Below are positions 1 through 64,000 of a stretch of DNA of 64,000 nt, one piece after another. The translations under genes were made by a program, and so were the position numbers. Positions within the stretch are counted from its first letter, which is position 1. The number at the start of each line of letters is the position of its first letter. The notes beneath the pieces were generated by a model, which saw only the letters and a list, made by a program, of their open reading frames with translations, did no database searches and was not told where the DNA came from. Origin of the DNA: Candidatus Nealsonbacteria bacterium (GTDB taxonomy: Bacteria > Patescibacteriota > Minisyncoccia > Minisyncoccales > MHMH01); assembly GCA_016188865.1 (NCBI GenBank), contig JACPGX010000001.1, forward strand, positions 13,197 through 77,196. The letters are read 5' to 3'.

Positions 1-224
1 GCGTGATTCTTAAGACCGATGATTCTAATCAGAGTTCTAATGGATCTGGCAGTAGAACCTTCGCGGCCTACCACTTGACCCATGTCTTCGGGGTGGACTC
101 TTAAAGAGAGCAACACGCCCATTTCGTCAACCTTCCTCTCAACTTTGACGTCTGAAGGATGATCGACTATAGACTTGACGACATACTCGAGAAACTCTAA
201 ATCTTGAGTTTTCTTTTCTGCCAT
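1..224 (-). CDS. KH-domain RNA-binding protein (UPF0109/YlqC-like), C-terminus outside window
   Basis: Not in ORF track (truncated). Minus-strand ATG at 224-222 gives MAEKKTQDLEFLEYVVKSIVDHPSDVKVERKVDEMGVLLSLRVHPEDMGQVVGREGSTARSIRTLIRIIGLKNH..., typical small KH (GxxG) protein. Confidence 0.8.
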   Translation of the reverse strand, partial: MAEKKTQDLEFLEYVVKSIVDHPSDVKVERKVDEMGVLLSLRVHPEDMGQVVGREGSTARSIRTLIRIIGLKNH

Positions 225-397
225 ATAATCTGTTCGATTCTTTAATCGTTAATTAATCTTTCTGATAATCGACCTTTAGCTTTACTAACAATACATTATA
301 CTCCTATTAAAAAACTTGTCAAGTGGAACGTAATATTTGCTTTCGTAAATAAACGTTCCAACAGCGTTTAAATTTTCTATGAAAATTCATTACGCTG

Positions 398-470
398 TGC
401 GCGCGGAAGGAATCGGACCTTCTACCTCCTCATTATCAGTGAGGCGTTCTAACCGGTGAACTACGCGCGC
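398..470 (-). tRNA. tRNA-Ile(GAU)
   Basis: Minus strand folds as GCGCGCG-TA-GTTC-ACCGGTTA-GAAC-G-CCTCA-CTGATAA-TGAGG-AGGTA-GAAGG-TCCGATT-CCTTC-CGCGCGC-A; 73 nt, no encoded CCA. Confidence 0.9.
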
Positions 471-499
471 ATCGTCAATGTTTATTCTATCATAAAAAC

Positions 500-526
500 A
501 AAAAGCCTGTAAAGTTTAGGCTTTTT
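500..526. terminator. A/T-flanked hairpin between 16S trailer and tRNA-Ile (possible bidirectional terminator/processing hairpin)
   Basis: aaaagcct(501-508)/aggctttt(518-525) stem with A-run before and T-run after. Confidence 0.4.
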
Positions 527-538
527 GTTTATATTTTA

Positions 539-557
539 GTTCTTTAGAGTTGCCTCG
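539..557 (-). other. 3' half of 19-bp 16S precursor processing stem
   Basis: gttctttagagttgcctcg is the exact reverse complement of 3469-3487; brackets the whole 16S gene as in RNase III processing stems. Confidence 0.75.
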
Positions 558-699
558 GATCGATCTTTATAAGGCGTTCGATCAATGCCTTAAAGTTGAA
601 AACAGAATTCTCGGTCTTCAACATTAGTCAACACTCCTTACTTAAAAAGTAAGTAAAATTATATGATCCACGGACAGCTTCCGCTACCCGTGCCTTGTT

Positions 700-1139
700 C
701 ATGTTTCCCCCTATATCGCTATAAGGCATGGACTATATCTTCATCCTCTTTTTTAACGTCTTAATCTTTCTCGGGTGCCAAGATCCTATTATTGTCACAA
801 ATTTCTCTTGCGAATGCGCTAAAATAAACATTCGCCAATAATCAGGGTCTATCTTTCTGCTGGGGTTATAAATCTTTCCGGTATTGGAACTGAAAGTTTC
901 ATCATGAAGTGCTCCAAGAAGATAAGCTTTAATTTCTTTTTTACTAAGAGGAGCTTGGCGTGTAGTCTCTGAGGGATCCCGCTTCGCGGGACTTCCCTGC
1001 TGATTTTCTGCACTGAAAACATTCTTACGCATATTAATTTATTTTAACATACGTAGTTTCAGATACACAGATGTTCCAGCAAATAGCCAAGTTTTTACCG
1101 AAAATTACTTTTCGGAGTCGCAACGTGCAGTTTGCACCG
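700..1139 (-). mobile_element. 16S insertion/intron 2 (~440 nt) between GAAGTCGT and AACAAGG
   Basis: Conserved 16S sequence is interrupted exactly between ..GAAGTCGT (ends 1140) and AACAAGG.. (starts 699); contains 99-aa ORF. Confidence 0.75.
733..1032 (-). CDS. intron-borne ORF, possibly a degenerate LAGLIDADG-like endonuclease remnant
   Basis: ORF track 99 aa; only weak motif KAYLLGALHDETF resembling a LAGLIDADG helix; lies wholly in 16S insertion 2. Confidence 0.35.
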   Translation of the reverse strand: MRKNVFSAENQQGSPAKRDPSETTRQAPLSKKEIKAYLLGALHDETFSSNTGKIYNPSRKIDPDYWRMFILAHSQEKFVTIIGSWHPRKIKTLKKRMKI

Positions 1140-1220
1140 ACGACTTCGTCCCTCTCACCGAGCTTAGCTTGATACCCCTTGCAGGGTGCTTTGGCTACTC
1201 CCGGCTCGCTTGACGTGACG

Positions 1221-2095
1221 GATTGAGATCATTGAGTCTATGTCTCGTTCCCAGTTCGATTTTCTATCGAACTCTTAATTTTCCATATTAAGACTGAACG
1301 AACGGATTTCCCGTATTCAGCGAGTCCAAAAAATATGCATTTCTTTTTTCCATTGCTTAATCTGTTCAAGTCCATTTTTTGTTTGATGCCTTTTTTTTAT
1401 CACAGCATCCACGATTTTCTTAAATAATCTGAAGTCGTGAATCTTATTACCTTCTAAAGGATTGGCATCGAAAAATGGTATGATGATTTCTCGAATCTCT
1501 TGAAGTTGTGTTGTTTCGTAGCGGTAGCAATTATGATGATTCGGACGACGATCTTTTTGGAAAGAGATGCGTCCTACCCCGAAGAATTGTTTCACCTTTT
1601 TTAAAAGAGGCAAATCATCTTCCCGTAGTTTTACATAATAATGGCATTCCACTCGATAATTCTTTGCACCATGCTTTTTACTAGGCGGACGGATATAGGC
1701 AGTAAAACTGCCCTCCCCGTCGGTTAGACCAACAATGTAATTTTTCGAAATCATACTTTTTGGTTAGGCCCTTCCCCGTCACAACTTCTTAACGAAGATG
1801 TTGGCGGGTACTATGGCGCTAGCTGACTTCCTAGAACTGTAAGGACTCTATTTCTAGGATATCCCCGGGTAATTTATTCTGCTCTTCCGAGCATCCTATA
1901 AGAAAAATTGATGGACTTCCTTCTGACCGCCCGCAGAAGTCGTTCAATTTCTTTATGATATCATAGGCTGCTCTTTGCCTCAAGCCCTCTGCCCTGAACC
2001 CTTACGAGTCAGGACTGCTATTTTTTTGGCTACCCTGTTTTGCAGGGACAGGATTTTAACCTGTTAGTAGAATAAACCGCCGGGCACAGTTGTTT
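1221..2095 (-). mobile_element. 16S insertion/intron 1 (~875 nt) in the decoding-centre (~1400) region, carries homing endonuclease gene
   Basis: 16S reads ..GTACTCACCGCC (ends 2096) then resumes CGTCACGTCAAG at 1220; boundary ambiguous by 1 nt. Confidence 0.8.
1317..1754 (-). CDS. LAGLIDADG homing endonuclease (single-motif)
   Basis: 145 aa, N-terminal YIVGLTDGEGSF motif; located inside 16S insertion 1. Confidence 0.85.
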   Translation of the reverse strand: MISKNYIVGLTDGEGSFTAYIRPPSKKHGAKNYRVECHYYVKLREDDLPLLKKVKQFFGVGRISFQKDRRPNHHNCYRYETTQLQEIREIIIPFFDANPLEGNKIHDFRLFKKIVDAVIKKRHQTKNGLEQIKQWKKEMHIFWTR

Positions 2096-3468
2096 GGCGG
2101 TGAGTACAAGATTCAGGAACGTATTCATCGCCACATAGCTGATTGGCGATTACTAGCGATTCCGGCTTCATGAGGTCGAGTTTCAGACCTCAATCTGAAC
2201 TGGGGAGCCGTTTGATGCGATTAGCTCCAGCTTGCGCTTTAGCAACGCATTGTCGGCTCCATTGTATCATGTGTGCGGCCCAGGATGTCAAAGGGCCACG
2301 CTGATCTGGCGTCATCCCCACCTTCCTCCTGGTTGTCCCAGGCAGTCTCCTGTGACAGATAAAACACAGGATAGGGGTTGCGCATGTTATCCCATTTAAG
2401 GATGCGTCTCAAGATACATGCTGACGACGACCGTGCAGCACCTGCCACGCCGTCCTTGTGAGAAGTCCCAATTTTCATCGGGATTTCGTCGTGGTTTCTA
2501 ACCCTGGTAAGGTTCTTCGTTTGTTGTCGAATTAAGCCACATGATCCACCGCTTGTGTGAATCCCCGTCTATTCCTTTGAGTTTTAGTGTTGCCACCGTA
2601 CTTCCCAGGCGGGACACTTAACGCGTTAGCTTCGCCACTTGAAGGGTCGACACTTCAAATAGCCAGTGTCCATAGTTTACAGCGTGGACTACAAGGGTAT
2701 CTAATCCTTATCGCTCCCCACGCTTTCGTCCCTCAGTGTCAGGATCGTCCCAGCTGACTGCCTTCGCTTTTGGTGTTCCGCACGATATCAACGGATTTCA
2801 CCCCTACACCGTGCGTTCCGTCAGCCTCTAACGTCCTCGATTCTGCCAGTTTTTTCTGCAGCTCCCAGGTTGAGCCCGAGAGATTTAACAGAAAACTTAA
2901 CAAAAAACCTACGGACCCTTTACGCCCAATAAATCCGGATAACGCTCGAGGTCTCTGTATTACCGCTGCTGCTGGCACAGAGTTAGCAACCTCTTATTCC
3001 ACCAGTACAATCAGCCTTGCGGCTTTCTCCTGGTGAAAAGTAGTTTACAAACCTAAGTCCTTCTTCCTACACGCGGCGTCGCTCGATCAGGGTTTCCCCC
3101 ATTGTCGAATATTCTCGACTGCTGCCTCCCGTAGGAGTATGGGCCATGTCGCAGTCCCATTGTTGGGGGTCGCGCTCTCACGCCCCCTACCCGTCATAGC
3201 CTTGGTGGGCCATTACCTCACCAACTAGCTGATAGGCCGCAGACCCATCCCATTCCCCCTAAGCCTTACGGCCGGGTTTACCCTTGCGGGACTATCGGGA
3301 ATTAACCAACCTTTCGGCTGGTTGTGCCCGTGAATGGGGTTGGTATCTACGTGTTACTAACCCATTTGCCGGTTGCCCTTGCGGGCCCCCATGACTTGCA
3401 TGCCTTATCCACGCCGCCAGCGTTCATCCTGAGCTAGGATCAAACTCTCAAAAAAAACTTAATTTTTT

Positions 3469-3487
3469 CGAGGCAACTCTAAAGAAC
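3469..3487 (-). other. 5' half of 19-bp 16S precursor processing stem
   Basis: cgaggcaactctaaagaac, exact complement of 539-557. Confidence 0.75.
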
Positions 3488-3721
3488 TAATTAAATTAAC
3501 TTACTAAAACTTCCCGATTTCATCATTGATGAAATCGCGGATCCTCGACCCTCGATTAAAGTCAGGGTCGGGACATTGGATTTTCAAAGATCTTCCCTTC
3601 GGCTTCGCTCAGGGCAAGCCCTCTTTCAAACAAAACCAGGAAGACATCTTCCTGGAAATATATCAGGATGTCTTCTTTATTCAGTTTTGCTTATTCATTA
3701 TTCAATCATATTCTATCTTGT

Positions 3722-3749
3722 ATTATATGCCTTCCCAAAATACTGTCAA
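3722..3749 (-). promoter_or_regulatory. rRNA promoter (TTGACA-16-TATAAT)
   Basis: Minus strand cTTGACAgtattttgggaaggcaTATAATacaag; -35 at 3749-3744, -10 at 3727-3722; ~260-nt hairpin-rich leader to 16S. Confidence 0.7.
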
Positions 3750-3765
3750 GAGTCGGTCAATCGGT

Positions 3766-3801
3766 CAAAAAGAAAAGGCGTTCTGTTGCCAAAACGCCTT
3801 T
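3766..3801 (-). terminator. intrinsic terminator of 3818-5889 operon
   Basis: aaaggcgtt/aacgccttt stem (3774-3801) followed on minus strand by TTTTCTTTTT. Confidence 0.7.
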
Positions 3802-3817
3802 ATATTTTTTTTCATTT

Positions 3818-4447
3818 TTATTTAGATGGGAGCACTTTTAACGGCTCCATAGTTCCGCTTTCGTAAGCCTTAAGAGCGTCCGGAGCAAGAACAATGCGAT
3901 ACATTCTATCCCGGGCCTCAACGCCCTTCAAAGATTGATCCCCAATTCTGGCCTCTAATCTTGAACTCGGAAAGCCAAGCATTCTTACCGCCTGACTTTT
4001 CACTATTCCTGTTTCTCGCCAGGAATCATATGCTCTCAGCATATCGAGCAATTTGCTTTGCGTTGCCCGATAGCCTTCTCGGCCAGCTGCAACATAATTC
4101 ACGACTTTATCGTAGACATCCAAACCAGCCAGATTCGGGTAAGCTTCCATAATGCCGGTGAAAAAAGATGAACCGACATTGAAACCGCCCTTATCGTAGC
4201 GTCCTCTTACCGCATCGGAAAGAATTTGATCTAATTTCTCCGACTTCAAGTTCGCTATTCCCAACTGCTCGTAAAATCCGCTTACATAAGCCGAGAGATA
4301 ATTCTGATTATCAAGGTACTGGGCAGTCAAACGGGTTTCGTGTTGGATACCATCATTTCTTACCCCATTCACCCAGCCGTAAAGACTTAGGCCTACAATA
4401 AGAATTATCGCGACAAATATGCCAAGACCGATTAGAACCCCTTTCAT
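3818..4447 (-). CDS. membrane-anchored protein of unknown function
   Basis: 209 aa; single N-terminal TM (GVLIGLGIFVAIILIVGLSLYGW); AGGAGGAG SD upstream of ATG. Confidence 0.7.
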   Translation of the reverse strand: MKGVLIGLGIFVAIILIVGLSLYGWVNGVRNDGIQHETRLTAQYLDNQNYLSAYVSGFYEQLGIANLKSEKLDQILSDAVRGRYDKGGFNVGSSFFTGIMEAYPNLAGLDVYDKVVNYVAAGREGYRATQSKLLDMLRAYDSWRETGIVKSQAVRMLGFPSSRLEARIGDQSLKGVEARDRMYRIVLAPDALKAYESGTMEPLKVLPSK

Positions 4448-4488
4448 TCGCTTTCTCCTCCTTTTCGTTTTTTTTTGATTTTATTTCC

Positions 4489-5889
4489 TTACGGAGTTTT
4501 TCTCCATGTGCGCTCTCCCACCGCGATGAAAACCAGCCAAACAGGCAGGCAAACCAGAAAAGTGACAAAAAGAATCCAAAATTTCTGCTTTCCAGTCGGC
4601 TCAATTTCACCGGAAAGATAATTAAAATCCTTCATGCTGACTCTATTAAATTTTGTCTGCGGCTTATCGAGTCCCCAGATGATTCTTTCAAGCGCTCCGC
4701 CATTATGCACTCCCCGTATTTTAATCTTTTTTGAGCCATCGTCTTGCGCTGCCGTATAAAATTCTCCATTAACTGTTCCGATTACTGCATCCGGGGTCAA
4801 GGGAACATTCTCCCAAGGAAAATTACGTATCGCCACTATCATTTGTTCATTGCCTAGAGGCATTCCGGTAACCGCCCTCACCCATGCAACAGAATCGCCG
4901 TTTTTTGTCCCAACTACGACAATAATGCTATTTTTACTGATAGCATCGTCGCCAAAAACATCTTTGTTATGCCAATAAGCTTTCAAAGCAAGCAAGTAAG
5001 CGTCGGGATTGGCAGATATAGTTTCGTTCTGGACAATAACCAAATGGAGATCGCCTTGGAGTTCCATTCCTAAAGCTGCGTTGAAATACATTAAGTTCCT
5101 CTGCCAATCTCCGGCATCTTTTGGCGTATAACCGATAAACTGCGCCTTATCAGCATAGTACATATCAACAATATTGCTCTTTACCGGTGGAAGAAGTTTT
5201 AATGCATTGAACCGCTCAATTTCCGAAGAATATTGTTTCAAAATTGTCTGATCGCTTGCCAAAAGATAATTCTGATAAGTCATCCTCTTTGTGACTGGCC
5301 CGGGTTTTCCCGCGTCAAGCCGCGCTTTTACGGCCGACCAAAAAGTTGGAAAACCGCTTCCGGCTCTGTTAATCGCGTATTGAGGTATCGGTTCATATGA
5401 ACGCCAGCGATGCGCTTGCGGATTTTCCGGAAAACGATACGAATCGATAGAGTAAAACCCCAAAGTCGTATCCACGCCGAATGTCCACTCTTCGTTAGCA
5501 TATGGACAATTATGGTATCGCGTTTCAGCGCGATACTGGGTCGTGCAGTTATTTTTACTATCGCATACAGTATACGGCACCATTACCACATATGGATCGC
5601 AGGAATATGTGTTTCGACAGGGGCCGTCGCGAGAACAAGGAATCACCGTCCAAACTGCTTCTTTTTCCCAGCCATTCCAATACTCATTAAAAGAAAGATT
5701 ATTGGATTTGGCAATTTTCCATCCTATGGCTGTTACCGACGGAACAAGCGCTATACTGATAACAAGTATTCCGATGAGATATTCTTTCCATGTAATATTG
5801 TTATGATTTTTCGTTAAATCAAAAACAAATTTCAAAATAAGGCCCGCTAATCCTGTGGCAATAATAGAAAAAATCATCAAGGAAATCAT
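4489..5889 (-). CDS. Cys-rich integral membrane protein of unknown function
   Basis: 466 aa; two N-terminal and one C-terminal TM segments, Cys-rich ectodomain; GGAGGTG SD; co-oriented with 3818-4447. Confidence 0.7.
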   Translation of the reverse strand: MISLMIFSIIATGLAGLILKFVFDLTKNHNNITWKEYLIGILVISIALVPSVTAIGWKIAKSNNLSFNEYWNGWEKEAVWTVIPCSRDGPCRNTYSCDPYVVMVPYTVCDSKNNCTTQYRAETRYHNCPYANEEWTFGVDTTLGFYSIDSYRFPENPQAHRWRSYEPIPQYAINRAGSGFPTFWSAVKARLDAGKPGPVTKRMTYQNYLLASDQTILKQYSSEIERFNALKLLPPVKSNIVDMYYADKAQFIGYTPKDAGDWQRNLMYFNAALGMELQGDLHLVIVQNETISANPDAYLLALKAYWHNKDVFGDDAISKNSIIVVVGTKNGDSVAWVRAVTGMPLGNEQMIVAIRNFPWENVPLTPDAVIGTVNGEFYTAAQDDGSKKIKIRGVHNGGALERIIWGLDKPQTKFNRVSMKDFNYLSGEIEPTGKQKFWILFVTFLVCLPVWLVFIAVGERTWRKTP

Positions 5890-5956
5890 AAAACACCTCC
5901 GCTGCAGAATATTGTTAAATAGCTAAATTAGTATAACAAATTTGTTTATTTTGTCA

Positions 5957-6137
5957 AGCCGGAGAGAGGATTTGAACCCCCGACCTTCGCTTTACAAAAG
6001 CGTTGCCCCGCCTGCCAAAGCCTGAGCCGATGGTCGGATTTGAACCGACGACCTACTGTTTACAAAACAGTTGCTCTACCACTGAGCTACATCGGCTTAG
6101 GCTATGGCGGGCAGGTCTACCGCTGAGCTACTCCGGC
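5957..6137 (-). pseudogene. outer tRNA-Thr(UGU)-like gene interrupted in the D arm by a 109-nt insertion containing an intact tRNA-Thr
   Basis: GCCGGAG-TA-GCTC-AGCGGTA-GA [insertion 6115-6007] GC-A-ACGCT-TTTGTAA-AGCGA-AGGTC-GGGGG-TTCAAAT-CCTCT-CTCCGGC-T; acceptor halves 6137-6131 and 5964-5958 are complementary. Confidence 0.6.
6025..6096 (-). tRNA. tRNA-Thr(UGU)
   Basis: GCCGATG-TA-GCTC-AGTGGTA-GAGC-A-ACTGT-TTTGTAA-ACAGT-AGGTC-GTCGG-TTCAAAT-CCGAC-CATCGGC-T, 72 nt. Confidence 0.9.
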
Positions 6138-6141
6138 AGCA

Positions 6142-6495
6142 TCACAACTGCTTTCCGTCTTTGACCTTTTTGAGTTTGTCCCAATATTCGCCGTTGCTAT
6201 GGCCGTTGTGGCCGTTTCTTCTTTGGCGCAGCCACGTCAGCCAGTTGCCTGTTTTACTTTCTGTTTTAAGGGTTAAAACCCTAACCCTGGAAAGTATTTT
6301 TTCCAAATAAAGTTCGTAATCGAACTTTTGAGATCCTGGGATGCTTTTAACGCCTTTTTTGAGTATTGAAATAATTGGCCACTTCGGGAAATCATCTCCG
6401 GGCAGTTCAAGCAAGCTGGGTATTTTCTTAAATAAAATAAAACCTATGCCCAGCAAACTAAAAAATGAAAGTAATGCTAAAATAATTTCTAACAT
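6142..6495 (-). CDS. small membrane protein, unknown function
   Basis: 117 aa, N-terminal TM, overlaps tsf stop by 7 nt. Confidence 0.6.
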   Translation of the reverse strand: MLEIILALLSFFSLLGIGFILFKKIPSLLELPGDDFPKWPIISILKKGVKSIPGSQKFDYELYLEKILSRVRVLTLKTESKTGNWLTWLRQRRNGHNGHSNGEYWDKLKKVKDGKQL

Positions 6496-6956
6496 TCGTT
6501 CGAATATTTTATAAGAGAATATCTAATATATCTTTTAATAGAGATATTTTCGCCAATTTTTGCAATGTTGTCATCTACTAATTCCCTGATTTTTTTGGAT
6601 TCGTCTTTAATCCACGGCTGTTCTGAAAGCGGTACGGCCTCATCGCTAAATCCAGCTATTTGCAAACATAATTCATGAGATAAATTCTGGAAGTCGGCTG
6701 ATCTGGCCACAAAATCTGTTTCGCAATTTAATTCTAAAAGCACGCCGACTTTCTTATTGGGATGGATATAGCTGTCTATAATTCCCTGATGGGTTTCTCT
6801 TGCTTTTTTCTTTTCAGCAAGTTCTTTGCCCCATTTTTTAAGAATCTCTTTGGCTTTATTAAAATCTCCACTAGCTTCTTCAAGCGCCTTTTTGCATTCA
6901 CCAACAGAAACTTCAGTTTCTTCTCTTAATTTTTTAATTGTATCAATGCTGACCAT
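6489..6956 (-). CDS. tsf: elongation factor Ts (short form)
   Basis: 155 aa; UBA-like N-terminus IKKLREETEVSVGECKKALEEASGDFNKAKEIL and ..VGVLLELNCETDFVARS motif; downstream of rpsB. Confidence 0.85.
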   Translation of the reverse strand: MVSIDTIKKLREETEVSVGECKKALEEASGDFNKAKEILKKWGKELAEKKKARETHQGIIDSYIHPNKKVGVLLELNCETDFVARSADFQNLSHELCLQIAGFSDEAVPLSEQPWIKDESKKIRELVDDNIAKIGENISIKRYIRYSLIKYSNEC

Positions 6957-6962
6957 ATTTTA

Positions 6963-7661
6963 TTATTTATTTTGTTTTTTGGGCTTTGTCCCTAAAACCG
7001 CTTCTTTTACTTTTTCTAATATATATCTCACCGAGCTGGCAGCGTCATCATTAGCCGGAATAAAATAATCTGCCTGAGAGGGGTCAATATTCGTATCGGA
7101 AATACCGATAACCGTAATTCCCTTGGCCTTTGCTTCCCTAACCGCTAATTTATCCTTTTTCATGTCGCATACAAAAATGACATCGGGCAGCTGCTGCAAA
7201 TTCTTGATGCCGCTGAATTTTTTCTCCAAATCCTGAAGCTCTTTATCGAAGTTGGCCCGTTCTTTTTTGGTGTATTTTTCCAGCTCGCCAGTTGCTTTTT
7301 TGTTTTCTATATCTTTATAGTATTCAATTCTCTTAAGAATATTATGAAAATTAGTAAATGTGCCGCCCAGCCACCTCTCGGAAACATAAGGCAAGCCGCA
7401 TTCTTCGGCTGTTTTTTTCACTAAATCTTTAATTTGAATTTTTGTCCCTACCAGTAAAATCATTTTATTGTCAGAAATCATCTTGACAATTAAATCTAAA
7501 ACTTCCTGTAGTTTTTCTTTTGTTTTATCCAAATCAAAAATATGAACGCCGTTTCTTGCGCCGAAAATATACGGTTTCATTTTGGGGTGAATTTTTGATG
7601 TTTTATGCCCAAAATACAAACCCGCTTGCGCCATTTGTTCTGTATCTAGTGTTTTGGCCAT
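6963..7661 (-). CDS. rpsB: 30S ribosomal protein S2
   Basis: ..AGLYFGHKTSKIHPKMKPYIFGARNGVHIFDL..; ORF-track start 7679 is TTG; ATG at 7661 sits 8 nt after a -10 box. Confidence 0.9.
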   Translation of the reverse strand: MAKTLDTEQMAQAGLYFGHKTSKIHPKMKPYIFGARNGVHIFDLDKTKEKLQEVLDLIVKMISDNKMILLVGTKIQIKDLVKKTAEECGLPYVSERWLGGTFTNFHNILKRIEYYKDIENKKATGELEKYTKKERANFDKELQDLEKKFSGIKNLQQLPDVIFVCDMKKDKLAVREAKAKGITVIGISDTNIDPSQADYFIPANDDAASSVRYILEKVKEAVLGTKPKKQNK

Positions 7662-7669
7662 CAATTTTG

Positions 7670-7698
7670 AATATACCAAAAACTCAACAAGTAGTCAA
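7670..7698 (-). promoter_or_regulatory. rpsB promoter, leaderless geometry
   Basis: Minus strand TTGACT-17-TATATT then 8 nt to ATG(7661); no SD. Confidence 0.55.
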
Positions 7699-7712
7699 TA
7701 ATGTGATATAAT
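7684..7712 (+). promoter_or_regulatory. pyrH-like promoter, leaderless geometry
   Basis: TCAACA-17-TATAAT(7707-7712) then 7 nt to TTG start at 7720. Confidence 0.45.
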
Positions 7713-7719
7713 CAAATCA

Positions 7720-8412
7720 TTGAAGAAAAGAAATCCAACCATAGTTATAAGCTTGGGCGGGTCGATTATTGTGCCGGGGGAAATACAAGCAGAATTTATT
7801 AAAAATTTCAGGGATTTTATTTTTAAATTTTTGAAAAGGGGTTATAGGTTTATAATCGTAACTGGCGGAGGAAGCATTGCCAGGAATTATATCAAAGCTG
7901 CTTCGGAAATTACCAAAACTTCAGACGAAGATAAGGACTGGCTGGGAATTCACGCCACAAAGATAAATGCCCAGCTTATCAAAACTGTTTTCAAAAAGGT
8001 CGCTTATCCAACTATTTTAAGCAACCCGTTGAAGAAAATTAACGAAAGAAAATATCGGCTTTTTATCGCTTCCGGCTGGAAGCCGGGCTGGTCAACCGAC
8101 TACATTACGGTTTTGCTGGCTAAAAGATTTAAAGCTGATAAAATCATCAATGCTTCGAATATTGATTACGTCTACGATAAAAATCCTTTAACAGAAAAAA
8201 ATGCGCGGCCAATTAAAAAAATGGGCTGGAACGATTACCGCAAAATAATCGGCTCTAAATGGAAGCCGGGCATGAAGGCTCCCATTGATCCTGTTGCCGC
8301 TAAATTAGCTTCCAAACTAAAAATGGGCATTATTGTCGCAAGGGGCACAAATTTAAAAAATTTAGGAAACATCTTGACAAATAAAAAATTTAAAGGCACA
8401 ATGATCACATGA
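7720..8412 (+). CDS. pyrH: amino-acid-kinase family protein, archaeal-type UMP kinase-like
   Basis: 230 aa; [11 protein letters not shown] .. [14 protein letters not shown] motifs; TTG start. Confidence 0.7.
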
Positions 8413-8636
8413 AAAAAGATATACACCCAAAATACTATTCCAATGCCAGAGTGCAGTGCGCTTGCGGAAATACTTTTACCGTTGGCTCGACAAAAGAGCT
8501 GATTGAAACGGAAATCTGCTCTGCCTGCCATCCTCTTTATACCGGCAAAGAGAAACTGATTGATACGATGGGCAGAGTGGAAAAATTCCGAAAGAGATTA
8601 GCCAAAGCTCAGAATGTCAAACATAGAAAGCATTAA
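8409..8636 (+). CDS. rpmE: 50S ribosomal protein L31
   Basis: [14 protein letters not shown]....T......E.CS.CHP.YTGK; ATGA overlap with upstream gene. Confidence 0.9.
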
Positions 8637-9663
8637 AAAGCAATACGATGATGTTTTAGAGCAGCTCAGTTCTCCTGAGCTTCTTTCAAATTGGGTAAGA
8701 TTCGAAGAGCTATCAAAAGAAAAAAAACATCTGGAAAAAATTATAGCCAAAAATGATGAATTGCAGGATTTAAAGAATAAAATAGAGGAGAATAAAGAGA
8801 TACTAAAGGCGCGGGAAGACGGAGAGCTGGTTTCTTTGGCTGAAACCGAAATTAAACAACTCGAAGAAAAAGTAAAAATATTAGAAAAAGAATTTGACAG
8901 CTTATTAAGGGGCGAACAGGAGGAAGATCGCACTTCAGATCATTCGGCCGTAATTGTAGAAATTAGAGCTGGCGCTGGAGGGAACGAAGCTGCTCTTTTC
9001 GCCGGAGACCTTTTTAAAATGTATTCAAAATACGCTGCCTTAAACGACTGGAAGCAAAAAACGCTGGATTCGCACCAAATAGGCATTGGCGGTTTTAAGA
9101 GTCTTTGCTTTGAATTGCAGGGTAGAGATGTTTGGCAAAAAATGCAATACGAGGGCGGAGTGCACAGGGTTCAAAGAATTCCCGTAACTGAAAAACAGGG
9201 CAGAGTTCATACTTCCACTGCTTCAGTGGCTATTTTGCCAAAACCAAAAGAAACACAGCTAAAAATCAACCCTGCTGATTTAAAATTTGAAGTTTCAAAA
9301 GCCACGGGCCCCGGCGGGCAAAATGTCAACAAAAGAATGACGGCCGTCAGAGTAGTTCACTTGCCTACTGGCATTGCCGTTGATTCCCATACAGAAAGGA
9401 ACATGCAGCAGAATAAAGAGAACGCCGTAAGTATTCTTTCAGCAAAACTATTCGAAAAGCAGGAAATAGAAAAATTAGATACTCTTTCAGAAAAAAGGAA
9501 AAGCCAGATTAAGGGCGCCATGAGAGCTGAAAAAATAAGGACTTACAATTTTCCCCAGGACAGAGTCACCGACCACCGTGTTAAAAAATCGTTCCACAAT
9601 ATTGAAGGAATAATGGCCGGCGACCTCGATCCAATCGTCGAAGTTCTTGACAAGTTTTTATAA
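8614..9663 (+). CDS. prfA: peptide chain release factor 1
   Basis: 349 aa; GGQ motif (GPGGQNVNK), [14 protein letters not shown] (RF1-type PxT). Confidence 0.9.
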
Positions 9664-9675
9664 TGGGCGTATAAT
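9647..9675 (+). promoter_or_regulatory. consensus sigma70-type promoter TTGACA-17-TATAAT
   Basis: ttgaca(9647-9652) agtttttataatgggcg tataat(9670-9675), overlapping the prfA stop. Confidence 0.7.
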
Positions 9676-9681
9676 GTACTT

Positions 9682-9924
9682 GTTTATTTAAGGTCGAGGG
9701 CATTGCATTTATGGCGGGCCATTTGTGGTAGTGTGATAGCCGCCCTCCACACTACCCTTCCTCTCTGCATCTTTCAATCAAGTCAAGGATTTAGAGGGGA
9801 GGGTGTTCTAGACTGCCGCATAAGGATTATGTTGGGACACTTAATACCCAACCAGTGGAGATCTAGAACACTTATCCTTAGCAAGGATCAGCCAGTTTCT
9901 CAAAGAGAGCTGGCTTTTTGTTTT
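9682..9924 (+). ncRNA. unclassified structured RNA (~240 nt) with own promoter and terminator
   Basis: Helices 9727-9735/9748-9756, 9756-9766/9793-9803 (two G.U pairs, + sense only), 9803-9812/9862-9871, 9831-9836/9847-9852; two pseudoknot options; terminator agccag..ctggct+TTTTT at 9890-9924. Confidence 0.5.
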
Positions 9925-9939
9925 ACTTAAAATACAAGG

Positions 9940-9970
9940 AAAAATACAGGGGTTGCGCCCCTGTATTTTT
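9940..9970. repeat. hairpin at 3' flank of Y1-transposase-like gene 1
   Basis: aaaaatacagggg ttgcg cccctgtattttt, 13-bp stem. Confidence 0.8.
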
Positions 9971-9977
9971 ACTCTAA

Positions 9978-10700
9978 TTACTCTAAAACTAGGTCTTTAA
10001 TTTTTTCAAAATCCTTCTTTAATTCTGTTTTATATAAAATCCGGTCTTCAATAGATTTTTTAATCCCATCTGAACCGCCAAAGAATTCCATTACAAAATC
10101 TCTTTTTGTAACCGATGGAAAATTTGGCATTCCAATACAATCTAAGTAGTTCGACCAACGATAAGATTCTAAAAATTGAATGGCTCTTTTAATATATTTC
10201 ACTCCCACCTCTTTCCATTTTTTCTCTATTAATTCAACTGGATTAGTGAAAATATAACAAATTAAAGCCAGTAGCTGTCTATCGTTTTTTACGTGAACAG
10301 CCTTAAAACGACCCTGGAATAAAGAACCCATTCTTTTTCTATTATGTTTTAGATTAAAGTACCCAACATAACTATCGGCTAACTTCTTCATAAAAAGAGA
10401 AATGCCACCATCGACCAATTGTCTTAAAACTAAATGGTAATGATTTGGCATTAAACAAAAGGTAATAACTTCTACTAACATTTCCCTATCAGATACACGG
10501 GTTGCACCCGTGTATTTTCTTTCTTTTCTTTCAGATACCCTATCTCGCATTTTAATTAATTTTTTGTCGTTTAGCTCGTAAAGACAAAAGACAAACCTGA
10601 AATAATCAGAAACTTGTTGAAAAATACTTCTTTTTTCTACCCCTCTGTTAAAAATATGGTAAAGTTGTCCGGCAATAAATTGTGGTCGTTGTGATGGCAT
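9978..10700 (-). CDS. HUH/Y1 transposase-like protein (IS200/IS605 TnpA / RayT, COG1943-like), copy 1
   Basis: 240 aa; HUH motif LMPNHYHLVL, Tyr motif CYIFTNPV. Confidence 0.8.
   Translation of the reverse strand: MPSQRPQFIAGQLYHIFNRGVEKRSIFQQVSDYFRFVFCLYELNDKKLIKMRDRVSERKERKYTGATRVSDREMLVEVITFCLMPNHYHLVLRQLVDGGISLFMKKLADSYVGYFNLKHNRKRMGSLFQGRFKAVHVKNDRQLLALICYIFTNPVELIEKKWKEVGVKYIKRAIQFLESYRWSNYLDCIGMPNFPSVTKRDFVMEFFGGSDGIKKSIEDRILYKTELKKDFEKIKDLVLE
10493..10515. repeat. intragenic hairpin related to the flanking hairpins of copy 1
   Basis: atacacggg ttgca cccgtgtat; encodes ..YTGATRVS.. in the linker before the HUH motif. Confidence 0.75.
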
Positions 10701-10731
10701 ATTACTAAACTCACTATAATTATATCAGATT

Positions 10732-10758
10732 AAATACACGGGTGTAATCCGTGTATTT
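10732..10758. repeat. hairpin at 5' flank of Y1-transposase-like gene 1
   Basis: aaatacacgg gtgtaat ccgtgtattt, 10-bp stem. Confidence 0.8.
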
Positions 10759-10763
10759 TTAAC

Positions 10764-12194
10764 TTATTGGGATAATAAATTGATTTCTTCTTGGTATTGT
10801 TTGGCGCGCTCGATGACTGGTTTGCCATAAGCCTGCTCTTCTAACCATGTCCACGAAGAGCCGGAAAAATATTTCATTGCGGCTTTAAATTCGTTGTTTT
10901 CAGCCCCTAAATCCTTCAAATAAAGCGCTGCTGCTAGAAAAGCGTCTTTAATGTCCCAGGGATCGGGCAAGCTTCCCATAATACCTAAGATTCTTGTTTT
11001 ATATTTAACCCAGGTTGACGGAATAAATTGGGCTGGACCCATAGCCCCTCCCCAACCATACGGCTTACCTCCGGAATAAGCAGTTATCCAGCAAGAAACA
11101 GGTGTTCTCAAGTGGTCCCTTACCAAGCCCTTTGCCTGATTTAACTCCCTGATAATTTCTAGAAAAACTGGCACATCGCGCGTTGGATTCATCGTCCTTA
11201 TGCTTGCCGCCCCCGTTTGGATGCGAGTGCCGTCTCCGGTATTAATATTCTGCAGATAGCACTGGCCGACATTTTCTCCTATCTTGCCGTATCTCATTGA
11301 TTCCTGAGCTAAAATAGAAAGTAAAAAAGCTGCCCTCACTCCTGTCGCCCTTTCTACGTATTGCGCTATCTCTACAGCTTTACCGAATTCTATGCCTCCT
11401 TCAGGCACACCGATTAATTCAAACAAACGGCTTCTAATTTGCGCTGCCACTTTTTCAATTTCCTGTTTTTCTTTCAATTGTTTTTGGTATTCCTCTTCGG
11501 TAATTTTTAAATAATATTCCTGCTGAGTTTTTAATTCTGAATTTTGCTTTTTCTGAAGCGTTTGAAGATATACTTGATCCTCTAAATCATCTTTATTTGA
11601 ATCGAGAGCTTGTTTCTGACTCTCCAGGGTATTTTTTAATGATTTTATATTTGCCAATAGTTCCTGTGTTTCAAAACTTAATGATTCATAAGAAGCCAGA
11701 TTGTCAAAAAATTCAGACATTCCTTCGGCCAGCATTATTTCAATCAAGGTTCTTTGGTCTTCTTCGTTTATCTTTCTTATGACTAAAGACAACCTATCTT
11801 TTATATCTTCAATATGCAAAGAGGTTTTTCCTATGGATAGTTCCGTGTCTTTAATCTGCACGCTTAAGTCGCCGATCATCAAATTAGACTGATAAATTTG
11901 GTATTCTAAGTTTTGTATTTGTTTTCTTAAACTGGAAACTTTATTTTGCAAAGTTTGTTTTTCTTTTTCCGTTTTGCTCAAATCCTGACCGATTCTGGCC
12001 GATTCTTCCTTATAATATTGATCGCATTTTTCTAAAAGCTGGCGGCACTGGGTCGGTTCAATGCTGCTGCAGCTTTTTTCGATATTATTTATATCGCAAA
12101 TCTCAGCAAACTCGCCTTGGGCTGAAATAAAAAACTCCGGCAGCGCTAAAGCCGAAGCAAAAATAATAAAAATTATTTTTGGGACAAATTTCAT
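10764..12194 (-). CDS. secreted coiled-coil protein with C-terminal lytic transglycosylase-like domain
   Basis: 476 aa; N-terminal signal/TM, long coiled coil, C-terminal ..LAQESMRYG.. and GGAMGPAQFIPSTW motifs. Confidence 0.65.
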   Translation of the reverse strand: MKFVPKIIFIIFASALALPEFFISAQGEFAEICDINNIEKSCSSIEPTQCRQLLEKCDQYYKEESARIGQDLSKTEKEKQTLQNKVSSLRKQIQNLEYQIYQSNLMIGDLSVQIKDTELSIGKTSLHIEDIKDRLSLVIRKINEEDQRTLIEIMLAEGMSEFFDNLASYESLSFETQELLANIKSLKNTLESQKQALDSNKDDLEDQVYLQTLQKKQNSELKTQQEYYLKITEEEYQKQLKEKQEIEKVAAQIRSRLFELIGVPEGGIEFGKAVEIAQYVERATGVRAAFLLSILAQESMRYGKIGENVGQCYLQNINTGDGTRIQTGAASIRTMNPTRDVPVFLEIIRELNQAKGLVRDHLRTPVSCWITAYSGGKPYGWGGAMGPAQFIPSTWVKYKTRILGIMGSLPDPWDIKDAFLAAALYLKDLGAENNEFKAAMKYFSGSSWTWLEEQAYGKPVIERAKQYQEEINLLSQ

Positions 12195-12859
12195 TTTTTA
12201 GGAGTTTCCTCTTTATGAGCTTCCTCCTCAACTGGTTTCTTTTCTTTTTCAACAACCTTCACTTCTTCAACTTTTTCCTCAACCGGTTTGGCTAACTCTT
12301 CTTCAACTTTTTCCGGCGGAGCTACAGAAACCACTATTTCATCAAGACCTTTAATAATTTCTACGCCTTGAGCTAATTTTAAGTCTTTGACTAAAATATG
12401 GTCTTCAAAGGTATTCAAGCCGCTAATATTGATAATAATTTCTTTCGGGAGGCTCTGCGGTAAAGCTTTAACTTTAATCTGCGAGATATTCTTAATTAAA
12501 GTCCCTCCCAGGTCTTTGACGGCTAAAGATTCTCCTTCCAAAACTACCGGGATATCAACTTCAATTTTTTCTTCAAGAGACGGCTGATATAAATCAACGT
12601 GCATAAACTGGCCGGTTAGGGAATCCTTCGCTGGATTATGAACCAAAACCAAATACTTCTCTTTATTGCTCAATTCAAGCGAAATTAACGTATTCTCTCC
12701 AGCTTCTTTATAAACTTTTTCAAACTCTTTCAGGTTAATTTCTAACGATTGATTTTTAATTTTAGGCCCATACAAAACAGCGGGCAATAAGCCTTTTTGG
12801 CGGAGATTTTTCACTTTTTTGCCGAGTTCTTTACGAATTTTGGCTGATAAAATAATCAT
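12191..12859 (-). CDS. rplY: 50S ribosomal protein L25/Ctc
   Basis: ..LSAKIRKELGKKVKNLRQKGLLPAVLYG..; ATG 12859 forms ATGA overlap with ferredoxin stop; acidic/lysine-rich tail. Confidence 0.8.
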   Translation of the reverse strand: MIILSAKIRKELGKKVKNLRQKGLLPAVLYGPKIKNQSLEINLKEFEKVYKEAGENTLISLELSNKEKYLVLVHNPAKDSLTGQFMHVDLYQPSLEEKIEVDIPVVLEGESLAVKDLGGTLIKNISQIKVKALPQSLPKEIIINISGLNTFEDHILVKDLKLAQGVEIIKGLDEIVVSVAPPEKVEEELAKPVEEKVEEVKVVEKEKKPVEEEAHKEETPKK

Positions 12860-13074
12860 TTTTCTATATGAATGCATTGTACCGGACAAATGTCGGCAGC
12901 TTCCTGATTACAGGCCAAATCAGAAACTTCCAGCTCGTATTTTTCATCTTCTTTCTTGGCAGAACCAAGCAGGTTTATCTTGGCATCATCGCCCATTTCC
13001 CAATTTTTCGGGCAAACCGCCTGGCATGACCCGCAGCCAATGCAAATATTTCTTTCTAATATAATTTTTGACAT
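12856..13074 (-). CDS. small 4Fe-4S ferredoxin
   Basis: 72 aa; CIGCGSCQAVCP .. CP cluster motif. Confidence 0.75.
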   Translation of the reverse strand: MSKIILERNICIGCGSCQAVCPKNWEMGDDAKINLLGSAKKEDEKYELEVSDLACNQEAADICPVQCIHIEK

Positions 13075-13077
13075 AAA

Positions 13078-14181
13078 TTATTTTTTCTTAGTGACAAATT
13101 TTTTCTCCAATTCTTTAAGGGTATCCATTACGCCGGTATATTCCAACTCTGACATGGGCAGCATGGCCTGGCCATAGAATCCCTGGCGCCTTATTTCTTC
13201 AGCTTTTTGGGCAACCTTTCTTCTTATATAGTCCCAATAAGGATGGTCAAAAGCATCTGCCGGCTCTGTAAGCTTACCATCTTTCACGCAAAATGCCAAG
13301 CAGCTGACAACTGGAGGCCCGTCAAAGAAAGAAATCGGCGAATTTTTCTTAACCGGCATTAAAGGTCCCGCATGCGAGCCTCTCATAAAGCCAGCCACAA
13401 AGGGGCCTATAGAGTAGGGCGATAAAATCTCGCCAGTTGCTGGAAAATCTTTTTGAGACCGGACTAATGCTACCGGATCGTCTTTGCCTGTATATTTTCC
13501 GGCTATATTATGAAGCCGGGTGGTGCTCACTGAAGCTACCTGCTCGCCAGTGGCTCTTGACCAGACTGATTCAACTACAAATCTGTTGGGGTCTCTCAAT
13601 AAAACAGCGACGTCATAAATGTTTTCGGGCGTATAAAGTTCTATAATCCTGTCGGCTTCAGTATGAGAAACATCCATTATCACGAACTTAAAACCCTTCT
13701 TTATATTCGGCGAAAGCAAAAGTCCGGCATTATGCATGGGGTCGGAAAAGGTTAAATACATGGGCAGACTGTAAGCTCCGGGATCAGTTTTATCGGCCGC
13801 AAACATCAAAAATGGTTCAGCCGGCCTTTCTTCAATCTCCATTTCCGCCACAGCCGGCCCCATACCCTTAACATTTCCGGAAAAACTATCTTTCAATAAA
13901 TCTTGGCCTGCGCCATAAAGACCTTGGGCTTTAGCAATTTTTGTGCCCTCGATAAAAGCATCCCAACAAAGCTTATGAACTTGCTCATTCAAAGTCCCCT
14001 TTGTGTGAGTGCTTAAAATGGCTATATCATCGCCAGTGTGGCCGATATAAGAGTCAATCAATAAACCCTTGCCATGTTCTTTTATATAGCTTTCTACAGT
14101 TTGGAGTAATTTTTCACTCGGCTTTATATGTCCGCCGATTGATCCAATATCGGCTTTAATTATAGATAAGGTTATTTTCAT
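13078..14181 (-). CDS. fbp: fructose-1,6-bisphosphate aldolase/phosphatase (archaeal type V)
   Basis: 367 aa; MKITLSIIKADIGSIGGH..GHTGDDI.. characteristic N-terminus. Confidence 0.85.
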   Translation of the reverse strand: MKITLSIIKADIGSIGGHIKPSEKLLQTVESYIKEHGKGLLIDSYIGHTGDDIAILSTHTKGTLNEQVHKLCWDAFIEGTKIAKAQGLYGAGQDLLKDSFSGNVKGMGPAVAEMEIEERPAEPFLMFAADKTDPGAYSLPMYLTFSDPMHNAGLLLSPNIKKGFKFVIMDVSHTEADRIIELYTPENIYDVAVLLRDPNRFVVESVWSRATGEQVASVSTTRLHNIAGKYTGKDDPVALVRSQKDFPATGEILSPYSIGPFVAGFMRGSHAGPLMPVKKNSPISFFDGPPVVSCLAFCVKDGKLTEPADAFDHPYWDYIRRKVAQKAEEIRRQGFYGQAMLPMSELEYTGVMDTLKELEKKFVTKKK

Positions 14182-14226
14182 ATATTTATAAATTAATTAT
14201 ATTTTCATTATATCTCGACTTTTTAA

Positions 14227-16545
14227 TTATACTTTTTTCTTAGATAAATGCAAAATAGTCTTAATAACGGTATCGGGGTTGAGGGAGATTGACTCTATCC
14301 CCTCTCTGACGAGAAATTCGGCAAAGTCCGGAAAATCGGATGGCGCCTGGCCGCAGATTCCGCAGTATTTTCCCCTTTCCTTGCATATTCTTATGACTCT
14401 GGAAATCATATGTTTAACAGCTTCGTTTCTTTCATTACTAATATGGGAAATTAAGGCATTATCCCTATCTATGCCTAAAGCTAATTGAGTTAAATCGTTG
14501 GAACCTACGCTCATTCCATCAAAAATATCCAAAAACGCAGGAGCCAGAATAACATTAGACGGAATTTCGCACATCATAATTACCTTTAGGCCATCAATGC
14601 CTCTCTTCAAGCCAGCTTCCTCTATTATTTTTAAAACCTTTTTTCCCTCTTCCACTGTTCTGCAAAAGGGCACCATTGCCCAAATATTTTTCAAGCCAAA
14701 CTCTTTTCTGGCTTTTTTCATTGCTTGGCATTCCAATAAAAAGGCTTTTTTGAATTTCGGGTCATAATATCTTGAAGCTCCCCTCCAGCCAAGCATAGGA
14801 TTTTCTTCTTTTGGTTCAAACTTTTCTCCGCCTATTAAAGACGCGTATTCGTTGGTTTTAAAATCGGAAAATCTGACAATTACGGGGTGAGGCCAAAAAG
14901 CCGAGGCAATTTGGCCTATGCCTCTGGCTAGCTCATCAACAAAGTAATTGCTTTTTCCCTGCCTGATTAATTCCAATGGATGAGTTTTAATTTTAGAAGC
15001 AATAATGAATTCTTCTCTTGCAAGACCCACTCCCTGATGCGGTAAAAAAGAAGTCTTAAAAGCTAAAGAGGGCTGACCGATGTTAACCATTATTTTTGTT
15101 TTTATTTTAGGTATTCTATCTAAGCTGTATTCGTGCTCCTGCCATTTTAGTTTGCCGCTGTATATTTTCCCAACTTCGCCGCCTGAACAATCCATGGTGA
15201 TAAGATCGCCAGTTTTTAAAACAGCTGTCGCCTGCTTTGCGCCGACAATGCAGGTAACTCCCAACTCCCGAGAAACAATAGCGGCATGGGAAGTTCTCCC
15301 GCCGGTATCGGTGATAATCCCCGAAGACTTTCTCATCACCGGCTCCCAATCTGGATTAGTGGTGGTAGTTACCAATACCTCGCCTTCTTTAAATTCTTTA
15401 ATTTTTTTAATATCTCTTATTACCCTCACTCTCCCGGAAGTTATTTTATCTCCGATAGCAATGCCTTCAGCTAATAATTGAGGCTTTTTTTCTTTTAAAA
15501 TATATTCTTTAAAAATCATCTTTTCTTTGCGGACATGAACGGTTTCCGGCCTTGCCTGCACAATAAAGATTTTGCCTGATTTGCCATCTTTTGCCCATTC
15601 TATATCCATTGGCATGCCATAATGTTTCTCAATCGTAATTGCCCACTTTGCCAATGTTAAAATCTCATCTTCGATTAAACAAAATTTACTGCGATCTTTT
15701 GGAGCAACCAAAACTTCAGCCAATCCGGATTTACTATAAATTATTTTTTTCTTTTTTGTGCCTAAATTTTTAACAATTATGGGCCTGAAACCCTGCTCTA
15801 ATGTTGGCTTAAAAACATAGAATTCATCTGGTATAATTTTCCCCTGAACCACCATTTCGCCAACTCCGTAAGAACCGTTAATCAAGACAACATTGCTAAA
15901 GCCGGTTTCGGTATCCAAAGTAAAAATAACTCCAGCAGATCCCAAGTCCGACCTCACCATTTTCTGCACTCCTACGGATAGAGCAATTTTTAAATGGTCG
16001 AATCTCCCCTTCTCCCTGTAGGAAATAGCTCTGTCGGTGAATAAGGAAGCAATGCATTTTTGAACTGATTTCAATAAGGAATCTTCTCCAAAAACATTCA
16101 AATAAGTTTCATGCTGGCCGGCAAAAGAAGCTGTGGGCAAATCTTCGGCCGTAGCTGAAGATCTTATTGCAACGTCGGTATCTTTGCCGTATTCTTGGCA
16201 AAGTTTTCCGTAAGCTAATTTTAGTTCTTGAGCCAAATCTGTCGGAAAACAAGCATTTAAAATTAAATTTCTTAATTTTTTGCCTCTTTCTTGGAGATTT
16301 TGGACATTAGTAATATCTAAATCTTTTAAGGTCTTTGCTATTTTATCTTTTAATTTATTCTCCTCTATAAACTTCCAATATGCTTTAGCAGTCAAAGCAA
16401 AACCATTGGGGATATTAACTCCCTGAAACGAGAGGTTTCTTTTCATCTCGCCCAAAGAAGCATTTTTCCCTCCAACTAGCGAGACATCTTTAGCCGAAAT
16501 ATCCTTAAACCATAGGATATATTTTTGATATTTTGCTAAGGACAT
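14227..16545 (-). CDS. ppsA: phosphoenolpyruvate synthase (pyruvate, water dikinase)
   Basis: 772 aa; phosphohistidine motif GGRTSHAAIVSRELG, C-terminal PEP-utilising TIM barrel. Confidence 0.9.
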   Translation of the reverse strand: MSLAKYQKYILWFKDISAKDVSLVGGKNASLGEMKRNLSFQGVNIPNGFALTAKAYWKFIEENKLKDKIAKTLKDLDITNVQNLQERGKKLRNLILNACFPTDLAQELKLAYGKLCQEYGKDTDVAIRSSATAEDLPTASFAGQHETYLNVFGEDSLLKSVQKCIASLFTDRAISYREKGRFDHLKIALSVGVQKMVRSDLGSAGVIFTLDTETGFSNVVLINGSYGVGEMVVQGKIIPDEFYVFKPTLEQGFRPIIVKNLGTKKKKIIYSKSGLAEVLVAPKDRSKFCLIEDEILTLAKWAITIEKHYGMPMDIEWAKDGKSGKIFIVQARPETVHVRKEKMIFKEYILKEKKPQLLAEGIAIGDKITSGRVRVIRDIKKIKEFKEGEVLVTTTTNPDWEPVMRKSSGIITDTGGRTSHAAIVSRELGVTCIVGAKQATAVLKTGDLITMDCSGGEVGKIYSGKLKWQEHEYSLDRIPKIKTKIMVNIGQPSLAFKTSFLPHQGVGLAREEFIIASKIKTHPLELIRQGKSNYFVDELARGIGQIASAFWPHPVIVRFSDFKTNEYASLIGGEKFEPKEENPMLGWRGASRYYDPKFKKAFLLECQAMKKARKEFGLKNIWAMVPFCRTVEEGKKVLKIIEEAGLKRGIDGLKVIMMCEIPSNVILAPAFLDIFDGMSVGSNDLTQLALGIDRDNALISHISNERNEAVKHMISRVIRICKERGKYCGICGQAPSDFPDFAEFLVREGIESISLNPDTVIKTILHLSKKKV

Positions 16546-16979
16546 TGACAGCTTGATGAATTAATTGCCGTACAATTTAACTTTACTGATAAGCCAGCCG
16601 ATTCAACGCACCATGATTTATTGAAATCGGTTCTTAGGGGAGAAGAGGCTGCGAAATTTTTTTTATTAGCGCTTTCAAAACAAGTAATATTTCTGTTGCC
16701 ATTCTCTCTCTTTACGCCTGCTTCCAAAGTCCCAAATTCGCCGCTGTTGCTTAAAGTATTGTCTGCCTCATCGCACACTGCGGTATAAGTTTCAATTCCC
16801 TGCTGGCTATAACTTAATTCAGCGGCATTTCTTAATTGATGCATTAAAGTTTGAATTTGAGCGTCGCTGGCTTGCTGGCGAGTTTGTCCGGCATTAACTA
16901 TGATAAAACTGGCTAACAAACCGATGATGGCTATAACCACCAAAAGCTCAATCAAAGTAAACCCATTTTTTTTATCCAT
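16536..16979 (-). CDS. type IV pilin-like protein (prepilin N-terminal methylation motif)
   Basis: 147 aa; KNGFTLIELLVVIAIIGLL; overlaps acs stop and ppsA start. Confidence 0.8.
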   Translation of the reverse strand: MDKKNGFTLIELLVVIAIIGLLASFIIVNAGQTRQQASDAQIQTLMHQLRNAAELSYSQQGIETYTAVCDEADNTLSNSGEFGTLEAGVKRENGNRNITCFESANKKNFAASSPLRTDFNKSWCVESAGLSVKLNCTAINSSSCQCP

Positions 16980-18834
16980 AAATTAGTTTTTTAATTTTAT
17001 CAACGCTTTCTGGATTGGCTAAAGTTGATAGATCTCCCAGTTCTTCTCCTGTAAATAACTTTCTTAAAATCCTCCTCATAATTTTGCCCGATCTGGTCTT
17101 TGGCAAATCTTCAACTAAATAAATTTCTTTAGGCAAAGCAATGGGGCCGATGCCTTTTTGAATCTGGGCGATTACCTCTCTTTTGATTTCCTCGACAGGC
17201 CTTGCTCCTTTATAAATAACGAAGGTTACCGGCACTTCTCCTTTTATTTTATCGGGAATTCCCACCACGGCGCATTCTGAAATTTCCGGATGATCGTTGA
17301 CGGCAGCTTCCATTTCGCCCGTACTGATTCTATGGCCGGCTACTTTAATTACATCGTCAACCCTACCTATTACTCTAATTAAGCCGTGCTCATCCATAAT
17401 AGCTCCGTCGGAAGTGAAATAAACTTTTTTACCGTATTGAGACCAATAAGTTTCGAGATACTTTTCTGGATTATGGTAAATTCCTCTTAATAAACTCGGG
17501 GCGAAGGGCGGCAGAATAACTAAGTTCCCATGCTTGCCGTTTTGCCCATCCCTGATTTCAGTTTTCACTCCGGGGAATGGCAAACCGGTAAATGCCGGCT
17601 TAAATGGTCCTAATCCCGGCAATGAAGTCAGCAAGATGCCGCCTGTTTCCGTCTGCCACCAGGTGTCGACTATCGGGCATTTTTCTTTCCCCACATTTTT
17701 ATAATACCACAACCAAGCCGACTCATCGATCGGCTCGCCAACTGTGCCCAGCAGTCTTAATTTTTTAAATTGATATTTTTTAATGATATCTTCGCCATAT
17801 TTTTCAAACATTCTAATAGCTGTAGGAGCAGTATAAAATACGGTAACTCCGTATTTTTCAATAATCTGCGCCCACCTATCGGGCGTTGGAAAATCAGGCA
17901 CTCCCTCAAACATCAAAGTGGCAATACCATTCATCAGGGGAGAATAAATAGTATATGTATGACCGGTAATCCAGCCGGGATCGGAAGTACACCAAAAAAC
18001 ATCGTCTTCGTGGAAATCGAAAATATATCTGCCGGTCCAATAAGCCTGAACTGAGTATCCTCCGCAAGCATGCATGCAACCTTTTGGTTTTCCGGTTGAT
18101 CCAGAAGTATAAAGAATAAATTGTAAATCCTCCGAATCCATAAAAACGGCTTTGCAGAAATCATCTTCTTTATGCCAGGGTGCTTTGTTAGATCTTTCTA
18201 CCACGATCAATTTCTTTACCTTCGTTCCTTTAATGCTCTCTTCAACGTTTTTAAATAAATTAATAAGCTGACCTCTCCGATAGTAGCTATCTGCGGTAAT
18301 TAAAACTTTAGCTCCTGTATCCTGCAGCCTCACCTTTAAAGCATTAGGAGAAAAAGCGGAAAATACCACGCTGTGCACGGCTCCTATTCTGGCGCAAGCG
18401 AGCATAGCTATTACTACTTCTGGAATCATGGGCAGATATATGCCCACCCTATCGCCTTTTTTAACTCCCAGTCCCTTAAGATGATTGGCGCATTTGCAAA
18501 CTTCTTTAAAAAGTTCCTGATAGGTAAAAACTTTTGATTTTTCGTTAAGAGACTCAGGCTCCCAAATCAAGGCAATCTTATCTTTTTTCACCACCCAATC
18601 TTTTTCAAAAATATTGGCAGTAATATTTATTTTTCCGCCGGCAAACCACTGAAAATTGGGCGGCTTATGTATAAAGCCCTTTTTCCACAACTTAAACCAA
18701 AAAAGATCTTTGGCTAATTTCTCCCAAAATTTAACCGGATCTTTTGCCGCTTCTTTATAAATTTTCGGATCGCTAACCCAGGCATTTTTTTTAAATTCCT
18801 CGGTTGGATAATATAGTTCGCCCCTTTTAATCAT
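16972..18834 (-). CDS. acs: acetyl-CoA synthetase (AMP-forming)
   Basis: 620 aa; YTSGSTGKPKG AMP-binding motif, ..WWQTETGG.. Confidence 0.9.
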   Translation of the reverse strand: MIKRGELYYPTEEFKKNAWVSDPKIYKEAAKDPVKFWEKLAKDLFWFKLWKKGFIHKPPNFQWFAGGKINITANIFEKDWVVKKDKIALIWEPESLNEKSKVFTYQELFKEVCKCANHLKGLGVKKGDRVGIYLPMIPEVVIAMLACARIGAVHSVVFSAFSPNALKVRLQDTGAKVLITADSYYRRGQLINLFKNVEESIKGTKVKKLIVVERSNKAPWHKEDDFCKAVFMDSEDLQFILYTSGSTGKPKGCMHACGGYSVQAYWTGRYIFDFHEDDVFWCTSDPGWITGHTYTIYSPLMNGIATLMFEGVPDFPTPDRWAQIIEKYGVTVFYTAPTAIRMFEKYGEDIIKKYQFKKLRLLGTVGEPIDESAWLWYYKNVGKEKCPIVDTWWQTETGGILLTSLPGLGPFKPAFTGLPFPGVKTEIRDGQNGKHGNLVILPPFAPSLLRGIYHNPEKYLETYWSQYGKKVYFTSDGAIMDEHGLIRVIGRVDDVIKVAGHRISTGEMEAAVNDHPEISECAVVGIPDKIKGEVPVTFVIYKGARPVEEIKREVIAQIQKGIGPIALPKEIYLVEDLPKTRSGKIMRRILRKLFTGEELGDLSTLANPESVDKIKKLIYG

Positions 18835-18840
18835 TGATTT

Positions 18841-18849
18841 ATTATACCA
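18841..18849 (-). promoter_or_regulatory. extended -10 (TGGTATAAT) 6 nt upstream of acs ATG, leaderless geometry
   Basis: Minus strand ..attGGTATAATaaatcaATG. Confidence 0.5.
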
Positions 18850-18860
18850 ATTATCCCGAA

Positions 18861-18892
18861 AACAAAAAAGCGAACGAGGGTTACCGTTCGCT
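18861..18892 (-). terminator. intrinsic terminator after 18901-19197
   Basis: agcgaacg/cgttcgct stem followed on minus strand by TTTTTTGTTTT. Confidence 0.7.
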
Positions 18893-18900
18893 ATAATTTA

Positions 18901-19197
18901 TCATTCGATGTAGCCCCTCTCGCGCCCCCAGCGAAGCCAAGATTGTTTCATCTGTTCAACATCTCCTCGGGCTTCCGCGGGAACTGGGTCATCACCGCTC
19001 AATATTCTCAAGGCCCGATACCAGCTTCCTCCGCGTTCCCTCAAATCTTTCAGAATAAATGGAATAACTCCTTGACCCATAGAAATAATTTTCAAATAAT
19101 TGTCATTGTCCGTGATGCGAGACGGAGAAGACAGAAAATCAGTCTCCTTATGCCATTGATTTGCTAGCTCAACGAATCTTTTCTCTAATTTCTCCAC
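18901..19197 (-). CDS. hypothetical protein
   Basis: 98 aa; GTG start preceded by AAGGAGGAAAA SD; own terminator. Confidence 0.6.
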   Translation of the reverse strand: MEKLEKRFVELANQWHKETDFLSSPSRITDNDNYLKIISMGQGVIPFILKDLRERGGSWYRALRILSGDDPVPAEARGDVEQMKQSWLRWGRERGYIE

Positions 19198-19235
19198 TTT
19201 TCCTCCTTATTTTCTTTTTTTGTTTACTTTCTGTC

Positions 19236-20216
19236 CTACAATTTCTTTCCCACAAACTCGACGAACTCTGCCAATCTACAGGCGTAACCATACTCGTTAT
19301 CGTACCAAGCCAGGACTTTCACCAAATTATCTTTCGCCATGGTCAGGGGCAAATCAACTGTGGCCGAATATGTATTGCCGATGTAATCCGAAGAAACCAA
19401 AGGGGCTTCTTCAACGCCTAAAATTCCTTTCATTTCTTTTGTCGCTTCCTTAAAAGCTGAATTGACCTCATCTGCAGATGCTTTCTTTTCTACTTGGCAA
19501 ATTAAATCCAAAACGGAAACAGTCGGAACGGGAACCCTTATGGCAATTCCATCTAATTTCCCTTCTAATTCGGGAATAATTTTGCCTATAGCTTTAGCAG
19601 CTCCAGTACTCGTGGGAATCATATTTAAATCTGCTGCCCTCGCCCTTCTCAAATCCTTGTGGGGTAAATCTAAAATTCTCTGATCATTGGTGTAAGCGTG
19701 GCAGGTGGTCATGAAACCTTTTACGATTTTAAAATTGTCGTTCAAAACTTTAGCTACTGGAGCCAGACAATTAGTAGTGCAAGAGGCTAAATCTAAAATA
19801 TCGTATTTTTGAAGATCTAATTTATCCCCATTTACTCCGAGAACAAAAGAAGGAATTTTATCCGGATCTTTTGAGGGAGAGGAAATTATTACTTTCTTAG
19901 CTCCAGCTGTAATATGTTTTTTGGCTTCATCATACTTAGTAAATTCACCCGTAGACTCTATCACCACATCAATCCCTAATTCTTTCCAAGGCAAATGAGC
20001 CGGGTCTTCTTCGGCGAAAAATTTAACATTTAATAATGCTTCTGCTGACTTCTCATCTCTTCCGTAAACTGAATCATATTTCAAAAGATGAGCAAGAGTT
20101 TTCTGGTCGCCCAAATCGTTAATTGCTACAACTTTTAAATTGGGATGGTGGCCGATTATTCTCCGGAATGTCGGTCGGCCGATTCTCCCAAAGCCATTAA
20201 TGGCAACTTTTATCAT
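19236..20216 (-). CDS. gap: glyceraldehyde-3-phosphate dehydrogenase, type I
   Basis: INGFGRIGR N-terminus, active-site SCTTNCLAP. Confidence 0.9.
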   Translation of the reverse strand: MIKVAINGFGRIGRPTFRRIIGHHPNLKVVAINDLGDQKTLAHLLKYDSVYGRDEKSAEALLNVKFFAEEDPAHLPWKELGIDVVIESTGEFTKYDEAKKHITAGAKKVIISSPSKDPDKIPSFVLGVNGDKLDLQKYDILDLASCTTNCLAPVAKVLNDNFKIVKGFMTTCHAYTNDQRILDLPHKDLRRARAADLNMIPTSTGAAKAIGKIIPELEGKLDGIAIRVPVPTVSVLDLICQVEKKASADEVNSAFKEATKEMKGILGVEEAPLVSSDYIGNTYSATVDLPLTMAKDNLVKVLAWYDNEYGYACRLAEFVEFVGKKL

Positions 20217-20217
20217 G

Positions 20218-20451
20218 TTATATTTTTAATATCTTGCTTATTTTTTCTCTATCAAAACCGATGATAATTTCCCCGTCAATATCAATTACCGGCACTCCCA
20301 TTTGGCCTGATTTGTGAATCATTTCTTCTCGCGCTTGAGCGTCTTGGGCAACGTTGGCGTCCTCAAAGGCAATATCCCTTTCTTTCAAAAATTCTTTCAA
20401 TGTAACACAATAAGGACAAGTTGGCGTAGAATATATTTTTATTTTGGCCAT
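20218..20451 (-). CDS. glutaredoxin-like protein
   Basis: 77 aa; KIYSTPTCPYC redox motif. Confidence 0.8.
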   Translation of the reverse strand: MAKIKIYSTPTCPYCVTLKEFLKERDIAFEDANVAQDAQAREEMIHKSGQMGVPVIDIDGEIIIGFDREKISKILKI

Positions 20452-20471
20452 AAATTTATTTTAATTAATAA

Positions 20472-20777
20472 TTAATGTAAATTAAAAGCTGATGAAAAAA
20501 GATATTTACCATCTTTGGTCAGGAATGAATCGTATTCCGTATCTTTAATTTTTAAATGTATTTTATAAACGCCGCTTTCTTCAGTTATGCCCAAGAGAGA
20601 AGCCGCGACACTATCCCCCTCTAATGCCTGATTAATAAAATCTATAGCGAGTTTGCCTGCCTCATTTATGGAGGGGTCTCCATTATTTTGATTCTGCCAT
20701 AAATTAAAAAAACCCAATCCAATTGTCAGTACTGCGGCGAAAATAATAATAACTGTTATATTTTTACTCATATTCAT
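20472..20777 (-). CDS. small membrane-anchored protein, unknown function
   Basis: 101 aa, N-terminal TM. Confidence 0.55.
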   Translation of the reverse strand: MNMSKNITVIIIFAAVLTIGLGFFNLWQNQNNGDPSINEAGKLAIDFINQALEGDSVAASLLGITEESGVYKIHLKIKDTEYDSFLTKDGKYLFSSAFNLH

Positions 20778-21336
20778 ACTCTAATATACCGCCATATGGT
20801 ATTTCAAGATTAATTATATCACTATCTGATATTTTCTCAATATACTTAACCAAGGCCCTCAAACTATTATGGCTGGCTACAACTAAAATATCTTTTCCTA
20901 ACTCAAGGTCCTTTTCAATATATTCTTTAAAAAAAGATACTGCCCTTTCATAAACATCTTTTAAGCTCTCGCCTCCCGGAGGAGCCTGATCCCAGCTTCT
21001 CCTCCATAATTTAACCCGTTCTTCTCCGTATTTTTTCTTTACTTCGTCTTTGTTCAGACCTTGCAATTTGCCGTAATTTCTTTCATCCAAAGCCTTGTTA
21101 ATGACAATCGGAACATTTTTTTTGCTCAGATAACCCAAAATTAAAGAGGTGGTTTCCCTATTCCTGGCCAGAGGCGAAGTGTAAACTTTATCTATTTTAG
21201 CGTCGACTAATTTATCGGCAATTTCTTTTGCGTTCTCAATCCCCTCCTTGCTCAAAGGAACATCAGTCCAACCGGTAAATCTGTTTTCCAAATTCCACTG
21301 CGACTGAAGATGCCTTAGTAAAATTAGTTTCGCCAT
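20764..21336 (-). CDS. gpmA: 2,3-bisphosphoglycerate-dependent phosphoglycerate mutase
   Basis: LILLRHLQSQWNLENRFTGWTDVPLS; start moved to ATG 21336 because ORF-track extension runs through the eno terminator hairpin. Confidence 0.85.
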   Translation of the reverse strand: MAKLILLRHLQSQWNLENRFTGWTDVPLSKEGIENAKEIADKLVDAKIDKVYTSPLARNRETTSLILGYLSKKNVPIVINKALDERNYGKLQGLNKDEVKKKYGEERVKLWRRSWDQAPPGGESLKDVYERAVSFFKEYIEKDLELGKDILVVASHNSLRALVKYIEKISDSDIINLEIPYGGILEYEYE

Positions 21337-21337
21337 A

Positions 21338-21386
21338 CGAATAAAAGAGGTCCGACCCCGCAAAAAATTGTGCGGGGTCGGACCTC
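21338..21386 (-). terminator. intrinsic terminator after eno
   Basis: 16-bp stem gaggtccgaccccgca/tgcggggtcggacctc followed on minus strand by TTTTATT. Confidence 0.75.
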
Positions 21387-21392
21387 CAGATA

Positions 21393-22460
21393 TTATTTTA
21401 ATTCCTCCTCTATTTTTAATAATCTATTATATTTAGCCACTCTTTCTCCTCTGGCCGGAGCCCCGGCTTTGATATAGTCGGCTCCGATGCCCACCGCCAG
21501 GTCGGCAATAAAATCGTCATTGGTTTCGCCAGATCTGTGCGAAACTATTATTTTCCAGCCGTAGGATTTAGCTAATCTTGCCGCCTGCAGAGCTTCCGAT
21601 ACCGTGCCAATTTGATTAATTTTCAAAATCATCGCATTGCAAAGATTTTTTTCTTTTGCCATTTTTATTCTTTCGGGATTAGTTGCCAGCAAATCATCGC
21701 CGATTATTAAAATATTTTTAGGTTTAAATTCCTGCCAACTCTGAAGATTATCTTCCATAAATGGATCTTCCAGCCCAATAATAGGATATTTTTTAATTAA
21801 TTTATAATAATAAGCCGGGTCATATTGTTTTCTGGCGGCAACATCAATAATAATTTTAACATTATATTTGGATAAAAGATCCAGAGCTTCTTCCGCCTTT
21901 TTAAAAGGCGGCGCAAATCCCCCTTCGTCTCCGACATTTTTCCCTAATTTTTTGCGCAAGTCCCGGTAAATTTCCGACGCCCTTTGGATGCTACAAACTG
22001 CCATAAACTCCTGGAAATCAAGGTCATTGGTGGCATGCATTCCCCCATTAATCATATTAAAAGCCGCCTGAGGCAAAATAATCTTACGAGGCTTCGCCTC
22101 GTAAATTTTGGCCGCATATGAGTATAGGGGTAGATTTTTGGCTGCGGCTGCGGCTCCGGCTCTGGCCACTGCCATGGAAACCGGAGTCGTGGCATTGGTC
22201 CCGACATTCAATTTTTTAAGAATTTCGTCAATCCCCTTTTGGTCTAAAACATCTTTTCCATTTAACTCTCTGCTTACTAAACTATTTATATTCTTCACCG
22301 CAACTTCCGGAGACGCGGTTTTAGCTTCGTATTTGCCGGTAGATGCTCCCGAGGGGGCAGAGTCAGTAAAAATACCTTGATTTGTCTCAAGGTTAACTTC
22401 CGCCGTCCAGTTTCCCCTCGAATCCAAAATTTTCCTAGCCGTGATTGATAATATATTCAT
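21393..22460 (-). CDS. eno: enolase (compact, ~355 aa)
   Basis: ARKILDSRGNWTAEV..SGASTG..EA, ..SHRSGET..; start at MNILSI (22460). Confidence 0.85.
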   Translation of the reverse strand: MNILSITARKILDSRGNWTAEVNLETNQGIFTDSAPSGASTGKYEAKTASPEVAVKNINSLVSRELNGKDVLDQKGIDEILKKLNVGTNATTPVSMAVARAGAAAAAKNLPLYSYAAKIYEAKPRKIILPQAAFNMINGGMHATNDLDFQEFMAVCSIQRASEIYRDLRKKLGKNVGDEGGFAPPFKKAEEALDLLSKYNVKIIIDVAARKQYDPAYYYKLIKKYPIIGLEDPFMEDNLQSWQEFKPKNILIIGDDLLATNPERIKMAKEKNLCNAMILKINQIGTVSEALQAARLAKSYGWKIIVSHRSGETNDDFIADLAVGIGADYIKAGAPARGERVAKYNRLLKIEEELK

Positions 22461-23352
22461 AAGCGGATAAGGCGGCTTTGCAGCCTTCGCCGGCTGCAAT
22501 GACAATTTGCTTCCACCTTACGTCAGTTACGTCGCCGGCAGCGAAAAGGCCGGGGGTTTTTGTCATATTATTTTTTGGATCAATTTTTATTTCATCTTTC
22601 TCGGAAAACTCCACTAAATCTTTAGCAAAAGAAGTGGCCGGCTGCGAACCTATCTCCACAAAAACTCCCTGAACATTGAGAGTAATTAATTTTTGCGATT
22701 TCCTATCTTGATAAATAACGGAGTCTACAAAATCTTTTCCCTTAATTTCTTTAATGGCAGCGTTAGTTATAACTTCGATGTCGTATTTCTGGGCAAGCTT
22801 TTGATTGATTTCATCTGCTTTGATTTGAGGAGAAAATTCCAAAATGTAAACTTTCTTGGCATAACTGTGCAGGGAAATGGCTGCTTCAAATCCGGAATTT
22901 CCTCCCCCAACGACTGCCACTTCTTTATCACCAAATAAAGGGCCGTCGCAGGCAGTGCAATAAGATACTCCCTTGCCTATAAATTCTTTTTCGCCCGGCA
23001 CTTCCAAAGGTCTCGGGTCGGCTCCGGAAGTAACAATCACCGCTTTTGATTGAAACTGCTTTCCGGATGTTGCTGAAACGTAAAAACCGCCGCTAACTTT
23101 TTCAACCTTGCTAACTGAGTCTATTTCTATGTCAATCTTATTCTTTCTCAAATGTTTTTCAAATTTCTGCATCAAATCCAAACCAGATATTTTTTCAAAA
23201 CCAGGATAATTCTCAATATCCACGGATTTCCTTGTCATTTGTCCGCCGAAGGACTTTGCTATTAAAAGAGTATTCAAATTTTGTCTGGCAGCATAAATGC
23301 CCGCTGCCACTCCTGCCGGCCCGCCGCCAATGATAATTAAGTCGTATAGCAT
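22435..23352 (-). CDS. trxB: thioredoxin-disulfide reductase
   Basis: DLIIIGGGPAG, redox CTACDG; start at ATG 23352. Confidence 0.85.
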   Translation of the reverse strand: MLYDLIIIGGGPAGVAAGIYAARQNLNTLLIAKSFGGQMTRKSVDIENYPGFEKISGLDLMQKFEKHLRKNKIDIEIDSVSKVEKVSGGFYVSATSGKQFQSKAVIVTSGADPRPLEVPGEKEFIGKGVSYCTACDGPLFGDKEVAVVGGGNSGFEAAISLHSYAKKVYILEFSPQIKADEINQKLAQKYDIEVITNAAIKEIKGKDFVDSVIYQDRKSQKLITLNVQGVFVEIGSQPATSFAKDLVEFSEKDEIKIDPKNNMTKTPGLFAAGDVTDVRWKQIVIAAGEGCKAALSAYEYIINHG

Positions 23353-23356
23353 TATT

Positions 23357-24220
23357 TTAGTGTAAAACTTCGGGAATAGCTTCAATCAAGTCGGTGGCCA
23401 TAAGTCCATCCTTTTTAGATTCGCTGGCTATTTCTCCGGCCTTGCCGTTGATATAGGCTGCCGCTTGTCCTGCCAAAAATGGATTTATACCTCTAGCCAT
23501 TAAGGCCCCGGCGATTCCAGCTAAAGTATCGCCGCAGCCGCCTACTGTCATATATGGATTGCCCGTCTTATTCACGGCTACTTCTTTACCGTCGGAAATA
23601 ATATCTATTTTGCCTTTAAGCAAAATAGTTGTTCCAAGCCTAAGGGCCTCTTCCTGGGTCGCCTTGATTCTCTCTTCATCTGTTTTACCGATAACCTCCT
23701 TGCCGGTTAATACAAAAAACTCGTAACCGTGAGGAGTAAAAAGAAAATTTTTACCTTTATAAACATCGGGTTTTTGGGCTATAGCATAAATCGCGTCGGT
23801 ATCGACTACAACTGGCACTGAAATGTGCGATAAGTACTCCAAAATTGCCTCTTGCGTTTCCTTGCTTCTGCCCAATCCCCCGCCGATTACTACAGCGGCA
23901 TTTTCTCTGGCTACGATTTTAGCCGATTCTGTCATAGAAATCAGGGTTGCTACGTCCGGCTTATCCAGCCATTTACCCTCCAACGGATAAGCTGCTAGAT
24001 TCGGAGAAAAAGAAGCGATGATATCTGCCGCTCTTTTGGGCGCTAAAATTCTTACCATATCAACGCCTGCCCTGAAAGCTGCCATTGAGGCTAAGGCGGG
24101 AGAGCCGGAATAAAAATCAGAACCGCCGATTACCACCAGCATCCCAAAATCATATTTTCTGGAATCTTCCGGCCTTGGTTTATAAATATTTTTCAAAATA
24201 TCTTTTGAAACTTCTATCAT
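23357..24220 (-). CDS. nnrD: ADP-dependent NAD(P)H-hydrate dehydratase (YjeF C-terminal family)
   Basis: 287 aa; ..GGSDFYSGSPALA.., ..GCGDTLAGIAGAL.. Confidence 0.8.
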   Translation of the reverse strand: MIEVSKDILKNIYKPRPEDSRKYDFGMLVVIGGSDFYSGSPALASMAAFRAGVDMVRILAPKRAADIIASFSPNLAAYPLEGKWLDKPDVATLISMTESAKIVARENAAVVIGGGLGRSKETQEAILEYLSHISVPVVVDTDAIYAIAQKPDVYKGKNFLFTPHGYEFFVLTGKEVIGKTDEERIKATQEEALRLGTTILLKGKIDIISDGKEVAVNKTGNPYMTVGGCGDTLAGIAGALMARGINPFLAGQAAAYINGKAGEIASESKKDGLMATDLIEAIPEVLH

Positions 24221-24235
24221 AATATCTTAATTTAA

Positions 24236-25105
24236 TTATAATTTTTCTTTTAAAAATTTTTGGAGTTCCTCCCCGTATGAAGGATGGTGCAGAGAAAAAT
24301 AAAGATTAGATTTTAACCAGCGAAGTTTATCGCCGCACTCCAGCCACTCGCCGTCAATTTCGTAACCATAAATTGTTTTTCCAGCTTGAATCATTCTTTC
24401 AAAGGCCTGAGCTAAAATAATCTCGCCCTTCTCATTACGCTGAGTTTTTTTGAGAAATTCGAAAACTTCGGGGGTAATAACATATCTCCCCACTATTGCT
24501 AAATTAGATGGAGCAGAATCAATGGCTGGTTTTTCAACGATTTTTTTAATTTTGTAAAGTCGTGAAGCGATCTTTTCCACTCCCACTACCCCATAATGTG
24601 GTAATTTTTCTTTTGATATTTTTTTCAGGGCAATAATCGGTTTTTGGCAAGTTTGAAAAACTTCTAAAAGCTGCGTAAGGCAGGGTATTTTTGAATCCAC
24701 AACATCATCGGCGAAAAAAACTCCACAAGGCTCATCGGAATATTTTCTGGCCTGTAAAATAGCATGGCCATCGCCCAAGGGCTCTTTTTGCGTAGCGAAA
24801 GAAAATGTTATATTTTTAGAAAGATCTTTTAGTTGGTTTAGTTCTGTTAGAATATCGTCTTTTTTCTTATCTTGAAGAAATTTTTCCAACTTTTGGGAAG
24901 GATTAAAGTATGATGAAATTTCGCGCTGTTTGCCGGCAGAAACGACAAAAACTACTTCCTCAATTCCAGAAGCAAGGGCCTCTTCCAAAAGATACTGTAT
25001 GGTAGATTTATCAGCTAAGGGTAAAAATTCTTTTGGAACAGCTTTCGAAAGAGGCAAAAGACGCGTGCCCAAGCCAGCGATAGGGATTATGGCTTTTTTA
25101 ATCAT
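24236..25105 (-). CDS. galU: UTP--glucose-1-phosphate uridylyltransferase
   Basis: KAIIPIAGLGTRLLPLSKAVPKEFLP. Confidence 0.85.
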   Translation of the reverse strand: MIKKAIIPIAGLGTRLLPLSKAVPKEFLPLADKSTIQYLLEEALASGIEEVVFVVSAGKQREISSYFNPSQKLEKFLQDKKKDDILTELNQLKDLSKNITFSFATQKEPLGDGHAILQARKYSDEPCGVFFADDVVDSKIPCLTQLLEVFQTCQKPIIALKKISKEKLPHYGVVGVEKIASRLYKIKKIVEKPAIDSAPSNLAIVGRYVITPEVFEFLKKTQRNEKGEIILAQAFERMIQAGKTIYGYEIDGEWLECGDKLRWLKSNLYFSLHHPSYGEELQKFLKEKL

Positions 25106-26421
25106 AAATTATTTTGTCTCCTTAAAAAGGCTGGTATATTCCACTTTTCTTCCGCCTCAAGTAGTTCTTGCTCGGTCTTTTCAGTGTCCTTCTTCAAGTC
25201 AAGAGCATTTTTCCTAGTAAAAACACTTGCTATCGCAGGCGATGGGTTAGAAACGGGAGCTTTTTTTTCTTTCTTCTTAATTGTCGGTTTTTTTGATTTC
25301 TTTGATTTTAACTGGGTTTTTGGCTGAGTTTTTTGTTCGGGCTTCGGCTCTTGCTTTGGCTCTTGCTTTGGCTTAATTTTATTATCCCTTCTTTCGTCTT
25401 GCTTGACGCCAACTCCTACAGCCAAAAGAGTAATCCTGAGCTTATCATTATAGCTGCCATCCTGAGAAACTCCGAAAATAATTTTTGCCCGGCGATTAAA
25501 ATCGGAAATTGCCCTGCTGATTGCTTCCACTTCCATCATTCCCAAATCTTTTGAAGCCGTAATATTAAAAACAATTTTTTCCGCGCCATCGATAGTATAT
25601 TCATTCAGGGGACTGCTTAAAAGTTCTTTGATAGATTCTTCTGCGCGATTTTCCCCTTGGCCATAAGCTGTATTTAAATAAGTTAATTTGCCTTTGCCGT
25701 CTAAAATAGTTTTAAGGTCGGCGAAATCAATATTAACAATGCCGGGAAAATAAATCATTTCAATAAGCCCCCTGAGATTTTCCGAAAGACGTTTGTTAAC
25801 TGCGGAAAAAGCATCAATTATCGGCGTATCTTTATTAATAATCTGAAAAATATTTTCATTAGGTATGACGGAAAAAGCATTTAAATTTGGTATTGCCCTT
25901 TCCAAACTAGCTCTGGCAATCTGGGCTCTTTTTGCTCCTTCAAATTTAAAAGGCAAAGTAAAAATCCCAAAAGACATTACTCCCAGCTCTTTAGCAATTT
26001 TTATAAACTCCGGGGCGGCGCCCGATCCGGTCCCGCCGCCTAAACAAGCAACAAAAATCGCCAAATCCACTTCCTTTAAAAGCTGGCTTATTTTTTGTTT
26101 TGCTTCATGGGCTGACTTTTGGCCGACTTTCGGATCCATGCCGCAGCCCAAGCCATGTGTTAAATTTTGGCCGAACTGGAAAATTTTTGCCTTTTTCTTG
26201 ATTGCTTTTAACGCCTGCAAATCAGTGTTGGCCGTTACAAAATCAATTTTTTTCAATTGAGAAGAAATTTCTGAAATTATGGAACCGGCCCCTCCGCCAA
26301 CGCCAATAATCCTCATCTTGGTTTTGTGGACTCCGTCTTCGGTCTTTGGAATACTTAGTCCCGACTTTGTCGAGGATCCTCGGCTATGTCGGGATTTTTT
26401 AGCGCTTACTTTCTTCTTCAT
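25102..26421 (-). CDS. ftsZ: cell division protein FtsZ
   Basis: GVGGGAGSII.., tubulin signature GGGTGSGAAP; basic N-terminal extension and K/P-rich linker. Confidence 0.9.
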   Translation of the reverse strand: MKKKVSAKKSRHSRGSSTKSGLSIPKTEDGVHKTKMRIIGVGGGAGSIISEISSQLKKIDFVTANTDLQALKAIKKKAKIFQFGQNLTHGLGCGMDPKVGQKSAHEAKQKISQLLKEVDLAIFVACLGGGTGSGAAPEFIKIAKELGVMSFGIFTLPFKFEGAKRAQIARASLERAIPNLNAFSVIPNENIFQIINKDTPIIDAFSAVNKRLSENLRGLIEMIYFPGIVNIDFADLKTILDGKGKLTYLNTAYGQGENRAEESIKELLSSPLNEYTIDGAEKIVFNITASKDLGMMEVEAISRAISDFNRRAKIIFGVSQDGSYNDKLRITLLAVGVGVKQDERRDNKIKPKQEPKQEPKPEQKTQPKTQLKSKKSKKPTIKKKEKKAPVSNPSPAIASVFTRKNALDLKKDTEKTEQELLEAEEKWNIPAFLRRQNNL

Positions 26422-26437
26422 ACATTTTCCATTATTA

Positions 26438-26468
26438 CAAACAAAAAAGCGGGGGTCAATACCTCCGC
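26438..26468 (-). terminator. terminator, copy A of a 31-bp direct repeat
   Basis: caaacaaaaaagcgggggtcaatacctccgc identical to 27703-27733; minus strand gcggagg..cccccgc + TTTTTTGTTTG. Confidence 0.7.
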
Positions 26469-26475
26469 CTTAAGA

Positions 26476-26940
26476 TTACTTTTTATAAAGTTCTCTGGCA
26501 TCTTTTCGCAAAAAAACCTGCGAAACACCAACTCTTATTATTTCATCCCAACAGGGCTCACATACCCACCAATGACCATCTAAATACATACTGGCGCCCT
26601 TGGGGTCGCTTCCTTTATTCAGGGTGTCGCGGATTGCCATAACTTCGCAGTGCCCTTCTTGTTTACAAACCGTCTTACAAAACTCGTACCCAGTGCCAGT
26701 GGGGCAATTACGGATTACTCTTGGACAAACCTCTACTTTTTCACCAGCGTTTACGCCACGACCGATAATCTTTCCTCGCTTAACAATAACTGCGGCGGTT
26801 GGTTGCTTAATGCAACCAGAATTAGCCAGTATTTTCGTCGCTTCTTTCATAAATTTATTAGTCGGACTTACGTATAGAATCTTTCGGTTTTTAGGCAGAT
26901 ATGGCAGCAATCTCGTCCTCCATTTTTCACCTCTTAACAT
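26476..26940 (-). CDS. dCMP/cytidine deaminase family protein (ComEB-like)
   Basis: 154 aa; zinc motifs HCEVMAI and CEPCWDEI, extra Cys cluster. Confidence 0.75.
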   Translation of the reverse strand: MLRGEKWRTRLLPYLPKNRKILYVSPTNKFMKEATKILANSGCIKQPTAAVIVKRGKIIGRGVNAGEKVEVCPRVIRNCPTGTGYEFCKTVCKQEGHCEVMAIRDTLNKGSDPKGASMYLDGHWWVCEPCWDEIIRVGVSQVFLRKDARELYKK

Positions 26941-26941
26941 T

Positions 26942-27667
26942 TTATTCGAGACTTATTTCTTTAAAAACCGACGTCTCTCTTAATTCTCTCTTGGCTTGAA
27001 GCCAATCGTTGATAAATCTTTGAGCTTCTTTAATCCCGTCCATCTCATTGATCAAAAATTCTCTACTAGTTAGGGATGGAAAATTTTTCTTTCCGAGACA
27101 ATCGGGATAGCTTGACCAGCGATAATTTTCTATAAATTCTATTACTTTATTTAACTCTTTACCAATAATTCCACCCTCTTTCCAGTTTGGTATCAAAATC
27201 GCCACTGGATTAGTATGGATATAAACAAAGACTATTTTTAATTGATTATCATTCTCAATATGAATAGCTCTATACCTTCCGTCAAACAGCCGGCCTTTCC
27301 TTTGATATTTTTTGTTGTAGTATCCTCCGTAGCCTGCGCCAATTTTTCTCATAAGCTTGCTAATGCCCCCGTCTGAAACTTGTCTAACTAATAAGTGGAT
27401 ATGATTTGACATTAGGCAAAAAGCTAAAACTTCCACTAACAATTTTCTCTTCGTAAATAGAGCGAGAACACTTCTCGCTCTATTGGGTATCTCATTTCCT
27501 TGTCTACGATAAGTAGAAATTGCTGCATTATTATTATTAAAAACAAACAAGCTATGGATCATTCTATAATAATCTTTTTCATTGCGAAAAAGCTTCATCC
27601 CCTCGATTGCTCGAATTACGATGTGGTATATTTCTCCATTAATTAATGGTGGTCGTTTAACTGGCAT
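26942..27667 (-). CDS. HUH/Y1 transposase-like protein, copy 2
   Basis: MPVKRPPLINGEIYHIV.., HUH LMSNHIHLLV, Tyr motif VYIHTNPV; ORF-track start 27763 rejected (runs through hairpin and terminator). Confidence 0.8.
   Translation of the reverse strand: MPVKRPPLINGEIYHIVIRAIEGMKLFRNEKDYYRMIHSLFVFNNNNAAISTYRRQGNEIPNRARSVLALFTKRKLLVEVLAFCLMSNHIHLLVRQVSDGGISKLMRKIGAGYGGYYNKKYQRKGRLFDGRYRAIHIENDNQLKIVFVYIHTNPVAILIPNWKEGGIIGKELNKVIEFIENYRWSSYPDCLGKKNFPSLTSREFLINEMDGIKEAQRFINDWLQAKRELRETSVFKEISLE
27456..27484. repeat. intragenic palindrome of copy 2
   Basis: aatagagcgagaa cac ttctcgctctatt; same stem as 27668-27700 with inverted loop; encodes ..NRARSVLALF.. Confidence 0.8.
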
Positions 27668-27700
27668 ATAATAGAGCGAGAAGTGTTCTCGCTCTATTAT
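27668..27700. repeat. 15-bp-stem palindrome abutting the start codon of copy 2
   Basis: ataatagagcgagaa gtg ttctcgctctattat, ends 1 nt from ATG(27667). Confidence 0.8.
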
Positions 27701-27702
27701 CG

Positions 27703-27733
27703 CAAACAAAAAAGCGGGGGTCAATACCTCCGC
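27703..27733 (-). terminator. terminator, copy B of the 31-bp direct repeat
   Basis: Identical to 26438-26468; directly downstream of 27747-28076. Confidence 0.7.
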
Positions 27734-27746
27734 TTTAACAAGAGTC

Positions 27747-28076
27747 TTATTCCTTGAAACCAAACCTTGTTTCTAAGCCGGCTCTACGGCAAATCCAGTG
27801 GATCATCGCGGCATCCATGATAATTCCTATCGGTCCCAAGATAATACTTGGAATTCCCACAAAGACCTCATCGTATGCAGTCCAAACTCGTCCCCTTGTT
27901 TCAGTCTTATAAAATTTCGTCATGCCCCTTCCAATGAACCCCAGAACAATCCAGAGAAAAATTGCGAACATCCAAAATATGAATGCAAATGAAAATATGG
28001 GGCCAGTGAAAACTGCTAGCATCACACGATGGAAAAAATCGCCAAGCAACTCTCCGATAAGTTCAAATATCCACAT
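27747..28076 (-). CDS. small multi-pass membrane protein, unknown function
   Basis: 109 aa, hydrophobic segments; AAGGAGGT SD. Confidence 0.6.
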   Translation of the reverse strand: MWIFELIGELLGDFFHRVMLAVFTGPIFSFAFIFWMFAIFLWIVLGFIGRGMTKFYKTETRGRVWTAYDEVFVGIPSIILGPIGIIMDAAMIHWICRRAGLETRFGFKE

Positions 28077-28141
28077 TGTTGCAACCTCCTTTCTTTTTTA
28101 ATGTTCCAGATAACGAATACTAGCATACACATTAAAAAAAG

Positions 28142-29497
28142 TCAATAACCTATGCGGTATTTCGTAAAAGCTTCTTGATAAACTCCCTCGTCCAAAAAGC
28201 CATGGCCGGAAATATTAAAAAGAATTATTTTTTTCTCACCGGTTGCCTTGCACTCGAGCGCTTCTTCAATTGCGGTGGCAATAGAATATATGGACTCCAC
28301 TGCGGGAAAGCCGTGCCGCCTAGGATTATACTCTCCGATATTGGCTACTTGCGGCAGGACAACCGGCGGAGGCAAGGGCCCTTCCGTATCATAAAATAAT
28401 TTAGCGCAGCAAAAAACAAAAGATTCATCGGGAGAAACCGCTTCTATCAAGCCATGATTTCTCAAAAGGCTGATAATCGGAGCGGCTGAAGCGTAGCGCA
28501 AACCTTCAGCTAAAGAAGGAGCGAGTTTTGCTTTATGGCCCAAAGTATACATCTTCAACTTCGGAGTCAAACCGGCGTGGTCAGCGTAGTCATAGCGATA
28601 TTTTCCCTTAATCAAGCTGGGAGCGGCTTGCGTCTGGCTGGCAATAAATCTGATTTTTTTTCCACCCGCCAAAACTTCTTTCATAAAAGGCAGAGCAATA
28701 CCGCCAAAATTACTCCCGCCGCCAAGACAGGATATTACGATATCCGGCCAAAGCCTCAATTCCTCAAACTGCTGACGCGCTTCCAAGCCAATAATGGTCT
28801 GATGCAAAAGCACGTGGTTTAAAACAGAACCCAAAACGTAAACCGTACTTTCGGAGCTGGGTAGATAAGCTGTGTCCTTACGGGAAATGGCATCTTCCAA
28901 GCCTTCGGAAATGGCTATGCCTAAAGACCCTTGATGATTGGGATTATCATGCAAAAGTGTCTGGCCGCATCCTGTATTTGTGCTGGGAGAAGCATAAACC
29001 ACGGCTCCTAATTCTTCCATAAACTTTCTTCTTTCCGGCTTTCTATCGTGAGCCGCTCTCACCCAATAAACCGCCGCCTCAAGGCCAAAAATTTTTGCTG
29101 CGTAAGCCACGGCAGTTCCCCACTGTCCTGCTCCGGTTTCTGTAACTAGCCGTTTAATGCCAGCTTGTTTTGCGTAAAATGCTTGGGCTAAAGCAGTATT
29201 TAATTTATGAGAACCTGTGGGACTGTAAAATTCTGTTTTATAAAAAAGACGGGCGGGAGTTTTCAATGCTGCTTGAAGTTTTTTAGCTTCAACCAGCGGC
29301 CTTGGCCTGCCAATCATCGCATAAATTTGCTGAAGCTCTTTGGGAATTTCAATTTCCGGTTCCCTGCTCATTTCCTGCTTCAAGCATTCCGGCACTAAAA
29401 CTTTCAGCACTTCTTCGCCGCCTTTTGGCGGAGGCAATGGCTCTAAGTATTTTGCCAAATCCGGCACAATGTTATACCAACTCTGAATATTTTCCAT
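28142..29497 (-). CDS. TrpB2-type tryptophan synthase beta-like PLP enzyme
   Basis: ..FYSPTGSHKLNTALAQA..TETGAGQWGTA..; start at MENIQSWYNI with GGAGGT SD. Confidence 0.8.
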   Translation of the reverse strand: MENIQSWYNIVPDLAKYLEPLPPPKGGEEVLKVLVPECLKQEMSREPEIEIPKELQQIYAMIGRPRPLVEAKKLQAALKTPARLFYKTEFYSPTGSHKLNTALAQAFYAKQAGIKRLVTETGAGQWGTAVAYAAKIFGLEAAVYWVRAAHDRKPERRKFMEELGAVVYASPSTNTGCGQTLLHDNPNHQGSLGIAISEGLEDAISRKDTAYLPSSESTVYVLGSVLNHVLLHQTIIGLEARQQFEELRLWPDIVISCLGGGSNFGGIALPFMKEVLAGGKKIRFIASQTQAAPSLIKGKYRYDYADHAGLTPKLKMYTLGHKAKLAPSLAEGLRYASAAPIISLLRNHGLIEAVSPDESFVFCCAKLFYDTEGPLPPPVVLPQVANIGEYNPRRHGFPAVESIYSIATAIEEALECKATGEKKIILFNISGHGFLDEGVYQEAFTKYRIGY

Positions 29498-29584
29498 TAG
29501 CGTACCTCCATCTTCTATTTTCAAGGCGCTAATCCACCATACAAAATCTTCAAAAAAAATCAAGCCCCAAAATAAAACCCCGGA

Positions 29585-30748
29585 TTAACCCGAGGTTTTT
29601 TTACTTAATAGAATTTCCAGATAAGATTTTTTAGTGGTGTCTTTTTTCCTGATGCCGAGCTTTTTCAAGAGTTCGGTGATTTCAGCTTTCCCCTCGTGAT
29701 TCTTAGCGCGGAATTCCAAAAATTCTCCGTTGTTTTCTATTCTATCCATAACGAGTTCCAGATTATCTCTTTCAGAAAATTTTCGCCTTATTTTTTTCAG
29801 AGAAAGCGTTCTTTTATATCCCAACTTTTCCAGTGCGTCTTTTAAACCGGGCTCCACCTCAAACTCAATTTTGGGCTTAATCCTGAAAGAGCCACTGCAT
29901 ACAGGACCTTTGTAGGCAAGAAAATATCTGCCCCCCTCTTCCCTTATGCGCATCAACTCTCCCTTATAATTCTTTTCCCAATTAGGAGCAGAATAGTAGG
30001 TGTCCTGCTGGAGAGCGCTGGATCGCAATCGAAAGCCAATCTTTGCCAATTCGTCCAGAGGAATTTCCCGCCTCAAAAATACTTTAATCTGGATTTCCTG
30101 ACTCTGGCACGATTCAGCTTCAATTTCCGGAACATACTGATTAACGATTATTACATCGGCCCGGGATTTTGTCGGCTCAACGTGCAGCTTATACATCGGA
30201 TAAACGGTTTCTACATACTGCCTAAAAATATCCCGCTCTGTCTGGCCGGTTCTGCCGACATCCCTAAGAAGCCTGCGCAATAAACTTCCGTGAACGCTTA
30301 TATCCACAAAAATTTTACAATCAACTCTGCTGACAATGGTATCATGCAAAGCAAAGAGGCCCTCCAGAATGATTAAGTCAGCCGATTGGAATTCTTCGTA
30401 TCCTTCTCTCGTGCCTGTCTCAAAGGAATAGATTGATTTTTGGATCGAAAGGCCGCATTTTAAAAGTTCCAGGTGCCACTTCAGAAGATCAAGATCAAGA
30501 GCCCGCGGCTCATCCCAATTGTCAGAGCCGATGCTCTCCATGAAATGCCGGCCCTTGAAATAATCGTCCATGCTTAAGATAACTGACCCGGGAAAGCAAT
30601 CGTGAAGACTCTTGGCTACTCTCGTTGTTTTGCCCGAACCCGAACCTCCGGCAACCCCTATAATCAACGGTTTCGTTTTCTTTATCATTCTTTTTATTCT
30701 GCGCTGGATGACTGGCAGTCCTTTGTTTAATTCGTAAGTCTTAGACAA
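29585..30748 (-). CDS. uridine kinase/PRK-family P-loop kinase fused to C-terminal CYTH domain
   Basis: IIGVAGGSGSGKTT P-loop; C-terminal beta-rich EIQIKVFLRREI.. region; probable TTG start (30748) 5 nt after GGAGGTG inside upstream gene end. Confidence 0.7.
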   Translation of the reverse strand: MSKTYELNKGLPVIQRRIKRMIKKTKPLIIGVAGGSGSGKTTRVAKSLHDCFPGSVILSMDDYFKGRHFMESIGSDNWDEPRALDLDLLKWHLELLKCGLSIQKSIYSFETGTREGYEEFQSADLIILEGLFALHDTIVSRVDCKIFVDISVHGSLLRRLLRDVGRTGQTERDIFRQYVETVYPMYKLHVEPTKSRADVIIVNQYVPEIEAESCQSQEIQIKVFLRREIPLDELAKIGFRLRSSALQQDTYYSAPNWEKNYKGELMRIREEGGRYFLAYKGPVCSGSFRIKPKIEFEVEPGLKDALEKLGYKRTLSLKKIRRKFSERDNLELVMDRIENNGEFLEFRAKNHEGKAEITELLKKLGIRKKDTTKKSYLEILLSKKTSG

Positions 30749-31220
30749 TTTTACACCTCCATTCTTCCGGAATAGCGTCGAGTTTCGCCAAATTATGATT
30801 TTCAAATCTTGGATCACCCGTCACTTCTTCGGTCATAATGCCCGTAGGCATTTCAAAAGCATCATCTTTTGATTTTTTCTCGAACTCCAGCAAAACTAAG
30901 CCGCCTAATTGAGCAAGAAAAACATCGAGCTCCAAAATGCCAATGAGATGTCTTGTCTTTCTGATTTTGTTAAACTTTCTGACTCTTAAAAGCGTATTGG
31001 CAAAAGTGCGATGAATTTCCTGCTCATACTCCCGATTAACGCCCGGCTTCTGCTTTATTTTTATTGTCAAATAGTAAGTATCGAAATTCTCAACCCTCAC
31101 TCTAATCGGCGGGTCAATGGAAATATACCATTGAGTGATTTCTTTGCTAGGATATTCAAGATAGCTTCTCGGAAGCGCCTTCACCAAAAATTTTTTTTCA
31201 TTCTCAATCTTTAATTTCAC
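30741..31220 (-). CDS. CYTH-domain (triphosphate tunnel metalloenzyme) protein
   Basis: KLKIENEKKFLV (ExExK) N-terminal motif; probable GTG start at 31220 just after Nudix stop. Confidence 0.7.
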   Translation of the reverse strand: MKLKIENEKKFLVKALPRSYLEYPSKEITQWYISIDPPIRVRVENFDTYYLTIKIKQKPGVNREYEQEIHRTFANTLLRVRKFNKIRKTRHLIGILELDVFLAQLGGLVLLEFEKKSKDDAFEMPTGIMTEEVTGDPRFENHNLAKLDAIPEEWRCKIV

Positions 31221-31221
31221 G

Positions 31222-31626
31222 CTATCCTTCCCTTTTCGAATCATTGATTATCTTGCGATGATCAAATCCTATATTCTCGGGAAGTTGATCCAAAGGGAAA
31301 AATTGAAATTCCAGCGACTCATCGTTAAGACAAATCTCCCCCTTTGTTCTCTCTAAAAGAAAAACCATGGAAACTACGTGGTACCTTGGGTCTCTCTTGG
31401 GATCAGAATACACTCCAATTAATTTTTTAATCCTCACTGAAATTCCCAATTCTTCTTTCATTTCCCTTTTAACCGCTTCTTCAACAGTTTCTCCGTATTC
31501 AACATGACCGCCGGGAATCACCCAATACCCGATAAAGGGATAATAACTCCGTTTCTCCAATAAAATCTTCCCTTCTTCCAAAATCACTCCATCCACGGCT
31601 AAAATCGGACTTCTCGGCTTTTCCAT
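31222..31626 (-). CDS. NUDIX hydrolase
   Basis: Nudix box GGHVEYGETVEEAVKREMKEELG; AAGGAGGAAGG SD. Confidence 0.85.
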   Translation of the reverse strand: MEKPRSPILAVDGVILEEGKILLEKRSYYPFIGYWVIPGGHVEYGETVEEAVKREMKEELGISVRIKKLIGVYSDPKRDPRYHVVSMVFLLERTKGEICLNDESLEFQFFPLDQLPENIGFDHRKIINDSKREG

Positions 31627-31766
31627 GAATCCTTCCTCCTTTTATTGCGAATTTTGTCAATGAACGAAGTTATATTATCAAAAATTTAAAAATTTGACAA
31701 GAAGAAAAACGTATGCTAATCTTCCAGAGTTCGGTTCATTAAAAATAATCGTAAAGGGGGAAAAGT

Positions 31767-32360
31767 ATGAGCCACATCGCGGTTTACAAGACAACGCTGG
31801 GAGAGGTTAATACAGATATTCTGAAAAAAACCCTGGAAATCCTTGCGCTGGAGGAAACCGGCATAGAAATACGCGATTATATAGAAGATTACTACGGGAA
31901 AAAACATAGTTCATGGGAAGGAAATAAGATCATCGGAGCTATATTCAGCCGCCAATTGCAAAAAGGAGTTGGCGTCAGCGTAGATAAGCAGGGGCATCTT
32001 GTTTTTATTTCGCATGAACTAGGACCGGCCTTTGAAAAAATAAAAGCCAGAATTGAGCATATCTATAAAGTGGTTGCTCTGGCAATCGCCCTCCAAAATA
32101 TGGGGTACGAAATCCAGGCAGATGAAAAAATGACGACCCTCGAGGCAACTCTTAATAAAAATAAAATCAGCATTGAAATGAAGGGCAAAGGAGATGTTGC
32201 CACCGACCTTGAAGGATTTGCCGGTAAAACCTGCTTTGAAGAAGCGCAAAAATTAGCAGAAATGCTGAAAGAATTGGGGGTGAACGTTGATGCCAAAGAT
32301 TTGCAGCCAAAACCAGAAAGCCAAATCGAACCGCCCGAAAGGCAAAAACAAAGCTCCTAG
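31767..32360 (+). CDS. DUF1257(Ycf35)-like N-terminal domain fused to DUF2997-like C-terminal domain
   Basis: 197 aa; starts MSHIAVYKTTL; C-terminal ISIEMKGKGDVATDLEGFAGKTCFEEAQKLAEMLKELG; AAGGGGGA SD. Family assignment from memory of family signatures. Confidence 0.6.
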   Translation: MSHIAVYKTTLGEVNTDILKKTLEILALEETGIEIRDYIEDYYGKKHSSWEGNKIIGAIFSRQLQKGVGVSVDKQGHLVFISHELGPAFEKIKARIEHIYKVVALAIALQNMGYEIQADEKMTTLEATLNKNKISIEMKGKGDVATDLEGFAGKTCFEEAQKLAEMLKELGVNVDAKDLQPKPESQIEPPERQKQSS

Positions 32361-32361
32361 T

Positions 32362-32502
32362 ATGATGGTAATTTCTGTCTTGTCAAATGGCGACATTATG
32401 GTGCAAGATTACTCGCATCAAGATGATCGCCAAAAACTCGTTAAAATGCTTCAAAAAATGGGAATAAAAACAGAAGCTATTATTGACAGTCTTTGCGGTT
32501 AG
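32362..32502 (+). CDS. 46-aa mini-protein (DUF2997-shaped, lacks the Cys)
   Basis: MMVISVLSNGDIMVQDYSHQDDRQKLVKMLQKMGIKTEAIIDSLCG; ATG 1 nt after upstream stop; ORF-track 32287 start overlaps gene 1. Confidence 0.5.
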   Translation: MMVISVLSNGDIMVQDYSHQDDRQKLVKMLQKMGIKTEAIIDSLCG

Positions 32503-32512
32503 GGGAGGTAAG

Positions 32513-34330
32513 ATGGACGAAAAAAATAATTTGCCCGAGTGGTTTAATGATCTTGTCACTCAATATCAGGCTGGCATCAGCCGGGAATTTATACTTTTTG
32601 GGAATATCGCTGACTTGATTCGTAATCCTGACGACGAACCGGAAAAACAGTATATTTCTTTTCGAGAATTTTGGGAGAAAATTTTTGAAGAACGTGAAAT
32701 GGTTATTCTTTACAGCATGGCCTGGGGACTCCGTTTCCCTAACAAAGATATGGAAGAACGTTTTAGAATAGCTTCCGGATTCGACCAGCCAGACTCAAGC
32801 TCAACAAGTCCTCTGGCAAAAGTCGGCGTCCTGCAGAAAAGACGGCTTCCTCAAGATCCAGAAACCTGCCTTCTGCTTATTGAAAGAGCGCTTAGAAATA
32901 TACCGAAAATAGCGGTGATGATCTACTTTGCTCACCACGTTGTCCCGGCTGGAGGTCCCGGCGGGACAACGCAGACACCCTCGGAAAGAGTAAACATTGA
33001 AAGACTTGCCCAGTGGGCTTCGAGCGTAGGAATCAAAGAAAGCAAGGGCATTGTCCTATTATTTACTGATAAAATTGCGAACCTTGCCTCGGAACTGCGA
33101 GAAACTAACAGTGGCGTTAAACCGATTATGGTGCTCAAGCCTTCAAGGGCCGAAAGAAAAGAATTTTTGCAATCCATTACCTGCAAGCCACAGCCGAAGA
33201 AAAAGAAACAGCCGCCAGTTGATAGCGAAGGAAAATTTTTAGTACCGGAAGATTTCAACCTGGACGAATTCACCCACGCTACTCAGGGAATGGGCTTCCA
33301 GCAGATTCTTGATATTTTCCTTCGCAGCAAAGAAAGAAAGGGGGCAGTAAATTTAGATTATGTAAAAGAAGAAAAAAAGAAAATACTGAACAGCGAATTC
33401 GGCGAAGTTATGGAGGTTATGGAACCTGCAAGCGGATTCGACGATGTCGGAGGATTGGAGTATATAAAGAAATATTTTAACGTTATTCTTGACGCCATAA
33501 AGAAAGGTGAAAAAAGACTCGTCCCGATGGGAATCACCTTGATGGGTCCTCCGGGAACCGGAAAGACAAAGATTCTTGAGGCACTGGCCTTCGAAGCAGG
33601 CTTCAACTTTGTCAAAGCTAAAAATCTCCGAAACATGTGGGTCGGCGGCTCGGAAGAGAGGATGCAGACTTTCAAATACGGTCTTTATTCACTGGCGCCG
33701 GTTGTGGTTAACAATGATGAGGCCGATCTCGCCGAAGCCGACCGCAATTCTCCGAAAGGAGATTCCGGTGTATCGGAAAGGCACATGAGAGAATGGATGG
33801 ATATGCTGTCCGATCCGAAAATCCGCGGCCAAATTATTGTAATCAACTGCACCAATAGACCCGACAGGCTTGATCCGGCTCTCAAAAGAAGCGGGAGAAG
33901 CGATGACAGAGTCCTCCTGCCCATGCCTTCAGAAGAAGAGAGGAAAGTGATTTTTCCGGTAATGTTCAAGAGATACAAAATACCAACGAGTATTTCTGAC
34001 TTTACAGAATTTGCCGAACTGACAAACGGCTTATCCGGAGCAGATATCGAAAAAATAACATTGAACGCCTTCAAGCTGGCGTTTAAGCAATGCAGGGAAA
34101 AGGTCGACGCAGACGATTTGAAAAAGGCAATTGCCGATTTCATCCCAAGCGCCAGCCAGAAAGAAATCGATCTGATGACCCTTATGGGTATACTGGAATC
34201 TTCATCGCGTGAATTACTGCCGCCTCATATCAAAGAGATTGTCGAGGCGATTAAAAAACGAAACATGGTACCGAACCTTGACGGAATTCTTGCTGAAATC
34301 AAGGCCAGAAAAATTGTGGATATAGATTAA
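32513..34330 (+). CDS. AAA+ ATPase, Ycf46-like (long N-domain + one classical AAA module)
   Basis: Start at MDEKNN after GGGGAGG SD; Walker A GPPGTGKT, Walker B VVVNNDEAD, SRH TNRPDRLDPALKRSGRSD. Confidence 0.8.
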   Translation: MDEKNNLPEWFNDLVTQYQAGISREFILFGNIADLIRNPDDEPEKQYISFREFWEKIFEEREMVILYSMAWGLRFPNKDMEERFRIASGFDQPDSSSTSPLAKVGVLQKRRLPQDPETCLLLIERALRNIPKIAVMIYFAHHVVPAGGPGGTTQTPSERVNIERLAQWASSVGIKESKGIVLLFTDKIANLASELRETNSGVKPIMVLKPSRAERKEFLQSITCKPQPKKKKQPPVDSEGKFLVPEDFNLDEFTHATQGMGFQQILDIFLRSKERKGAVNLDYVKEEKKKILNSEFGEVMEVMEPASGFDDVGGLEYIKKYFNVILDAIKKGEKRLVPMGITLMGPPGTGKTKILEALAFEAGFNFVKAKNLRNMWVGGSEERMQTFKYGLYSLAPVVVNNDEADLAEADRNSPKGDSGVSERHMREWMDMLSDPKIRGQIIVINCTNRPDRLDPALKRSGRSDDRVLLPMPSEEERKVIFPVMFKRYKIPTSISDFTEFAELTNGLSGADIEKITLNAFKLAFKQCREKVDADDLKKAIADFIPSASQKEIDLMTLMGILESSSRELLPPHIKEIVEAIKKRNMVPNLDGILAEIKARKIVDID

Positions 34331-34347
34331 AAAAGGAGGTAAAAAAA

Positions 34348-35286
34348 ATGGGTGGAGGGGGAACATATTACGATAGGGATGTAACCGACAGGAATCGAAG
34401 GACAGATAAGGGTTTTTCAGATGTTGCGGAATCAAAAATGTCTAGAAGCAAAGTTGATGCGGCAGTACTCCCTCGCGGCAGAAAACTTACCTGTACGGCT
34501 AAAAGTCCTGTTGTTTATGCATTTGATGTAACTGGTTCTATGGGCGATCTGCCAAAAATAATTTTTGACAAAATGCCAATGATGGCAGGCCAGTTGATAG
34601 AGAAGGGTTACCTTGAAGATGTGATGATGAGCCTTTCGGCCGTGGGCGATATTCTAAGTGACCAGGCGCCTCTGCAAGTGTGTGATTTCGCTCTTGTTAA
34701 GAATCTGGACGAGTGGCTGCAAAGAATCTGGCTGGAAGGCCAGGGGGGAGGGCAAGCGCGGGAATCGTACGAGTTTATTGCCTACTTCTATGCGAAAATG
34801 TGCGATATTCCAAATGCTGAAACGCCGATATTTCTTTTCACCGGAGACGAAGGGTTCAGAGAAAACCTGCCCGCAGCTACCCTTAGGGAATATTTTGGCA
34901 AAGGAAGTGAAAACACTGACGCCAAAAGCATCTTCGAAGAGTTAAAAAAGAAATTCAAGGGCAATGTATTTCTCATTCATCGGCGTTACAATCAAGGCGA
35001 CCAAGAAATTGTAGCGCAATGGGAAAATGTCCTTGGTAAAGAGAGAGTAATTAAACTTGGCAGTGATTTGGCCATCGCTGATGTAACTTTAGGAGTATTC
35101 GCAATCGTCGCCGGTAAGCGCACCCTTGAAGAATATCTCCAAGACATGAAAACCAGGGGCCAAGACGACCAAAGAATTGCCGAGGTCAGAAAATCCTTGG
35201 AGGTACTGGCTGCTATGATAAAACCCGCCCGCAAAATTTCCAAAAAAGCACCGGCAACAGAAAAGAAAAAGCCGGGAAGGATTTAA
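34348..35286 (+). CDS. vWA-domain protein (MIDAS DxTGS) with basic C-terminal tail KKKPGRI
   Basis: 312 aa; VVYAFDVTGSMGD, ..DQAPLQV.., LEGQGGGQARESYE; AGGAGG SD. Confidence 0.7.
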   Translation: MGGGGTYYDRDVTDRNRRTDKGFSDVAESKMSRSKVDAAVLPRGRKLTCTAKSPVVYAFDVTGSMGDLPKIIFDKMPMMAGQLIEKGYLEDVMMSLSAVGDILSDQAPLQVCDFALVKNLDEWLQRIWLEGQGGGQARESYEFIAYFYAKMCDIPNAETPIFLFTGDEGFRENLPAATLREYFGKGSENTDAKSIFEELKKKFKGNVFLIHRRYNQGDQEIVAQWENVLGKERVIKLGSDLAIADVTLGVFAIVAGKRTLEEYLQDMKTRGQDDQRIAEVRKSLEVLAAMIKPARKISKKAPATEKKKPGRI

Positions 35287-35298
35287 AGGAGGTAGATA

Positions 35299-35763
35299 AT
35301 GATTGTAAAACTCCCTGTGCCAATTTCATCTATTATAGACCAGGCAGTTGATATTTTCGTTTCCAGTCACTCTGGAGTAGAAACTGATAAAAGATACCAA
35401 GGCGCCGACCTATGGATGATACGCAAACACGAAACAGGAAATAGCGATGAGCCGTCTATTGTTTCGCGGCGAATAACAATCGCGGCATATCCAGAAAACG
35501 AAGATGAATTAGTTTTCATACCCGACATTATTGTAACCAAGGCAAACAGCGGTCGCTATGTTCCTACGGCCGAGAAACGAAGGGAAAATATGAGGCGTCT
35601 TTCTATTTTTGATATTGAGGGCCGCTTGTTTCGTAAACGAAACGAAAATCAGAGAAGGAAAGAACTCGAAAAGATAAGAAATGAGATGGTGAAAATATTA
35701 AACTCTGCTTGGGTTGCCACAAACAATCTTTCAACGGCGGATGCGACAGAATTAGTTCCGTAA
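35299..35763 (+). CDS. hypothetical protein, last gene of operon
   Basis: 154 aa, AGGAGG SD, no recognisable motif. Confidence 0.6.
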   Translation: MIVKLPVPISSIIDQAVDIFVSSHSGVETDKRYQGADLWMIRKHETGNSDEPSIVSRRITIAAYPENEDELVFIPDIIVTKANSGRYVPTAEKRRENMRRLSIFDIEGRLFRKRNENQRRKELEKIRNEMVKILNSAWVATNNLSTADATELVP

Positions 35764-35785
35764 TAAGTTTAGATAGTTGTAAATC

Positions 35786-35826
35786 AAAACCCGATGTTTA
35801 CATCGTCAACATCGGGTTTTTTGTTT
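35786..35826 (+). terminator. intrinsic terminator of the 31767-35763 operon
   Basis: aaaacccgatgtt/aacatcgggtttt 13-bp stem + T-run. Confidence 0.8.
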
Positions 35827-35853
35827 AAAACTAACGATGTCGTTCTTCGTTAG
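35827..35853. repeat. hairpin repeat i of Y1-transposase-like gene 3 (3' flank)
   Basis: aaaactaacgatgtcgttcttcgttag; ctaacga/tcgttag stem; abuts stop codon. Confidence 0.8.
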
Positions 35854-36600
35854 TTATTCAATGGCGACTTGTTCCGAATCGGCCAATTCTCTTTTTACTT
35901 GCAGCCAATCATTGACTAATCTTCGGGCTTCTTTAACGCCGCCCATTTCATTAATCAGCCATTCCCTGGCAGTGACGGACGGAAAATTTTTATTGCCAAG
36001 GCAATCGAGATAGCTTGACCAACGATATTCTTCTTCAAGAAATTTAATAATTTTATTTAAATCTTTAATTTTGATTCCCTCTTCTTTCCACTTCGGACAA
36101 ATAATTGCTACTGGATTGGTATGAATATAGACAAAAACAATTTTTAATTGGTTGTCGTTAGTAATATAAACTATTTTATATCTTCCCTGAAAAACATGCC
36201 CCGCTCTTTTATATTTCTGATTATAGTAATGTCCGTATCCAGTCCCAATTTTTCTCATGAGTTTAATTATACCGCCATCTTTGACTTGTCGCACCAACAG
36301 ATGAACATGATTTAACATCAAACAAAATGCCAATATCTCTACTATAATTTCTCTTTTTTCATCTCTTATATTTACTAAACTAACGATGTCGTTCTTCGTT
36401 AATTTTCGTTTTAGAGAAAAATGGCGGGCAACACGGAATTTTGAAGAAACTGGCTTTAAGTCGTTGAATACAAATAAATTATGGATCATTTGCAAATAAT
36501 CTTGCTTATCACGAAAAAGCTTTAGGCCATCTACTGCCCGAATAACAATGTGGTATATTTCCTTAGTAACTAATGGTGGTCTTCTGCCTTTATTCTTCAT
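35854..36600 (-). CDS. HUH/Y1 transposase-like protein, copy 3
   Basis: 248 aa; HUH LMLNHVHLLV, Tyr motif VYIHTNPV. Confidence 0.8.
   Translation of the reverse strand: MKNKGRRPPLVTKEIYHIVIRAVDGLKLFRDKQDYLQMIHNLFVFNDLKPVSSKFRVARHFSLKRKLTKNDIVSLVNIRDEKREIIVEILAFCLMLNHVHLLVRQVKDGGIIKLMRKIGTGYGHYYNQKYKRAGHVFQGRYKIVYITNDNQLKIVFVYIHTNPVAIICPKWKEEGIKIKDLNKIIKFLEEEYRWSSYLDCLGNKNFPSVTAREWLINEMGGVKEARRLVNDWLQVKRELADSEQVAIE
36376..36403. repeat. hairpin repeat ii, inside the ORF of copy 3
   Basis: taaactaacgatgtcgttcttcgttaat; encodes ..LTKNDIVSLV.. in the pre-HUH linker. Confidence 0.8.
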
Positions 36601-36628
36601 AAAACTAACGATGTCGTTCTTCGTTAAT
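36601..36628. repeat. hairpin repeat iii, abutting the start codon of copy 3
   Basis: aaaactaacgatgtcgttcttcgttaat begins 1 nt after ATG(36600). Confidence 0.8.
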
Positions 36629-36631
36629 TAT

Positions 36632-36660
36632 ACTATAGCGAAATAAAAATACCCTGCCAA
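36632..36660 (-). promoter_or_regulatory. promoter of copy 3 (TTGGCA-17-TATAGT)
   Basis: Minus strand cTTGGCAgggtatttttatttcgcTATAGTataatt; transcript would start at the hairpin. Confidence 0.5.
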
Positions 36661-36664
36661 GAGT

Positions 36665-36700
36665 GTCTCCAAGAACGTCTCCAAGAACGTCTCCAAGAAC
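36665..36700. repeat. 3 x 12-bp perfect tandem repeat gtctccaagaac
   Basis: Units 36665-76, 36677-88, 36689-700; directly upstream of the copy-3 promoter. Confidence 0.85.
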
Positions 36701-36709
36701 GAAAGGCTT

Positions 36710-36750
36710 GCCCTCCCACTCATGCATAGGTGGGAGGGCTTGTTTTTTTT
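36710..36750 (+). terminator. orphan plus-strand intrinsic terminator
   Basis: gccctcccac/gtgggagggc 10-bp stem + TTGTTTTTTTT; no plus-strand gene directly upstream. Confidence 0.65.
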
Positions 36751-36799
36751 ATAAAATATGGTAGCGTATAACATCGAACCTTAACAAAGAGGTAAAAAA

Positions 36800-39229
36800 A
36801 TGGTTAAAAGAAGTATGGCGAAACTAAAAGGATTAACCATTGCATTGTGCCAAATGAAGGTAGTCCCGGGGCGTCCCGACCTTAACGCCGCTTACATTAT
36901 TGAAGAAATTAAAAAAGCAAAAAACCGCGGCGTGGACATTATCGTTTTCCCGGAATTGTGCACAACCGGCTACATTGTCGGCGACATCTTTGAAGACGAT
37001 TTCTTTATAGAAGACGTACTTTCTTGGAATAAAAACATTATTGAAGCCACCAGAAACGGCGTTACGGTTGTTTTCGGCACCATAACTGTTTCCCAAAATC
37101 AAAGGGGCGAAGATGGCAGACAGCGTAAACACAATACCGTCGTTACCGCGCAAAACGGCAAGGTGCTGCTGGCTGTCCCTAAGACTCTTCAGCCGAATTA
37201 CCGTTTTTTTAACGATGATAAACATTTTTATTCTTCGCGTAAAATAGCGCAAGAACAAAATATCTCTTTACAAAAAATCCTCAAACCGGTAGAAGTTGAA
37301 ACTAAAATTGGAAAGGTTAAGATCGGCGCTATTGTCTGCGAAGATATGTGGCACAAAGACTACCCTTTCAACCCGACCAAAATCCTGACAGATAACGGAG
37401 CTGAACTTATTATCAATGTTTCTGCTTCACCTTGGACGTGGCAAAAAAACCGCAAACGCCACCAAATTGTCAAAGAATTACTGCAAGAGTGCAAAATTCC
37501 CTTCGTTTATGTAAACAACACGGGTGTTCAAAATACAGGGAAAAACATTATTGTTTTTGACGGAAGCTCAACTGTATACGATGAAAAAGGCGAGATTGTT
37601 TTTGATGTCGAGCCCTATGAAGGTGGCTCTTACGATTTTAAATTCGCCAAAGACGTAAAACCTTTGAAAACAAAGCCGCAAGATGATACTGCAGAACTTT
37701 ATAACGCCATGCTTTGCGCGACTAAAACAATGACGCCTCCGAATAAAAAAGTGCTTGTCGGGTTAAGCGGCGGGATTGATTCTGCTGTTGTCTGCGCTCT
37801 TTTGGTGGACGCCCTAGGCAAAGACCGAGTAATGGCAATAAACATGCCCATGCCCTACAACAGTCAGAAAACTCGCGATTTCGCAGCGCTTATTGCTAAA
37901 AATCTGGGAATTCAATACGAAGTCGTTCCTATTGGTGAAATCGTTGAGGCGGTTTGCAAATCAAGGCAAATTGAACCGGGAACTCTTGCCTATGAAAATA
38001 TCCAAGCGCGGGCAAGGAGAGAAATCTTATCGACTACGGCCGATGGTTTCTTTGTCTGCTGTTCCAATAAGACAGAAATTGCTTTCGGTTATGGCACTCT
38101 TTACGGAGATATTGCCGGATATTTTGCGCCATTGGGCGACTTAGTAAAAAGAGAAGTTAGGCAAATTGCCGCTTATCAAAATCAAACAAGATTCAAACAA
38201 AAAATTATCCCCGAAGAATGCATTAACCAAACGCCAACCGCCGAACTTAAAGAAAACCAAAAAGATCCCTTTGATTACGGCGATTTAACTAAAAGGGGCT
38301 ATCACGACGAGATGATCAGGGCTTTTACCGAGTTTCGCAAAAATCCCGAGTGGTTTATCGAATCGTATCTTAAGAGCAAGTTGGAAGAAGAACTTTTGCT
38401 TGAGCCCGGAACCTTAGTCCGTCTTTTCCCGACCCCTAAAGACTTTGTGAACGACCTGCAACATTGGTGGAAAACGTTTCACGGATCGTATTTTAAGAGA
38501 GTTCAATGCCCGCCCATACCAATTTTCAGCAAACGGGCTTTCGGCAGAGACCTTGAGGAATCTTTAATGCAGCCTCATCTCACCCAAAGATACTTATATT
38601 TAGAAAAATATTTGCTTTCTCAAGGAAAATCTCCAAAGCAAAGAGTTGCGATTTTTGGCGGAAGTTTTAATCCTCCGGCCATGAATCATAAGTTCATCGT
38701 TGCCGAACTTTCCCGAGTGTTTGAAAAAGTGGTGGTCGTGCCTTGCGGCATCAGAACAGATAAACCATCTACCACGGTGGCTTCTCCCCAGCAAAGAAAA
38801 GTAATGGCAGAAATGACCTTCTCGGGTATGCCCAATGTCCAGCTTGATTTTTATGACCTCGAGAAAAATGTTTTTACTCCTACTTATCTTCTGCAGGAAC
38901 GCTACGCCAAACTTTTTCCTGATTCGGAAATATGGATTGCCGTCGGCGAAGATTTAGTGGCAGGCGGAAAGGAAGGCAATTCGGAAATTCAAAAATCCTG
39001 GAAAAAAGGAAAAGAAATCTGGAAAAATTTGAAATTCGTTGTTGTCAGCCAGCCAAATAAAAGACCAAACCCTCAAGACCTGCCGCCAACAAACGAATTG
39101 ATAGCAATAGAAATTATTTTGGGAAGAAGCACCGAGTTAAGAGAGAAAATCTCCAAAGGGCAATCGATTGATGGCCTTGTCATACCGGAAGTAATGCGGT
39201 ATATTGAAGAACAGAAACTTTACAAATAG
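36800..39229 (+). CDS. nadE: glutamine-dependent NAD+ synthetase (CN-hydrolase + NAD synthase) fused to C-terminal NMN/NaMN adenylyltransferase
   Basis: 809 aa; ..FPELCTTGY.., PP-loop GLSGGIDSAV, C-terminal IFGGSFNPPAMNHKFIV (eukaryote-like NMNAT GSFNP..MH). Confidence 0.8.
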   Translation: MVKRSMAKLKGLTIALCQMKVVPGRPDLNAAYIIEEIKKAKNRGVDIIVFPELCTTGYIVGDIFEDDFFIEDVLSWNKNIIEATRNGVTVVFGTITVSQNQRGEDGRQRKHNTVVTAQNGKVLLAVPKTLQPNYRFFNDDKHFYSSRKIAQEQNISLQKILKPVEVETKIGKVKIGAIVCEDMWHKDYPFNPTKILTDNGAELIINVSASPWTWQKNRKRHQIVKELLQECKIPFVYVNNTGVQNTGKNIIVFDGSSTVYDEKGEIVFDVEPYEGGSYDFKFAKDVKPLKTKPQDDTAELYNAMLCATKTMTPPNKKVLVGLSGGIDSAVVCALLVDALGKDRVMAINMPMPYNSQKTRDFAALIAKNLGIQYEVVPIGEIVEAVCKSRQIEPGTLAYENIQARARREILSTTADGFFVCCSNKTEIAFGYGTLYGDIAGYFAPLGDLVKREVRQIAAYQNQTRFKQKIIPEECINQTPTAELKENQKDPFDYGDLTKRGYHDEMIRAFTEFRKNPEWFIESYLKSKLEEELLLEPGTLVRLFPTPKDFVNDLQHWWKTFHGSYFKRVQCPPIPIFSKRAFGRDLEESLMQPHLTQRYLYLEKYLLSQGKSPKQRVAIFGGSFNPPAMNHKFIVAELSRVFEKVVVVPCGIRTDKPSTTVASPQQRKVMAEMTFSGMPNVQLDFYDLEKNVFTPTYLLQERYAKLFPDSEIWIAVGEDLVAGGKEGNSEIQKSWKKGKEIWKNLKFVVVSQPNKRPNPQDLPPTNELIAIEIILGRSTELREKISKGQSIDGLVIPEVMRYIEEQKLYK

Positions 39230-39249
39230 AAAAAGGAAAGGAGGAAAAA

Positions 39250-40155
39250 ATGGGATCTGGTAAATGGTCGGATAATGATTACTATCTTAAAGAAAGTGCG
39301 CGTAGAGTAAGCGGTGAAAGCGCTTTTAAGTACACGGACAACGAAATGAGCAGGGTTAGCCGGGATAAATGGAAGGTTAACCAAAAAATGGACCCGAAAG
39401 GCGTAACGCGCGAAAGCAGGGACAGCGCCACCCATCCGGAATCACTGGCTATCGGAGTCATTTTTGACCACACGGGCTCTATGGGAGAAACCCCGAGAGT
39501 CCTGCAAAGAGCATTAGCCCGCATGATGGGAACTCTCTTAGAAAAAGGCAAAATCGCCAATCCCCAAGTTCTCTTCGGCGCAAATGGCGACGCTACGACT
39601 GATCAGGCGCCATTGCAAATAGGCCAGTTTGAATCTGATATCACTATGGAAGATGATTTGGGCCGGCTCTTGCTGGAAGGAAACGGCGGACACTACGGGC
39701 AAGAATCATACGAACTTGCACTGTATTTCATGGCCCGGCACACTTCAATGGATTGCTTAGAGAAAAGAAAGAAAAAGGGTTACCTCTTCCTTATCGGCGA
39801 TGAACTTCCATATAATATTAAAAAGAGTGAGGTCAAAAGCATTATTGGCGACGAGCTTCCTCAAAATATCCCAGTTGAACAAATTGTCGCTGAGGCCAAA
39901 GAAAAGTATCACATCTTTTTCCTTATTCCTACTGGAGCTCATGGCGGAAGAAATCCCGCGGTAATGCAGCGCTGGGTAGAATTGCTTGGGCAAGAATTCG
40001 TAGTCCAGCTGGAAAATCCCGAAGAGATCGCTGAAAGAATTTCCCTTATAGTGAAAACGAACGAAGAAAAGCTTGCGCCGGCAAAAGGCAAAACAAAAAT
40101 ACCAACTACTGCCCCCAAGGAACCTGCCCGAAAGAAAAAACCCGGAAGGATATAA
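39250..40155 (+). CDS. vWA-domain protein, paralogue of 34348-35286, same KKKPGRI tail
   Basis: 301 aa; VIFDHTGSMGE, ..DQAPLQI.., LEGNGGHYGQESYE; AAAGGAGG SD. Confidence 0.7.
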   Translation: MGSGKWSDNDYYLKESARRVSGESAFKYTDNEMSRVSRDKWKVNQKMDPKGVTRESRDSATHPESLAIGVIFDHTGSMGETPRVLQRALARMMGTLLEKGKIANPQVLFGANGDATTDQAPLQIGQFESDITMEDDLGRLLLEGNGGHYGQESYELALYFMARHTSMDCLEKRKKKGYLFLIGDELPYNIKKSEVKSIIGDELPQNIPVEQIVAEAKEKYHIFFLIPTGAHGGRNPAVMQRWVELLGQEFVVQLENPEEIAERISLIVKTNEEKLAPAKGKTKIPTTAPKEPARKKKPGRI

Positions 40156-40161
40156 AAATAA

Positions 40162-40197
40162 AAAGTCCTGCACTAAGGTGCGGGACTTTACTTTTTT
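40162..40197 (+). terminator. intrinsic terminator after nadE-vWA
   Basis: aaagtcctgcac/gtgcgggacttt stem + CTTTTTT. Confidence 0.7.
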
Positions 40198-40250
40198 AAA
40201 AAATATGATAAAGTGCAATGTTCGTACATTGAAAAAAGGAGGTGGTAAAA

Positions 40251-41219
40251 ATGCTCATAGCTACCTTACCGACGCTTACGGGAACAGAAACGCAGAATCT
40301 TTCAGAAGAAATTTTAAGACATTCTTTAGTAGATGGCGCAAGATATAATACCGGGGGAGCAAGCCCCTACACGCCCAAGCAAATCCTCGAAACACTCAAA
40401 CCTATTGCGGATCGTTACAAAAAAATTCTTTATGTTGATCTTGAAGGAAGACAGGCTCGAGTTGCCGCCTGGACTCCTTTTTCTAGAGGAGCAGTAACCC
40501 TCAACCGCGATTTTAACATTGAGCTTCCAGGCAAGATTCATTTTCGCCGAGGCGGCTGGTGCGACATCGTCAACGCCTTACCGGAAGAACGAAAAATTTT
40601 CTTTAAATCGCACAGAACTAAAGAGGAGTATTATTTAGGCGAATCGCAAAGCGTTAATGTTGTTGCTAAAAATTTTGAAGTGAAAGGCTATCTTTACGGC
40701 GACGATTTTGAATATATCAAAGCAGCTGTTGAGCTAGATATATCTCACTTCATGCTGTCTTTTACCGAGAGTCTGTACGACGTAGTTGATTTTTACGCCG
40801 CGTACCATGAGCACGGCACCATCAACGATTTGCCAAATCCGCAGCTCGTATTGAAAATAGAGTCTCAAAAAGGAATTGAATTCGTTAAAAAATCTTCACG
40901 CCATTTTCTGCGGGAATTCAGGCTTATGGCCGCCAGAGACGATTTATTCCTTAGTTTTGCTGATAAGCGCCCCGAATTTCTCTCAGCCCTTAAGCTTATC
41001 ATCAAGAAAAATCCCAAGGCGATTCTTGCTTCCAAAATTCTATCCGGCCTGCTGGATTATCCCTACGAAGTCTCGGTTGGCGATATGACGGATATAACCC
41101 TGATGAACCATCTCGGTTACCGCCACTTTATGCTTCAAGATGAGCTGGCTGACAATTTTGAGCTGACAATGCAAAACTGGCAAAAAATAATCGTACCTCT
41201 TTTAAGGGAGAAATTATGA
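40251..41219 (+). CDS. pyruvate-kinase-barrel-like protein lacking B and C domains
   Basis: MLIATLPT.., ARYNTGGAS, LVLKIESQKGIE, LMAARDDLFLSF, ..SVGDMTDITL.. parallel PK motifs; ATG after AAGGAGGTG SD. Confidence 0.55.
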   Translation: MLIATLPTLTGTETQNLSEEILRHSLVDGARYNTGGASPYTPKQILETLKPIADRYKKILYVDLEGRQARVAAWTPFSRGAVTLNRDFNIELPGKIHFRRGGWCDIVNALPEERKIFFKSHRTKEEYYLGESQSVNVVAKNFEVKGYLYGDDFEYIKAAVELDISHFMLSFTESLYDVVDFYAAYHEHGTINDLPNPQLVLKIESQKGIEFVKKSSRHFLREFRLMAARDDLFLSFADKRPEFLSALKLIIKKNPKAILASKILSGLLDYPYEVSVGDMTDITLMNHLGYRHFMLQDELADNFELTMQNWQKIIVPLLREKL

Positions 41220-42439
41220 CGGGAGAAGCGATTCTTGTCGGCGGATTGGGTTTCGGAGACGAAGGCAAGGGAAGCATAGTAGATTATCTTGTTCGCACGC
41301 AAGGAGCAAAACTTGTCGTACGCTACAACGGCGGAGCGCAAGCTGGCCATAATGTCGTTACTCCTGAGGGGTTGCATCACACTTTTTCCCAGTTCGGATC
41401 AGGCACTTTCGTGCCGGGCGTAAAAACACATCTTTCTCGATTTATGATCCTAAATCCGCTTGGCATGGTAAGGGAAGAAGAGCATCTCCGTAGTTTGGGG
41501 ATCAAAGACGTTTTTCAAAGAACGACGATTGATGAGCTGGCTCTTGTTACCACGCCGTTTCAAATAGCGGTTAACCGGCTGCTGGAAACTTGGCGGGGCG
41601 ATAAAAAACACGGCAGCTGCGGCATAGGCATCGGCCAAACTATTGAAGATTACGAAAAATATGGAGATAAAGTATTGTTTGCCAAAGATTTGAAAAATCC
41701 CGCAATTATGTCAAAAAAACTGGAGTTTATTCAAAAACAATGCCTCCAAGCAGTTCGCAGTATAACCTCAAATCTTTCTAACACCGAAACAGTAAAAACA
41801 GAGCTGGAATGGCTGGAATGTAAAAATGCTGTAGATTATTTAGTAAAAGAATTTTCTCAGTTCAGCGCCTGCGCAAGAATCGTTGGTGAAAAATATTTAA
41901 CTAAACTGCTTGAGGATAGTTCGCCTGTAATTTTTGAAGGCGCCCAAGGAGCTCTGCTTGATAGAAACTGCGGATTTAAGCCGCATATTACGAAAACCGA
42001 TACTACCCTTGCTAATGCCTATGTACTTCTCAGGGAAGCCGGCTATAAGGGAAAAATAACTAAAATTGGCGTATTACGCGCTTATGCCACTCGCCACGGC
42101 GCGGGCCCCCTTCCCACAGAAGATGAAAAACTGACCAAGATGCTCAATGACGATCATAATGTCTACAATCAATGGCAAGATAACTTCAGAGTCGGCTGGC
42201 TCGATATTCCATTAACTAAATATGCGATTATGATTAATGACGGAGTGGATTTTATAGCCCTAACAAATCTTGATCGTCTTTCAATCCTTGGGACCATAAA
42301 AGTGCGCATTAATTCCGGATTTATAGAATTTTCCGCTTGGCAAGAATTAGTCGATTTCTTACAAAACAAAAACGGACTGAATTGCCCGATTAAAATTCTA
42401 TCATTCGGCCCAACCTGGAAAGAAAAAAAAATAAACTAA
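41216..42439 (+). CDS. adenylosuccinate synthetase family protein (diverged, archaeal-short-type-like)
   Basis: 407 aa; GFGDEGKGSIVDYL, RYNGGAQAGHNVV, GSCGIGIGQT; ATGA overlap with upstream gene. Confidence 0.7.
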   Translation: MTGEAILVGGLGFGDEGKGSIVDYLVRTQGAKLVVRYNGGAQAGHNVVTPEGLHHTFSQFGSGTFVPGVKTHLSRFMILNPLGMVREEEHLRSLGIKDVFQRTTIDELALVTTPFQIAVNRLLETWRGDKKHGSCGIGIGQTIEDYEKYGDKVLFAKDLKNPAIMSKKLEFIQKQCLQAVRSITSNLSNTETVKTELEWLECKNAVDYLVKEFSQFSACARIVGEKYLTKLLEDSSPVIFEGAQGALLDRNCGFKPHITKTDTTLANAYVLLREAGYKGKITKIGVLRAYATRHGAGPLPTEDEKLTKMLNDDHNVYNQWQDNFRVGWLDIPLTKYAIMINDGVDFIALTNLDRLSILGTIKVRINSGFIEFSAWQELVDFLQNKNGLNCPIKILSFGPTWKEKKIN

Positions 42440-42476
42440 AAACCGCTCGGTCTGCGAGGCACAGAGCGGTTTTTTA
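42439..42476. terminator. bidirectional terminator between convergent genes
   Basis: aaaaccgctc..gagcggtttt stem flanked by A- and T-runs. Confidence 0.7.
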
Positions 42477-43712
42477 TTGCGCCGCATTTTGGCCAGCTAG
42501 ATATCCGGTACTCCAGCAAACTTGAAGATTGTAGCCGCCGGTGGGGCCGTGCAAATTTATAATTTCGCCGGCGAAAAACAAATTATTGACTAATTTTGAT
42601 TTCATCGTTTTTGCGTCAATTTCGCGCAATGAAACGCCGCCCGATGTGACTATGGCAAACCCGAATCCCAAAAGAGAATCTACGGTCATTTCTAATTTTT
42701 TAAATAATTTTACTAATATTCGCCTTTCCTCGCTGGTGATTTGATGAACCTTTTTCAATGGATTAATGCCCGAAAATTCAATAATTATTGGAATTAATTT
42801 TTGAGGCAGTAAATCATCCAAAGCATTTTTAAAAAACTTATTAGCGTATTCTACAAAATCTGACTGAATTCTTTTATCTAATGTTCTCTCATCTAAAGCA
42901 GGCTTCAAATCTAACGCCAGCCTGACTTCTCCCCTCTCCAAAAGCTCGCCTATTATAAAAGATAAATCCAAAACTATCGGCCCGGATAAGCCGAAATGCG
43001 TAAAAAGAAGCTCTCCAAACCTGCTGTCTTTTTTCTTGCCGTTTTGGAAGACAAGTAATTCAATATTTTTTAAGGATAGGCCTTGAAGCGATTCGACCCA
43101 ACCTTCCTTAATTTTCACGGGAACCAAAGCCGGCCTTAATTTAGTGACACTATGGCCCAGTTTTTCTGCCCAGCAATAACCATCGCCGGTAGAGCCTGTG
43201 CCGGGGTAAGCTTTACCCCCGGAAGCAATAATATAATTTTTAGCGAAAATCTCTTCGCTAGTTTTCAAAATAATTTTTGAAATGATATTATTATCTTTTA
43301 TAATCTCTGAAACTTCGGCATTAGTCTTTATTTCAACCTTATTTTTTTTCAAATATCCAAGTAAAATATCCAGCACGTCTTTGGCGCTGTCACTTTCTGG
43401 GAAAATCCTTTTTCCCCTTTCCACTTTCATTTTCAATCCCCTCTTCTCAAAAAAATCAACAGTTTCTTTTGGACCGAATTGCGATAAAGCATGCAAAAGA
43501 AAATCGCCCTCTCTGCCGTATTTTTTGACAAGTTGTCTGGAATTAAATTCAGCTCTAGTAATATTGCTTCTGCCCTTGCCAGTAATTAAAAGTTTTCGGC
43601 CAAGTGAATTATTTTTCTCTAAAAGCACGACCTTTGCTCCTAGTTCCGCCGCACGGCCTGCTGCCATCATCCCCGCAGGCCCTCCACCAATAACAATTAC
43701 ATCATAGAGCAT
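42474..43712 (-). CDS. HI0933/BaiN-family FAD flavoprotein
   Basis: MLYDVIVIGGGPAGMMAA..LLITGKGRSNITR. Confidence 0.8.
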   Translation of the reverse strand: MLYDVIVIGGGPAGMMAAGRAAELGAKVVLLEKNNSLGRKLLITGKGRSNITRAEFNSRQLVKKYGREGDFLLHALSQFGPKETVDFFEKRGLKMKVERGKRIFPESDSAKDVLDILLGYLKKNKVEIKTNAEVSEIIKDNNIISKIILKTSEEIFAKNYIIASGGKAYPGTGSTGDGYCWAEKLGHSVTKLRPALVPVKIKEGWVESLQGLSLKNIELLVFQNGKKKDSRFGELLFTHFGLSGPIVLDLSFIIGELLERGEVRLALDLKPALDERTLDKRIQSDFVEYANKFFKNALDDLLPQKLIPIIIEFSGINPLKKVHQITSEERRILVKLFKKLEMTVDSLLGFGFAIVTSGGVSLREIDAKTMKSKLVNNLFFAGEIINLHGPTGGYNLQVCWSTGYLAGQNAAQ

Positions 43713-43719
43713 ATTTATT

Positions 43720-44787
43720 TTATGCAGAGTGTTTTATTTCAATGACATCGCCGTCTTGGACGACGTATTCTTTGCCTTCGGTGCGAATAAGAGCTTTTTC
43801 TCGAGCTTGAACAAAACCGCCTGCATCCAGCAAATCTTTACAGTTTATAACTTCGGCTCTGATAAAATTGGCTTCAAAATCGCTGTGAATAGCTCCGCCG
43901 GCCTTAGGGGCCTTATCGCCTTTTTTTATAGTCCAAGCGCGAGTCTCATCGAGGCCGGTAGTAAAAAAAGTTATCAAACCAAGTATCTCGTAGGCTTTTT
44001 TGATAAGAGCATCTAATTCCGGTTCCTGGGTCAAGCCCAAAGATTCCCTTTCTTCCTTGGTTAAACCGGCAGCTTCGAATTCGGTAGCCACATCAACTAT
44101 TAAATAGGGCCAGTTATTTTTCTTAAACTCATCAATAGCTTCGGATTTTACTTCTTCATCTTTGCCATTTATCAAATACAATCTAGGCTTCATGGTCAGT
44201 AATTGGTATTGGTGAATAATTTTATGCTCGTCTTCCGTAAAACTTTGCTCAAATAGCAAAGTTCCCTTTTCCAGATAATCTTTGACCCGTTTTAGGGTTT
44301 CCAGCTCTTTTATTGCTTCTTTTTTACCCGACTTAGCTTCCCCCTCAACGCCGTTGATTCTTTTATCGATTGTTTCCAAATCTTTTAAGATTAATTCTGT
44401 CTCCAAAATCCCTTTATCTTCCAAGGGGTTTATCTCATCTACGGTTTTGATTATATCCGACTTCAAAAAAGCCCTTAAAACATAAACTACGGCGTCGGTT
44501 TCCCTGATATTAGCCAAAAATTTATTGCCCAATCCCTCGCCTTTATTGGCTCCCTTGACCAAACCAGCTATATCGTAAAATTCAATGGTGGTATAAATTT
44601 TCTTGGCTGACTCCGTAAGCTCGGCCAATTTATCTACCCTTTCATCGGGAACGGCAACAACGCCCACATTTGGGTCAATGGTGCAAAAAGGGTAATTGGC
44701 AATATCCACCTGTTTTTTAGTTATTGTCTGGAATAGCGTGGACTTTCCCACATTGGGCAGCCCCACGATTCCTATTGATAACGGCAT
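43720..44787 (-). CDS. ychF: ribosome-binding ATPase YchF
   Basis: IGIVGLPNVGKSTLF, C-terminal TGS-like domain. Confidence 0.9.
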   Translation of the reverse strand: MPLSIGIVGLPNVGKSTLFQTITKKQVDIANYPFCTIDPNVGVVAVPDERVDKLAELTESAKKIYTTIEFYDIAGLVKGANKGEGLGNKFLANIRETDAVVYVLRAFLKSDIIKTVDEINPLEDKGILETELILKDLETIDKRINGVEGEAKSGKKEAIKELETLKRVKDYLEKGTLLFEQSFTEDEHKIIHQYQLLTMKPRLYLINGKDEEVKSEAIDEFKKNNWPYLIVDVATEFEAAGLTKEERESLGLTQEPELDALIKKAYEILGLITFFTTGLDETRAWTIKKGDKAPKAGGAIHSDFEANFIRAEVINCKDLLDAGGFVQAREKALIRTEGKEYVVQDGDVIEIKHSA

Positions 44788-44794
44788 ATTGTTA

Positions 44795-45241
44795 CTATTT
44801 TAGTTTAAAACTATTTTTAATTTTATCTATATTATCAATCGTAATCCAGGCAGACATTGATCCGAAACCGGTTTTATCAATATCAAACGGCTTTATTTTC
44901 TCTACCTTATCAAAGAATACGAGAATACAATAATTTTTACCTGCAACGTATTTTATTATTTCAGGCATAATACCGGCCGTCCCCAAATCTTTTCTGCCGT
45001 ATTTTTCTAAAATTTCTTCTGTCTTTTCACGGTTTAAACTATCAAACTGCAAAATCTTTGTAACTTTTGCTCTAACCGTAACCGGCCCTCCGGAATCTTT
45101 AAAATATATTCTATCGCTAGGCTTTATTCTGCCCCAAGGAGCATGTTTCATTTTATACCACCTAGATTCAACCGTCTTTTCTCCGGCTAAAATCTTTTCC
45201 GTCAGGCGCCACGACTTTTTCATTATAACCAAATGATCCAT
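44795..45241 (-). CDS. ASCH (PUA-like) domain protein
   Basis: 148 aa; ..KILAGEKTVESRWYK.. pattern. Confidence 0.55.
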   Translation of the reverse strand: MDHLVIMKKSWRLTEKILAGEKTVESRWYKMKHAPWGRIKPSDRIYFKDSGGPVTVRAKVTKILQFDSLNREKTEEILEKYGRKDLGTAGIMPEIIKYVAGKNYCILVFFDKVEKIKPFDIDKTGFGSMSAWITIDNIDKIKNSFKLK

Positions 45242-45242
45242 T

Positions 45243-45464
45243 TCAATTTAGTATTTCAAAAATTTTACTGCTTTCTCTAAAACCTTTAATGAGTCTAATT
45301 TTTTCCGGGGAAATTTTAAAATACCGGGCCAAAGCATCGATTACCGCCCTGTTGGCAAGGCCCCTCACCGGCTTTTCTTTAACCCAAACCTCAAAACTAT
45401 CTTCAGATTTTTTAGTTACCAGCGCTTGACCGGCATCGGGAAAAACTTTAACTTTTATCAGCAT
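45243..45464 (-). CDS. DUF167/YggU-family protein
   Basis: 73 aa; ..KEKPVRGLANRAVIDALARYF.. Confidence 0.65.
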   Translation of the reverse strand: MLIKVKVFPDAGQALVTKKSEDSFEVWVKEKPVRGLANRAVIDALARYFKISPEKIRLIKGFRESSKIFEILN

Positions 45465-45466
45465 AT

Positions 45467-45916
45467 TTATTTAATCTCGAGGAGTTCTACTTCGAAAACG
45501 AGAGTAGAATTGGCAGGTATGACTCCGCCGATTGCCCTACCTCCATAAGCTAAATCCGGAGGAATGGTCAGTTTTATCTTTTCGCCAACCTGCATGCCTA
45601 AAAGCCCCTGATCCCAGCCTTGAATCACCTGGCCGGCTCCCAAGGTAAAAGAAAATGGCGCTCCTCTGTCTAAGCTGGAATCAAATTTTGTGCCGTTCAA
45701 AAGAGTGCCGGTATAATGGACAACTACGGTATCGCCATTTTGAGCAGCTTTACCCGCACCCGGCCTTAAAACTTCCTTTACCAAGCTGATTTCTGCGGGC
45801 CGCATGATTTCATCTGCCGGAGTTTCCGTTTTCGGTGTTTCTTTTTTAGAAAAACCGAAATAATAAACCAAACTGACGACAATCAAAAGCGAAAAAAATA
45901 TGATATATGTTTTCAT
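45467..45916 (-). CDS. FKBP-type peptidyl-prolyl isomerase, membrane-anchored/secreted
   Basis: VVVHYTGTLLNGTKFDSS..F.LG.GQVIQGWD. Confidence 0.9.
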   Translation of the reverse strand: MKTYIIFFSLLIVVSLVYYFGFSKKETPKTETPADEIMRPAEISLVKEVLRPGAGKAAQNGDTVVVHYTGTLLNGTKFDSSLDRGAPFSFTLGAGQVIQGWDQGLLGMQVGEKIKLTIPPDLAYGGRAIGGVIPANSTLVFEVELLEIK

Positions 45917-45920
45917 ATAT

Positions 45921-46628
45921 TTATTTGAAATAATTATTTAAAAATTTTACTAAATATTCCTTAAATTTAATCTGTTCCCTAATGCTGTTTTCAACTTCTA
46001 TGGCAATAATATCTCCAAAAATATATTTTGGCAAAGTGGTCAAATAGTCGAAATCCTTCAAACTGGTTATGGTGTGCAAATCGCTGTTGGTTTTCGGAGA
46101 AAAACCGTTTAAGTGATTACAGGCGAACTTTATCTTATTTTTTCTAACAAAAACATAATATGCTTCCTCGCTTCCCCGCGCAATAGCCGATTTAAAATGC
46201 GCTAAATCCACGCAAAATCCGCCGATTTGCCTGACTTTGACGTCCTTGGCAATTTGACTATCAAAATTCATCTCCAAATACAATTTATCCCAATACCCCT
46301 GCCATTGAGTCAATGATCCAAAATGCTCCTCATGGATATTAAAATAATGAGTTCCAAAATTATCAATAAAAAACTTAATGTCATCTGCATTGGTATCATC
46401 TCTCAAGTGCACAAAAGGCACTTTGCTAATCGAAGATTTCAAAAGCATGCGGTAAAGATTGTCCCTTTCTTTTTTATCGAAACGAGATAAAAAAACAGCG
46501 ACTGCATCTATTTTCAGCCGATTAATTTCTTTCAGCTTAGATTGCCAGTCAACGTTTGTTGCGCCCGTAATCCCTAAATAAACCCTTTTTTCAAAACTGC
46601 TTTCCATTCTATTCAGTAGTTTTACCAT
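45921..46628 (-). CDS. hypothetical protein
   Basis: 235 aa ORF (alternative start 46607); no motif recognised. Confidence 0.55.
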   Translation of the reverse strand: MVKLLNRMESSFEKRVYLGITGATNVDWQSKLKEINRLKIDAVAVFLSRFDKKERDNLYRMLLKSSISKVPFVHLRDDTNADDIKFFIDNFGTHYFNIHEEHFGSLTQWQGYWDKLYLEMNFDSQIAKDVKVRQIGGFCVDLAHFKSAIARGSEEAYYVFVRKNKIKFACNHLNGFSPKTNSDLHTITSLKDFDYLTTLPKYIFGDIIAIEVENSIREQIKFKEYLVKFLNNYFK

Positions 46629-47004
46629 CGAAATACTCGTTATCCGCCATGGCCTGCCCTTTGGTTGCGTGGACTACCCCGTCCCTATGATTTGGCGGCG
46701 AATAAATCGTATACAGCTTCATTTCTTCGGCAGAGGAAGTGTTTATAATATTGTGTTTTGTTCCTGCGGGCACCACTATGGCAAATCCGTCCCCAATTAG
46801 ATATTCTGACCCATTCAAGACGGCTTTTCCGTTTCCTTTCTCCACCCTTAAAAATTGATCCAAATCGTGCACTTCTTCTCCGATTTCTTCTCCGGGTTTC
46901 AAAGACATTACAACCAATTGGCTGTATCTGGCGGTGTAAAGAACTTTCCGAAAATTACTATTTTCTTCTGTTATTTTTTCGATATTTACTGCATAACCTT
47001 TCAT
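46609..47004 (-). CDS. cupin-domain protein
   Basis: 131 aa; G.EIGEEVH .. VVPAGTKHNIINT cupin motifs. Confidence 0.7.
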   Translation of the reverse strand: MKGYAVNIEKITEENSNFRKVLYTARYSQLVVMSLKPGEEIGEEVHDLDQFLRVEKGNGKAVLNGSEYLIGDGFAIVVPAGTKHNIINTSSAEEMKLYTIYSPPNHRDGVVHATKGQAMADNEYFDGKTTE

Positions 47005-47015
47005 ATATTTATAAA

Positions 47016-48185
47016 TTAATTATTATATTTTACTTTTTCTTTTACAAAAATTAACAAAAAAACGGCGGAAATCGTAAGCAGTAAAGAGAAGTAAAAGGGC
47101 GCGGTAGGATCTATTTTGTCCCAAAGCAAACCGGCTATTAGAGAAGAAGGCAAAGCGCAAAGACCAATTATCATTCTGAAGCCGCCCATAGCTGAGCCCA
47201 CCAGCTCTTTTGGAGCTAATTCTCCCACCAAAGCTCTTTGGACGGGATCTATGGCTGCCAAATGAAGCCCGTAAAATATAAAAGCTAAGATAATTCCCCA
47301 ATAACTTTGAAAAATAATGAAAAATAAGGAAACTGCAATCCAGAAAAGAAAAGATAAATAAAGAACTTTTTTCCTGCCGAGCCTGTCAGAAAGTTTACCA
47401 AAAGGCAAAGAGAATGCAGCTGCCACGACCGTGAATAATAAATACAAAACTGGGACTAGACTTGCCTGAAACCCATAATTTTTAGCGAAAATTAATAAAA
47501 AAGAGTAACTAAAAAATCCCAGAGAAAATAAAGCTGTAAGCAACGTATATAATTTTAAATTTTTATCAAAATACTTAAATTTTATTCCTTTAAAAATTCT
47601 GGCCTCATCAGATTTCATTTCTTTTACCAGTAAAGCAACGAGGATCACGGCTATAACAGAAGGAATAGCTGCCAAAAAAAGAAAATTTCTGTATCCTAAA
47701 ATGCCTAAAAAGAAAATTGCCACTAAAACTCCCGCTACCGCTCCTAAATTATCCATCATTCTTAATAAGCCAAAATTTTTACCTCGTTCAGCTCCCGTGC
47801 TGATTTCCGAAATCATAGCATCCCTGGGAACTGACCTCATTTTACCAGATCTATCCAGCATTCTAAAAGGCACGAGAAAATGCCACGTTGGCGATAAGGA
47901 ATAGCCTATTCTAGATATTGCTCCAAATGAATAGCCCAGCCAAACGAATAGCTTCCTCTTTCTGATTCTATCAGAAATATATCCGGAAACTGCCTGAGAG
48001 ATTGAAACGATTGCCTCGCCTAAACCGTCAAGAAACCCCAAGACGACCATATTAGCTCCCATAACACTTGTGACAAATATCGGCCAAACTGAAAATACCA
48101 TATCAGAACCCATATCATTCAAAAATGATGCTATCCCAAAAACCTTAACCGTTCTTTTACTTTTTGGTTGTTCTAAGCTATTCAT
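47016..48185 (-). CDS. MFS transporter
   Basis: 389 aa, ~12 hydrophobic segments, D-R-x-G-R-K-like loop (SDRLGRKK). Confidence 0.8.
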   Translation of the reverse strand: MNSLEQPKSKRTVKVFGIASFLNDMGSDMVFSVWPIFVTSVMGANMVVLGFLDGLGEAIVSISQAVSGYISDRIRKRKLFVWLGYSFGAISRIGYSLSPTWHFLVPFRMLDRSGKMRSVPRDAMISEISTGAERGKNFGLLRMMDNLGAVAGVLVAIFFLGILGYRNFLFLAAIPSVIAVILVALLVKEMKSDEARIFKGIKFKYFDKNLKLYTLLTALFSLGFFSYSFLLIFAKNYGFQASLVPVLYLLFTVVAAAFSLPFGKLSDRLGRKKVLYLSFLFWIAVSLFFIIFQSYWGIILAFIFYGLHLAAIDPVQRALVGELAPKELVGSAMGGFRMIIGLCALPSSLIAGLLWDKIDPTAPFYFSLLLTISAVFLLIFVKEKVKYNN

Positions 48186-48390
48186 CCTTTGGCTCTATTT
48201 CCTTTTTTATTTCCTCAAATTCATTTTCAATCTCCTTAAGCCTCTCTTTGCTCATTTTTATCAACGATACGGCTTCTTTGACTTTTTCAAGTCCTTGCTC
48301 AACGTCAATTTCCTCTTGATCATCGAACCACTCGGTAATTTCAGCTAACCTCTTTAAATTGGTATTCAAATTTTTGGCATCTTTAATCAT
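48178..48390 (-). CDS. xseB: exodeoxyribonuclease VII small subunit
   Basis: 70 aa helical; follows xseA with 4-nt overlap. Confidence 0.75.
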   Translation of the reverse strand: MIKDAKNLNTNLKRLAEITEWFDDQEEIDVEQGLEKVKEAVSLIKMSKERLKEIENEFEEIKKEIEPKDE

Positions 48391-49571
48391 ATTTTTTGTT
48401 TTACTTTTGAAATAATTTTACCATCGGAAACTTTAAGGTCAAAATCTTCGCCTATTTCAATATCTTTAGTATTTCTTATCACCTTACTGCCTACCATGGC
48501 AATGCTGTAGCCCAATTTCAGCTGCCTTTCCGGGTTATTGAGCAAAGCAATCTTTTCTGACTGCGCTAATTTTTCATTTGCCGCTGACAGTAAGAGCTTA
48601 AATCCGGAAAAAGTTTTTATTAAATAATCCCCTAAAGCTATTTTAACACCAGATAGGCTGCTTTGGAAAATTTGCAAAGAAACTCTTAACTTATTTTCTA
48701 TCATTTTATAGTTTTCGAAAATATCTTCGTAGCGTCCCAAAATATTTCTTTCGTATCTTTCCAAAAGCAAAAGGGCTTCTTCCCATGACTGATTGAGGTA
48801 GTTAGCTGCGGCAGTGGGCGTTGAAACGGAAACGTCTGCGGCAAAAGTGATTAAGGGTTCGTCTTTATGGTGGCCGACTCCGGCAATTACCGGAACCGGA
48901 AAATTCACGACTTCCCTGATAATGGTTTCATTGTTAAAAGGCATTAAAGATTCCAAGGACCCTCCGCCGCGGATAATGACCAAGACATCGATGTCTTGCT
49001 TTTTAAAGGTCTTTAAAGAAGCCAGCAGGTCGCCGACAGCTTCCTGCCCCTCAACCCTGGAATCAATCATTTTAATTTTAAATCCGAACCGGCCGATATT
49101 GTTTAAAAAATCTGCCAAAACCGCTCCGTGTTTTGACGTAATGACTCCGATTTTTTGAGAATACTTTGGAACGGACCTTTTTCTTTCATCGACAAAAAGG
49201 CCCTCTTCCGACAGCCTCTTTTTCAATTCGTCGTATTGCTTTTTCAGTTCGCCTTCGCCTGCCGGCTCAATTGTCTCGGCTATAAAAGAAAGCTTCCCCA
49301 GGGGAGCATAAATTTCAGGGTAGCCTGAAGCCATAATTTTCATTCCAGTTTCCAATTTTATTCCATAAAGATTGTATCTTGATTTCCAAATGATACAACT
49401 CAAAACTGCCCCATCTTTTTCATCTTTTAATGTAAAATAAACATGGCCCAGAGAGCTTACTTTCATTTCGGTAATCTCTCCTATAATTTTCGCCTTGGAG
49501 CTTTTTAGCCCAATATTAAGCAAATATATAAACTCCGAAACCGAAAATATCTTATTCTCCAATGATTCCAT
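48387..49571 (-). CDS. xseA: exodeoxyribonuclease VII large subunit
   Basis: 394 aa; OB-fold N-terminus ..GEITEMKVSSLGHVYFTLKDE.., ..IRGGGS.E.L..FN. Confidence 0.85.
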   Translation of the reverse strand: MESLENKIFSVSEFIYLLNIGLKSSKAKIIGEITEMKVSSLGHVYFTLKDEKDGAVLSCIIWKSRYNLYGIKLETGMKIMASGYPEIYAPLGKLSFIAETIEPAGEGELKKQYDELKKRLSEEGLFVDERKRSVPKYSQKIGVITSKHGAVLADFLNNIGRFGFKIKMIDSRVEGQEAVGDLLASLKTFKKQDIDVLVIIRGGGSLESLMPFNNETIIREVVNFPVPVIAGVGHHKDEPLITFAADVSVSTPTAAANYLNQSWEEALLLLERYERNILGRYEDIFENYKMIENKLRVSLQIFQSSLSGVKIALGDYLIKTFSGFKLLLSAANEKLAQSEKIALLNNPERQLKLGYSIAMVGSKVIRNTKDIEIGEDFDLKVSDGKIISKVKQKI

Positions 49572-49577
49572 ATTTGT

Positions 49578-50708
49578 TTATTTTATCAGATATTTGCGTC
49601 CCTTCAAATGCTCGGGCAAATAATCTTCTTGAGAATATTTTTCGTAGCCCTTACCGTAATTGAGGTCTTTCATCAGCTTAGTTTCAGGATTACGCAAATT
49701 GAGAGGAATCGGCAGATTGCCGTATTGTTTTACATCTGCCATCGCTTCCGTAAAAGCATTGTAAGAACTCCTGTCTTTTTTGCATTGGCACAAATGCACG
49801 ACTCCATGAGCCAAATTGATGCCGCATTCCGGCAAGCCGATTGTTTCCACCGCCCTGAAAACTTCATTGGCTACCACCAAAGCCGTGGGCTGGGCAATGC
49901 CGATGTCTTCTGAAGCGAAAATAACCATTCTTCTGGCTATGAATTTCGGGTCTTCACCGGCATCAATCATTCGAGCTAAATAATATAAAGCGGCATCAGG
50001 CTGGCTCGCCCTCATGCTTTTAATAAAAGCTGAAATTGTGTTGTAATGCTCCTCGCCAACCTTATCGTATCTTAAAAATTTTGACTGAAGAGTATTTTTT
50101 AATGCTTCTACGGTAATATTTTTGTAAAGCCGGGCTGTATTTTCCAGCATGGTAATCGCCTGTCTGGCGTCGCCGTTAGCCATGTTAATCAGCCAATCTT
50201 TCGCTTCTTTGCTCATTTTGAAACCGGCTCTGGCAATAATCGCTGCCATATTTTCATTAGAAAGCGGATTCAAAATAAAAACCCGGCACCTCGACAGCAA
50301 GGGAGATATGATTTCAAAACTCGGATTTTCCGTTGTCGCTCCGATAAGCGTAATATCGCCCCTTTCAACGTAAGGCAACAAAAAATCCTGCTGTGATTTA
50401 TTAAAGCGATGAATTTCATCTAAGAATAAAACTTTGGGGACCCTACCCGAATTTTCTTCCACTATTTTTTTAATATCGGCTTTGCCCGATGAAACCGCTG
50501 ATAATTCGTAAAATTTCGCATTCAAACTATTGGCATATATTTTAGCTAAAGTTGTTTTGCCGGTCCCCGGAGGCCCCCAGAAAATAAAAGAAAACAAATG
50601 CCCCTGCTTAATGGCAATATTCAAGGGTTTTCCCTCTCCGACCAAATGCTCCTGTCCCGCAAACTCTTCCAACTTTTTAGGCCTAATTTTTGAAGCCAAG
50701 GGTTCCAT
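49578..50708 (-). CDS. rarA: replication-associated recombination protein A (AAA+)
   Basis: LASKIRPKKLEEFAGQEHL.., WGPPGTGKTTLA. Confidence 0.85.
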   Translation of the reverse strand: MEPLASKIRPKKLEEFAGQEHLVGEGKPLNIAIKQGHLFSFIFWGPPGTGKTTLAKIYANSLNAKFYELSAVSSGKADIKKIVEENSGRVPKVLFLDEIHRFNKSQQDFLLPYVERGDITLIGATTENPSFEIISPLLSRCRVFILNPLSNENMAAIIARAGFKMSKEAKDWLINMANGDARQAITMLENTARLYKNITVEALKNTLQSKFLRYDKVGEEHYNTISAFIKSMRASQPDAALYYLARMIDAGEDPKFIARRMVIFASEDIGIAQPTALVVANEVFRAVETIGLPECGINLAHGVVHLCQCKKDRSSYNAFTEAMADVKQYGNLPIPLNLRNPETKLMKDLNYGKGYEKYSQEDYLPEHLKGRKYLIK

Positions 50709-50775
50709 ATATTTTGGCGTTATTATTGAGGTGGTTATTTTGTTGAATTTTTATTTCCTCCGTCAGCTCTGGCGG

Positions 50776-50815
50776 ATTAATGGATATCGGATATCCATTA
50801 ATTCTATCCATTAAT
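50776..50815. promoter_or_regulatory. 27-bp perfect palindrome plus third half-site (candidate operator upstream of rarA-xseAB operon)
   Basis: attaatggatatc g gatatccattaat (50776-50802) and atccattaat again at 50806-50815. Confidence 0.45.
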
Positions 50816-50829
50816 TCAATGATACGCCA

Positions 50830-50854
50830 TGTAACGGGTCGTACCCGTTACATT
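50830..50854. repeat. 25-nt palindromic element, copy 1
   Basis: tgtaacgggtcgtacccgttacatt identical to 54836-54860. Confidence 0.85.
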
Positions 50855-53792
50855 ATCTTTCGGCAAAGTCGCAAATGTCGCAAAAGTCGCAATAAGAACA
50901 CTGCCAGCCGGGGGTAGGGGCAAAGTCGCTGGTTTTGATGGCGCCTATTTCTTCCAGTATTTTTTCTTTAAGTTCGTCTTTTTCTTTGTCAGATCCCAAA
51001 AAAGAGGCTTTCTTTCCATCATTTAAATAATAATAAACCAGTTCTTTGGGTTTTATTTTAAAAATTTCTTCGGCGGCTATTTGATAAATCAACAGCTGTT
51101 CTTTAGAATCAGAATCCAGTTTATCTTTGGATTCGCCAGTTTTGTAATCAATGATTCTGACTCCCTCTGGTATTTCATCTATGCGGTCTATAACTCCCCT
51201 GATGATATTATCTTCAATTTTTAAATTAAATGGCATTTCTAAAGCTAGGTCATTATTCATCTTTAAAATCTTGGGGTAATTTTTATTAAAATCGGCATAA
51301 AAATCTTTTGCTATCTTTTTGCCAAGCTCATAATATTCCTCCTTCTGTTTTTTATTTTCATACCACTCATCAATCCAATTATCTTCGTAAATACTAATGA
51401 GAGAAACTAAGTTTCCACTTGGAAACTTAGTTTCTAGGCCACTATTATCCTTAAAGCCGAATAAATTATTCTGCTTGGCCTTATTAACCTCATTCGCCTG
51501 TTTTAAAAATTGATACAAAGTATTATGCATGGTTTTTCCGAAAGAAAAAACTGCCTTGCCCCTTACCGGCACCCTTAAAATAAAGGCATATTTATACTGC
51601 AATGGGCATTTCTCAAAAGCCGCCAGTTGGGAATAGGAAAAGTGGTCGGGCAGCTGATATGACGACGAATGTCTGAAAATCTGACTTCCCTCAAAATTCT
51701 GAGGGAAGTCGGACTTCCCAATATCGGATTTCGTGCTTCGTGCTTCAGATTTATCGTTGTATCCCATTTCAATCATAAACCTCGATGGCTTCTTTCTTCT
51801 TGCTCCGCCGTAATCCTCGGCTGAAGTAAAGTAAATCCCCTTTTTCGCTCGGGTCATTGCCACGTAGCAAAGCCGCCTTTCTTCCTGCAAATGGACGTCG
51901 CCTTTGGGCTTTATATCTTTAATCAAAGCGTCGGGAACCTCAATCGGGTCTTTTCTTTCAATAGTCGGGAATCTTCTATCCACCATATTCACTAAAAACA
52001 CATATTTAAACTCAAGGCCCTTAGCTCCGTGTATGGTCATTACTTTTATCATGTCTGGCCCTTGCTCGGAATCAAAATCGAGAGAACCCGACTCTCCTGA
52101 TTCTAATTCCAGTTTCATTTCATGCATAAAATTATTGAGAGTCGCATCTATGTTAGCTTCTTCAAAATTCTTTATCTTTTTATAAAATTGATTGAGCAAA
52201 TCTAACTGCTCTTTATCGTCTTTTTCCACTAAATATCTCAAATAACCCGAATCCTCAAGAAAAATAACCAATATTTCTGAAACATTTTTTTTGCCAGCCA
52301 GAATACTGTGCTTTTTTATCAAACTCAATATAAAAGATATTTTTTCCTGCGTTTTTGGGGAAATTCCCTGAATTAAGGGGAGGTCTTCGGCTGCCTCGTA
52401 AAGCGATTTTGTTTTGCGGCTGGAGTATTGGGTAAGTTTCATTATGTCTTCCGTCGAAATATCCAAAAGGACAAAATTTAAAACTCTAAAAAGCGCCGAG
52501 CTCTCGTGATAATTGTCTAAAAGTTTGAAATAAGAAATAATATCCAGAATAACTGGCTTGGAATAAAGGCCCTTTGAGGCTAAAAACTGATAGGGCAAGC
52601 CGGCTCTTTCTAGGGCTTTAATGAATGGCTGGGCATGATCGTTGGCTCTGACTAAAATGGCGAAATCACTGCAAGAAGCCTCTTTGTCGCTCTTTAAAAT
52701 TTCTGATATTTTTTTAATAACTTGATTTGTTTCCTCCTCCAGAGTTTGGGCATGGATATGTTTTATTACGCCTTTGCCATCTTTGTCGGCCACTAGCTGC
52801 TTATTTATTTTATTAACGTATTCGAGGCGGTCCGGGTCGTTGGCTTTGATGAATTTATAAGCCAAGTCCAAAATGTCTTGGCTTGACCTGTAATTTCTAA
52901 CCAAAGATATTTGCTTGGTTTCCGGGAAATCTTTTTTGAATTGAATTATATTTGAAAAAGATGCTCCACGCCACCTATAAATTGCTTGATCGTCGTCAGC
53001 GCAAACTGTCAAATTATTTTTTGGCGAAGTCAATATTTTTATCAATTCATACTGTGCCCAATTTGTGTCCTGAAATTCATCAACTAAAATATATTTGAAT
53101 TTCTCGCGGTATCTTTTTAAAATTAAGGGTCTTTGCTGGAAAATCTTAAGGCAGTAATTTATCAAATCGCCGAAATCTAAATAACTGTTTTCTAAAAGCA
53201 ATTTTTGATAAACATGATAAGCCGAAGCCACCTCTTTTATTCTTTCAGTTTCTCCGTCTTCCGGAACATCGTCCCTTGTTTTTAAATCGTCGGCATATTT
53301 CAAATAATCTTCGGGATAAATCGCCTGATCCTTGCAATGAGAAAAATGAGAAATTAAAGCCTGAATAAATTTCGCGGGATTTCCCAAAGACTTATAATAG
53401 TCTAAATTAAATTTGTCTAAATTTTTAAACATTAAAAGCCAGGCGGCTGTTTGGTCTAAAATCTTAAAATCGCCGGGCAAACCTATATCTAGAGCATGCT
53501 CTCTCAAAACCCTCTCGCAAAAAGAATGAAAAGTTGAAATCCATAAATCAATGTAGCCATAGGGCAGCATTTTATCAACCCGTTCCTCCATTTCTCCGGC
53601 AGCTTTTTCGGTAAAGGTAACCGCCAGAATTTCTTCCGGTTTTGCCAATCCTTTTTCAATTAAATAAGCCACTCTTTGAGTGATTACTGCCGTCTTGCCA
53701 GTACCAGCTCCCGCCACAATCAAAAGAGGGCCCTCCCCGTGAGTTACGGCTATTTTTTGCTCCTCGTTAAGCTTCATTAAATCAATTGCCAT
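50853..53792 (-). CDS. UvrD/PcrA-type SF1 helicase fused to C-terminal PD-(D/E)xK nuclease with 4-Cys (Cas4/AddB-type) cluster
   Basis: 979 aa; AGAGTGKT Walker A, ..VDEFQDTN..; C-terminal ..FEKCPLQYKY.., DRID...IIDYKTG, CSYCDFCDIC. Confidence 0.85.
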   Translation of the reverse strand: MAIDLMKLNEEQKIAVTHGEGPLLIVAGAGTGKTAVITQRVAYLIEKGLAKPEEILAVTFTEKAAGEMEERVDKMLPYGYIDLWISTFHSFCERVLREHALDIGLPGDFKILDQTAAWLLMFKNLDKFNLDYYKSLGNPAKFIQALISHFSHCKDQAIYPEDYLKYADDLKTRDDVPEDGETERIKEVASAYHVYQKLLLENSYLDFGDLINYCLKIFQQRPLILKRYREKFKYILVDEFQDTNWAQYELIKILTSPKNNLTVCADDDQAIYRWRGASFSNIIQFKKDFPETKQISLVRNYRSSQDILDLAYKFIKANDPDRLEYVNKINKQLVADKDGKGVIKHIHAQTLEEETNQVIKKISEILKSDKEASCSDFAILVRANDHAQPFIKALERAGLPYQFLASKGLYSKPVILDIISYFKLLDNYHESSALFRVLNFVLLDISTEDIMKLTQYSSRKTKSLYEAAEDLPLIQGISPKTQEKISFILSLIKKHSILAGKKNVSEILVIFLEDSGYLRYLVEKDDKEQLDLLNQFYKKIKNFEEANIDATLNNFMHEMKLELESGESGSLDFDSEQGPDMIKVMTIHGAKGLEFKYVFLVNMVDRRFPTIERKDPIEVPDALIKDIKPKGDVHLQEERRLCYVAMTRAKKGIYFTSAEDYGGARRKKPSRFMIEMGYNDKSEARSTKSDIGKSDFPQNFEGSQIFRHSSSYQLPDHFSYSQLAAFEKCPLQYKYAFILRVPVRGKAVFSFGKTMHNTLYQFLKQANEVNKAKQNNLFGFKDNSGLETKFPSGNLVSLISIYEDNWIDEWYENKKQKEEYYELGKKIAKDFYADFNKNYPKILKMNNDLALEMPFNLKIEDNIIRGVIDRIDEIPEGVRIIDYKTGESKDKLDSDSKEQLLIYQIAAEEIFKIKPKELVYYYLNDGKKASFLGSDKEKDELKEKILEEIGAIKTSDFAPTPGWQCSYCDFCDICDFAER

Positions 53793-53805
53793 TACCTAAT
53801 GGTAT

Positions 53806-53838
53806 ATTAAAAAATACGCAGGTTCAACCCGCGTATTT
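53806..53838 (-). terminator. intrinsic terminator after 53837-54529
   Basis: aaatacgc..gcgtattt hairpin followed on minus strand by TTTTTT. Confidence 0.6.
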
Positions 53839-54529
53839 AATTTAATTGCCTAACTATTTCTTTTAATCTTTCGAGTTCCTTCTGACAGTCTTTGACGCTA
53901 TAAAGTTTTGTTCCCATGCCGCAAGGCAGGGTCAATAAGTCTCCCGGCTGGAAATTTTTAACATTAATTGATTCCTTTGCGCCCCAAGCGATTCTTTTTC
54001 CGTTTCGGTAATGCGGATATTTCGTGATATCAAACTGGGAAGCATCAAAACTGATTATTTTTACTAAGTCCGACTTAAATAACTTGTCCCAGTCCATGTT
54101 ACCGCAACAGTGAACTCCTGGCGTTACCTTGAAACTACTGAAAATCGGCAGCCACAGTTCCTCAAAGTCAAACCCTGCCTGCCCTAAAGCTGGTTCGTCC
54201 AAAAACAGGATTATTTCTTTTGCTTCAAGGCCGTCTAAAATGCAGGAAATATGATTATAGGCTCTTTCAACGGCGTCTTCTGCTTCATAGCCCGACATAA
54301 CAAGGGTTGAGGGGCCCACGCACTGAACCTTTACAACGTCAAAAGAATGTTCCTTAAATTCTTCTAAACAACTCAATTGCCCCGGATTTTTAATATACTC
54401 CAATATCGCATCGCCCAGCAAGGGAAGTTCCGGCAAAAACGGAATATCATGCTTCAAGCTGTATTTTACAGCCTGCTTAACATTTTTATACGGCAAAGAG
54501 CCAACTTGAGTAATTATTTTTTCTGCCAT
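53837..54529 (-). CDS. MetE C-terminal-like (cobalamin-independent methionine synthase / URO-D-like fold) protein, tentative
   Basis: ..ITQVGSLPYKN.., ..IILFLDEPAL.., ..GVHCCGN.. resemble MetE-family motifs. Confidence 0.4.
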   Translation of the reverse strand: MAEKIITQVGSLPYKNVKQAVKYSLKHDIPFLPELPLLGDAILEYIKNPGQLSCLEEFKEHSFDVVKVQCVGPSTLVMSGYEAEDAVERAYNHISCILDGLEAKEIILFLDEPALGQAGFDFEELWLPIFSSFKVTPGVHCCGNMDWDKLFKSDLVKIISFDASQFDITKYPHYRNGKRIAWGAKESINVKNFQPGDLLTLPCGMGTKLYSVKDCQKELERLKEIVRQLN

Positions 54530-54774
54530 TTTAACTTCTCCAAAAGTTTCTGCCACCATTTCTTCTCATCCTTTGGAACAGCAATCTGAAAAATAACTTC
54601 GTACTTATCATGCATCTGCAGTAAAAGATTTTTAATGTATTCTTTTTCTTCTCCGGTGATTTCTTCTATCACATCAACAAAAACCTGATTATCTTTCGCC
54701 CACCTTATATTTATAATACAAGGAATCTTGCCAAGTGCTTCAAAAATAATCTTCGAACGCGATTTTTGCTCCAC
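54514..54774 (-). CDS. hypothetical protein
   Basis: 86 aa ORF, overlaps downstream gene start. Confidence 0.5.
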   Translation of the reverse strand: MEQKSRSKIIFEALGKIPCIINIRWAKDNQVFVDVIEEITGEEKEYIKNLLLQMHDKYEVIFQIAVPKDEKKWWQKLLEKLKWQKK

Positions 54775-54835
54775 CCTCCACCTCTATTTTTAAATAACTA
54801 ATCATAGTTTAGCAAATCAAGCCGAAAAATAAAAG

Positions 54836-54860
54836 TGTAACGGGTCGTACCCGTTACATT
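54836..54860. repeat. 25-nt palindromic element, copy 2
   Basis: tgtaacgggtcgtacccgttacatt; overlaps -35 of the next promoter. Confidence 0.85.
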
Positions 54861-54887
54861 GACAAAGATCATTATCTATGGCAGAAT
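54859..54887 (+). promoter_or_regulatory. promoter TTGACA-17-CAGAAT for 54933-55586
   Basis: ttgaca 54859-54864, cagaat 54882-54887. Confidence 0.45.
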
Positions 54888-54932
54888 ACTTTTGTTGAGG
54901 CACGCTAACAACTGGAGAAGAGGGAGAGTATT

Positions 54933-55586
54933 ATGGAAAAAAATAACAAAAAAAGATGGGTTGAATTGTGGCAACGTGCCGGAAGAAACGGGGGAGAAGA
55001 CGCCGGAGATTGCGCCGTTGTGTACGCCCACCTTATAAGTCACCATAGGGGGAAATATGAAAAATCGCCTCGCCTCTATCACACAATAGACCACATAGAT
55101 CGGTGCCTTGAGGAATTTGACGAAGTTAAGGGCCTTTTAACGGAGCCGAACGCAGTTGAAATGGCAATTTGGTTTCATGATTTTTTCTACGATACTTATA
55201 GAAAAGATAACGAAAAAAGAAGTGCTGGGGTAGCGAAAGACATTCTCAAAGCAGCTTCGTTGCCCCATGCCTTTGGTAAACGCGTTACCGAACTAATTCT
55301 CGTGACCAAACACGATATTCCGCCTGCAGATTTTGATGCGCGGATTATAGCCGACATAGACCTGGCTTCGCTGGGTTATTCAGAAAAAATATTCGATGAG
55401 AATACGGCCAAGATTCGCAAAGAATACGACTGGGTGCCAAAAGAAATATTCAATAAGGGAAGAATAAAAATCTTGAAAGCGTTTCTTGATCGCCCAACCA
55501 TTTATTTAACGCAGTTCTTTCGCGATAAGTACGAAGCGCAAGCTCGCAAAAACCTCGCCCGAGCCATCGCAAAACTATTAGAATGA
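54933..55586 (+). CDS. HD-like metal-dependent phosphohydrolase family protein (uncharacterised)
   Basis: 217 aa; ..YHTIDHIDRC.. and ..AIWFHDFFYD.. (H..HD). Confidence 0.5.
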   Translation: MEKNNKKRWVELWQRAGRNGGEDAGDCAVVYAHLISHHRGKYEKSPRLYHTIDHIDRCLEEFDEVKGLLTEPNAVEMAIWFHDFFYDTYRKDNEKRSAGVAKDILKAASLPHAFGKRVTELILVTKHDIPPADFDARIIADIDLASLGYSEKIFDENTAKIRKEYDWVPKEIFNKGRIKILKAFLDRPTIYLTQFFRDKYEAQARKNLARAIAKLLE

Positions 55587-55614
55587 AACCCTTCGGCAAG
55601 CTCAAGGTAAACAA

Positions 55615-55649
55615 AAAGGCCTAGAGATAAATCTCTGGGCCTTTCTTTT
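55615..55649 (+). terminator. intrinsic terminator after 54933-55586
   Basis: aaaggcctagagat/atctctgggccttt stem + TCTTTT. Confidence 0.65.
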
Positions 55650-55696
55650 CACAAACGCAGGAGTTAATGATTGATGTCGTAAACCAATCATAAAAG

Positions 55697-55727
55697 AATC
55701 CGTGGAACTTCCGCGGATTATTTTTTT
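55697..55727 (+). terminator. second tandem plus-strand terminator
   Basis: aatccgtgg/ccgcggatt stem + A TTTTTTT. Confidence 0.6.
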
Positions 55728-55776
55728 GAAGGATAAAACCAGAGTTGACACCATTTTTACCATCGGCCGCAGAAAT

Positions 55777-55804
55777 AAATACACCGGTTGAACCGGTGTA
55801 TTTT
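55777..55804. terminator. palindromic AAATAC..GTATTT hairpin downstream of the tRNA-Lys locus
   Basis: aaatacaccggtt g aaccggtgtattt, 13-bp stem. Confidence 0.55.
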
Positions 55805-55837
55805 GCAATGGGCCTGCCGGGACTCGAACCCGGAACC

Positions 55838-55889
55838 ATCACCTTAAAAGGTTTATCCGCCTTTGGCGGAGTGTTGCTCCCTGCCTGCC
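55838..55889 (-). repeat. 52-nt direct repeat, copy 1 (intact anticodon loop CTTTTAA)
   Basis: 51/52 identical to 56250-56301. Confidence 0.85.
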
Positions 55890-55913
55890 CGACAGGCGGG
55901 ACTACTAAGATTA

Positions 55914-55986
55914 TGGGTCTGGCGCGAATCGAACGCGCAACCTCTTCCTTAAAAGGGAATTGCTCTACCAATTGAGCTACAGACCC
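55914..55986 (-). tRNA. tRNA-Lys(UUU)
   Basis: GGGTCTG-TA-GCTC-AATTGGTA-GAGC-A-ATTCC-CTTTTAA-GGAAG-AGGTT-GCGCG-TTCGATT-CGCGC-CAGACCC-A. Confidence 0.9.
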
Positions 55987-55997
55987 ATGATACTAAT

Positions 55998-56246
55998 TTA
56001 TTTTTGTATAAACTTCTTTAAAAACTCTCTGCCTATTCCGCTTTTTAAATACTTTTCTCGTTTTCTGGCCACATCGCTATTTTCTACTTTTTCGCAATAT
56101 ATTAAATCAAATGGACCACGATTTTTTGTAGAAGGAGTTGCTTTACTGCCATGATTATGTTGATTTATTCTACGGGTTAAATTATTGGTGATGCCAGTAT
56201 AACGCTTTTTATCTTTTTTACTTTTAATTACATAAACAAAATACAT
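55998..56246 (-). CDS. small GIY-YIG (URI-domain) nuclease
   Basis: 82 aa; YFVYVIKS..KRYTGITNNLTRRINQH..; ATG 5 nt after AAGGTGAT, which is the 3' anticodon-stem of the interrupted tRNA. Confidence 0.8.
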   Translation of the reverse strand: MYFVYVIKSKKDKKRYTGITNNLTRRINQHNHGSKATPSTKNRGPFDLIYCEKVENSDVARKREKYLKSGIGREFLKKFIQK

Positions 56247-56249
56247 AAT

Positions 56250-56301
56250 ATCACCTTAAAGGGTTTATCCGCCTTTGGCGGAGTGTTGCTCCCTGCCTGC
56301 C
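56250..56301 (-). repeat. 52-nt direct repeat, copy 2 (loop mutated to CCTTTAA)
   Basis: Single difference from copy 1 falls on U33 of the anticodon loop. Confidence 0.85.
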
Positions 56302-56369
56302 GGCAGACAAGGTACCAATTGACCCGCCTATCGGCGGGCAGGGCTACAGGCCCCTATACAAAAAACTTT

Positions 56370-57479
56370 TTACAACCCTTCTTCTTTTAATCTTTCTAAT
56401 AACTCTTTTTGCTTTTTTGTCAACTTCTTGGGAGTTTTTATAATCAACTCTACATACATATCGCCTCTGCCATAACCCTGAAAATGCGGGATGCCTTTTC
56501 CGGAAATTCGCAAAATTTTGCCGGATTCTGCCCCTTCGGGAACCTTCAATAAAATCTTGGTACCCTCTAGAGCCGGCACTTCAACCTCATCACCTAAACC
56601 AGCTTGAGAAAAAGAAATTTCGCGGCTTAAATAAAGGTCATCACCCTTTCTCTCAAAAATCGTGTGCTTTTTAACAAAAATTCTCACATAAAGGTCGCCG
56701 GCTTTTCCGCCTTTTCTGCCTGCCTCTCCCCCGCCTCCGACTTTAATTACTTGATTTGTATCAACGCCGGCCGGAATAGAAATCTTTATTTTATCATCGC
56801 CCTTTACTCTGCCTTCCCCCTTGCAAACATTGCAAGGCTTTGCCGGCCTATAGCCCTCACCGCCGCACTCTGGGCATACTGCATAGCGGGTAACCGTTCC
56901 AAACATAGTTTTCCTTATTTGCTGGACTTCGCCTGTGCCGCGGCAAGAAAAACACTCGTTAACTGAAGTGCCGGGTTCAGCTCCTTTGCCCTGGCAGCGA
57001 CTGCAAACAACTTGTTTATATAAAGAGATTTCTTCTTTTCTTTCGTTAAGCGTTGCTTCCAGGGGAATCTCCATTTCAATTTCTATATCTTTGCCCCTTT
57101 TTAAATCTTTTTTTCCGCCGCTACGCATGCCAAACCCAAACATTTCTCCGAAAATATCACCCAAATCCATTTCGTCAAAATCTTCGCCGAATCTATCTTT
57201 CATAGATTCGAAATCAAAGCCAAATCCCTGGCCGCCTTGACCGGGAAAATCCCAACCCGGAGCTTGTCCGCCTTCAAAAACTCTGCCAAATTGGTCATAC
57301 TGGTTTCTTTTTTCAGAATCAGAAAGCACCCTATAAGCCTCGCTTACTTCTTTAAACTTTTCGGCATCGCCGCCCTTATCGGGGTGATACTGATGAGCTA
57401 ATTTCCTGTAGGCTCTCTTTATTTCTTCTTGGTTGGCGTTTTTTTGAATGCCTAAAATTTGATAATAGTCTTTTGCCAT
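56370..57479 (-). CDS. dnaJ: chaperone DnaJ
   Basis: [15 protein letters not shown]-domain, G/F region, four CxxCxGxG repeats; ORF-track upstream extension rejected. Confidence 0.9.
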
Positions 57480-57510
57480 TGTGATATTAGGAGGTCCGAC
57501 CTCAAAATAT

Positions 57511-59403
57511 TTATTTTTCTTTATATTGGCCTTCCTCCGGGCCCTTCTTCTCTTCCGGCTTCTTTTCCTGCTGAGCTGCCTTATATAACTCCGCTCCAAC
57601 TTTCTGAATTGCTTGCGAGAGCTCTGAAGTTTTTTGCTTAATTTCTTCTATATTATCACCGTCTTTGACTTTTTTCAAAGCTTCAACTTTTTCGGTAATC
57701 TCTTTTTTAACATCAGCTGAAACTTTGTCGCCAGCTTCCCTTAAGGTTTTCTCGGTAGTATAAACCAAATTATCAGCTAAATTTTTAGCTTCGATAGATT
57801 CTCTTTTCTTTTGATCCTCAGCGGCGTGCATTTCGGCTTCTTTTTTCATTCTTTCAACCTCTTCTTTAGAAAGACCGGTAGAGCCCTCAATTCTTATTGA
57901 TTGCGACTTGCCGGTAGCTTTATCTTTAGCGGTAACCGACAAAATTCCGGAAGCATCAACGTCAAAAGTTAACTCAACTTGAGGAATGCCGCGAGGAGCC
58001 GGCGGAATGCCGTCTAAAACGAACTTGCCTAAGGACCTGTTATCCTGGACCATGGGCCTTTCTCCCTGTAAAACATTAATTTCCACTGCCGGCTGGCTAT
58101 CAGCTGCCGTAGAAAAAATCTGGCTTTTGGAAGTAGGTATTGTGGTATTTTTGGCAATCATTACAGTATTAACTCCTCCAAGGGTTTCTATTCCAAGCGA
58201 TAACGGCAAAACATCCAAAAGCAATACGCTTTTAATATCGCCCTCCGGAGCCCTGCCCTCTTCTTTGGCTTTTAGAATTTCAGCTTGAATGGCAGCTCCC
58301 GTTGCAACCACTTCTTCCGGATTAATAGATTTATTCGGCTCTCTGCCGAAAAACTTTTTAACTTCTTCTCTAACCGAAGGAATTAAAGTGGTACCGCCCA
58401 CCAAAACAACTTCATTAATGTCTTTTTTCGTCAATTTAGTTTCAGCTAAAGTTTTTTCAGCTCTTTCAATTGACCTTTCCACCAAATCGCGGGTTAAATC
58501 TTCAAATTTAGCTCGGTTGATTTTGTAATAAAGATGCTTTGGTCCGGCGGAATCAGCTGAAACAAAGGGCAAATTAATTTCTGTTTCCAAAGCTGAAGAT
58601 AATTCTATTTTGGCTTTTTCAGCAGCTTCCTTAACTCTTTGCAAGGCTAAGGGATCTTTTGATAAATCAATCCCCTGCTCTTTTTGAAATTGCTCAATAA
58701 TCCAATTCATTATTCTCTGGTCAAAGTCTTCTCCGCCCAAATGCGGCTCGCCGCCGGTAGATAACACCTCAACAGTATCGGGAGAAACTTCTAGGACGGT
58801 AACATCAAGGGTTCCACCGCCGAAATCGTAAACTATGACTTTTTGGTTTTCTTTCTTGCCAAAACCATACGCTAAGGCAGCGGCAGTCGGCTCGTTGATA
58901 ATCCTTAAAACATTAAATCCTGCTACTTCGCCTGCGGTTTTTGTGGCTTTCCTTTGAGAATCGTCAAAGTTAGCCGGGCAGGTAATCACAACCGCCCCCA
59001 CCTTATCTCCTAGTTTTTCTTCGGCATCAGCTTTAATCTTCTGTAAAATCATGGAAGAAATCTCAATTGGCGTATGCCAAGCTTCCCCCATTTTAATTTC
59101 TACGCCGCCATCTGACCTTTCCCTTGTTTCATAAGGCAATCTTTTTAACTCCTTTTGGACTTCAGGGTCTTGGAATCTTCTGCCAATAAACCTTTTAACA
59201 GCGAAAATAGTGTTTTTAGGATTGGTAACTGCCTGCCTTTTGGCCAAATCTCCTACCAATCTTTCGCCTGATTTTGTCAAAGCGACAATCGAAGGTATTA
59301 AAACAGAACCCTCTCTTGAATCTAAACACTTTGGCTCTCCCTGAACGATGGAAGCCATCTTAGAAATTGATGTACCTAAGTCGATACCGATAACTTTTGT
59401 CAT
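57511..59403 (-). CDS. dnaK: chaperone DnaK (Hsp70)
   Basis: VIGIDLGTS.., ..DFGGGTLDV.. Confidence 0.95.
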
Positions 59404-59443
59404 AATTTTTATTTTTTTATTTTTTATTAATTTTATTAGCGAC

Positions 59444-59471
59444 TTGACAAACTATATGAATATGCTAAGAT
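59444..59471 (+). promoter_or_regulatory. candidate promoter TTGACA-16-TAAGAT (TGn-extended)
   Basis: ttgaca 59444-59449; tgc-taagat 59463-59471. Confidence 0.4.
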
Positions 59472-59477
59472 AATCAT

Positions 59478-59657
59478 GCTGAGCTGAGTCATTGGATTAC
59501 CCGGAGCGCGAGCCTCGTGTTCCCCTCCTTCGGCGGACAGTGTGGCCATTTCAATAAGTCCATGCTTTCGATGATTCAGTTCAGTAGTATATAAATATAT
59601 ATAATATAGTTAGTAGTAAGTCCCTTTGACTGCGCTGCGGTCGAAGGGACATTTTTT
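59478..59657 (+). ncRNA. candidate small RNA antisense-oriented in the grpE-dnaK spacer
   Basis: 14-bp closing helix CTGAGCTGAGTCAT/ATGATTCAGTTCAG with two G.U pairs valid only on + strand; apical UCC-UUCGGC-GGA; terminator gtccctttgac..gtcgaagggac + TTTTTT (59620-59657). Confidence 0.4.
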
Positions 59658-60120
59658 ATTTAACTACCTTCACCTTAGCGGGTCTCAATAATCGACCGTT
59701 AATTATATAACCCTTCTGGATTTCTTCAATTATTACACCGGGTTCTTTACCCCTTTCCTCAACTTCTCCAACAATCTCGTGCCAATTTGCGTCAAATTTT
59801 TCTCCCACGGTTTTTATTTCTTCCATTCCCTGACTTTTAAGTAAATCCTGAAGTTGTTTTTTAATTTGCAATAAACCTCGTATATTATCATCTTCTTTAT
59901 TCGATAAATTCTTTTCGGCTGACTCAAAGTTATCTAAAATCGGCAATACTTTCAAAACCAATTCTTCAGTGCCGTATTTTAGCAGCTCGGCGATTCTTTC
60001 CATTTCTTCTTTTTTATAATTCAAAAAATCAGCTCTCGCCCTTTGCCAACCTGCCAGATATTCTTCTTTCTGCTTGTCGCATTCTTCCAGCTTCTTTTTA
60101 ATCTCTAAATTCTCGTCCAT
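59656..60120 (-). CDS. grpE: nucleotide exchange factor GrpE
   Basis: 154 aa; ..RARADFLNYKKE.., operon position. Confidence 0.85.
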   Translation of the reverse strand: MDENLEIKKKLEECDKQKEEYLAGWQRARADFLNYKKEEMERIAELLKYGTEELVLKVLPILDNFESAEKNLSNKEDDNIRGLLQIKKQLQDLLKSQGMEEIKTVGEKFDANWHEIVGEVEERGKEPGVIIEEIQKGYIINGRLLRPAKVKVVK

Positions 60121-60764
60121 ATTTCTTGAATTAACTTAATATTCCTATCATAACTCATTCTTTTGGGCCCTAAAAGAGCAAAAAGTCCGCCATTAAATCC
60201 AGCAGTAATAATGCTGAAATCTTTGACTTTTGACACTGGATTTTCCTTGCCGATATAAATTTTAACTTCCGGTAAATATAATTCTTCAATATTTTCCTCA
60301 AAATCATCAATCATTTTCGCAAAGCTCGCCGCAAGCCCGGGCTCTAAAAATTCCGGCTCTTCAAAAATATCCTGCCAACCATCTTTCCAAACGATTTTTT
60401 CATCAGCCAAATACCCAAAGGCCAATTCGGAAGATTCTTCAGCTAAAAATCTGGTAGCTGTTTTGATAAATTCGAAAGAATCATCGATTTGCTTATCTAA
60501 TTCCTTTTCAATATTCAAACTATTTTTTAACAGCTCATTTACGAAAAACCTATAGCCTTTATCAGTAGGCACCCTGCCCGCCGAAGTATGCGGCTGGGAA
60601 AGATACCCCTCATCGGCAAGTTCCTGCATCTCATTCCTGATGGTAGCGGGCGAAATGCCAAGTTTATGCTTCTTTTCAAGCAATTTAGAGCTTATCGGCT
60701 CCGCCAAAACAATGTAGTCCCTGACAATCCTATTTAAAATTTCTCCCTGCCTTTCCGTAATCAT
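60105..60764 (-). CDS. hrcA: heat-inducible repressor HrcA (short)
   Basis: MITERQGEILNRIVRDYI..PISS..L......SPATIRNEM..L...GYL.QPHTSAGRVPT; ATG at 60764. Confidence 0.85.
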   Translation of the reverse strand: MITERQGEILNRIVRDYIVLAEPISSKLLEKKHKLGISPATIRNEMQELADEGYLSQPHTSAGRVPTDKGYRFFVNELLKNSLNIEKELDKQIDDSFEFIKTATRFLAEESSELAFGYLADEKIVWKDGWQDIFEEPEFLEPGLAASFAKMIDDFEENIEELYLPEVKIYIGKENPVSKVKDFSIITAGFNGGLFALLGPKRMSYDRNIKLIQEIWTRI

Positions 60765-60771
60765 CAAGAGT

Positions 60772-60799
60772 ATTATAGCAAACCCAAATTAGCAGTCAA
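60772..60799 (-). promoter_or_regulatory. hrcA promoter TTGACT-16-TATAAT, 7 nt before ATG (leaderless geometry)
   Basis: Minus strand cTTGACTgctaatttgggtttgcTATAATactcttgATG; -35 overlaps CIRCE. Confidence 0.6.
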
Positions 60800-60815
60800 G
60801 GCCTTCGAGTGATAA
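60789..60815. promoter_or_regulatory. CIRCE operator (HrcA binding site)
   Basis: TTAGCAGTC-N9-GAGTGATAA vs consensus TTAGCACTC-N9-GAGTGCTAA (one mismatch per arm). Confidence 0.8.
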
Positions 60816-60846
60816 CAAAAAGCCCTGGCGTTGAAGCCAAGGCTTT
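60813..60846 (-). terminator. intrinsic terminator after AAA+ gene 60851-62476
   Basis: agccttggc/gccagggct stem followed on minus strand by TTTTTGTT. Confidence 0.65.
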
Positions 60847-60850
60847 ATAC

Positions 60851-62476
60851 TTAATCTCTCAAAAAGCCGATGGAGTTATCTCTTCTGTGGTTATAATAAT
60901 CCTTTTTTGCCTTCTCTAGAATTTCCTGGCTCTCGCAAATAGTCTTTGCCGCGGCCAAAACATATTCTACCGGAACTGAATCTAAATGATCATAGGAGGC
61001 CCTGTCGGCTGCGTTTATAACGGCATTTTTGATCTCACGACCATTTATCTCAAACTTAACTAATTCGCACAGTATCTTCTCCGTCAGGCCGGAAACTGAC
61101 AAATTCTCGGAAAAAATTCCCTGCCAAACCTTTTTTCTTTTCTCATCATCTAGAGCAGGAAAACAAATCTGGCATCTTATCCGCGAATTAATAGCTGGAT
61201 CAATATCAATTGGCCGATTAGTCGTCAGCCACAAAATCCCTCTTTCCAATCTTTCGAGATTTCTTAATACTGCCTGTATCCTCCAACTCACATCATATGA
61301 AGTAGCTTCGCGAGAGAGCAAAATTCCTTCTGCCTCATCAATAATGGTAACAGCGTTCCATCTTTCAGTTTTATCGATAACTTCCTTTAAGGCTTGCTCA
61401 AAGTGGCCAGCAATGGGGATGAGGTTTGTGGAATCAGCTATAAAAAGTGGCCGGCCTAGCAATTCAGCTAAAGCTTCGCCCGTCATTGTTTTGCCGGTGC
61501 CCGAAGGACCGATAGCTAAAAATATTTTTCCTCTCCCCCTATGAAAAACCTTTCCCAGCCCCCATTGAGAAAGAATTTTTTCCTCGCTATAAACGAGGGA
61601 AAGAATTTCTTTACGGGTTTTTTCATCCATAACTATTCGATCAAACATCTTCCTATCAAATTGCCTGCGCCGAATTTGAGAAGAAGAAAACTCTACATTA
61701 TGCTGATAAGACGGAAGGTAAACATTATACCTTTGCCCGGGCACCAAAGGAACCTCAAAAACATCTCTTTGCCGTACAAGTGGCCGCTTGCCATATGCTA
61801 AGGATAATTCTACATTAACCCCGGTTTTATTAGCCAACTGGTATGGAGAATTAATCTGATTCAGATTAGCGCCTTCGCGTCCTTTCGGGCTATCGATAAC
61901 TCCTTTCAGCCCTTTTGGAAAAGCGTGGGAAGCAGCTCCCATCATTGGCGACTCCATCTTTATAGTGGTGTCTCCAGTCAATTCCACCGCATCTCCCTCA
62001 TTAAAAATAATCTCTTCTGGAGAAAAATTACTTTCTCGATTTTTAACAAAAAGGCGATAAGTATCTTCTGAAACTGCTTTCAAATCTTTAATCCGGACGG
62101 AGTATTCTCTCGGCTCAATTGCCTGCGCCGCTGAATTTAGAGGCATAACTTTGGCCTCTGGCACGAAATCCTGGTCAGTGAAAAAAACTTTTTGGATCTG
62201 AACTTTCGTTACTAAACACTTAGATCCCGGAGGCAAGAAGGTATAACGAGTGCCCTCCTTTAATTCAAAAATATGGCCGATTTTTGGCAGGACAACGCCA
62301 TTGATATCTATGAATGATCCCGGGGAAGCTGACTGCTTCTTAATTATATTGCAGATACGCCATGCCTCAGAAAGGCTAAAACTGTGACTCTTTTTCCATA
62401 ATTTGCGGCTCTTCCTTCCTCTAGCCGGATTAAAAAGCTTATCTATGGGATTCAATCTGTCGTTGTCATCACTCAT
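60851..62476 (-). CDS. AAA+ ATPase with large uncharacterised N-terminal domain
   Basis: Walker A GPSGTGKT, Walker B IIDEAE, ..TTNRPIDIDPAINSRI..; start at MSDDND (62476) after GGGGAGGA SD. Confidence 0.75.
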   Translation of the reverse strand: MSDDNDRLNPIDKLFNPARGRKSRKLWKKSHSFSLSEAWRICNIIKKQSASPGSFIDINGVVLPKIGHIFELKEGTRYTFLPPGSKCLVTKVQIQKVFFTDQDFVPEAKVMPLNSAAQAIEPREYSVRIKDLKAVSEDTYRLFVKNRESNFSPEEIIFNEGDAVELTGDTTIKMESPMMGAASHAFPKGLKGVIDSPKGREGANLNQINSPYQLANKTGVNVELSLAYGKRPLVRQRDVFEVPLVPGQRYNVYLPSYQHNVEFSSSQIRRRQFDRKMFDRIVMDEKTRKEILSLVYSEEKILSQWGLGKVFHRGRGKIFLAIGPSGTGKTMTGEALAELLGRPLFIADSTNLIPIAGHFEQALKEVIDKTERWNAVTIIDEAEGILLSREATSYDVSWRIQAVLRNLERLERGILWLTTNRPIDIDPAINSRIRCQICFPALDDEKRKKVWQGIFSENLSVSGLTEKILCELVKFEINGREIKNAVINAADRASYDHLDSVPVEYVLAAAKTICESQEILEKAKKDYYNHRRDNSIGFLRD

Positions 62477-62543
62477 TTCTTTATCCTCCCCATATATATT
62501 GCAAAAGAGCTTCGACACCGCATCATAATCTAAATTTTTAAAT

Positions 62544-62571
62544 TTGTCAATAAGCTGGGTTATGATAAGAT
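62544..62571 (+). promoter_or_regulatory. corA promoter TTGTCA-16-TAAGAT, 8 nt before ATG (leaderless geometry)
   Basis: ttgtca 62544-62549, taagat 62566-62571, ATG 62580. Confidence 0.5.
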
Positions 62572-62579
62572 TAGTAAAT

Positions 62580-63491
62580 ATGCGCAATATAATTCAAAAC
62601 GAAAAAACAACATGGATCGATATAACTAAACCTACCAAACAGGATGTTGAATATTTGAAAAACCAATATCGCTTTCATCCGATGGTTTTAGATCAGTTAA
62701 TCCCCCGCGTTTATCATCCAAGACTGGAAACCAAGCCTGATTACCTTTTTATTATCATCAACTATCCCCAGTACCACGAAACCGATAAAGAAGTATCTCC
62801 CAGAGAGTTAGATATAATCCTTACTAAAAATACTATCATTACCAATCACTTCAGACCGTTTTTTGTCTTGGAAAATTTATTCAAAACATGCCAAAGGCCA
62901 GAAATAGAAGGTGAAAAATATTTAGACAAGGGACCGGGCTTTGTTTTATTTTCCATTCTGGATACCTTTTGGCGCGATTCTTTATTAAAATTAAACAAGC
63001 TAAGCGACGAAATCGACAAAATAGAGAAAAGAATTTTTAAGGGCGTGGAAAAAGAAATGGTAATAGAAATCTCTCATATAAAAACGGACATAATGGATTT
63101 TTGGCGGATAATTGACCCTCAATTTGAAATAATGAAATCACTGGAGAAAGAAGGGCCTAAATTTTTTGGTGAAGAATTTTCTTTTCATTTTTCCGACATG
63201 CTGCAAACTTATGAAAGAGTCTGGCAAGCTCTAAAAGCGCACAAAGAAACAATTTTGGCCCTGGAAGACACTAATCGCTCGCTGCTTACTATTAAAACTA
63301 ACGAAATTATAAAAATTCTAACTATTTTTTCACTGATACTCATGCCGCCGACTTTATTAGCTTCAATCTGGGGCATGAATGTCAAGCTGCCTTTCGGGCA
63401 GCATCAATCCGGCTTTTGGATTGTTGGCGCAATAATGGCCATAGTGCTGGTTACCATGTTTATTTATTTCAGAAAGAAAAAGTGGCTCTAA
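62580..63491 (+). CDS. corA: magnesium/cobalt transporter CorA
   Basis: C-terminal two TMs with WGMNV (GMN) motif; start at MRNIIQNE. Confidence 0.85.
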   Translation: MRNIIQNEKTTWIDITKPTKQDVEYLKNQYRFHPMVLDQLIPRVYHPRLETKPDYLFIIINYPQYHETDKEVSPRELDIILTKNTIITNHFRPFFVLENLFKTCQRPEIEGEKYLDKGPGFVLFSILDTFWRDSLLKLNKLSDEIDKIEKRIFKGVEKEMVIEISHIKTDIMDFWRIIDPQFEIMKSLEKEGPKFFGEEFSFHFSDMLQTYERVWQALKAHKETILALEDTNRSLLTIKTNEIIKILTIFSLILMPPTLLASIWGMNVKLPFGQHQSGFWIVGAIMAIVLVTMFIYFRKKKWL

Positions 63492-63495
63492 GCTG

Positions 63496-64000
63496 ATGTT
63501 TAAGTCAATCCGACATTATTTACTGGGAAAAACTCTGGCAATCAGAGAGACTGCCGAAGAAAAACTAACCAACTTCCAGGCATTGGCGATTTTTGGTTCA
63601 GACGCTCTTTCTTCAACGGCTTACGCTACGGAAGAAATCCTTTTAGTTTTAGCTTTGGCAGGCGCAATGGCATCGTCACATCTCTTGCCAATATCCTTAG
63701 CGATTGCCCTTTTAATACTTATGGTGGCTTTTTCTTATCGGGAAATTATTTATGCCTATCCCCAGGGAGGCGGAGTTTATAATGTTGCTAAAGAAAATTT
63801 AGGCGAAACTCCCGGGCTTATTGGAGCTTCAAGTTTAGTCTTTGATTACATACTAACTGTTACTGTATCGGTTGCAGCCGGAGTTGCGGCAATAACTTCC
63901 GCTTTTCCGTCATTATACCCATACAGAATCCTAATGGGCTTGCTGGTTATTTTATTTTTAATGTGGATTAACCTGAAGGGAGTCAGATCATCCGGAAGAA
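63496..64000 (+). CDS. APC-superfamily amino-acid/cation permease, C-terminus outside window
   Basis: Not in ORF track (truncated). ATG 63496: MFKSIRHYLLGKTLAIRETAEEKLTNFQALAIFGSDALSSTAYATEEIL.. multiple TMs. Confidence 0.7.
   Translation, partial: MFKSIRHYLLGKTLAIRETAEEKLTNFQALAIFGSDALSSTAYATEEILLVLALAGAMASSHLLPISLAIALLILMVAFSYREIIYAYPQGGGVYNVAKENLGETPGLIGASSLVFDYILTVTVSVAAGVAAITSAFPSLYPYRILMGLLVILFLMWINLKGVRSSGR

Follow-up and report, generated by a model that had tools for sequence, protein, structure and literature searches.

The 16S rRNA gene located on the analyzed stretch of DNA (64 kb of a Candidatus Nealsonbacteria contig, referred to in the following as the window) lacks the anti-Shine-Dalgarno (anti-SD) sequence at its 3' end, and this absence was confirmed to be real and not an artefact. 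As judged by sequence comparison with related genomes and metagenomes, the loss is a lineage-wide trait of a Parcubacteria subgroup. It is likely that this lineage lost its anti-SD long ago, that its native genes are independent of Shine-Dalgarno (SD) pairing and that those genes of the window which are preceded by SD motifs represent imported cassettes. Loss of the anti-SD as such is already published, since Tsurumaki et al. (2022, RNA 28:1041; PMC9297842) describe the motif as missing in a Parcubacteria subgroup, and the organism studied here is a further case in that group.

The minus strand of the window encodes a bona fide bacterial 16S rRNA (positions 3455..664; Rfam family RF00177, 1280 bits). 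It is a split gene featuring two insertions, both near the 3' end, which the first-pass annotation had overlooked, and comprises, together with the region downstream of it, the following elements:

2096..3455, minus strand: 16S exon 1, corresponding to E. coli positions ~1-1403 as deduced from RF00177 and spliced alignment, ending ...GTACTCACCGCC (RNA ...GUACUCACCGCC)
1221..2095, minus strand: insertion of 875 nt in the decoding-centre region (~C1403/C1404), with a LAGLIDADG homing-endonuclease ORF at 1317-1754
1140..1220, minus strand: 16S exon 2, E. coli ~1404-1498, CGTCACGTCAAG...GACGAAGTCGT (RNA CGUCACGUCAAG...GACGAAGUCGU)
700..1139, minus strand: group I intron of 440 nt after U1498 (RF00028, 74.6 bits, E=4e-17; cut-off 50)
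664..699, minus strand: 16S exon 3, E. coli 1499-1534, AACAAGG-CACGGGTAGC-GGAA-GCTGTCCGTG-GATCA (RNA AACAAGG-CACGGGUAGC-GGAA-GCUGUCCGUG-GAUCA)
654..663, minus strand: 3' tail UAUAAUUUUA where CCUCCUUUCU is usual, without anti-SD (sequence reading and regular-expression search)
637..653, minus strand: 7-bp hairpin CTTACTT-TTT-AAGTAAG directly 3' of the tail, also present at the loci L101 and L179
397..470, minus strand: tRNA-Ile(GAT), downstream of the 16S rRNA gene (ARAGORN and Rfam), not followed by a 23S rRNA gene

The endonuclease ORF within the 875-nt insertion was assigned to Pfam family PF00961 (E=2.5e-20) and has no counterpart among the gene calls of public assemblies, in which no gene is called inside the rRNA. 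The insertion itself is absent from the related loci L098 and L132 and showed a weak match to group II intron domains D1-D4 (E=0.003). Within the group I intron, a 99-aa remnant ORF was found at 733-1032; reading of the sequence revealed that the 5' splice site (AGUCGU/GCGACU) features a U.G pair and that the intron ends in G, ahead of AACAAGG. Insertions of rRNA genes accompanied by homing endonucleases are typical of CPR bacteria according to PMC9297842.

The exon boundaries were established by alignment with relatives and with the E. coli 16S sequence. Exon 2 aligned contiguously with L098, L132, L020 and E. coli, and exons 2 and 3, once spliced, aligned base for base with the intron-free 16S genes of L098 and L132 and with E. 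coli 1404-1534. Helix 45 and the GGAUCA following it are thus intact, and the spliced 3' region corresponds to that of relatives and of E. coli. A full-length Rfam SSU match spanning 2048..3455 turned out to be forced, the last 130 model positions falling on intron sequence; it was rejected and replaced by the three-exon model checked against the intron-free relatives. Alignment to an SSU covariance model, which the first-pass annotation of the window had proposed as a check, recovered the gene with a misplaced 3' end, and it was the spliced-exon alignment that upheld a tail devoid of CCUCC.

On the minus strand, the sequence located 3' of GATCA at position 664 reads TATAATTTTACTTACTTTTTAAGTAAGG, that is, GGAUCA is followed by UAUAAUUUUA-CUUACUUUUUAAGUAAG instead of CCUCCUUA. 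When the minus strand was searched with a regular expression at all positions below 3600, a range comprising the complete 16S rRNA gene with its insertions as well as the spacer separating it from tRNA-Ile, CCTCC was not found. Both the sequence reading and this search agree with the first-pass annotation, in which a 16S 3' end without CCUCC had been described at 656-700 and the rRNA strand had been reported to be free of CCTCC between 664 and tRNA-Ile (470). Likewise, a displaced copy was not apparent: sequences resembling GGATCACCTCCTT (three mismatches or fewer) occurred 11 times in the 64-kb window, compared to 13 occurrences expected by chance.

In order to place this gene among its relatives, GTDB genomes (one genome per species) were scanned with the helix-45 pattern irrespective of the tail, which yielded at least 120 loci. 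Nearly all of them read GGATCA-CCTCCTTT; seven among those listed lack CCTCC (L020, L080, L089, L098, L101, L120 and L122), and in all seven helix 45 reads GGCACG[G/C]GUAGC. The closest among the matches listed is L101 (Candidatus Paceibacterota), showing 86% identity over the 16S rRNA gene and an equal flanking gene order. The CCUCC-less loci L098 and L020 reside on chromosomes of 655 kb and 829 kb, respectively. The 16S rRNA gene of L098 harbors no insertions and continues contiguously into GGATCA-TTTATTTTT, which rules out a hidden third intron or mis-assembly as the source of the missing motif; L132 is intron-free as well. In a neighbour-joining tree calculated from ~375 16S positions (projected full segments, pairwise deletion), the window formed a single clade within Patescibacteria together with L101, L080, L122, L098 and L020, and 16S rRNA genes of the Uhr-, Magasanik- and Falkowbacteria type, which possess CCUCC, were located outside this clade. 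The sequences of L089 and L120 were too short to be placed. Furthermore, JGI metagenomes contained at least 120 16S ends featuring the helix-45 pattern of the clade, and CCTCC is missing in 113 of the 120 listed. Six of the seven CCTCC-bearing ends were comparable over the preceding 600 nt and showed at best 74-81% identity to any CCUCC-less one; hence, they belong to other lineages and do not represent second copies in the same genomes.

Sequence conservation past GGAUCA amounts to 1-2 bits over the initial 8-10 nt within a given helix-45 subclade and drops to ~0.2 bits thereafter; AUUAAACU, UUUAUUUUU and CUACAUUUUA are examples of such conserved tails. This pattern suggests that, as in E. 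coli, the end of the mature 16S rRNA is still located about 8-10 nt 3' of GGAUCA. Read in this way, the tail would have kept its length and remained constrained, its sequence being replaced.

The window comprises ~57 protein-coding ORFs, ~37 of which were considered native and 17 of which were assigned to an SD-led set. Based on Pfam assignments, native genes include rpsB, tsf, pyrH, prfA, bL25, ppdK, acs, gap, eno, ftsZ, ychF, dnaK, dnaJ, grpE, hrcA and corA. At their likely starts, the ~37 native genes show no SD core of 5 or 6 bases, and A/T-rich sequence precedes them. When paired with a canonical anti-SD tail, native upstream regions reached a mean predicted duplex energy of -2.9 kcal/mol versus -13.4 kcal/mol for the SD-led set. 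Promoter elements were found in close proximity to the start codons of several native genes:

7670..7698, minus strand: rpsB promoter TTGACT-17-TGgTATATT, its -10 box ending 8 nt before ATG 7661 (promoter scan)
7684..7712, plus strand: promoter of the pyrH-like gene, TCAACA-17-TGaTATAAT, its -10 box ending 7 nt before TTG 7720 (promoter scan)
60772..60799, minus strand: hrcA promoter TTGACT-16-TGcTATAAT, directly after a terminator, its -10 box ending 7 nt before ATG 60764 (promoter scan)
18841..18849, minus strand: extended -10 element of acs (TGGTATAAT), 6 nt before ATG 18834 and just past a terminator hairpin

Moreover, scanning for extended -10 elements identified TTGACC-17-TGtAATAAT 9 nt before the start of ftsZ and TGaTAAAAT 8 nt before that of xseA. 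Among the ~9 TG-extended -10 boxes located within 60 nt of native starts, six lie at a distance of 6-9 nt, and a uniform spread predicts less than one. This positioning suggests that the mRNAs of rpsB, the pyrH-like gene, hrcA, acs, ftsZ and xseA are leaderless. For the pyrH-like gene, TTG 7720 is the only possible start, which is unusual for leaderless initiation. Of the five genes for which the first-pass annotation had described a -10 box close to the start codon and no SD, the scans bore out rpsB, the pyrH-like gene, hrcA and acs; the case of corA is weak.

SD motifs are confined to a different fraction of the gene content. Considering all ~57 ORFs, AGGAGG was detected 3-12 nt upstream of the start in eight genes and GGAGG or AGGAG in five more. 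These 13 core-bearing genes, whose cores are located 4-10 nt from the start codon, are 3818-4447, 4489-5889, 18901-19197, nine of the 14 genes of an island (all nine between 27.7 and 41.2 kb) and an AAA+ gene starting at ATG 62476. Three further island genes possess only GAGG, GGAG or AGGA and one lacks any motif; together with the core-bearing genes, these four make up the SD-led set of 17. Internal in-frame start codons served as background and featured the 6-mer in 0 of 649 and a 5-mer in 12 of 649 cases. SD-led genes cluster at 27.7-42.4 kb and at 3818-5889, and are arranged as follows:

3818..5889, minus strand: SD-led two-gene module encoding proteins of 466 aa (GGAGG) and 209 aa (AGGAGG), between the 16S rRNA gene and tRNA-Thr
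18901..19197, minus strand: SD-led 98-aa ORF with AAGGAGG and a GTG start
27747..42439, no single strand: SD-rich island comprising 14 genes and, in addition, an IS200-like gene inserted among them
60851..62476, minus strand: SD-led AAA+ ATPase gene with GGGGAGG 8 nt before ATG 62476

Genes of the island encode, among others, a PALP enzyme, a uridine kinase-CYTH protein, a NUDIX protein, an AAA ATPase, two phrog_2971-like proteins, a NadE-NadD fusion and a PurA-like protein, as well as a protein with weak similarity to the pyruvate-kinase barrel, the score of which stays below the Pfam cut-off. Searches of PDB sequences with the 466-aa, 209-aa and 301-aa proteins returned nothing significant. 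The AAA ATPases encoded at 32513-34330 and 60851-62476 were considered as possible close paralogues, which was dismissed at 27% identity limited to the AAA core. Regarding the sets of GGAGG-bearing genes previously listed for the window, those at 3818-5889 and 18901-19197 and the AAA+ gene were recovered, the island qualified with nine of 14 genes rather than as a whole, and no ORF among those tested corresponded to the GIY-YIG gene. The CCUCC complementary to these motifs is absent from the host's 16S tail and no anti-SD-like sequence exists elsewhere in the window, in agreement with the previous remark that SD-led genes would be left without a pairing partner if this is the only 16S rRNA.

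Several lines of evidence support the classification of the SD-led genes as putative horizontally acquired, accessory and partly phage-associated insertions. Their codon usage differs from that of the native genes: GC3 amounts to 0.43 versus 0.38 (p=2.6e-5, Mann-Whitney), and the shares of CGN among arginine codons and of CTN among leucine codons are 45% versus 24% and 62% versus 38%, respectively. Moreover, the distance between the 16S 5' end and tRNA-Thr amounts to 0.1-0.5 kb in L101 and L098 versus 2.6 kb in the window, the extra DNA being exactly the gene pair 3818-5889, which is absent at this position in both relatives. The relative L128, whose NadE is 77% identical, has kept the backbone NAD(P)HX dehydratase-NTP transferase-FtsZ ... 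HI0933-like-YchF-cupin; its slot between ftsZ and the HI0933-like gene is occupied by other, SD-less genes and NadE, whereas the window harbors the SD-rich island there. At the left edge of the island, 46 nt of the ftsZ promoter region are duplicated, and this duplication brackets a dCMP-deaminase gene along with the larger part of an IS200-like Y1 transposase gene; another gene of this transposase type, with hairpin repeats, resides inside the island. Logan assemblies (SRR12113383/384/419/424) reproduced both the junction at the right end of the island and the surroundings of the ORF at 18901, and the island is accordingly not a chimera.

Links to phages were obtained from PHROG searches, in which proteins of the island and the gene pair matched phrog_1383 ('virion structural protein'), 2087, 2971 (twice), 8638 and 6660. 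On a 197-kb viral contig, phrog_2971-like and PurA-like genes adjoin each other. Viral contigs with 34-46% GC harbor the 466-aa/~210-aa pair, and one of 68% GC likewise contains a homologue of the 466-aa protein. These homologues were detected by an alignment-based scan; scanning viral contigs for close relatives of the 466-aa protein had yielded no match.

In 113 CCUCC-less contigs comprising 451 genes, AGGAGG preceded 2.2% and any 5- or 6-mer core 8.9% of the genes, compared to an internal-start background of 0.4% and 1.6% per start, respectively. Since several candidate starts are available per gene, the values obtained for the contigs are close to chance level. SD-led genes of these contigs are hypothetical or accessory, and a recurrent gene family keeping the SD was not found among them. 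By a crude count, SD-led genes are as frequent in contigs without CCUCC as in neighbouring Patescibacteria which possess it, or more so, and this counts against the explanation preferred below. A corresponding count for Actinobacteria and Chloroflexi (8%), intended as sensitivity control, was dropped, as starts of longest ORFs are unreliable at high GC.

Some of the SD-led genes have a wider distribution. More than 300 homologues of the 466-aa protein were retrieved, those with a named source being almost all of the Parcubacteria type and 45-62% identical. In L251, L253 and L255, the 466-aa/209-aa pair is located at another locus and has kept SD-like motifs (GGGAGG/AGGAG, AGGGAGG/AGGAGG and GAGG/AGGA, respectively), with none on neighbouring genes. 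Furthermore, L129 contains a colinear block AAA-phrog_2971-like-NadE/NadD-phrog_2971-like, the proteins of which are 53-71% identical; every gene of this block features an SD, and flanking native genes lack it. The pair and the AAA-NadE block thus are old, widely shared modules, for which 'recent import' is too simple. Accordingly, the earlier proposal that SD-led genes are recent imports stood as far as import is concerned, which is backed by codon usage, synteny, the variable slot and phage families, and failed for these old shared modules as regards 'recent'. That strong SDs were kept on some mobile modules across Parcubacteria is a residual puzzle. If the diverged hosts possess an anti-SD, the motifs would be maintained there and the window would have received its copies from these reservoirs; otherwise, GGAGG would have to be maintained in another way, and neutral relics alone would be hard to fit. 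The diverged contigs bearing the modules carry no 16S rRNA gene. Active maintenance of GGAGG on the pair and the AAA-NadE block in hosts without anti-SD ribosomes is regarded as decidedly unlikely; if true, either GGAGG would have to be recognized by something besides the 16S tail, or the replacement tail, which is specific to subclades and preserved in length, would have taken on a new role. The older resident NadE, both in the window and in L128, features only GAGG, which hints at decay of the SD after import.

Taken as the best explanation, loss of the CCUCC core would have occurred long ago in this Parcubacteria lineage (Paceibacteria-type, 'Nealsonbacteria'), the tail sequence being replaced and its length kept. 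Native genes would be translated without SD pairing by two routes, namely from leaderless or near-leaderless mRNAs transcribed from extended -10 elements located 6-9 nt before the start, and from mRNAs with short, A/U-rich, unstructured leaders. The strong-GGAGG genes would represent accessory cassettes gained by horizontal transfer at variable sites, in part associated with phages. Their SDs may have been inherited from SD-using donors or reservoirs and would have no rRNA partner in the present host, where the cassettes presumably use the same SD-independent route of translation.

Four other explanations were weighed against this one. That the absence of CCUCC reflects an assembly or annotation artefact, or a tail displaced beyond a third intron after GGAUCA, might be suspected in a gene which already bears two insertions and whose 3' end is mis-aligned by Rfam. 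Nevertheless, CCTCC is absent from the rRNA strand up to tRNA-Ile and beyond, intron-free relatives show the same contiguous CCUCC-less end and more than 100 independent assemblies agree, leaving this explanation with next to no probability. A second 16S copy or a mixed ribosome pool with canonical CCUCC serving the SD-led genes, a possibility also raised in the first-pass annotation, is considered extremely unlikely. The analysis covered 64 kb of the genome, and CCTCC occurs in 7/120 of the listed metagenomic ends sharing the helix-45 type; however, these ends, at 74-81% identity to CCUCC-less 16S rRNA, are not paralogues, the loss is clade-wide and the window holds no anti-SD-like sequence elsewhere. 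Moreover, the chromosomes of L098 (655 kb) and L020 (829 kb) are each represented by one stretch among the matches listed, which is weak evidence against a second copy. CPR genomes usually carry single rRNA genes.

The anti-SD might also have been replaced rather than lost, with an A/U-rich tail pairing with A/U-rich leaders as an alternative SD system. Retention and constraint of the 8-10 nt past GGAUCA within subclades would fit this possibility, as would the A/U-richness of native leaders. It was nevertheless judged very unlikely, since native upstream regions paired with the real tail at -1.95 kcal/mol and with shuffled tails at -2.39 +/- 0.30 kcal/mol, 93% of the shuffled tails pairing as well or better; in addition, tails differ between subclades and A/U duplexes of such length are very weak. 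Finally, GGAGG could still be functional in the host, being read by a protein or another RNA, or be needed for shuttling between hosts with and without anti-SD. This explanation draws on the eight perfect AGGAGG sites of the window and on the motifs of the pair and of the AAA-NadE block, which have persisted between copies sharing 47-71% protein identity, next to flanks without them. On the other hand, about half of the Parcubacteria keep the anti-SD motif according to PMC9297842, and phage homologues occur in SD-using settings, so that reservoirs with selection for SD exist. Together with the lone GAGG of the older resident NadE in the window and L128, which fits decay after import, and the lack of a recurrent SD-bearing family in CCUCC-less contigs, these observations render a functional GGAGG unlikely, and loss of the anti-SD combined with import of the SD-led cassettes remains the preferred explanation.

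Loss of the anti-SD means that SD pairing is dispensable in a large and widespread bacterial radiation. Regarding gene calling, start-site models rewarding SD motifs would misplace starts in such genomes. The loss also bears on the expression of CPR genes in heterologous hosts and on how ribosome reduction in CPR bacteria is read. Two observations would be useful provided that they apply genome-wide: a strong SD in an anti-SD-less genome may mark horizontally acquired DNA, and the replaced tail has retained its length and shows conservation in each subclade. Both leave the basic picture, which is already published, unchanged.

In the literature searched, Tsurumaki 2022 was the only paper that dealt with SD usage in Patescibacteria, Paceibacteria or Nealsonbacteria. 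In this article (PMC9297842), CCTCCT at the 16S 3' end has a detection rate of 48% of Parcubacteria, lineages without anti-SD overlap with the group lacking uL1, and SD helices are presumably not formed there. The rplK-rplA region, which comprises the uL1 gene, lies outside the window. The window belongs to the same phylum-level group and shares the absence of CCTCCT at the 16S 3' end; tail sequences, gene-level SD analysis and SD-led cassettes, provided here, do not feature in that article. Losses of the anti-SD have also been described for some Flavobacteria, insect endosymbionts (including Sulcia, Blattabacterium and Carsonella) and haemotropic mycoplasmas (Lim, Furuta and Kobayashi 2012; PMC3457768), in which the CCUCC core became a U/A-rich sequence in all 16S copies and starts are A-rich upstream without SD signal. 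These lineages are unrelated to the CPR lineage of the window, but resemble it in the U/A-rich replacement of the core and in having genomes that are reduced or whose SD dependence was weak beforehand. Unlike the genomes in PMC3457768, which show no SD-like signal at all, the window has very strong SDs on about a quarter of its genes, in imported blocks. The signal is absent in the ~37 native genes, near background in the 451 genes of related contigs and present in the ~17 clustered genes of the window.

Bacteroidetes-type initiation, reportedly described by Jha et al. in 2021, is said to be SD-independent with a sequestered anti-SD. As in Bacteroidetes, most genes of the window lack an SD, leaders are A-rich and a small minority of genes features strong SDs; in contrast, Bacteroidetes keep CCUCC, so their residual SDs can still pair, whereas the host of the window has no partner for them. 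Similarities also exist to leaderless mRNAs of Actinobacteria, Deinococcus, archaea and mitochondria, which have a -10 element 6-9 nt before the start and neither 5' UTR nor SD. Compared to these systems, leaderlessness in the window is predicted from the DNA sequence, and the mRNA of the pyrH-like gene would begin with UUG.

Within the clade, the tails replacing the anti-Shine-Dalgarno sequence at the 16S 3' end were found to be subclade-specific. In a comparison of positions +1 to +30 past GGATCA, covering the window and metagenomic 16S 3' ends sharing the clade's helix-45 type (L131-L250, i.e., at least 120 loci), 8-10 nt were conserved, e.g., AUUAAACU, UUUAUUUUU and CUACAUUUUA, and conservation was lost beyond that point. 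As judged from this alignment pattern, the conserved stretch and its abrupt end suggest that the mature 16S 3' end is of canonical length and under some constraint. A 16S terminus reading GGATCA-TCTCCTTT was observed in a Limisphaerales MAG (L076, JBIKIW010000061.1; Verrucomicrobiota). This tail represents the anti-SD with a C1535U change and is unrelated to the loss in Parcubacteria.

The decoding-centre region of the 16S gene is the site of two insertions in the window:

1221-2095, minus strand: 875-nt element carrying an intact LAGLIDADG ORF, inserted at approximately C1403/C1404 of 16S
700-1139, minus strand: group I intron of 440 nt, after U1498 of 16S

The 875-nt element was not recognized as group I by Rfam and showed only a weak match to group II D1-D4, and the 99-aa ORF inside the 440-nt intron obtained no Pfam match. 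In the region 1-470, a KhpA-like KH-domain gene (Pfam PF13083) was located downstream of 16S and tRNA-Ile instead of tRNA-Ala and 23S. The rRNA genes are not linked to each other.

A two-gene module at 3818-5889 encodes 466-aa and ~210-aa products (phrog_2087 and phrog_1383), for which sequence searches returned no solved structure. The module is kept in many Parcubacteria, including the diverged contigs L251, L253 and L255, and also occurs on phage-like contigs of 34-68% GC (viral loci L256-L262). It retained an SD-like motif, whereas adjoining genes lack one.

The SD-rich island codes for nucleotide and NAD metabolism (comparison loci L129, a contig with a colinear AAA-NadE block, and L130):

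27747-42439: metabolic genes encoding a PALP enzyme, uridine kinase-CYTH, NUDIX, a NadE-CN hydrolase-NMNAT fusion and a PurA-like protein
27747-42439: other genes encoding an AAA ATPase and two phrog_2971-like proteins

A phrog_2971-like gene also adjoins a PurA-like gene on a 197-kb viral contig, and the island may represent a phage-type auxiliary metabolic or counter-defence cassette. At its left edge, 46 nt of the ftsZ promoter region are duplicated, and the two copies enclose a dCMP-deaminase gene together with most of a Y1_Tnp gene. Three IS200-like Y1 transposase genes are present within the 64 kb, one of them bordered by 42-nt hairpin-containing repeats:

9978-10700, 26942-27763, 35854-36600: IS200-like Y1 transposase genes
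35826, 36375, 36600; 26428 and 27693: repeats

Furthermore, tRNA-Lys (55913-55987) is bracketed by a 52-nt direct repeat (55838-55889 and 56250-56301; 98% identical), possibly an integration scar.

Regarding gene starts, the minus-strand regions of ~30 nt at 14182-14215 and 47005-47040, upstream of the FBPase and cupin genes, are near-identical, reading ATATAAT(A)ATTAATTTATAAATAT followed by ATGAAA, and may reflect a common promoter/leader or a small repeat. Within 7684-7722, TTG 7720 is the sole possible start of the pyrH-like gene, located 7 nt past a TGaTATAAT box; if leaderless, this gene would feature an unusual non-AUG leaderless start.

Follow-up and report, generated by a model that had tools for sequence, protein, structure and literature searches.

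A tRNA-carrying, hairpin-ended insertion within a tRNA-Thr(UGU) gene of Candidatus Nealsonbacteria as a probable member of a tRNA-targeting cassette family in Patescibacteria

We present a comparative analysis of an insertion that carries an intact tRNA-Thr(UGU) and interrupts a second tRNA-Thr(UGU) gene, within a 64,000-nt window (the whole stretch of DNA analysed) of a Candidatus Nealsonbacteria (CPR) chromosome. With a probability of roughly 0.7, the insertion at 6115-6007 is a non-autonomous, hairpin-ended DNA cassette of a tRNA-targeting family of Patescibacteria, one that destroys the gene it enters and supplies a replacement, the outer tRNA being left as a relic. The insertion is precise, it brings a sound tRNA of the same identity and its invariant ends are those of a large family, among whose members the outer copies decay and small GIY-YIG genes co-occur. 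A homing mechanism, a role for the stalk formed by the insertion ends and a loss of function of the outer copy at the Thr locus are what we infer beyond this.

Architecture of the nested tRNA-Thr(UGU) locus

The 109-nt insertion (19-nt arm, intact tRNA-Thr(UGU), 18-nt arm) is located between A23 and G24, within the 3' strand of the D stem of the outer tRNA-Thr, and its features are collected in Table 1 together with those of a sister tRNA-Lys locus in the same window. The coordinates and sequences agree with the description given in the first-pass annotation, which had proposed a nested arrangement, with a tRNA-Thr(UGU)-like gene enclosing an intact tRNA-Thr(UGU).

Table 1. Features of the nested tRNA-Thr locus (5957-6137) and of the sister tRNA-Lys locus; positions are those of the window.
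Feature	Position	Strand	Remarks
Outer tRNA-Thr(UGU), 5' part GCCGGAGTAGCTCAGCGGTAGA	6116..6137	-	positions 1-23: acceptor 5' strand, D stem 5' strand, D loop, G22 A23
Insertion left arm CCTGCCCGCCATAGCCTAA	6097..6115	-	19 nt; invariant end motif in its first 10 nt
Inner intact tRNA-Thr(UGU), presumed functional gene	6025..6096	-	72 nt; ARAGORN, Rfam 79.4 bits
Insertion right arm CAGGCTTTGGCAGGCGGG	6007..6024	-	18 nt; pairs with the left arm
Outer tRNA-Thr(UGU), 3' part GCAACGCTTTTGTAAAGCGAAGGTCGGGGGTTCAAATCCTCTCTCCGGCT	5957..6006	-	G24 to discriminator; two G-U pairs in the T stem
Predicted sigma-70-like promoter	5930..5957	-	TTGACA-16-TATACT, 11/12 matches, TG-extended
Sister Lys locus: outer tRNA-Lys halves enclosing stalk-loop, direct repeat, GIY-YIG ORF and intact tRNA-Lys	55809..56353	-	
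Empty stalk-loop of the Lys locus	56342-56292	-	51 nt; starts with CCTGCCCGCC
Direct repeat of the Lys locus	56301-56250 and 55889-55838	-	52 nt
GIY-YIG protein, catalytic domain only, UPF0213/YhbQ-like	55998..56246	-	82 aa; Pfam PF01541, E = 1e-18
Inner intact tRNA-Lys(UUU)	55914..55986	-	ARAGORN, Rfam

On the native sequence ARAGORN reports the inner tRNA-Thr(tgt) only, at 6024-6096 of the minus strand, and Rfam likewise retrieves the inner tRNA-Thr alone. When 6137-6116 is joined to 6006-5957, with 6115-6007 deleted, ARAGORN recognises a 72-nt tRNA-Thr(tgt), so that inner and outer genes are the same isoacceptor, as had been annotated. This reconstructed outer tRNA possesses a 7-bp acceptor stem, D, anticodon and T arms and a 7-nt anticodon loop, passes a highest ARAGORN threshold of 115% of the default, against 120% for the inner tRNA, and keeps all invariant nucleotides, its sole weakness being the two G-U pairs of the T stem. 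In place, the outer 3' part scores 26 bits on the Rfam tRNA model, slightly below its gathering score of 29. The inner and outer tRNAs are identical at 57 of 72 positions (79%), and their differences are mostly compensatory changes in stems, which marks the inner tRNA as a diverged homologue rather than a recent local duplicate.

The junctions, GGTAGA/CCTGCC and GGCGGG/GCAACG, are without a target-site duplication, and excision restores the tRNA exactly. Pairing of the flanks into a stalk had been anticipated, and the fold bears this out, the suggested length of about 11 bp being the part that did not stand: the arms pair over 17 positions, flush with the junction, with 15 pairs including one G-U and with mismatches at position 7 (C.A) and position 12 (T.T), and the base that is invariant among relatives spans 10 positions. 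The minimum-free-energy fold of the 181 nt from 5957 to 6137 (-85.1 kcal/mol, z = -6.1) contains the outer acceptor, anticodon and T arms, together with the stalk capped by the inner cloverleaf.

There is no ORF within the Thr cassette, in agreement with the earlier statement that a nuclease gene is present at the Lys locus and missing here. The strong predicted promoter begins on the last base of the outer tRNA and would serve the downstream 466-aa ORF (5889-4489), while just upstream of the nested gene no strong promoter was found, and the nested tRNAs are probably co-transcribed with rpsB-tsf-ORF117. The left junction is carried by a Logan contig (L003) that occurs in three samples, which speaks against an assembly artefact. 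A synteny search via the 466-aa neighbour, whose closest relatives are only 62% identical and have lost synteny, recovered no pair of filled and empty alleles for the Thr locus; L006 alone has tsf followed by an un-nested tRNA-Thr(UGU), and this relative is too remote to supply an allele.

A recurrent insertion family and its associated nuclease gene

The two nested loci of the window had been taken to argue for a recurrent process rather than chance, and a survey for further split tRNAs enclosing intact ones had been proposed; such a survey now yields more than 200 analogous loci across independent assemblies. The first scan was flank-agnostic, used one genome per species and looked for a D-arm cut after GGTAGA that is followed by a second D-arm within 10-40 nt. 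It returned at least 119 loci, the great majority in Patescibacteria MAGs, with one closed chromosome and one single-cell genome also represented; among the matches listed, the inner tRNA is complete in 101 of 119 and deletion of arm, tRNA and arm restores the outer tRNA in 51 of 119, in most cases with an unchanged anticodon between inner and outer tRNA. The second scan, of metagenomes with the site-specific D-arm junction pattern GCTCAGNGGTAGACCTGCC, returned at least 120 loci, and the two scans together are almost all Patescibacteria.

The insertion ends, CCTGCCCGCC...GGCAGGCGGG, constitute terminal inverted repeats that are invariant in 25 aligned cassettes, and the same end motif opens the insertion of the Lys locus, where CCTGCCCGCC directly follows GGGCCTGTAGC, as well as those of more than 25 other loci. 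Identical ends are placed flush at three tRNA positions, namely 23/24, 35/36 and 37/38, the D-stem site 23/24 with CCTGCCCGCC/GGCAGGCGGG ends being represented by L039, L081, L095, L140, L143, L153, L175, L216, L229 and others. Nesting may be deep: L021 is a five-level nest of tRNA-Thr(UGU), all five levels being interrupted at 35/36 and each having acceptor halves that fit one another, and L107 and L229 are multi-level nests that mix insertion sites. The roles of the two tRNAs can also be exchanged, since L095 has as its inner tRNA the type that is outer at the Thr locus (GCCGGAG...CCTCTCTCCGGCT), while the outer anticodon arm of L095 is similar to the inner anticodon arm of the Thr locus.

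Alignment of the stalks supports the stalk as a genuine structure: 85% of cells are in pairs, with double-sided changes in 7 of 15 pairs and a covariation score of 0.177 against 0.087 in shuffles, a score that 0 of 500 shuffles reached. The 10 basal positions are invariant, including U.G and C.A, and a stalk base with such fixed non-canonical positions suggests, from sequence conservation, specific recognition by some factor, possibly on RNA. In the variable part of the stalk, G.U and A.C were compared as a gauge of selection on RNA versus DNA; G.U outnumbers A.C by 20 to 1 when pairs are taken from RNAfold, but by about 15 to 9 in an ungapped register, so that the ratio shifts with the way of pairing.

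A phage source was considered and rejected. Megablast of 4500-8500 against phages matched tRNA-Thr fragments only and the window is CPR chromosome, while a phage vector finds no footing in IMG/VR, where neither the junction pattern nor the end motif has a match among 2.9 million viral contigs.

The 82-aa GIY-YIG protein of the Lys locus has the UPF0213 proteins of PDB entries 1zg2 and 1ywl as its closest solved relatives, and Pfam and PDB comparison revealed no DNA-binding domain in it. Its homologues number about 300, mostly from CPR and mostly on short contigs. Within the retrieved loci there are 40 GIY-YIG ORFs, at least 27 of which adjoin a complete same-strand tRNA downstream, at -18 to +67 nt from the stop codon, the tRNAs being of the types Lys, Asn, Phe, fMet, His, Leu, Tyr, Cys, Gly, Thr, Ala and Trp. 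Many of these ORFs have upstream a 5' fragment of the same tRNA with GC-rich hairpins at 23/24. A homing-family nuclease gene is thus physically associated with the insertion family, both at the Lys locus and at these 27 or more of 40 ORFs, and the 82-aa protein is a candidate for the trans-acting nuclease of the element family on the strength of this gene neighbourhood. Bracketing of the ORF by the arm pair was also looked for and is confined to the Lys locus of the window; elsewhere a closed hairpin lies upstream of the ORF. The simplest reading of the GIY-YIG loci is that they, too, arose by insertion at 23/24, by a cassette that would comprise the hairpin, a short remnant of an anticodon arm, the ORF and a new tRNA 5' part, and whose insertion would regenerate an intact tRNA downstream.

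Fate of the interrupted copies and the competing explanations

The cassette would have entered a resident tRNA-Thr(UGU) gene flush at the A23/G24 boundary and destroyed it, and the cassette's own tRNA-Thr(UGU), being of the same decoding identity, would have spared the cell any loss. The inner tRNA-Thr would accordingly be the working gene and the outer pieces a well-preserved relic. In the transcript, the GC-rich arms may clamp into the 17-position stalk and insulate folding of the inner tRNA from the near-identical outer halves, and release of the inner tRNA by RNase P and the 3' endonuclease RNase Z could be aided by the stalk. The most likely route of spread is break repair, in which a tRNA gene still free of insertions is cut and then mended from a cassette-bearing copy. 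The break would be made in trans by a small stand-alone GIY-YIG nuclease such as that of the Lys locus, on which the ORF-less Thr cassette would depend, or, alternatively, the hairpin ends might be handled by a structure-specific nuclease. Only cassettes with a matching tRNA would survive; each tRNA so delivered would offer a new target, from which Russian-doll nesting would follow, and redundant cargo may later be deleted, leaving an empty stalk and finally a bare palindrome. Several observations count against this reading: the inner tRNAs share the D-arm sequence with the presumed target, which raises a difficulty of self-immunity; the outer halves at the Thr locus still make a good tRNA; the 82-aa protein lacks a DNA-binding domain; the invariant stalk base could be recognised on RNA; and no pair of filled and empty alleles was recovered.

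Two sets of comparative data bear on the fate of the host gene. First, inner and outer tRNAs share the anticodon in 9 of 10 metagenome cases and in about 25 cases from the first scan. Many tRNAs have the D-arm target sequence, yet the anticodon of the cargo matches that of the host tRNA, as is expected if only complementing cassettes survive, whereas splicing predicts no such rule. Second, decay of the outer copy was assessed in 40 non-redundant metagenome cases among the matches listed. The inner tRNA is strong in 40 of 40, with a mean highest ARAGORN threshold of 118% of the default, and the outer tRNA survives a single excision in 10 of 40 only; the remaining outer copies have lost the 3' half, have mismatched halves or contain extra insertions or hairpins. 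In L065 (an ortholog of L081) and L039 the outer copies bear C56>T, by which the universal C56 is lost, in addition to stem mismatches. Non-function of the outer copy at the Thr locus is argued from these relatives, given that its own halves would still make a good tRNA.

Cargo-less forms complete the series. They comprise 21 copies of a 20-nt palindrome, CCTGCCTGCCGGCAGGCAGG, and stalk-plus-tetraloop forms of 16-78 nt, and hairpins were found at tRNA positions 21/22 and 56/57 as well. About 55 cargo-less hairpins lie at 23/24, of which about one is in an otherwise intact tRNA, and the others are in dead tRNA fragments with a live tRNA, usually of the same type, 10-290 nt downstream where the contig allows; such fragments are often beside a small GIY-YIG nuclease gene. 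This distribution argues against introns as the general explanation; were the empty hairpins introns, interrupted genes present as sole copies should be common.

Among the alternatives, a miniature transposon is a variant of the main reading that stays in play, though well below it in probability. Its 10-bp terminal inverted repeats, or a single-stranded DNA hairpin, would be recognised by a transposase, a recombinase or a structure-specific nuclease, keeping the outcome of disruption plus replacement while dispensing with homology-directed break repair. It would accommodate ends that are invariant whatever the host tRNA or site, a series from stalk with tRNA through stalk with tetraloop to CCTGCCTGCCGGCAGGCAGG that is typical of internally deleted derivatives, the additional hairpin sites at 21/22 and 56/57, and a GIY-YIG protein of the Slx1/YhbQ-like structure-specific group. 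What speaks against it is that a target-site duplication is absent, that no transposase is consistently linked and that the GIY-YIG ORFs are downstream of a closed hairpin, not between the arm pair. A link to REP/RAYT elements (IS200-like Y1 transposase) was tried and rejected, as the RAYT-like ORF of the window (9978-10700) is flanked by AATACA-GG...CC-TGTATT hairpins of a different family. Flipped stalks were likewise discarded as evidence that DNA had been inverted. Both versions of the ends belong to one motif with an 8-nt period, GCCTGCCC, read in two phases, and a 4-nt register shift fits the apparent flips equally well.

A protein-dependent bacterial tRNA intron is considerably less probable. 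An endonuclease recognising the invariant stalk base in the transcript would cut both strands flush, and an RtcB-type ligase would rejoin the exons, the inner tRNA being freed by RNase P and Z, so that each gene would give two tRNA-Thr(UGU). The flush and precise boundaries with restoration of a perfect tRNA, the invariant stalk base with conserved non-Watson-Crick positions at three tRNA positions, the covariation of the stalk and the perfect exons kept by some outer tRNAs despite three insertions (L151, for example) are all in keeping with splicing, and self-splicing introns of Patescibacteria likewise occupy 35/36 and 37/38 (PMC13011429). Yet 30 of 40 outer sequences are not tRNAs after excision, with conserved C56 lost in L039 and L065, empty hairpins occur almost only in dead fragments beside a live copy, and splicing leaves the same-anticodon rule without explanation. 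The helix moreover joins the two insertion ends flush and is not of the archaeal/eukaryal bulge-helix-bulge type, in which a 4-bp helix between the intron 5' end and the start of exon 2 separates two 3-nt bulges, the CCTGCC at the intron start being without a complement in the GCAACG that starts exon 2. Rfam returned no intron family match in 5850-6250 at E <= 1, group I and group II included, and with arms of 37 nt in total the Thr insertion cannot be a ribozyme. A splicing-type intron is unlikely, if less firmly so for the Thr copy, whose outer halves are intact, and the comparative sequence data argue against the spliced or ligated outer tRNA for which a search had been suggested. Slightly more improbable again is a pathway in which excision and ligation at the RNA level, keyed on the stalk, would yield two mature tRNA-Thr(UGU) per transcript and cassettes would spread between tRNAs as RNA.

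A one-off accident, whether local duplication with illegitimate recombination of tRNA-Thr copies or an assembly chimera, can practically be set aside, for although L008, L013 and L058 contain tRNA 5' parts that are partially duplicated in tandem and lack flanks, and Logan contigs break inside the nested region, the inner and outer tRNAs are only 79% identical, the conserved ends are common to the Lys locus and more than 25 other genomes, the left junction was independently assembled in three samples, and analogous loci number in the hundreds, the closed chromosome and the single-cell genome among them.

Relation to known systems and biological meaning

Integrative elements that target tRNA genes interrupt the gene and restore it with a partial tRNA copy; they are kilobases long, use integrases at att sites and duplicate the 3' part only. 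The cassette differs from them in carrying a whole tRNA on a stalk within about 110 nt and in having no integrase. SegB of the phage T4 tRNA cluster is reportedly a full-length site-specific enzyme with a DNA-binding region, in contrast to the nuclease here, which is an 82-aa catalytic domain only, and the SegB system is not known to involve a tRNA nested in a split tRNA or hairpin ends. The likeness is in a GIY-YIG gene placed among tRNA genes, which propagates through break repair with no intron involved and may duplicate segments of tRNA (PMC2330249; PMC13096335). We rate the Thr cassette as kin to homing-type selfish DNA and to the elements that target tRNA genes and restore them.

Within the searchable literature a single precedent came to light, an 'enigmatic intron' in the tRNA-Thr(TGT) of Lak megaphages, which possibly encodes a tRNA (Devoto et al. 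2019, PMC6784885). Like the Thr locus, it places a tRNA-like sequence inside a tRNA-Thr(UGU) gene, and, as here, it is classed as neither group I nor group II; its presence varies between genomes (PMC6784885). It is, however, a single curiosity in the anticodon loop of a phage tRNA, as against a D-stem insertion from a widespread family here, and the report mentions neither a conserved stalk nor a nuclease link, and neither serial nesting nor decay of the outer copy (PMC6784885). Beyond the Lak intron, searches of the literature gave no further case of nested, split or disrupted tRNAs in CPR, and the architecture and scale of the tRNA-carrying insertion family appear to be undescribed.

Archaeal bulge-helix-bulge introns, their transposition and split tRNAs (Thermoproteales, Nanoarchaeum; reviews PMC3978253, PMC4033280) offer a parallel as short insertions of related sequence that occupy many non-canonical positions including the D arm, may be several per gene as here, and rely on a helix that holds the halves together, EndA cutting two bulges offset by 4 bp. 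The helix here is flush, the host is a bacterium and the outer genes are decaying, and bulge-helix-bulge-type tRNA introns are stated to be absent from bacteria. The group I tRNA introns of Patescibacteria share the phylum, the gene class and the sites 35/36 and 37/38, but are self-splicing ribozymes of more than 200 nt, compared with 37 nt of arms here, and the surveys of tRNA introns in this phylum describe group I introns only (PMC13011429). In CPR rRNA genes, uncharacterised short insertions and non-intron GIY-YIG insertions have been catalogued in work that does not mention tRNAs; as here, they are not introns and lie at stem-loop tops or bases, and some of them bear GIY-YIG genes (PMC11270868). 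The intervening sequences that RNase III removes from rRNA are also stalk-forming insertions, removable from RNA without re-ligation. The rRNA insertions bring no replacement gene, and an rRNA still works when fragmented, whereas a tRNA broken at 23/24 or 35/36 would be without function.

Were the RNA-level pathway true, it would represent a third, protein-dependent kind of bacterial intron and a natural substrate for bacterial RtcB-type ligases. For annotation, standard tRNA finders give the inner gene only and miss the relics, and hairpin-bearing tRNA fragments may pass for introns or pseudogenes. If the cassette reading holds, it would account for Russian-doll tRNA loci, tRNA half-fragments and GC-rich hairpins across CPR genomes, with the uncharacterised short insertions of CPR rRNA genes as a parallel, and it would give the abundant 80-aa GIY-YIG (UPF0213-like) genes of CPR a concrete target in tRNA genes. 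It would also imply that tRNA alleles turn over rapidly and are replaced horizontally in CPR, which generally have few spare tRNA genes. An element that brings along a substitute for the gene it disrupts would, in that case, constitute a third way for selfish DNA to enter an essential gene harmlessly, besides self-splicing introns and inteins.

Arm families and insertion sites beyond the CCTGCC stalks

Paired arms differing from the CCTGCC stalks, which end the insertions of the main family, were encountered as well. Among the matches listed from the database scans, tRNA-Val genes carry a separate arm family of the form (T)CACCCCGTTAGAT...ATCTAACGGGGCA(A/G)G, and tRNA-Phe genes carry CCCCG...CGGGGCAGG arms, after which comes a conserved block of non-tRNA sequence, GCTGAAAATTTTACCCC. 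The 'TCCCG...CGGGA|TAAAC' family has its left junction within the D arm and its right one at 35/36, so that positions ~24-35 of the outer (interrupted) tRNA are absent. This family extends outside the CPR (Patescibacteria): some of the matches listed are from Ignavibacteria, Bacteroidota and Chlorobi-type MAGs.

The family of the CCTGCC stalks also includes empty hairpins at further sites: the T loop (56/57 or 53/54) and, in a fragment at locus L055 that resembles an initiator tRNA, position 21/22. A single dead tRNA can bear such empty hairpins in several of its arms, one per arm.

Features of the window and loci of the database scans
Feature	Position or loci	Strand	Remark
tRNA-Ile	397-470	-	
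Group I intron match	709-1151	-	74.6 bits; between 16S rRNA gene and tRNA-Ile
16S rRNA gene	2048-3455	-	full Rfam model spanned in only 1408 nt
RAYT-like IS200-family tyrosine transposase gene	9978-10700	-	Pfam Y1_Tnp E = 4e-7
AATACA(C/G)GG...CC(G/C)TGTATTT hairpins	~10730-10760 and 9940-9975		both flanks of RAYT-like gene
Hairpin similar to those flanking the RAYT-like gene	~55775-55805		3' of outer tRNA-Lys end
Lys locus	55809-56353	-	architecture beyond a simple nest
Val loci with other arm families	L010, L016, L056, L096, L103, L109, L113, L121, L125		
Phe loci with other arm families	L030, L046, L047, L057, L062, L068		
'TCCCG...CGGGA|TAAAC' family	L011, L043, L105, L026, L059, L101, L112; L013, L072, L080, L082, L120		
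Empty hairpins in T loop or at 21/22	L012, L052, L075, L117, L151, L055		
Viral contigs with nested tRNA or preceding tRNA 5' fragment	L261/L270, L263/L271, L264/L266/L278, L258/L259/L267/L268/L274/L276/L277		IMG/VR

Compound architecture of the Lys locus and multi-level nesting

At the Lys locus of the window, an empty 51-nt stalk-loop directly follows GGGCCTGTAGC, and the missing D-loop sequence, TCAATTGGTA, is found within its loop. A 52-nt block (GGCAGGCAGGGAGCAAC...GGTGAT) is duplicated, with one copy on each side of the unit formed by the GIY-YIG ORF and the inner (intact) tRNA-Lys, while the anticodon stem of the outer tRNA-Lys holds a small hairpin, TCCGCCAAAGGCGGA, and then TAAAC.

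Deeper nesting is displayed by a Saccharibacteria MAG (L021, CAZPDF010000011.1), in which tRNA-Thr(UGU) genes are nested five levels deep over ~520 nt. Every level is cut after TTTTG (35/36), the 3' halves follow in reverse order and are part-decayed, and the 5' halves of levels 3 and 5 are identical.

Other mobile-element signatures in the window

The RAYT-like gene also matches NCBIfam REP_Tyr_transpos at E = 2e-9, which is below the cutoff of that model. The AATACA(C/G)GG hairpin repeats at its flanks are a family distinct from the CCTGCC stalks. In the rRNA region, ~900 nt with no feature assigned separate the 3' end of the 16S rRNA gene from the group I intron match.

Viral occurrence, taxonomic range and assembly

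IMG/VR viral contigs, giant-virus bins included, contain tRNAs nested in the anticodon loops of other tRNAs, or tRNA 5' fragments preceding tRNAs. Unlike the CPR cassettes, these viral arrangements are without a GC-rich stalk, and some of their inner tRNAs have an encoded CCA. They may represent one phenomenon with the tRNA-Thr(TGT) of Lak megaphages, whose 'enigmatic' intron may encode a tRNA (Devoto et al. 2019, PMC6784885).

Among the matches listed from the species-representative scan, ~15 CPR-style nested tRNAs come from TPA binchicken/SRP co-assembly bins labelled 'uncultured Gammaproteobacteria'; either this taxonomic assignment may not be reliable, or the range of the elements may be wider than the CPR. 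Three Logan contigs of the organism of the window (L001, L002 and L003), which are independent short-read assemblies, all break within the nested tRNA-Thr region, the break points lying at the inner anticodon and at the variable/T region of the outer tRNA. Such a pattern suggests that nested loci are fragmented in short-read assemblies by shared tRNA k-mers or strain variation, and assembly fragmentation may conceal nested tRNA loci in many MAGs.

Follow-up and report, generated by a model that had tools for sequence, protein, structure and literature searches.

How a block of genes with strong Shine-Dalgarno (SD) motifs comes to lie among Candidatus Nealsonbacteria genes that mostly have none is the question raised by positions 27747-42439 of the window (the whole 64,000-nt stretch of DNA that was analysed). 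This island had been described as GC-richer and SD-dependent, and as either horizontally acquired or part of a chimeric assembly. After refinement of start codons, a GGAGG-type SD is present 5-10 nt upstream of all 13 non-transposase genes of the island, as the first-pass annotation had claimed, and the flanks are indeed poor in such motifs (carried by 8 of the 42 genes there; Fisher p = 1.4e-7). A motif was counted when its duplex energy was <= -6 kcal/mol against the canonical anti-SD, a scale that is not that of the host 16S in the window, which is without the CCUCC anti-SD; on this scale the mean energy is -10.9 kcal/mol inside the island versus -2.4 kcal/mol outside (Mann-Whitney p = 1.4e-6). 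The same check of the start region found no GGAGG-type SD at the Y1 gene 35854..36600(-). Operon position is rejected as the cause of the contrast because, among tightly spaced genes, just 3 of 26 in the host are SD-led, versus 5 of 6 in the island. Outside the island, three more genes (3818..4447, 4489..5889 and 18901..19197) are strongly SD-led and GC-richer.

The absence of an anti-SD from the host 16S rRNA alters how the island motifs should be read. The 16S gene in the window cannot pair with them; thus, while the motifs are real, the label "SD-dependent" is not acceptable at face value. The anti-SD has been lost in about half of Parcubacteria (PMC9297842), and other genomes that carry the gene cluster described below may still have it on their ribosomes. 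Many core genes of the host have a -10 box adjoining the start codon and look leaderless.

In base composition the island also stands apart, though modestly. Its GC content is 42.6%, versus 39.2% in the left flank and 39.5% in the right (39.3% outside overall), an offset of only about 3 points, and the GC-richest 14.8-kb stretch, with the rRNA region left out, starts at 27.6-28.0 kb. The six 60-nt counts on which the GC claim had been based are exact (29, 29 and 31 versus 13, 16 and 21) but not representative, the mean G+C per 60-nt line being 25.5 in the island and 23.6 outside. Per gene, GC is 0.430 versus 0.395 (p = 0.0014) and GC3 is 0.430 versus 0.380 (p = 2e-4). The two host flanks correlate at 0.98 in tetranucleotide usage, host and island at 0.91, with steps at about 26.5-29 kb and 41.5-44 kb; the codon-usage log-likelihood ratio is above 0 for 10 of 13 island genes versus 6 of 42 host genes. 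Usage therefore does step at the borders that had been proposed.

Table 1. Features of the island and its surroundings (window coordinates; the fourth column gives the start codon of each gene with a GGAGG-type SD)
Feature	Coordinates	Strand	SD-led start	Remarks
Host 16S rRNA gene, two insertions	655..3455	-		last exon ends GGATCATATAATTTT, without CCUCC anti-SD
46-bp direct repeat, copy 1	26428..26473	-		terminator-like hairpin and T-run just upstream of ftsZ
Indel module, 1.27 kb	26476..27692	-		separate from cluster; missing from L007; hairpins 27456-27484, 27670-27698
dCMP/cytidine-deaminase gene	26476..26940	-		in indel module; Pfam
Y1 gene b	26942..27667/27763	-		in indel module; Pfam
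46-bp direct repeat, copy 2	27693..27738	-		91% identical; terminator after small membrane gene
Small membrane protein, 109 aa	27747..28076	-	28076	SD-led (AAAGGAGGT)
TrpB2-type PLP enzyme, 451 aa	28142..29497	-	29497	NCBIfam PRK12391, 500 bits (cutoff 366)
Uridine-kinase-family P-loop kinase + CYTH fusion (Udk-CYTH), 387 aa	29585..30748	-	30748	Pfam PRK + CYTH; 58-60% identity in L017, L018, L025
CYTH-like protein, 159 aa	30741..31220	-	31220	weak Pfam CYTH, E = 0.011; phrog_6660; 58% identity in L010, 55% in L017
Nudix hydrolase, 134 aa	31222..31626	-	31626	Pfam; first in minus-strand operon
197-aa protein	31767..32360	+	31767	first in plus-strand operon; 54-63% identity in L017, L018
Classical AAA+ ATPase, 605 aa	32513..34330	+	32513	Cdc48/VAT/p97 D2-like module, unique N-terminal ~300 aa; 52-77% identity in L017, L018, L025, 94% in L015
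vWA-like protein 1 (vWA1), 312 aa	34348..35286	+	34348	paired with AAA+; phrog_2971; 66-74% identity in L017, L018, L025
154-aa ORF	35299..35763	+	35299	absent from other cluster copies
Y1 element c	35826..36641	-		Y1 gene 35854..36600; own hairpin three times (35829, 36378, 36603)
NadE upstream region	36657..36799	+		conserved leader ending AAAGAGGT; 12-nt tandem repeat 36657-36701, hairpin and T-run 36710-36749, extended -10-like box
NadE-NMNAT fusion, 809 aa	36800..39229	+	36800	Pfam: glutaminase (CN_hydrolase), NAD synthase, cytidylyltransferase-like adenylyltransferase
vWA protein 2 (vWA2), 301 aa	39250..40155	+	39250	invariant DxTGS MIDAS-type motif
Pyruvate-kinase (PK)-barrel-only protein, 322 aa	40251..41219	+	40251	weak PF00224 match
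Divergent PurA-superfamily ligase, 407 aa	41216..42439	+	41216	right end of cluster

Most of the earlier gene calls are upheld (Table 1): those for TrpB2, Udk-CYTH, Nudix, AAA+, NadE-NMNAT and the PurA family are confirmed, the PK barrel by a weak match, while the CYTH call on the 159-aa gene is weakly supported. Profile searches gave no family match for the 197-aa protein, a conserved member of the cluster like Udk-CYTH and the CYTH-like protein. For the second vWA protein, an AF2 model (pLDDT 86) with Foldseek matches to vWA and NorD domains indicates that the fold is a true vWA fold, in line with the original call; vWA1 is its paralogue at 30% identity. vWA2 has 4005 homologs, with 50-55% identity in Actinobacteria and Myxococcota; in Streptomyces, Labilithrix and phages its counterpart is the neighbour of a PurA-like gene. 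Over 77 aa, the Nudix hydrolase shares 44% identity with the Nudix domain of an NrtR-type protein from Streptomyces whose gene adjoins the vWA/PurA-like pair, and in Vibrio phage phiKT1024 a NADAR gene lies close to this pair. NadE-NMNAT is 100% identical to an NCBI protein of a Candidatus Nealsonbacteria MAG, and its homologs are mostly from CPR; nearly all of the 280 members of the PK-barrel family are CPR proteins, many with a precomputed PF00224 match. The PurA-like gene is convergent with the HI0933 gene, their stop codons being 34 nt apart. By active-site comparison, the residues for GTP-dependent phosphoryl transfer are retained in its product, and those with which PurA binds the IMP phosphate and aspartate are gone.

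Three other CPR contigs (L017, L018 and L025) carry the same gene order at 49-77% identity, which defines a core of Udk-CYTH, CYTH-like, 197-aa, AAA+, vWA1, NadE-NMNAT, vWA2, PK-barrel and PurA-like genes; the TrpB2 and small membrane protein genes lie outside it. The cluster genes of these contigs have SDs of about -6 to -13 kcal/mol, and the flanking L27, L9, S41, SIMPL, PsbP and Germane genes have about 0 kcal/mol, with a -10 box at the ATG. SD-led flanks also exist in these relatives, for example the CTP synthase gene of L018 and Trx/AhpC of L025, and an isochorismatase gene lies near the cluster in L017. SD cores are kept before nearly every gene in cluster copies that are 23-51% apart in protein, and the intergenic sequence around them differs between copies. 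Every copy of the cluster has conserved SD motifs, which therefore seem to be under selection. A short deletion has removed the SD of the AAA+ gene in L015, a close relative.

The genomic surroundings of the cluster in L017, L018, L025 and L015 are unrelated, and its GC content follows that of each host. The nearest FtsZ loci are those of Nealsonbacteria. A Nealsonbacteria relative, L011, has ychF straight next to ftsZ, an empty site. Two diverged relatives hold parts of the cluster: L016 reads ftsZ-DUF4325-MerR-NadE/NMNAT-C39-PaaX-HI0933-ychF, and in L010 the terminator sequence of the window lies upstream of ftsZ together with the CYTH-like gene and two small SD-led ORFs. The slot between ftsZ and HI0933-ychF is variable, and repeat copy 1 is, from the comparison with L010, its conserved left anchor.

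Taken jointly, these results favour, with a probability of about 0.55, a genuine and contiguous accessory CPR/Parcubacteria cluster that entered laterally long ago, is centred on NAD and has SD motifs apparently under selection. Horizontal acquisition, as first suggested, remains plausible given the empty site in L011 and the unrelated contexts in L017, L018 and L025; as a recent event it is disfavoured by the same-slot pieces in L010 and L016, and an old origin is the more plausible. Entry was most likely from another CPR lineage before the present lineage parted from the L010 and L016 relatives, and partial loss or remodelling would have followed in some of these. The genes form two divergent, leadered, SD-led operons, both starting from the 31.63-31.77 kb intergenic region. 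The minus operon comprises the Nudix, CYTH-like and Udk-CYTH genes, then the lineage-specific TrpB2 and small membrane protein genes; the plus operon runs from the 197-aa gene through the Cdc48-like AAA+, vWA1, NadE-NMNAT, vWA2 and PK-barrel genes to the PurA-like ligase, the 154-aa ORF and an IS200/RAYT-like Y1 unit being later insertions between vWA1 and NadE-NMNAT.

From domain content and gene neighbourhood we infer a function in NAD-centred nucleotide handling. Neighbours linked to NAD in other genomes, the NrtR-type gene of Streptomyces, the isochorismatase gene of L017 and the NADAR gene of phiKT1024, support it. NadE-NMNAT would make NAD, and the processing of nucleosides or nucleotides would fall to the Udk-family kinase, CYTH domains and Nudix hydrolase. 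The PurA-like enzyme, to judge from its active-site residues, probably ligates a different substrate, and the PK barrel could regenerate NTP for it. By analogy with NorQ/NorD or CbbQ/CbbO, the AAA+ would serve as remodeller and the vWA proteins as its adaptors.

A native Parcubacteria cluster, inherited vertically, in which SDs and composition reflect leadered, polycistronic, regulated expression and the empty or partial sites of relatives reflect losses, is clearly less probable. The same-locus orthologues in L010 and L016 also fit vertical inheritance followed by losses, their divergence being flank-like (identity between the window and L016 is 77% for NadE-NMNAT and 56-88% for eight genes of the flanks); most members of the PK-like and NadE-NMNAT families are from CPR, the NadE leader is common to four genomes (the window aligned with L016, L017 and L018), and GC follows each host. 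Against it stand the four unrelated contexts, the adjoining ychF and ftsZ of L011, tetranucleotide and codon usage unlike either flank, and the identity of vWA2 to actinobacterial and myxobacterial proteins, which is high for cross-phylum vertical descent.

It is unlikely that the island came recently from an SD-using, GC-richer donor, its GGAGG motifs being undecayed, non-functional relics. Such a transfer would account for the distinct GC, codon and tetranucleotide usage, for motifs in a host without an anti-SD and for the loss in L015, and the other SD-led genes of the window are likewise GC-richer and without family matches. However, the SD cores persist despite the protein divergence of the copies, the GC offset is small, and orthologues hold the same locus even in relatives with FtsZ identities of just 65-71%.

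A prophage remnant, or an anti-phage defence or counter-defence island, is more doubtful still. NAD metabolism is a known battleground of phage and host, phage homologs exist for vWA (phrog_2971), PurA-like (phrog_1211), CYTH-like (phrog_6660) and AAA+ (phrog_8638) proteins, and Bixzunavirus mycobacteriophages, Vibrio phages and a 485-kb phage also carry the vWA and PurA-like pair. Yet no capsid, terminase, integrase or other hallmark was found in 26-43 kb, PADLOC matched only generic AAA+, and synteny is stable in several cellular contigs.

Contiguity was assessed with independent assemblies, Logan per-run contigs from five other runs (L001, L002 and L003) and a sixth (L007). The first three are 100% identical to the window over 27704-45399, 31266-42656 and 36359-44015, respectively; therefore, the right border is crossed by independent contigs. 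L007 joins 28750->27693 straight to 26473->26320, in the 5' region of ftsZ; what it leaves out is precisely the segment bracketed by the copies of the 46-bp repeat. That the contig joins DNA of two organisms, as composition steps at both borders and the ending of Logan contigs at 27704 might suggest, is effectively refuted by the identity of L001 and L003 across the right border, the island-ftsZ join in L007 and the same neighbours in relatives, the 27704 break falling within repeat copy 2, beyond the resolution of a k=31 assembler.

The Y1 gene and duplicated terminator noted earlier at the left edge are real, the duplication being the 46-bp direct repeat, but the proposed tie between Y1 genes and acquisition of the island is not borne out. 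The borders are marked neither by an integrase or tRNA gene nor by direct repeats that bracket the whole island, which counts against the favoured reading, as do the small compositional shift, the SD-led flanks in relatives and the lost AAA+ SD of L015. Y1 element c splits vWA1 from NadE-NMNAT, two genes that are adjacent in L017, L018 and L025. A third Y1 gene lies at 9978..10700, 17 kb outside the island. Because the three Y1 genes share merely 41-42% identity, are each bounded by their own hairpin, include this distant member and are absent from the cluster copies in other genomes, their link to the cluster is incidental; they are separate IS200/RAYT-like units and not its vehicle.

Once their start codons are refined to in-frame starts preceded by a purine-rich motif, all 13 non-transposase genes of the island (27747-42439) carry a GGAGG-type Shine-Dalgarno (SD) motif, typically AAAGGAGGT, 5-10 nt 5' of the start codon, as the first-pass annotation had proposed for every island gene except the transposase-like one. 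With the canonical anti-SD, a sequence that is absent from the host 16S gene in the window, the mean predicted duplex energy is -10.9 kcal/mol for the island versus -2.4 kcal/mol for 42 genes outside it (Mann-Whitney p = 1.4e-6); values of -6 kcal/mol or below are reached by 13/13 island genes versus 8/42 outside genes (Fisher p = 1.4e-7). Only three outside genes have an SD comparable to those of the island. Each has a GC content above average (0.43-0.46), and none has a family match; in a relative (locus L010), the position matching 18901..19197 is occupied by an unrelated 103-aa ORF without an SD. The motif is not an operon-internal requirement, since it is missing from 23 of the 26 host genes that have an upstream neighbour on the same strand no more than 60 nt away; at this spacing an SD is present in 3/26 host genes versus 5/6 island genes. 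Many host genes have a TAnAAT box (TATAAT/TAAAAT-type) that ends 4-10 nt before the ATG, for example upstream of 7720, 18834, 43712, 44787, 49571 and 60767. The position of this -10-like box beside the start codon suggests that leaderless or near-leaderless transcripts are the main mode of initiation in the host.

The host belongs with the Nealsonbacteria by its nearest matches: its NadE-NMNAT protein is 100% identical to that of a MAG named Candidatus Nealsonbacteria at NCBI, and the closest FtsZ loci are in Nealsonbacteria MAGs. Its 16S rRNA gene is interrupted near the 3' end by two insertions, one with a LAGLIDADG endonuclease ORF and one a group I intron. SSU model positions 1395-1489 correspond to window 1220-1140 (Rfam), and helix 45, with its GGAA loop, is intact. 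The final exon, 3' of the intron, reads AACAAGGCACGGGTAGCGGAAGCTGTCCGTGGATCATATAATTTT and has the tail ...GGAAGCTGTCCGTGGATCATATAATTTT; the counterpart of E. coli GGAUCACCUCCUUA is GGAUCAUAUAAUUU, and there is no CCTCC up to the downstream tRNA-Ile. The gene that follows the tRNA-Ile encodes a KH-domain-like protein, not 23S rRNA. A new SD:anti-SD pair based on the altered tail (GGAUCAUAUAAUUUU) is rejected, because tail-complementary hexamers are not enriched upstream of host genes; the sole enriched one, TAAAAT, is the -10-like box. A gathering-threshold Rfam scan finds no riboswitch or other known RNA in the island; its only matches, to the 16S gene, three tRNAs and the group I intron, all lie elsewhere in the window.

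Coordinates of features in the window, of matching Logan contigs, and of related loci (blank where nothing is given)
Feature	Sequence	Position	Strand	Remark
16S rRNA gene	window	655-3455	-	interrupted near 3' end by two insertions
Group I intron	window	709-1151		in 16S gene; holds 99-aa ORF
LAGLIDADG endonuclease ORF	window	1317..1754		within insertion near 16S 3' end
Outside gene with strong SD	window	3818..4447	-	
Outside gene with strong SD	window	4489..5889	-	
Outside gene with strong SD	window	18901..19197	-	
Y1-a gene	window	9978..10700		outside island
Y1-b gene	window	26942..27667/27763	-	
Y1-c gene	window	35854..36600	-	inside island
Y1 hairpin regions	window	9939-10759; 27456-27698; 35826-36641		one private hairpin per Y1 gene
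46-bp direct repeat	window	26428-26473; 27693-27738		copies 91% identical
Match to contig L001	window	27704-45399		100% identity
Match to contig L002	window	31266-42656		
Match to contig L003	window	36359-44015		
NadE-NMNAT leader region	window	36657-36799		
NadE-NMNAT leader region	L016	5200-5470		
NadE-NMNAT leader region	L017	6890-7015		
NadE-NMNAT leader region	L018	9880-10010		
Small SD-led ORFs upstream of ftsZ	L009	972-2339		
Small SD-led ORFs upstream of ftsZ	L010	400-960		
Small SD-led ORFs upstream of ftsZ	L012	1272-1502		
AAA+ and vWA1 genes	L015	1-2030		AAA+ SD deleted
Three-gene module	L023	7978-12365		
Three-gene module	L024	8829-12399		
Three-gene module	L020	4670-8137		

Roughly half of the Parcubacteria have lost the anti-SD (Tsurumaki et al. 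2022, PMC9297842), and organisms without an anti-SD are generally without SD motifs too (Amin et al. 2018, PMC6107228). Host genes that lack an SD and have a -10-like box fit this published pattern, which makes a block of 13 strong SDs a real oddity. The island had been termed "SD-dependent"; the GGAGG motif is there in 13/13 genes, but the complementary CCUCC is missing from the 16S gene in the window. In Bacteroidota (e.g. rpsU), as in anti-SD-less Parcubacteria and in the host, most genes have no SD, the sequence before the start codon is A/T-rich or -10-like, and a few genes have a strong SD. The Bacteroidota anti-SD is present but sequestered, so that the rare SDs can still pair; unlike Bacteroidota, the host has no CCUCC at all in this 16S gene. 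A conserved SD-led cluster in an anti-SD-less host was not described in the literature searched.

The island also differs from the host in composition, with steps at its borders and a modest effect. GC is 42.6% in the island versus 39.2% and 39.5% in the flanks (39.3% overall outside), and the GC-richest 14.8-kb window, with the rRNA region excluded, begins at 27.6-28.0 kb. The first-pass annotation had called the island GC-richer from six hand counts; the counts are exact and the direction is right, but the size of the difference was overstated (a mean of 25.5 G+C per 60-nt line in the island versus 23.6 outside). GC3, codon usage and tetranucleotide usage all shift at the proposed borders. 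GC3 is 0.430 in the island versus 0.380 outside (p = 2e-4), the codon LLR is positive for 10/13 island genes versus 6/42 outside genes, and island codon usage favours NNC over NNT and avoids TTA. In tetranucleotide usage the host flanks correlate at 0.98 with each other and at 0.91 with the island; the correlation is 0.81-0.89 inside the island versus 0.93-0.97 outside. By themselves, a higher GC content and a different ribosome binding site are insufficient to call either a recent transfer or a chimera.

A chimeric assembly, which had been raised as an alternative, is rejected because independent assemblies reproduce the right junction and tie the left end of the island to ftsZ. Logan contigs L001, L002 and L003, assembled from other sequencing runs, match the window at 100%; L001 and L003 span the right border, and so reproduce the junction to HI0933 and ychF. 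On the left, the Logan contigs all end at 27704 because a 46-bp direct repeat starts there, and contig L007 (run SRR12113418) fuses 28750->27693 directly to 26473->26320, so that the island abuts ftsZ. This variant lacks the 1265-bp (1.27-kb) deaminase and Y1 module that lies between the 46-bp repeats, and it represents a population indel polymorphism. L001 is the longest of the independent contigs. It runs as far as 45399, where 225 nt separate the ASCH gene from the FKBP gene, and its end may mark another repeat or strain-variable point.

Comparison with relatives indicates that the interval between ftsZ and ychF is a long-standing variable slot, in which the cluster or parts of it were present before the lineages split. 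Presence and absence vary at this one site. In L011 (Nealsonbacteria RIFCSPLOWO2_01_FULL_43_32) ychF, 76% identical, lies 26 nt upstream of ftsZ, an empty site. In L016 the same interval holds DUF4325, MerR, NadE-NMNAT, C39 peptidase and PaaX genes, followed by HI0933 and ychF. In L010, ftsZ is preceded by a CYTH-like gene (58% identical), by a pair of small SD-led ORFs and by the terminator that the window also has there. The L016 NadE-NMNAT has the same orientation, a nearly identical leader and 77% identity to that of the window; since the flanking genes of the two loci are 56-88% identical, this gene looks as old as its neighbours. Small SD-led ORFs also lie directly upstream of an SD-less ftsZ in L009, L010 and L012. 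They have no similarity to proteins of the window, and it seems that SD-led accessory genes of various kinds gather in this slot next to ftsZ.

The island is of a known type, an accessory island in a variable slot. Like other genomic islands, it has a composition offset at its borders, variable presence between core anchors (ftsZ, ychF) and accessory metabolic cargo. Unlike them, it has no integrase (no Pfam match at the borders), no tRNA target (no tRNA gene at 26-43 kb) and no flanking direct repeats, the 46-bp repeat bracketing just the deaminase and Y1 module; its cargo order is kept across several genomes, and, unlike typical islands, it has a signal for translation initiation that is not the one used by most host genes. 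The composition steps and the presence/absence at the site fit the proposed horizontal acquisition, no mobility signature marks the borders, and the acquisition appears old; on pairwise identities, an ancient lateral origin within the CPR is plausible.

The Y1 genes do not provide the vehicle. The three proteins are mutually 41-42% identical, match Pfam Y1_Tnp (E from 1e-10 to 4e-7), and keep the HUH-type NHxHLL and YIHTNP tyrosine motifs. Each gene has a private palindromic hairpin, which for Y1-a and Y1-c occurs three times (upstream, within the ORF, and downstream, at spacings of 549 and ~225-241 nt) and for Y1-b in upstream and internal copies only. The internal copy falls in the variable linker between the first strand and the HUH motif. 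The domain, motifs and flanking hairpins are those of IS200/IS605 TnpA and RAYT proteins; unlike these, the window copies are strongly diverged, have one private hairpin type each, carry a hairpin copy inside each gene's linker, and have no dispersed REP, with no further hairpin copies in the window. In their low GC and lack of SDs, the Y1 genes resemble the host. The association noted in the first-pass annotation is real as far as the genes, motifs and hairpins go, but these elements neither bound the island nor travel with the cluster: their hairpins bracket only their own ~0.8-kb units, one of the three genes lies outside the island, Y1-c splits a vWA1-NadE junction that is intact in other genomes, and copies of the cluster elsewhere have no Y1 gene. 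The Y1 genes are thus self-contained IS200/RAYT-like units, and their link to the island is incidental.

These other copies are in the CPR contigs L017 (GCA_040961635.1), L018 (ENA ZHEN22 scaffold_7105) and L025 (ENA ANAN16 scaffold_12172), where homologs of the cluster genes, 49-77% identical, keep the order and orientation seen in the window. Common to the copies are Udk-CYTH, CYTH-like, 197-aa, AAA+, vWA1, NadE-NMNAT, vWA2, PK-like and PurA-like; for the 197-aa gene there is no tblastn match in L025, where a 224-aa ORF occupies its position. Set against these three copies, this genome alone has TrpB2, the small membrane protein, the 154-aa ORF and a Y1 gene. In all three the cluster genes are SD-led and lie 2-6 GC points above SD-less flanks with a -10 box beside the ATG (L27, L9 and S41 protease in L018; SIMPL and PsbP in L017; Germane in L025). 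A metagenome scan with the AAA+ protein gives a single locus, L015, which has just AAA+ (94%) and vWA1 (85%), in a different context. In this close relative a short deletion has removed the AAA+ SD; vWA1 has kept its SD and is separated from AAA+ by an inserted terminator and promoter.

SD leaders thus persist in a host whose 16S gene in the window has no anti-SD. The boldest reading is that the SD-led accessory cluster is under selection in anti-SD-less Parcubacteria, that GGAGG is read without pairing to the 16S tail, and that the cluster encodes an uncharacterised NAD-linked pathway; taken as a whole, this is tentative, with a probability of roughly one in five. Three accounts of the SDs are considered. 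In the first, the SDs would be functional, with their reader being not the 16S gene of the window but another rRNA copy, a protein or an RNA. In the second, relatives keep the anti-SD and use an SD for special genes only, as in Bacteroidota, which likewise have an anti-SD; a recent loss of the anti-SD here would then have left the SDs as relics. In the third, the cluster would circulate among CPR lineages that mostly use SDs. Simple neutral relics are disfavoured, since GGAGG is conserved in five diverged copies while the spacer sequence around it is variable. In L015 the AAA+ SD has been lost.

Were the selected-cluster reading true, the motif might be recognised by an additional rRNA copy specialised for it or by a protein or RNA factor, or it might have a regulatory use, and translation in this genome would follow two regimes, leaderless for the core genes and SD-led for the accessory ones. 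SDs that are truly maintained without an SD:anti-SD helix would be a natural test case for start-site choice and would reveal if an accessory or mobile gene can retain its own initiation code alongside that of the rest of the cell. Gene callers for CPR that train a single RBS model will mis-start one of the two gene classes. On the same reading, the parts of the NAD-linked pathway would be a Cdc48-like AAA+ protein, two vWA proteins, NadE-NMNAT, a PK barrel and a non-canonical PurA-like ligase.

The domains of these proteins and their recurring neighbours are the grounds on which a NAD-centred nucleotide pathway is proposed. NadE-NMNAT combines a glutaminase (CN_hydrolase, 1.7e-17), an NAD synthase (NAD_synthase, 1.1e-44) and an adenylyltransferase (cytidylyltransferase-like, 1.3e-8) Pfam domain in one chain, an architecture common to >100 homologs. 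In the window, its gene is preceded by ~3.7 tandem copies of a 12-nt unit (CCAAGAACGTCT) and by a strong hairpin with a T-run. The ~60 nt before the ATG are conserved in four genomes; they include TGnTAnnnT, which is like an extended -10 box, and the leader GAACCTTAACAAAGAGGT. The Udk-CYTH kinase, the CYTH-like protein and the Nudix hydrolase are probably nucleotide-processing enzymes. The PK-like protein belongs to a small, nearly all-CPR family of PK-barrel-only proteins, and its barrel may regenerate NTP.

The vWA1 gene starts 17 nt after the AAA+ gene, and this order, AAA+ then a MIDAS-type vWA gene among metabolic enzymes, is also that of NorQ/NorD, CbbQ/CbbO, CoxD/CoxE, BchI/BchD and CobS/CobT; by analogy, AAA+/vWA1 could be a remodeller. 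Unlike those pairs, the island ATPase is of the classical Cdc48/FtsH/PAN clade, not MoxR (its best matches are PF00004, Cdc48, PAN, FtsH, VAT and p97 D2, not AAA_3/AAA_5), and there are two vWA paralogues, of which vWA2 is tied to the PurA-like enzyme rather than to the ATPase. The vWA2 model (pLDDT 86) matches vWA domains and NorD of NorQD complexes with probability 1.0, NorD vWA domains being among its best structural matches, and its DxTGS motif is invariant. PDB sequence searches with vWA2, the PK-like protein and the 197-aa protein gave nothing informative. A known anti-phage defence system is rejected: PADLOC finds generic AAA+ similarity to IetA and TRIP13 only, with no match for nine other proteins, and phage matches to AAA+ are confined to the generic ATPase domain.

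The PurA-like ligase falls in the adenylosuccinate synthetase superfamily (Pfam E = 8e-64). In an alignment with E. coli PurA (1ade), its P-loop GDEGKG, catalytic His and Gln224 are all preserved. In PurA, N38, T129 and R143 contact the IMP 5'-phosphate, and TTGRRRR is the aspartate loop. Here N38 is replaced by Q and TT by SC, R143 has no counterpart, and the loop reads WQDNFR. Its scores are far below the PurA equivalog cutoffs (NF002223, 178.6 vs 402 bits; TIGR00184, 149.8 vs 395.6 bits) and the NCBIfam PurZ exception cutoff (38.2 vs 300 bits, over the N-terminal 60 residues only). With these cutoffs missed and the IMP-phosphate and aspartate residues replaced, an ordinary PurA or PurZ identity is unlikely. 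Also unlike PurA and PurZ, the ligase always adjoins a vWA protein; it may act on a substrate that is neither IMP nor aspartate, with vWA2 as its putative partner.

Homologs of vWA2 number ~4000. Those of Streptomyces, Frankia, Nocardiopsis and Labilithrix are 50-55% identical to it, and there, as in phages, a PurA-like gene adjoins the vWA2 homolog. Literature searches on the vWA/PurA-like/kinase module and on links to NrtR found no paper. By these sequence relationships, the cluster appears to be an uncharacterised enzyme set around NAD synthesis that is shared with actinobacteria and large phages, and because the vWA and PurA-like core recurs at 37-55% identity (Streptomyces, Labilithrix, Bixzunavirus, Vibrio phages), any function found for it would apply widely. 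In Streptomyces inhibens the gene order is NrtR-type Nudix regulator, J-domain/kinase-like protein, vWA, PurA-like; the triad of J-kinase, vWA and PurA-like genes is also present in Labilithrix and in mycobacteriophage Tonenili. In Vibrio phage phiKT1024 a NADAR gene lies close to paired vWA and PurA-like genes, and a 485-kb phage has a vWA gene with a PK-like gene. In Streptomyces, Labilithrix and the Bixzunavirus mycobacteriophages, the first member of the three-gene module is a fusion of a J-domain (HPD motif) to a kinase-like domain.
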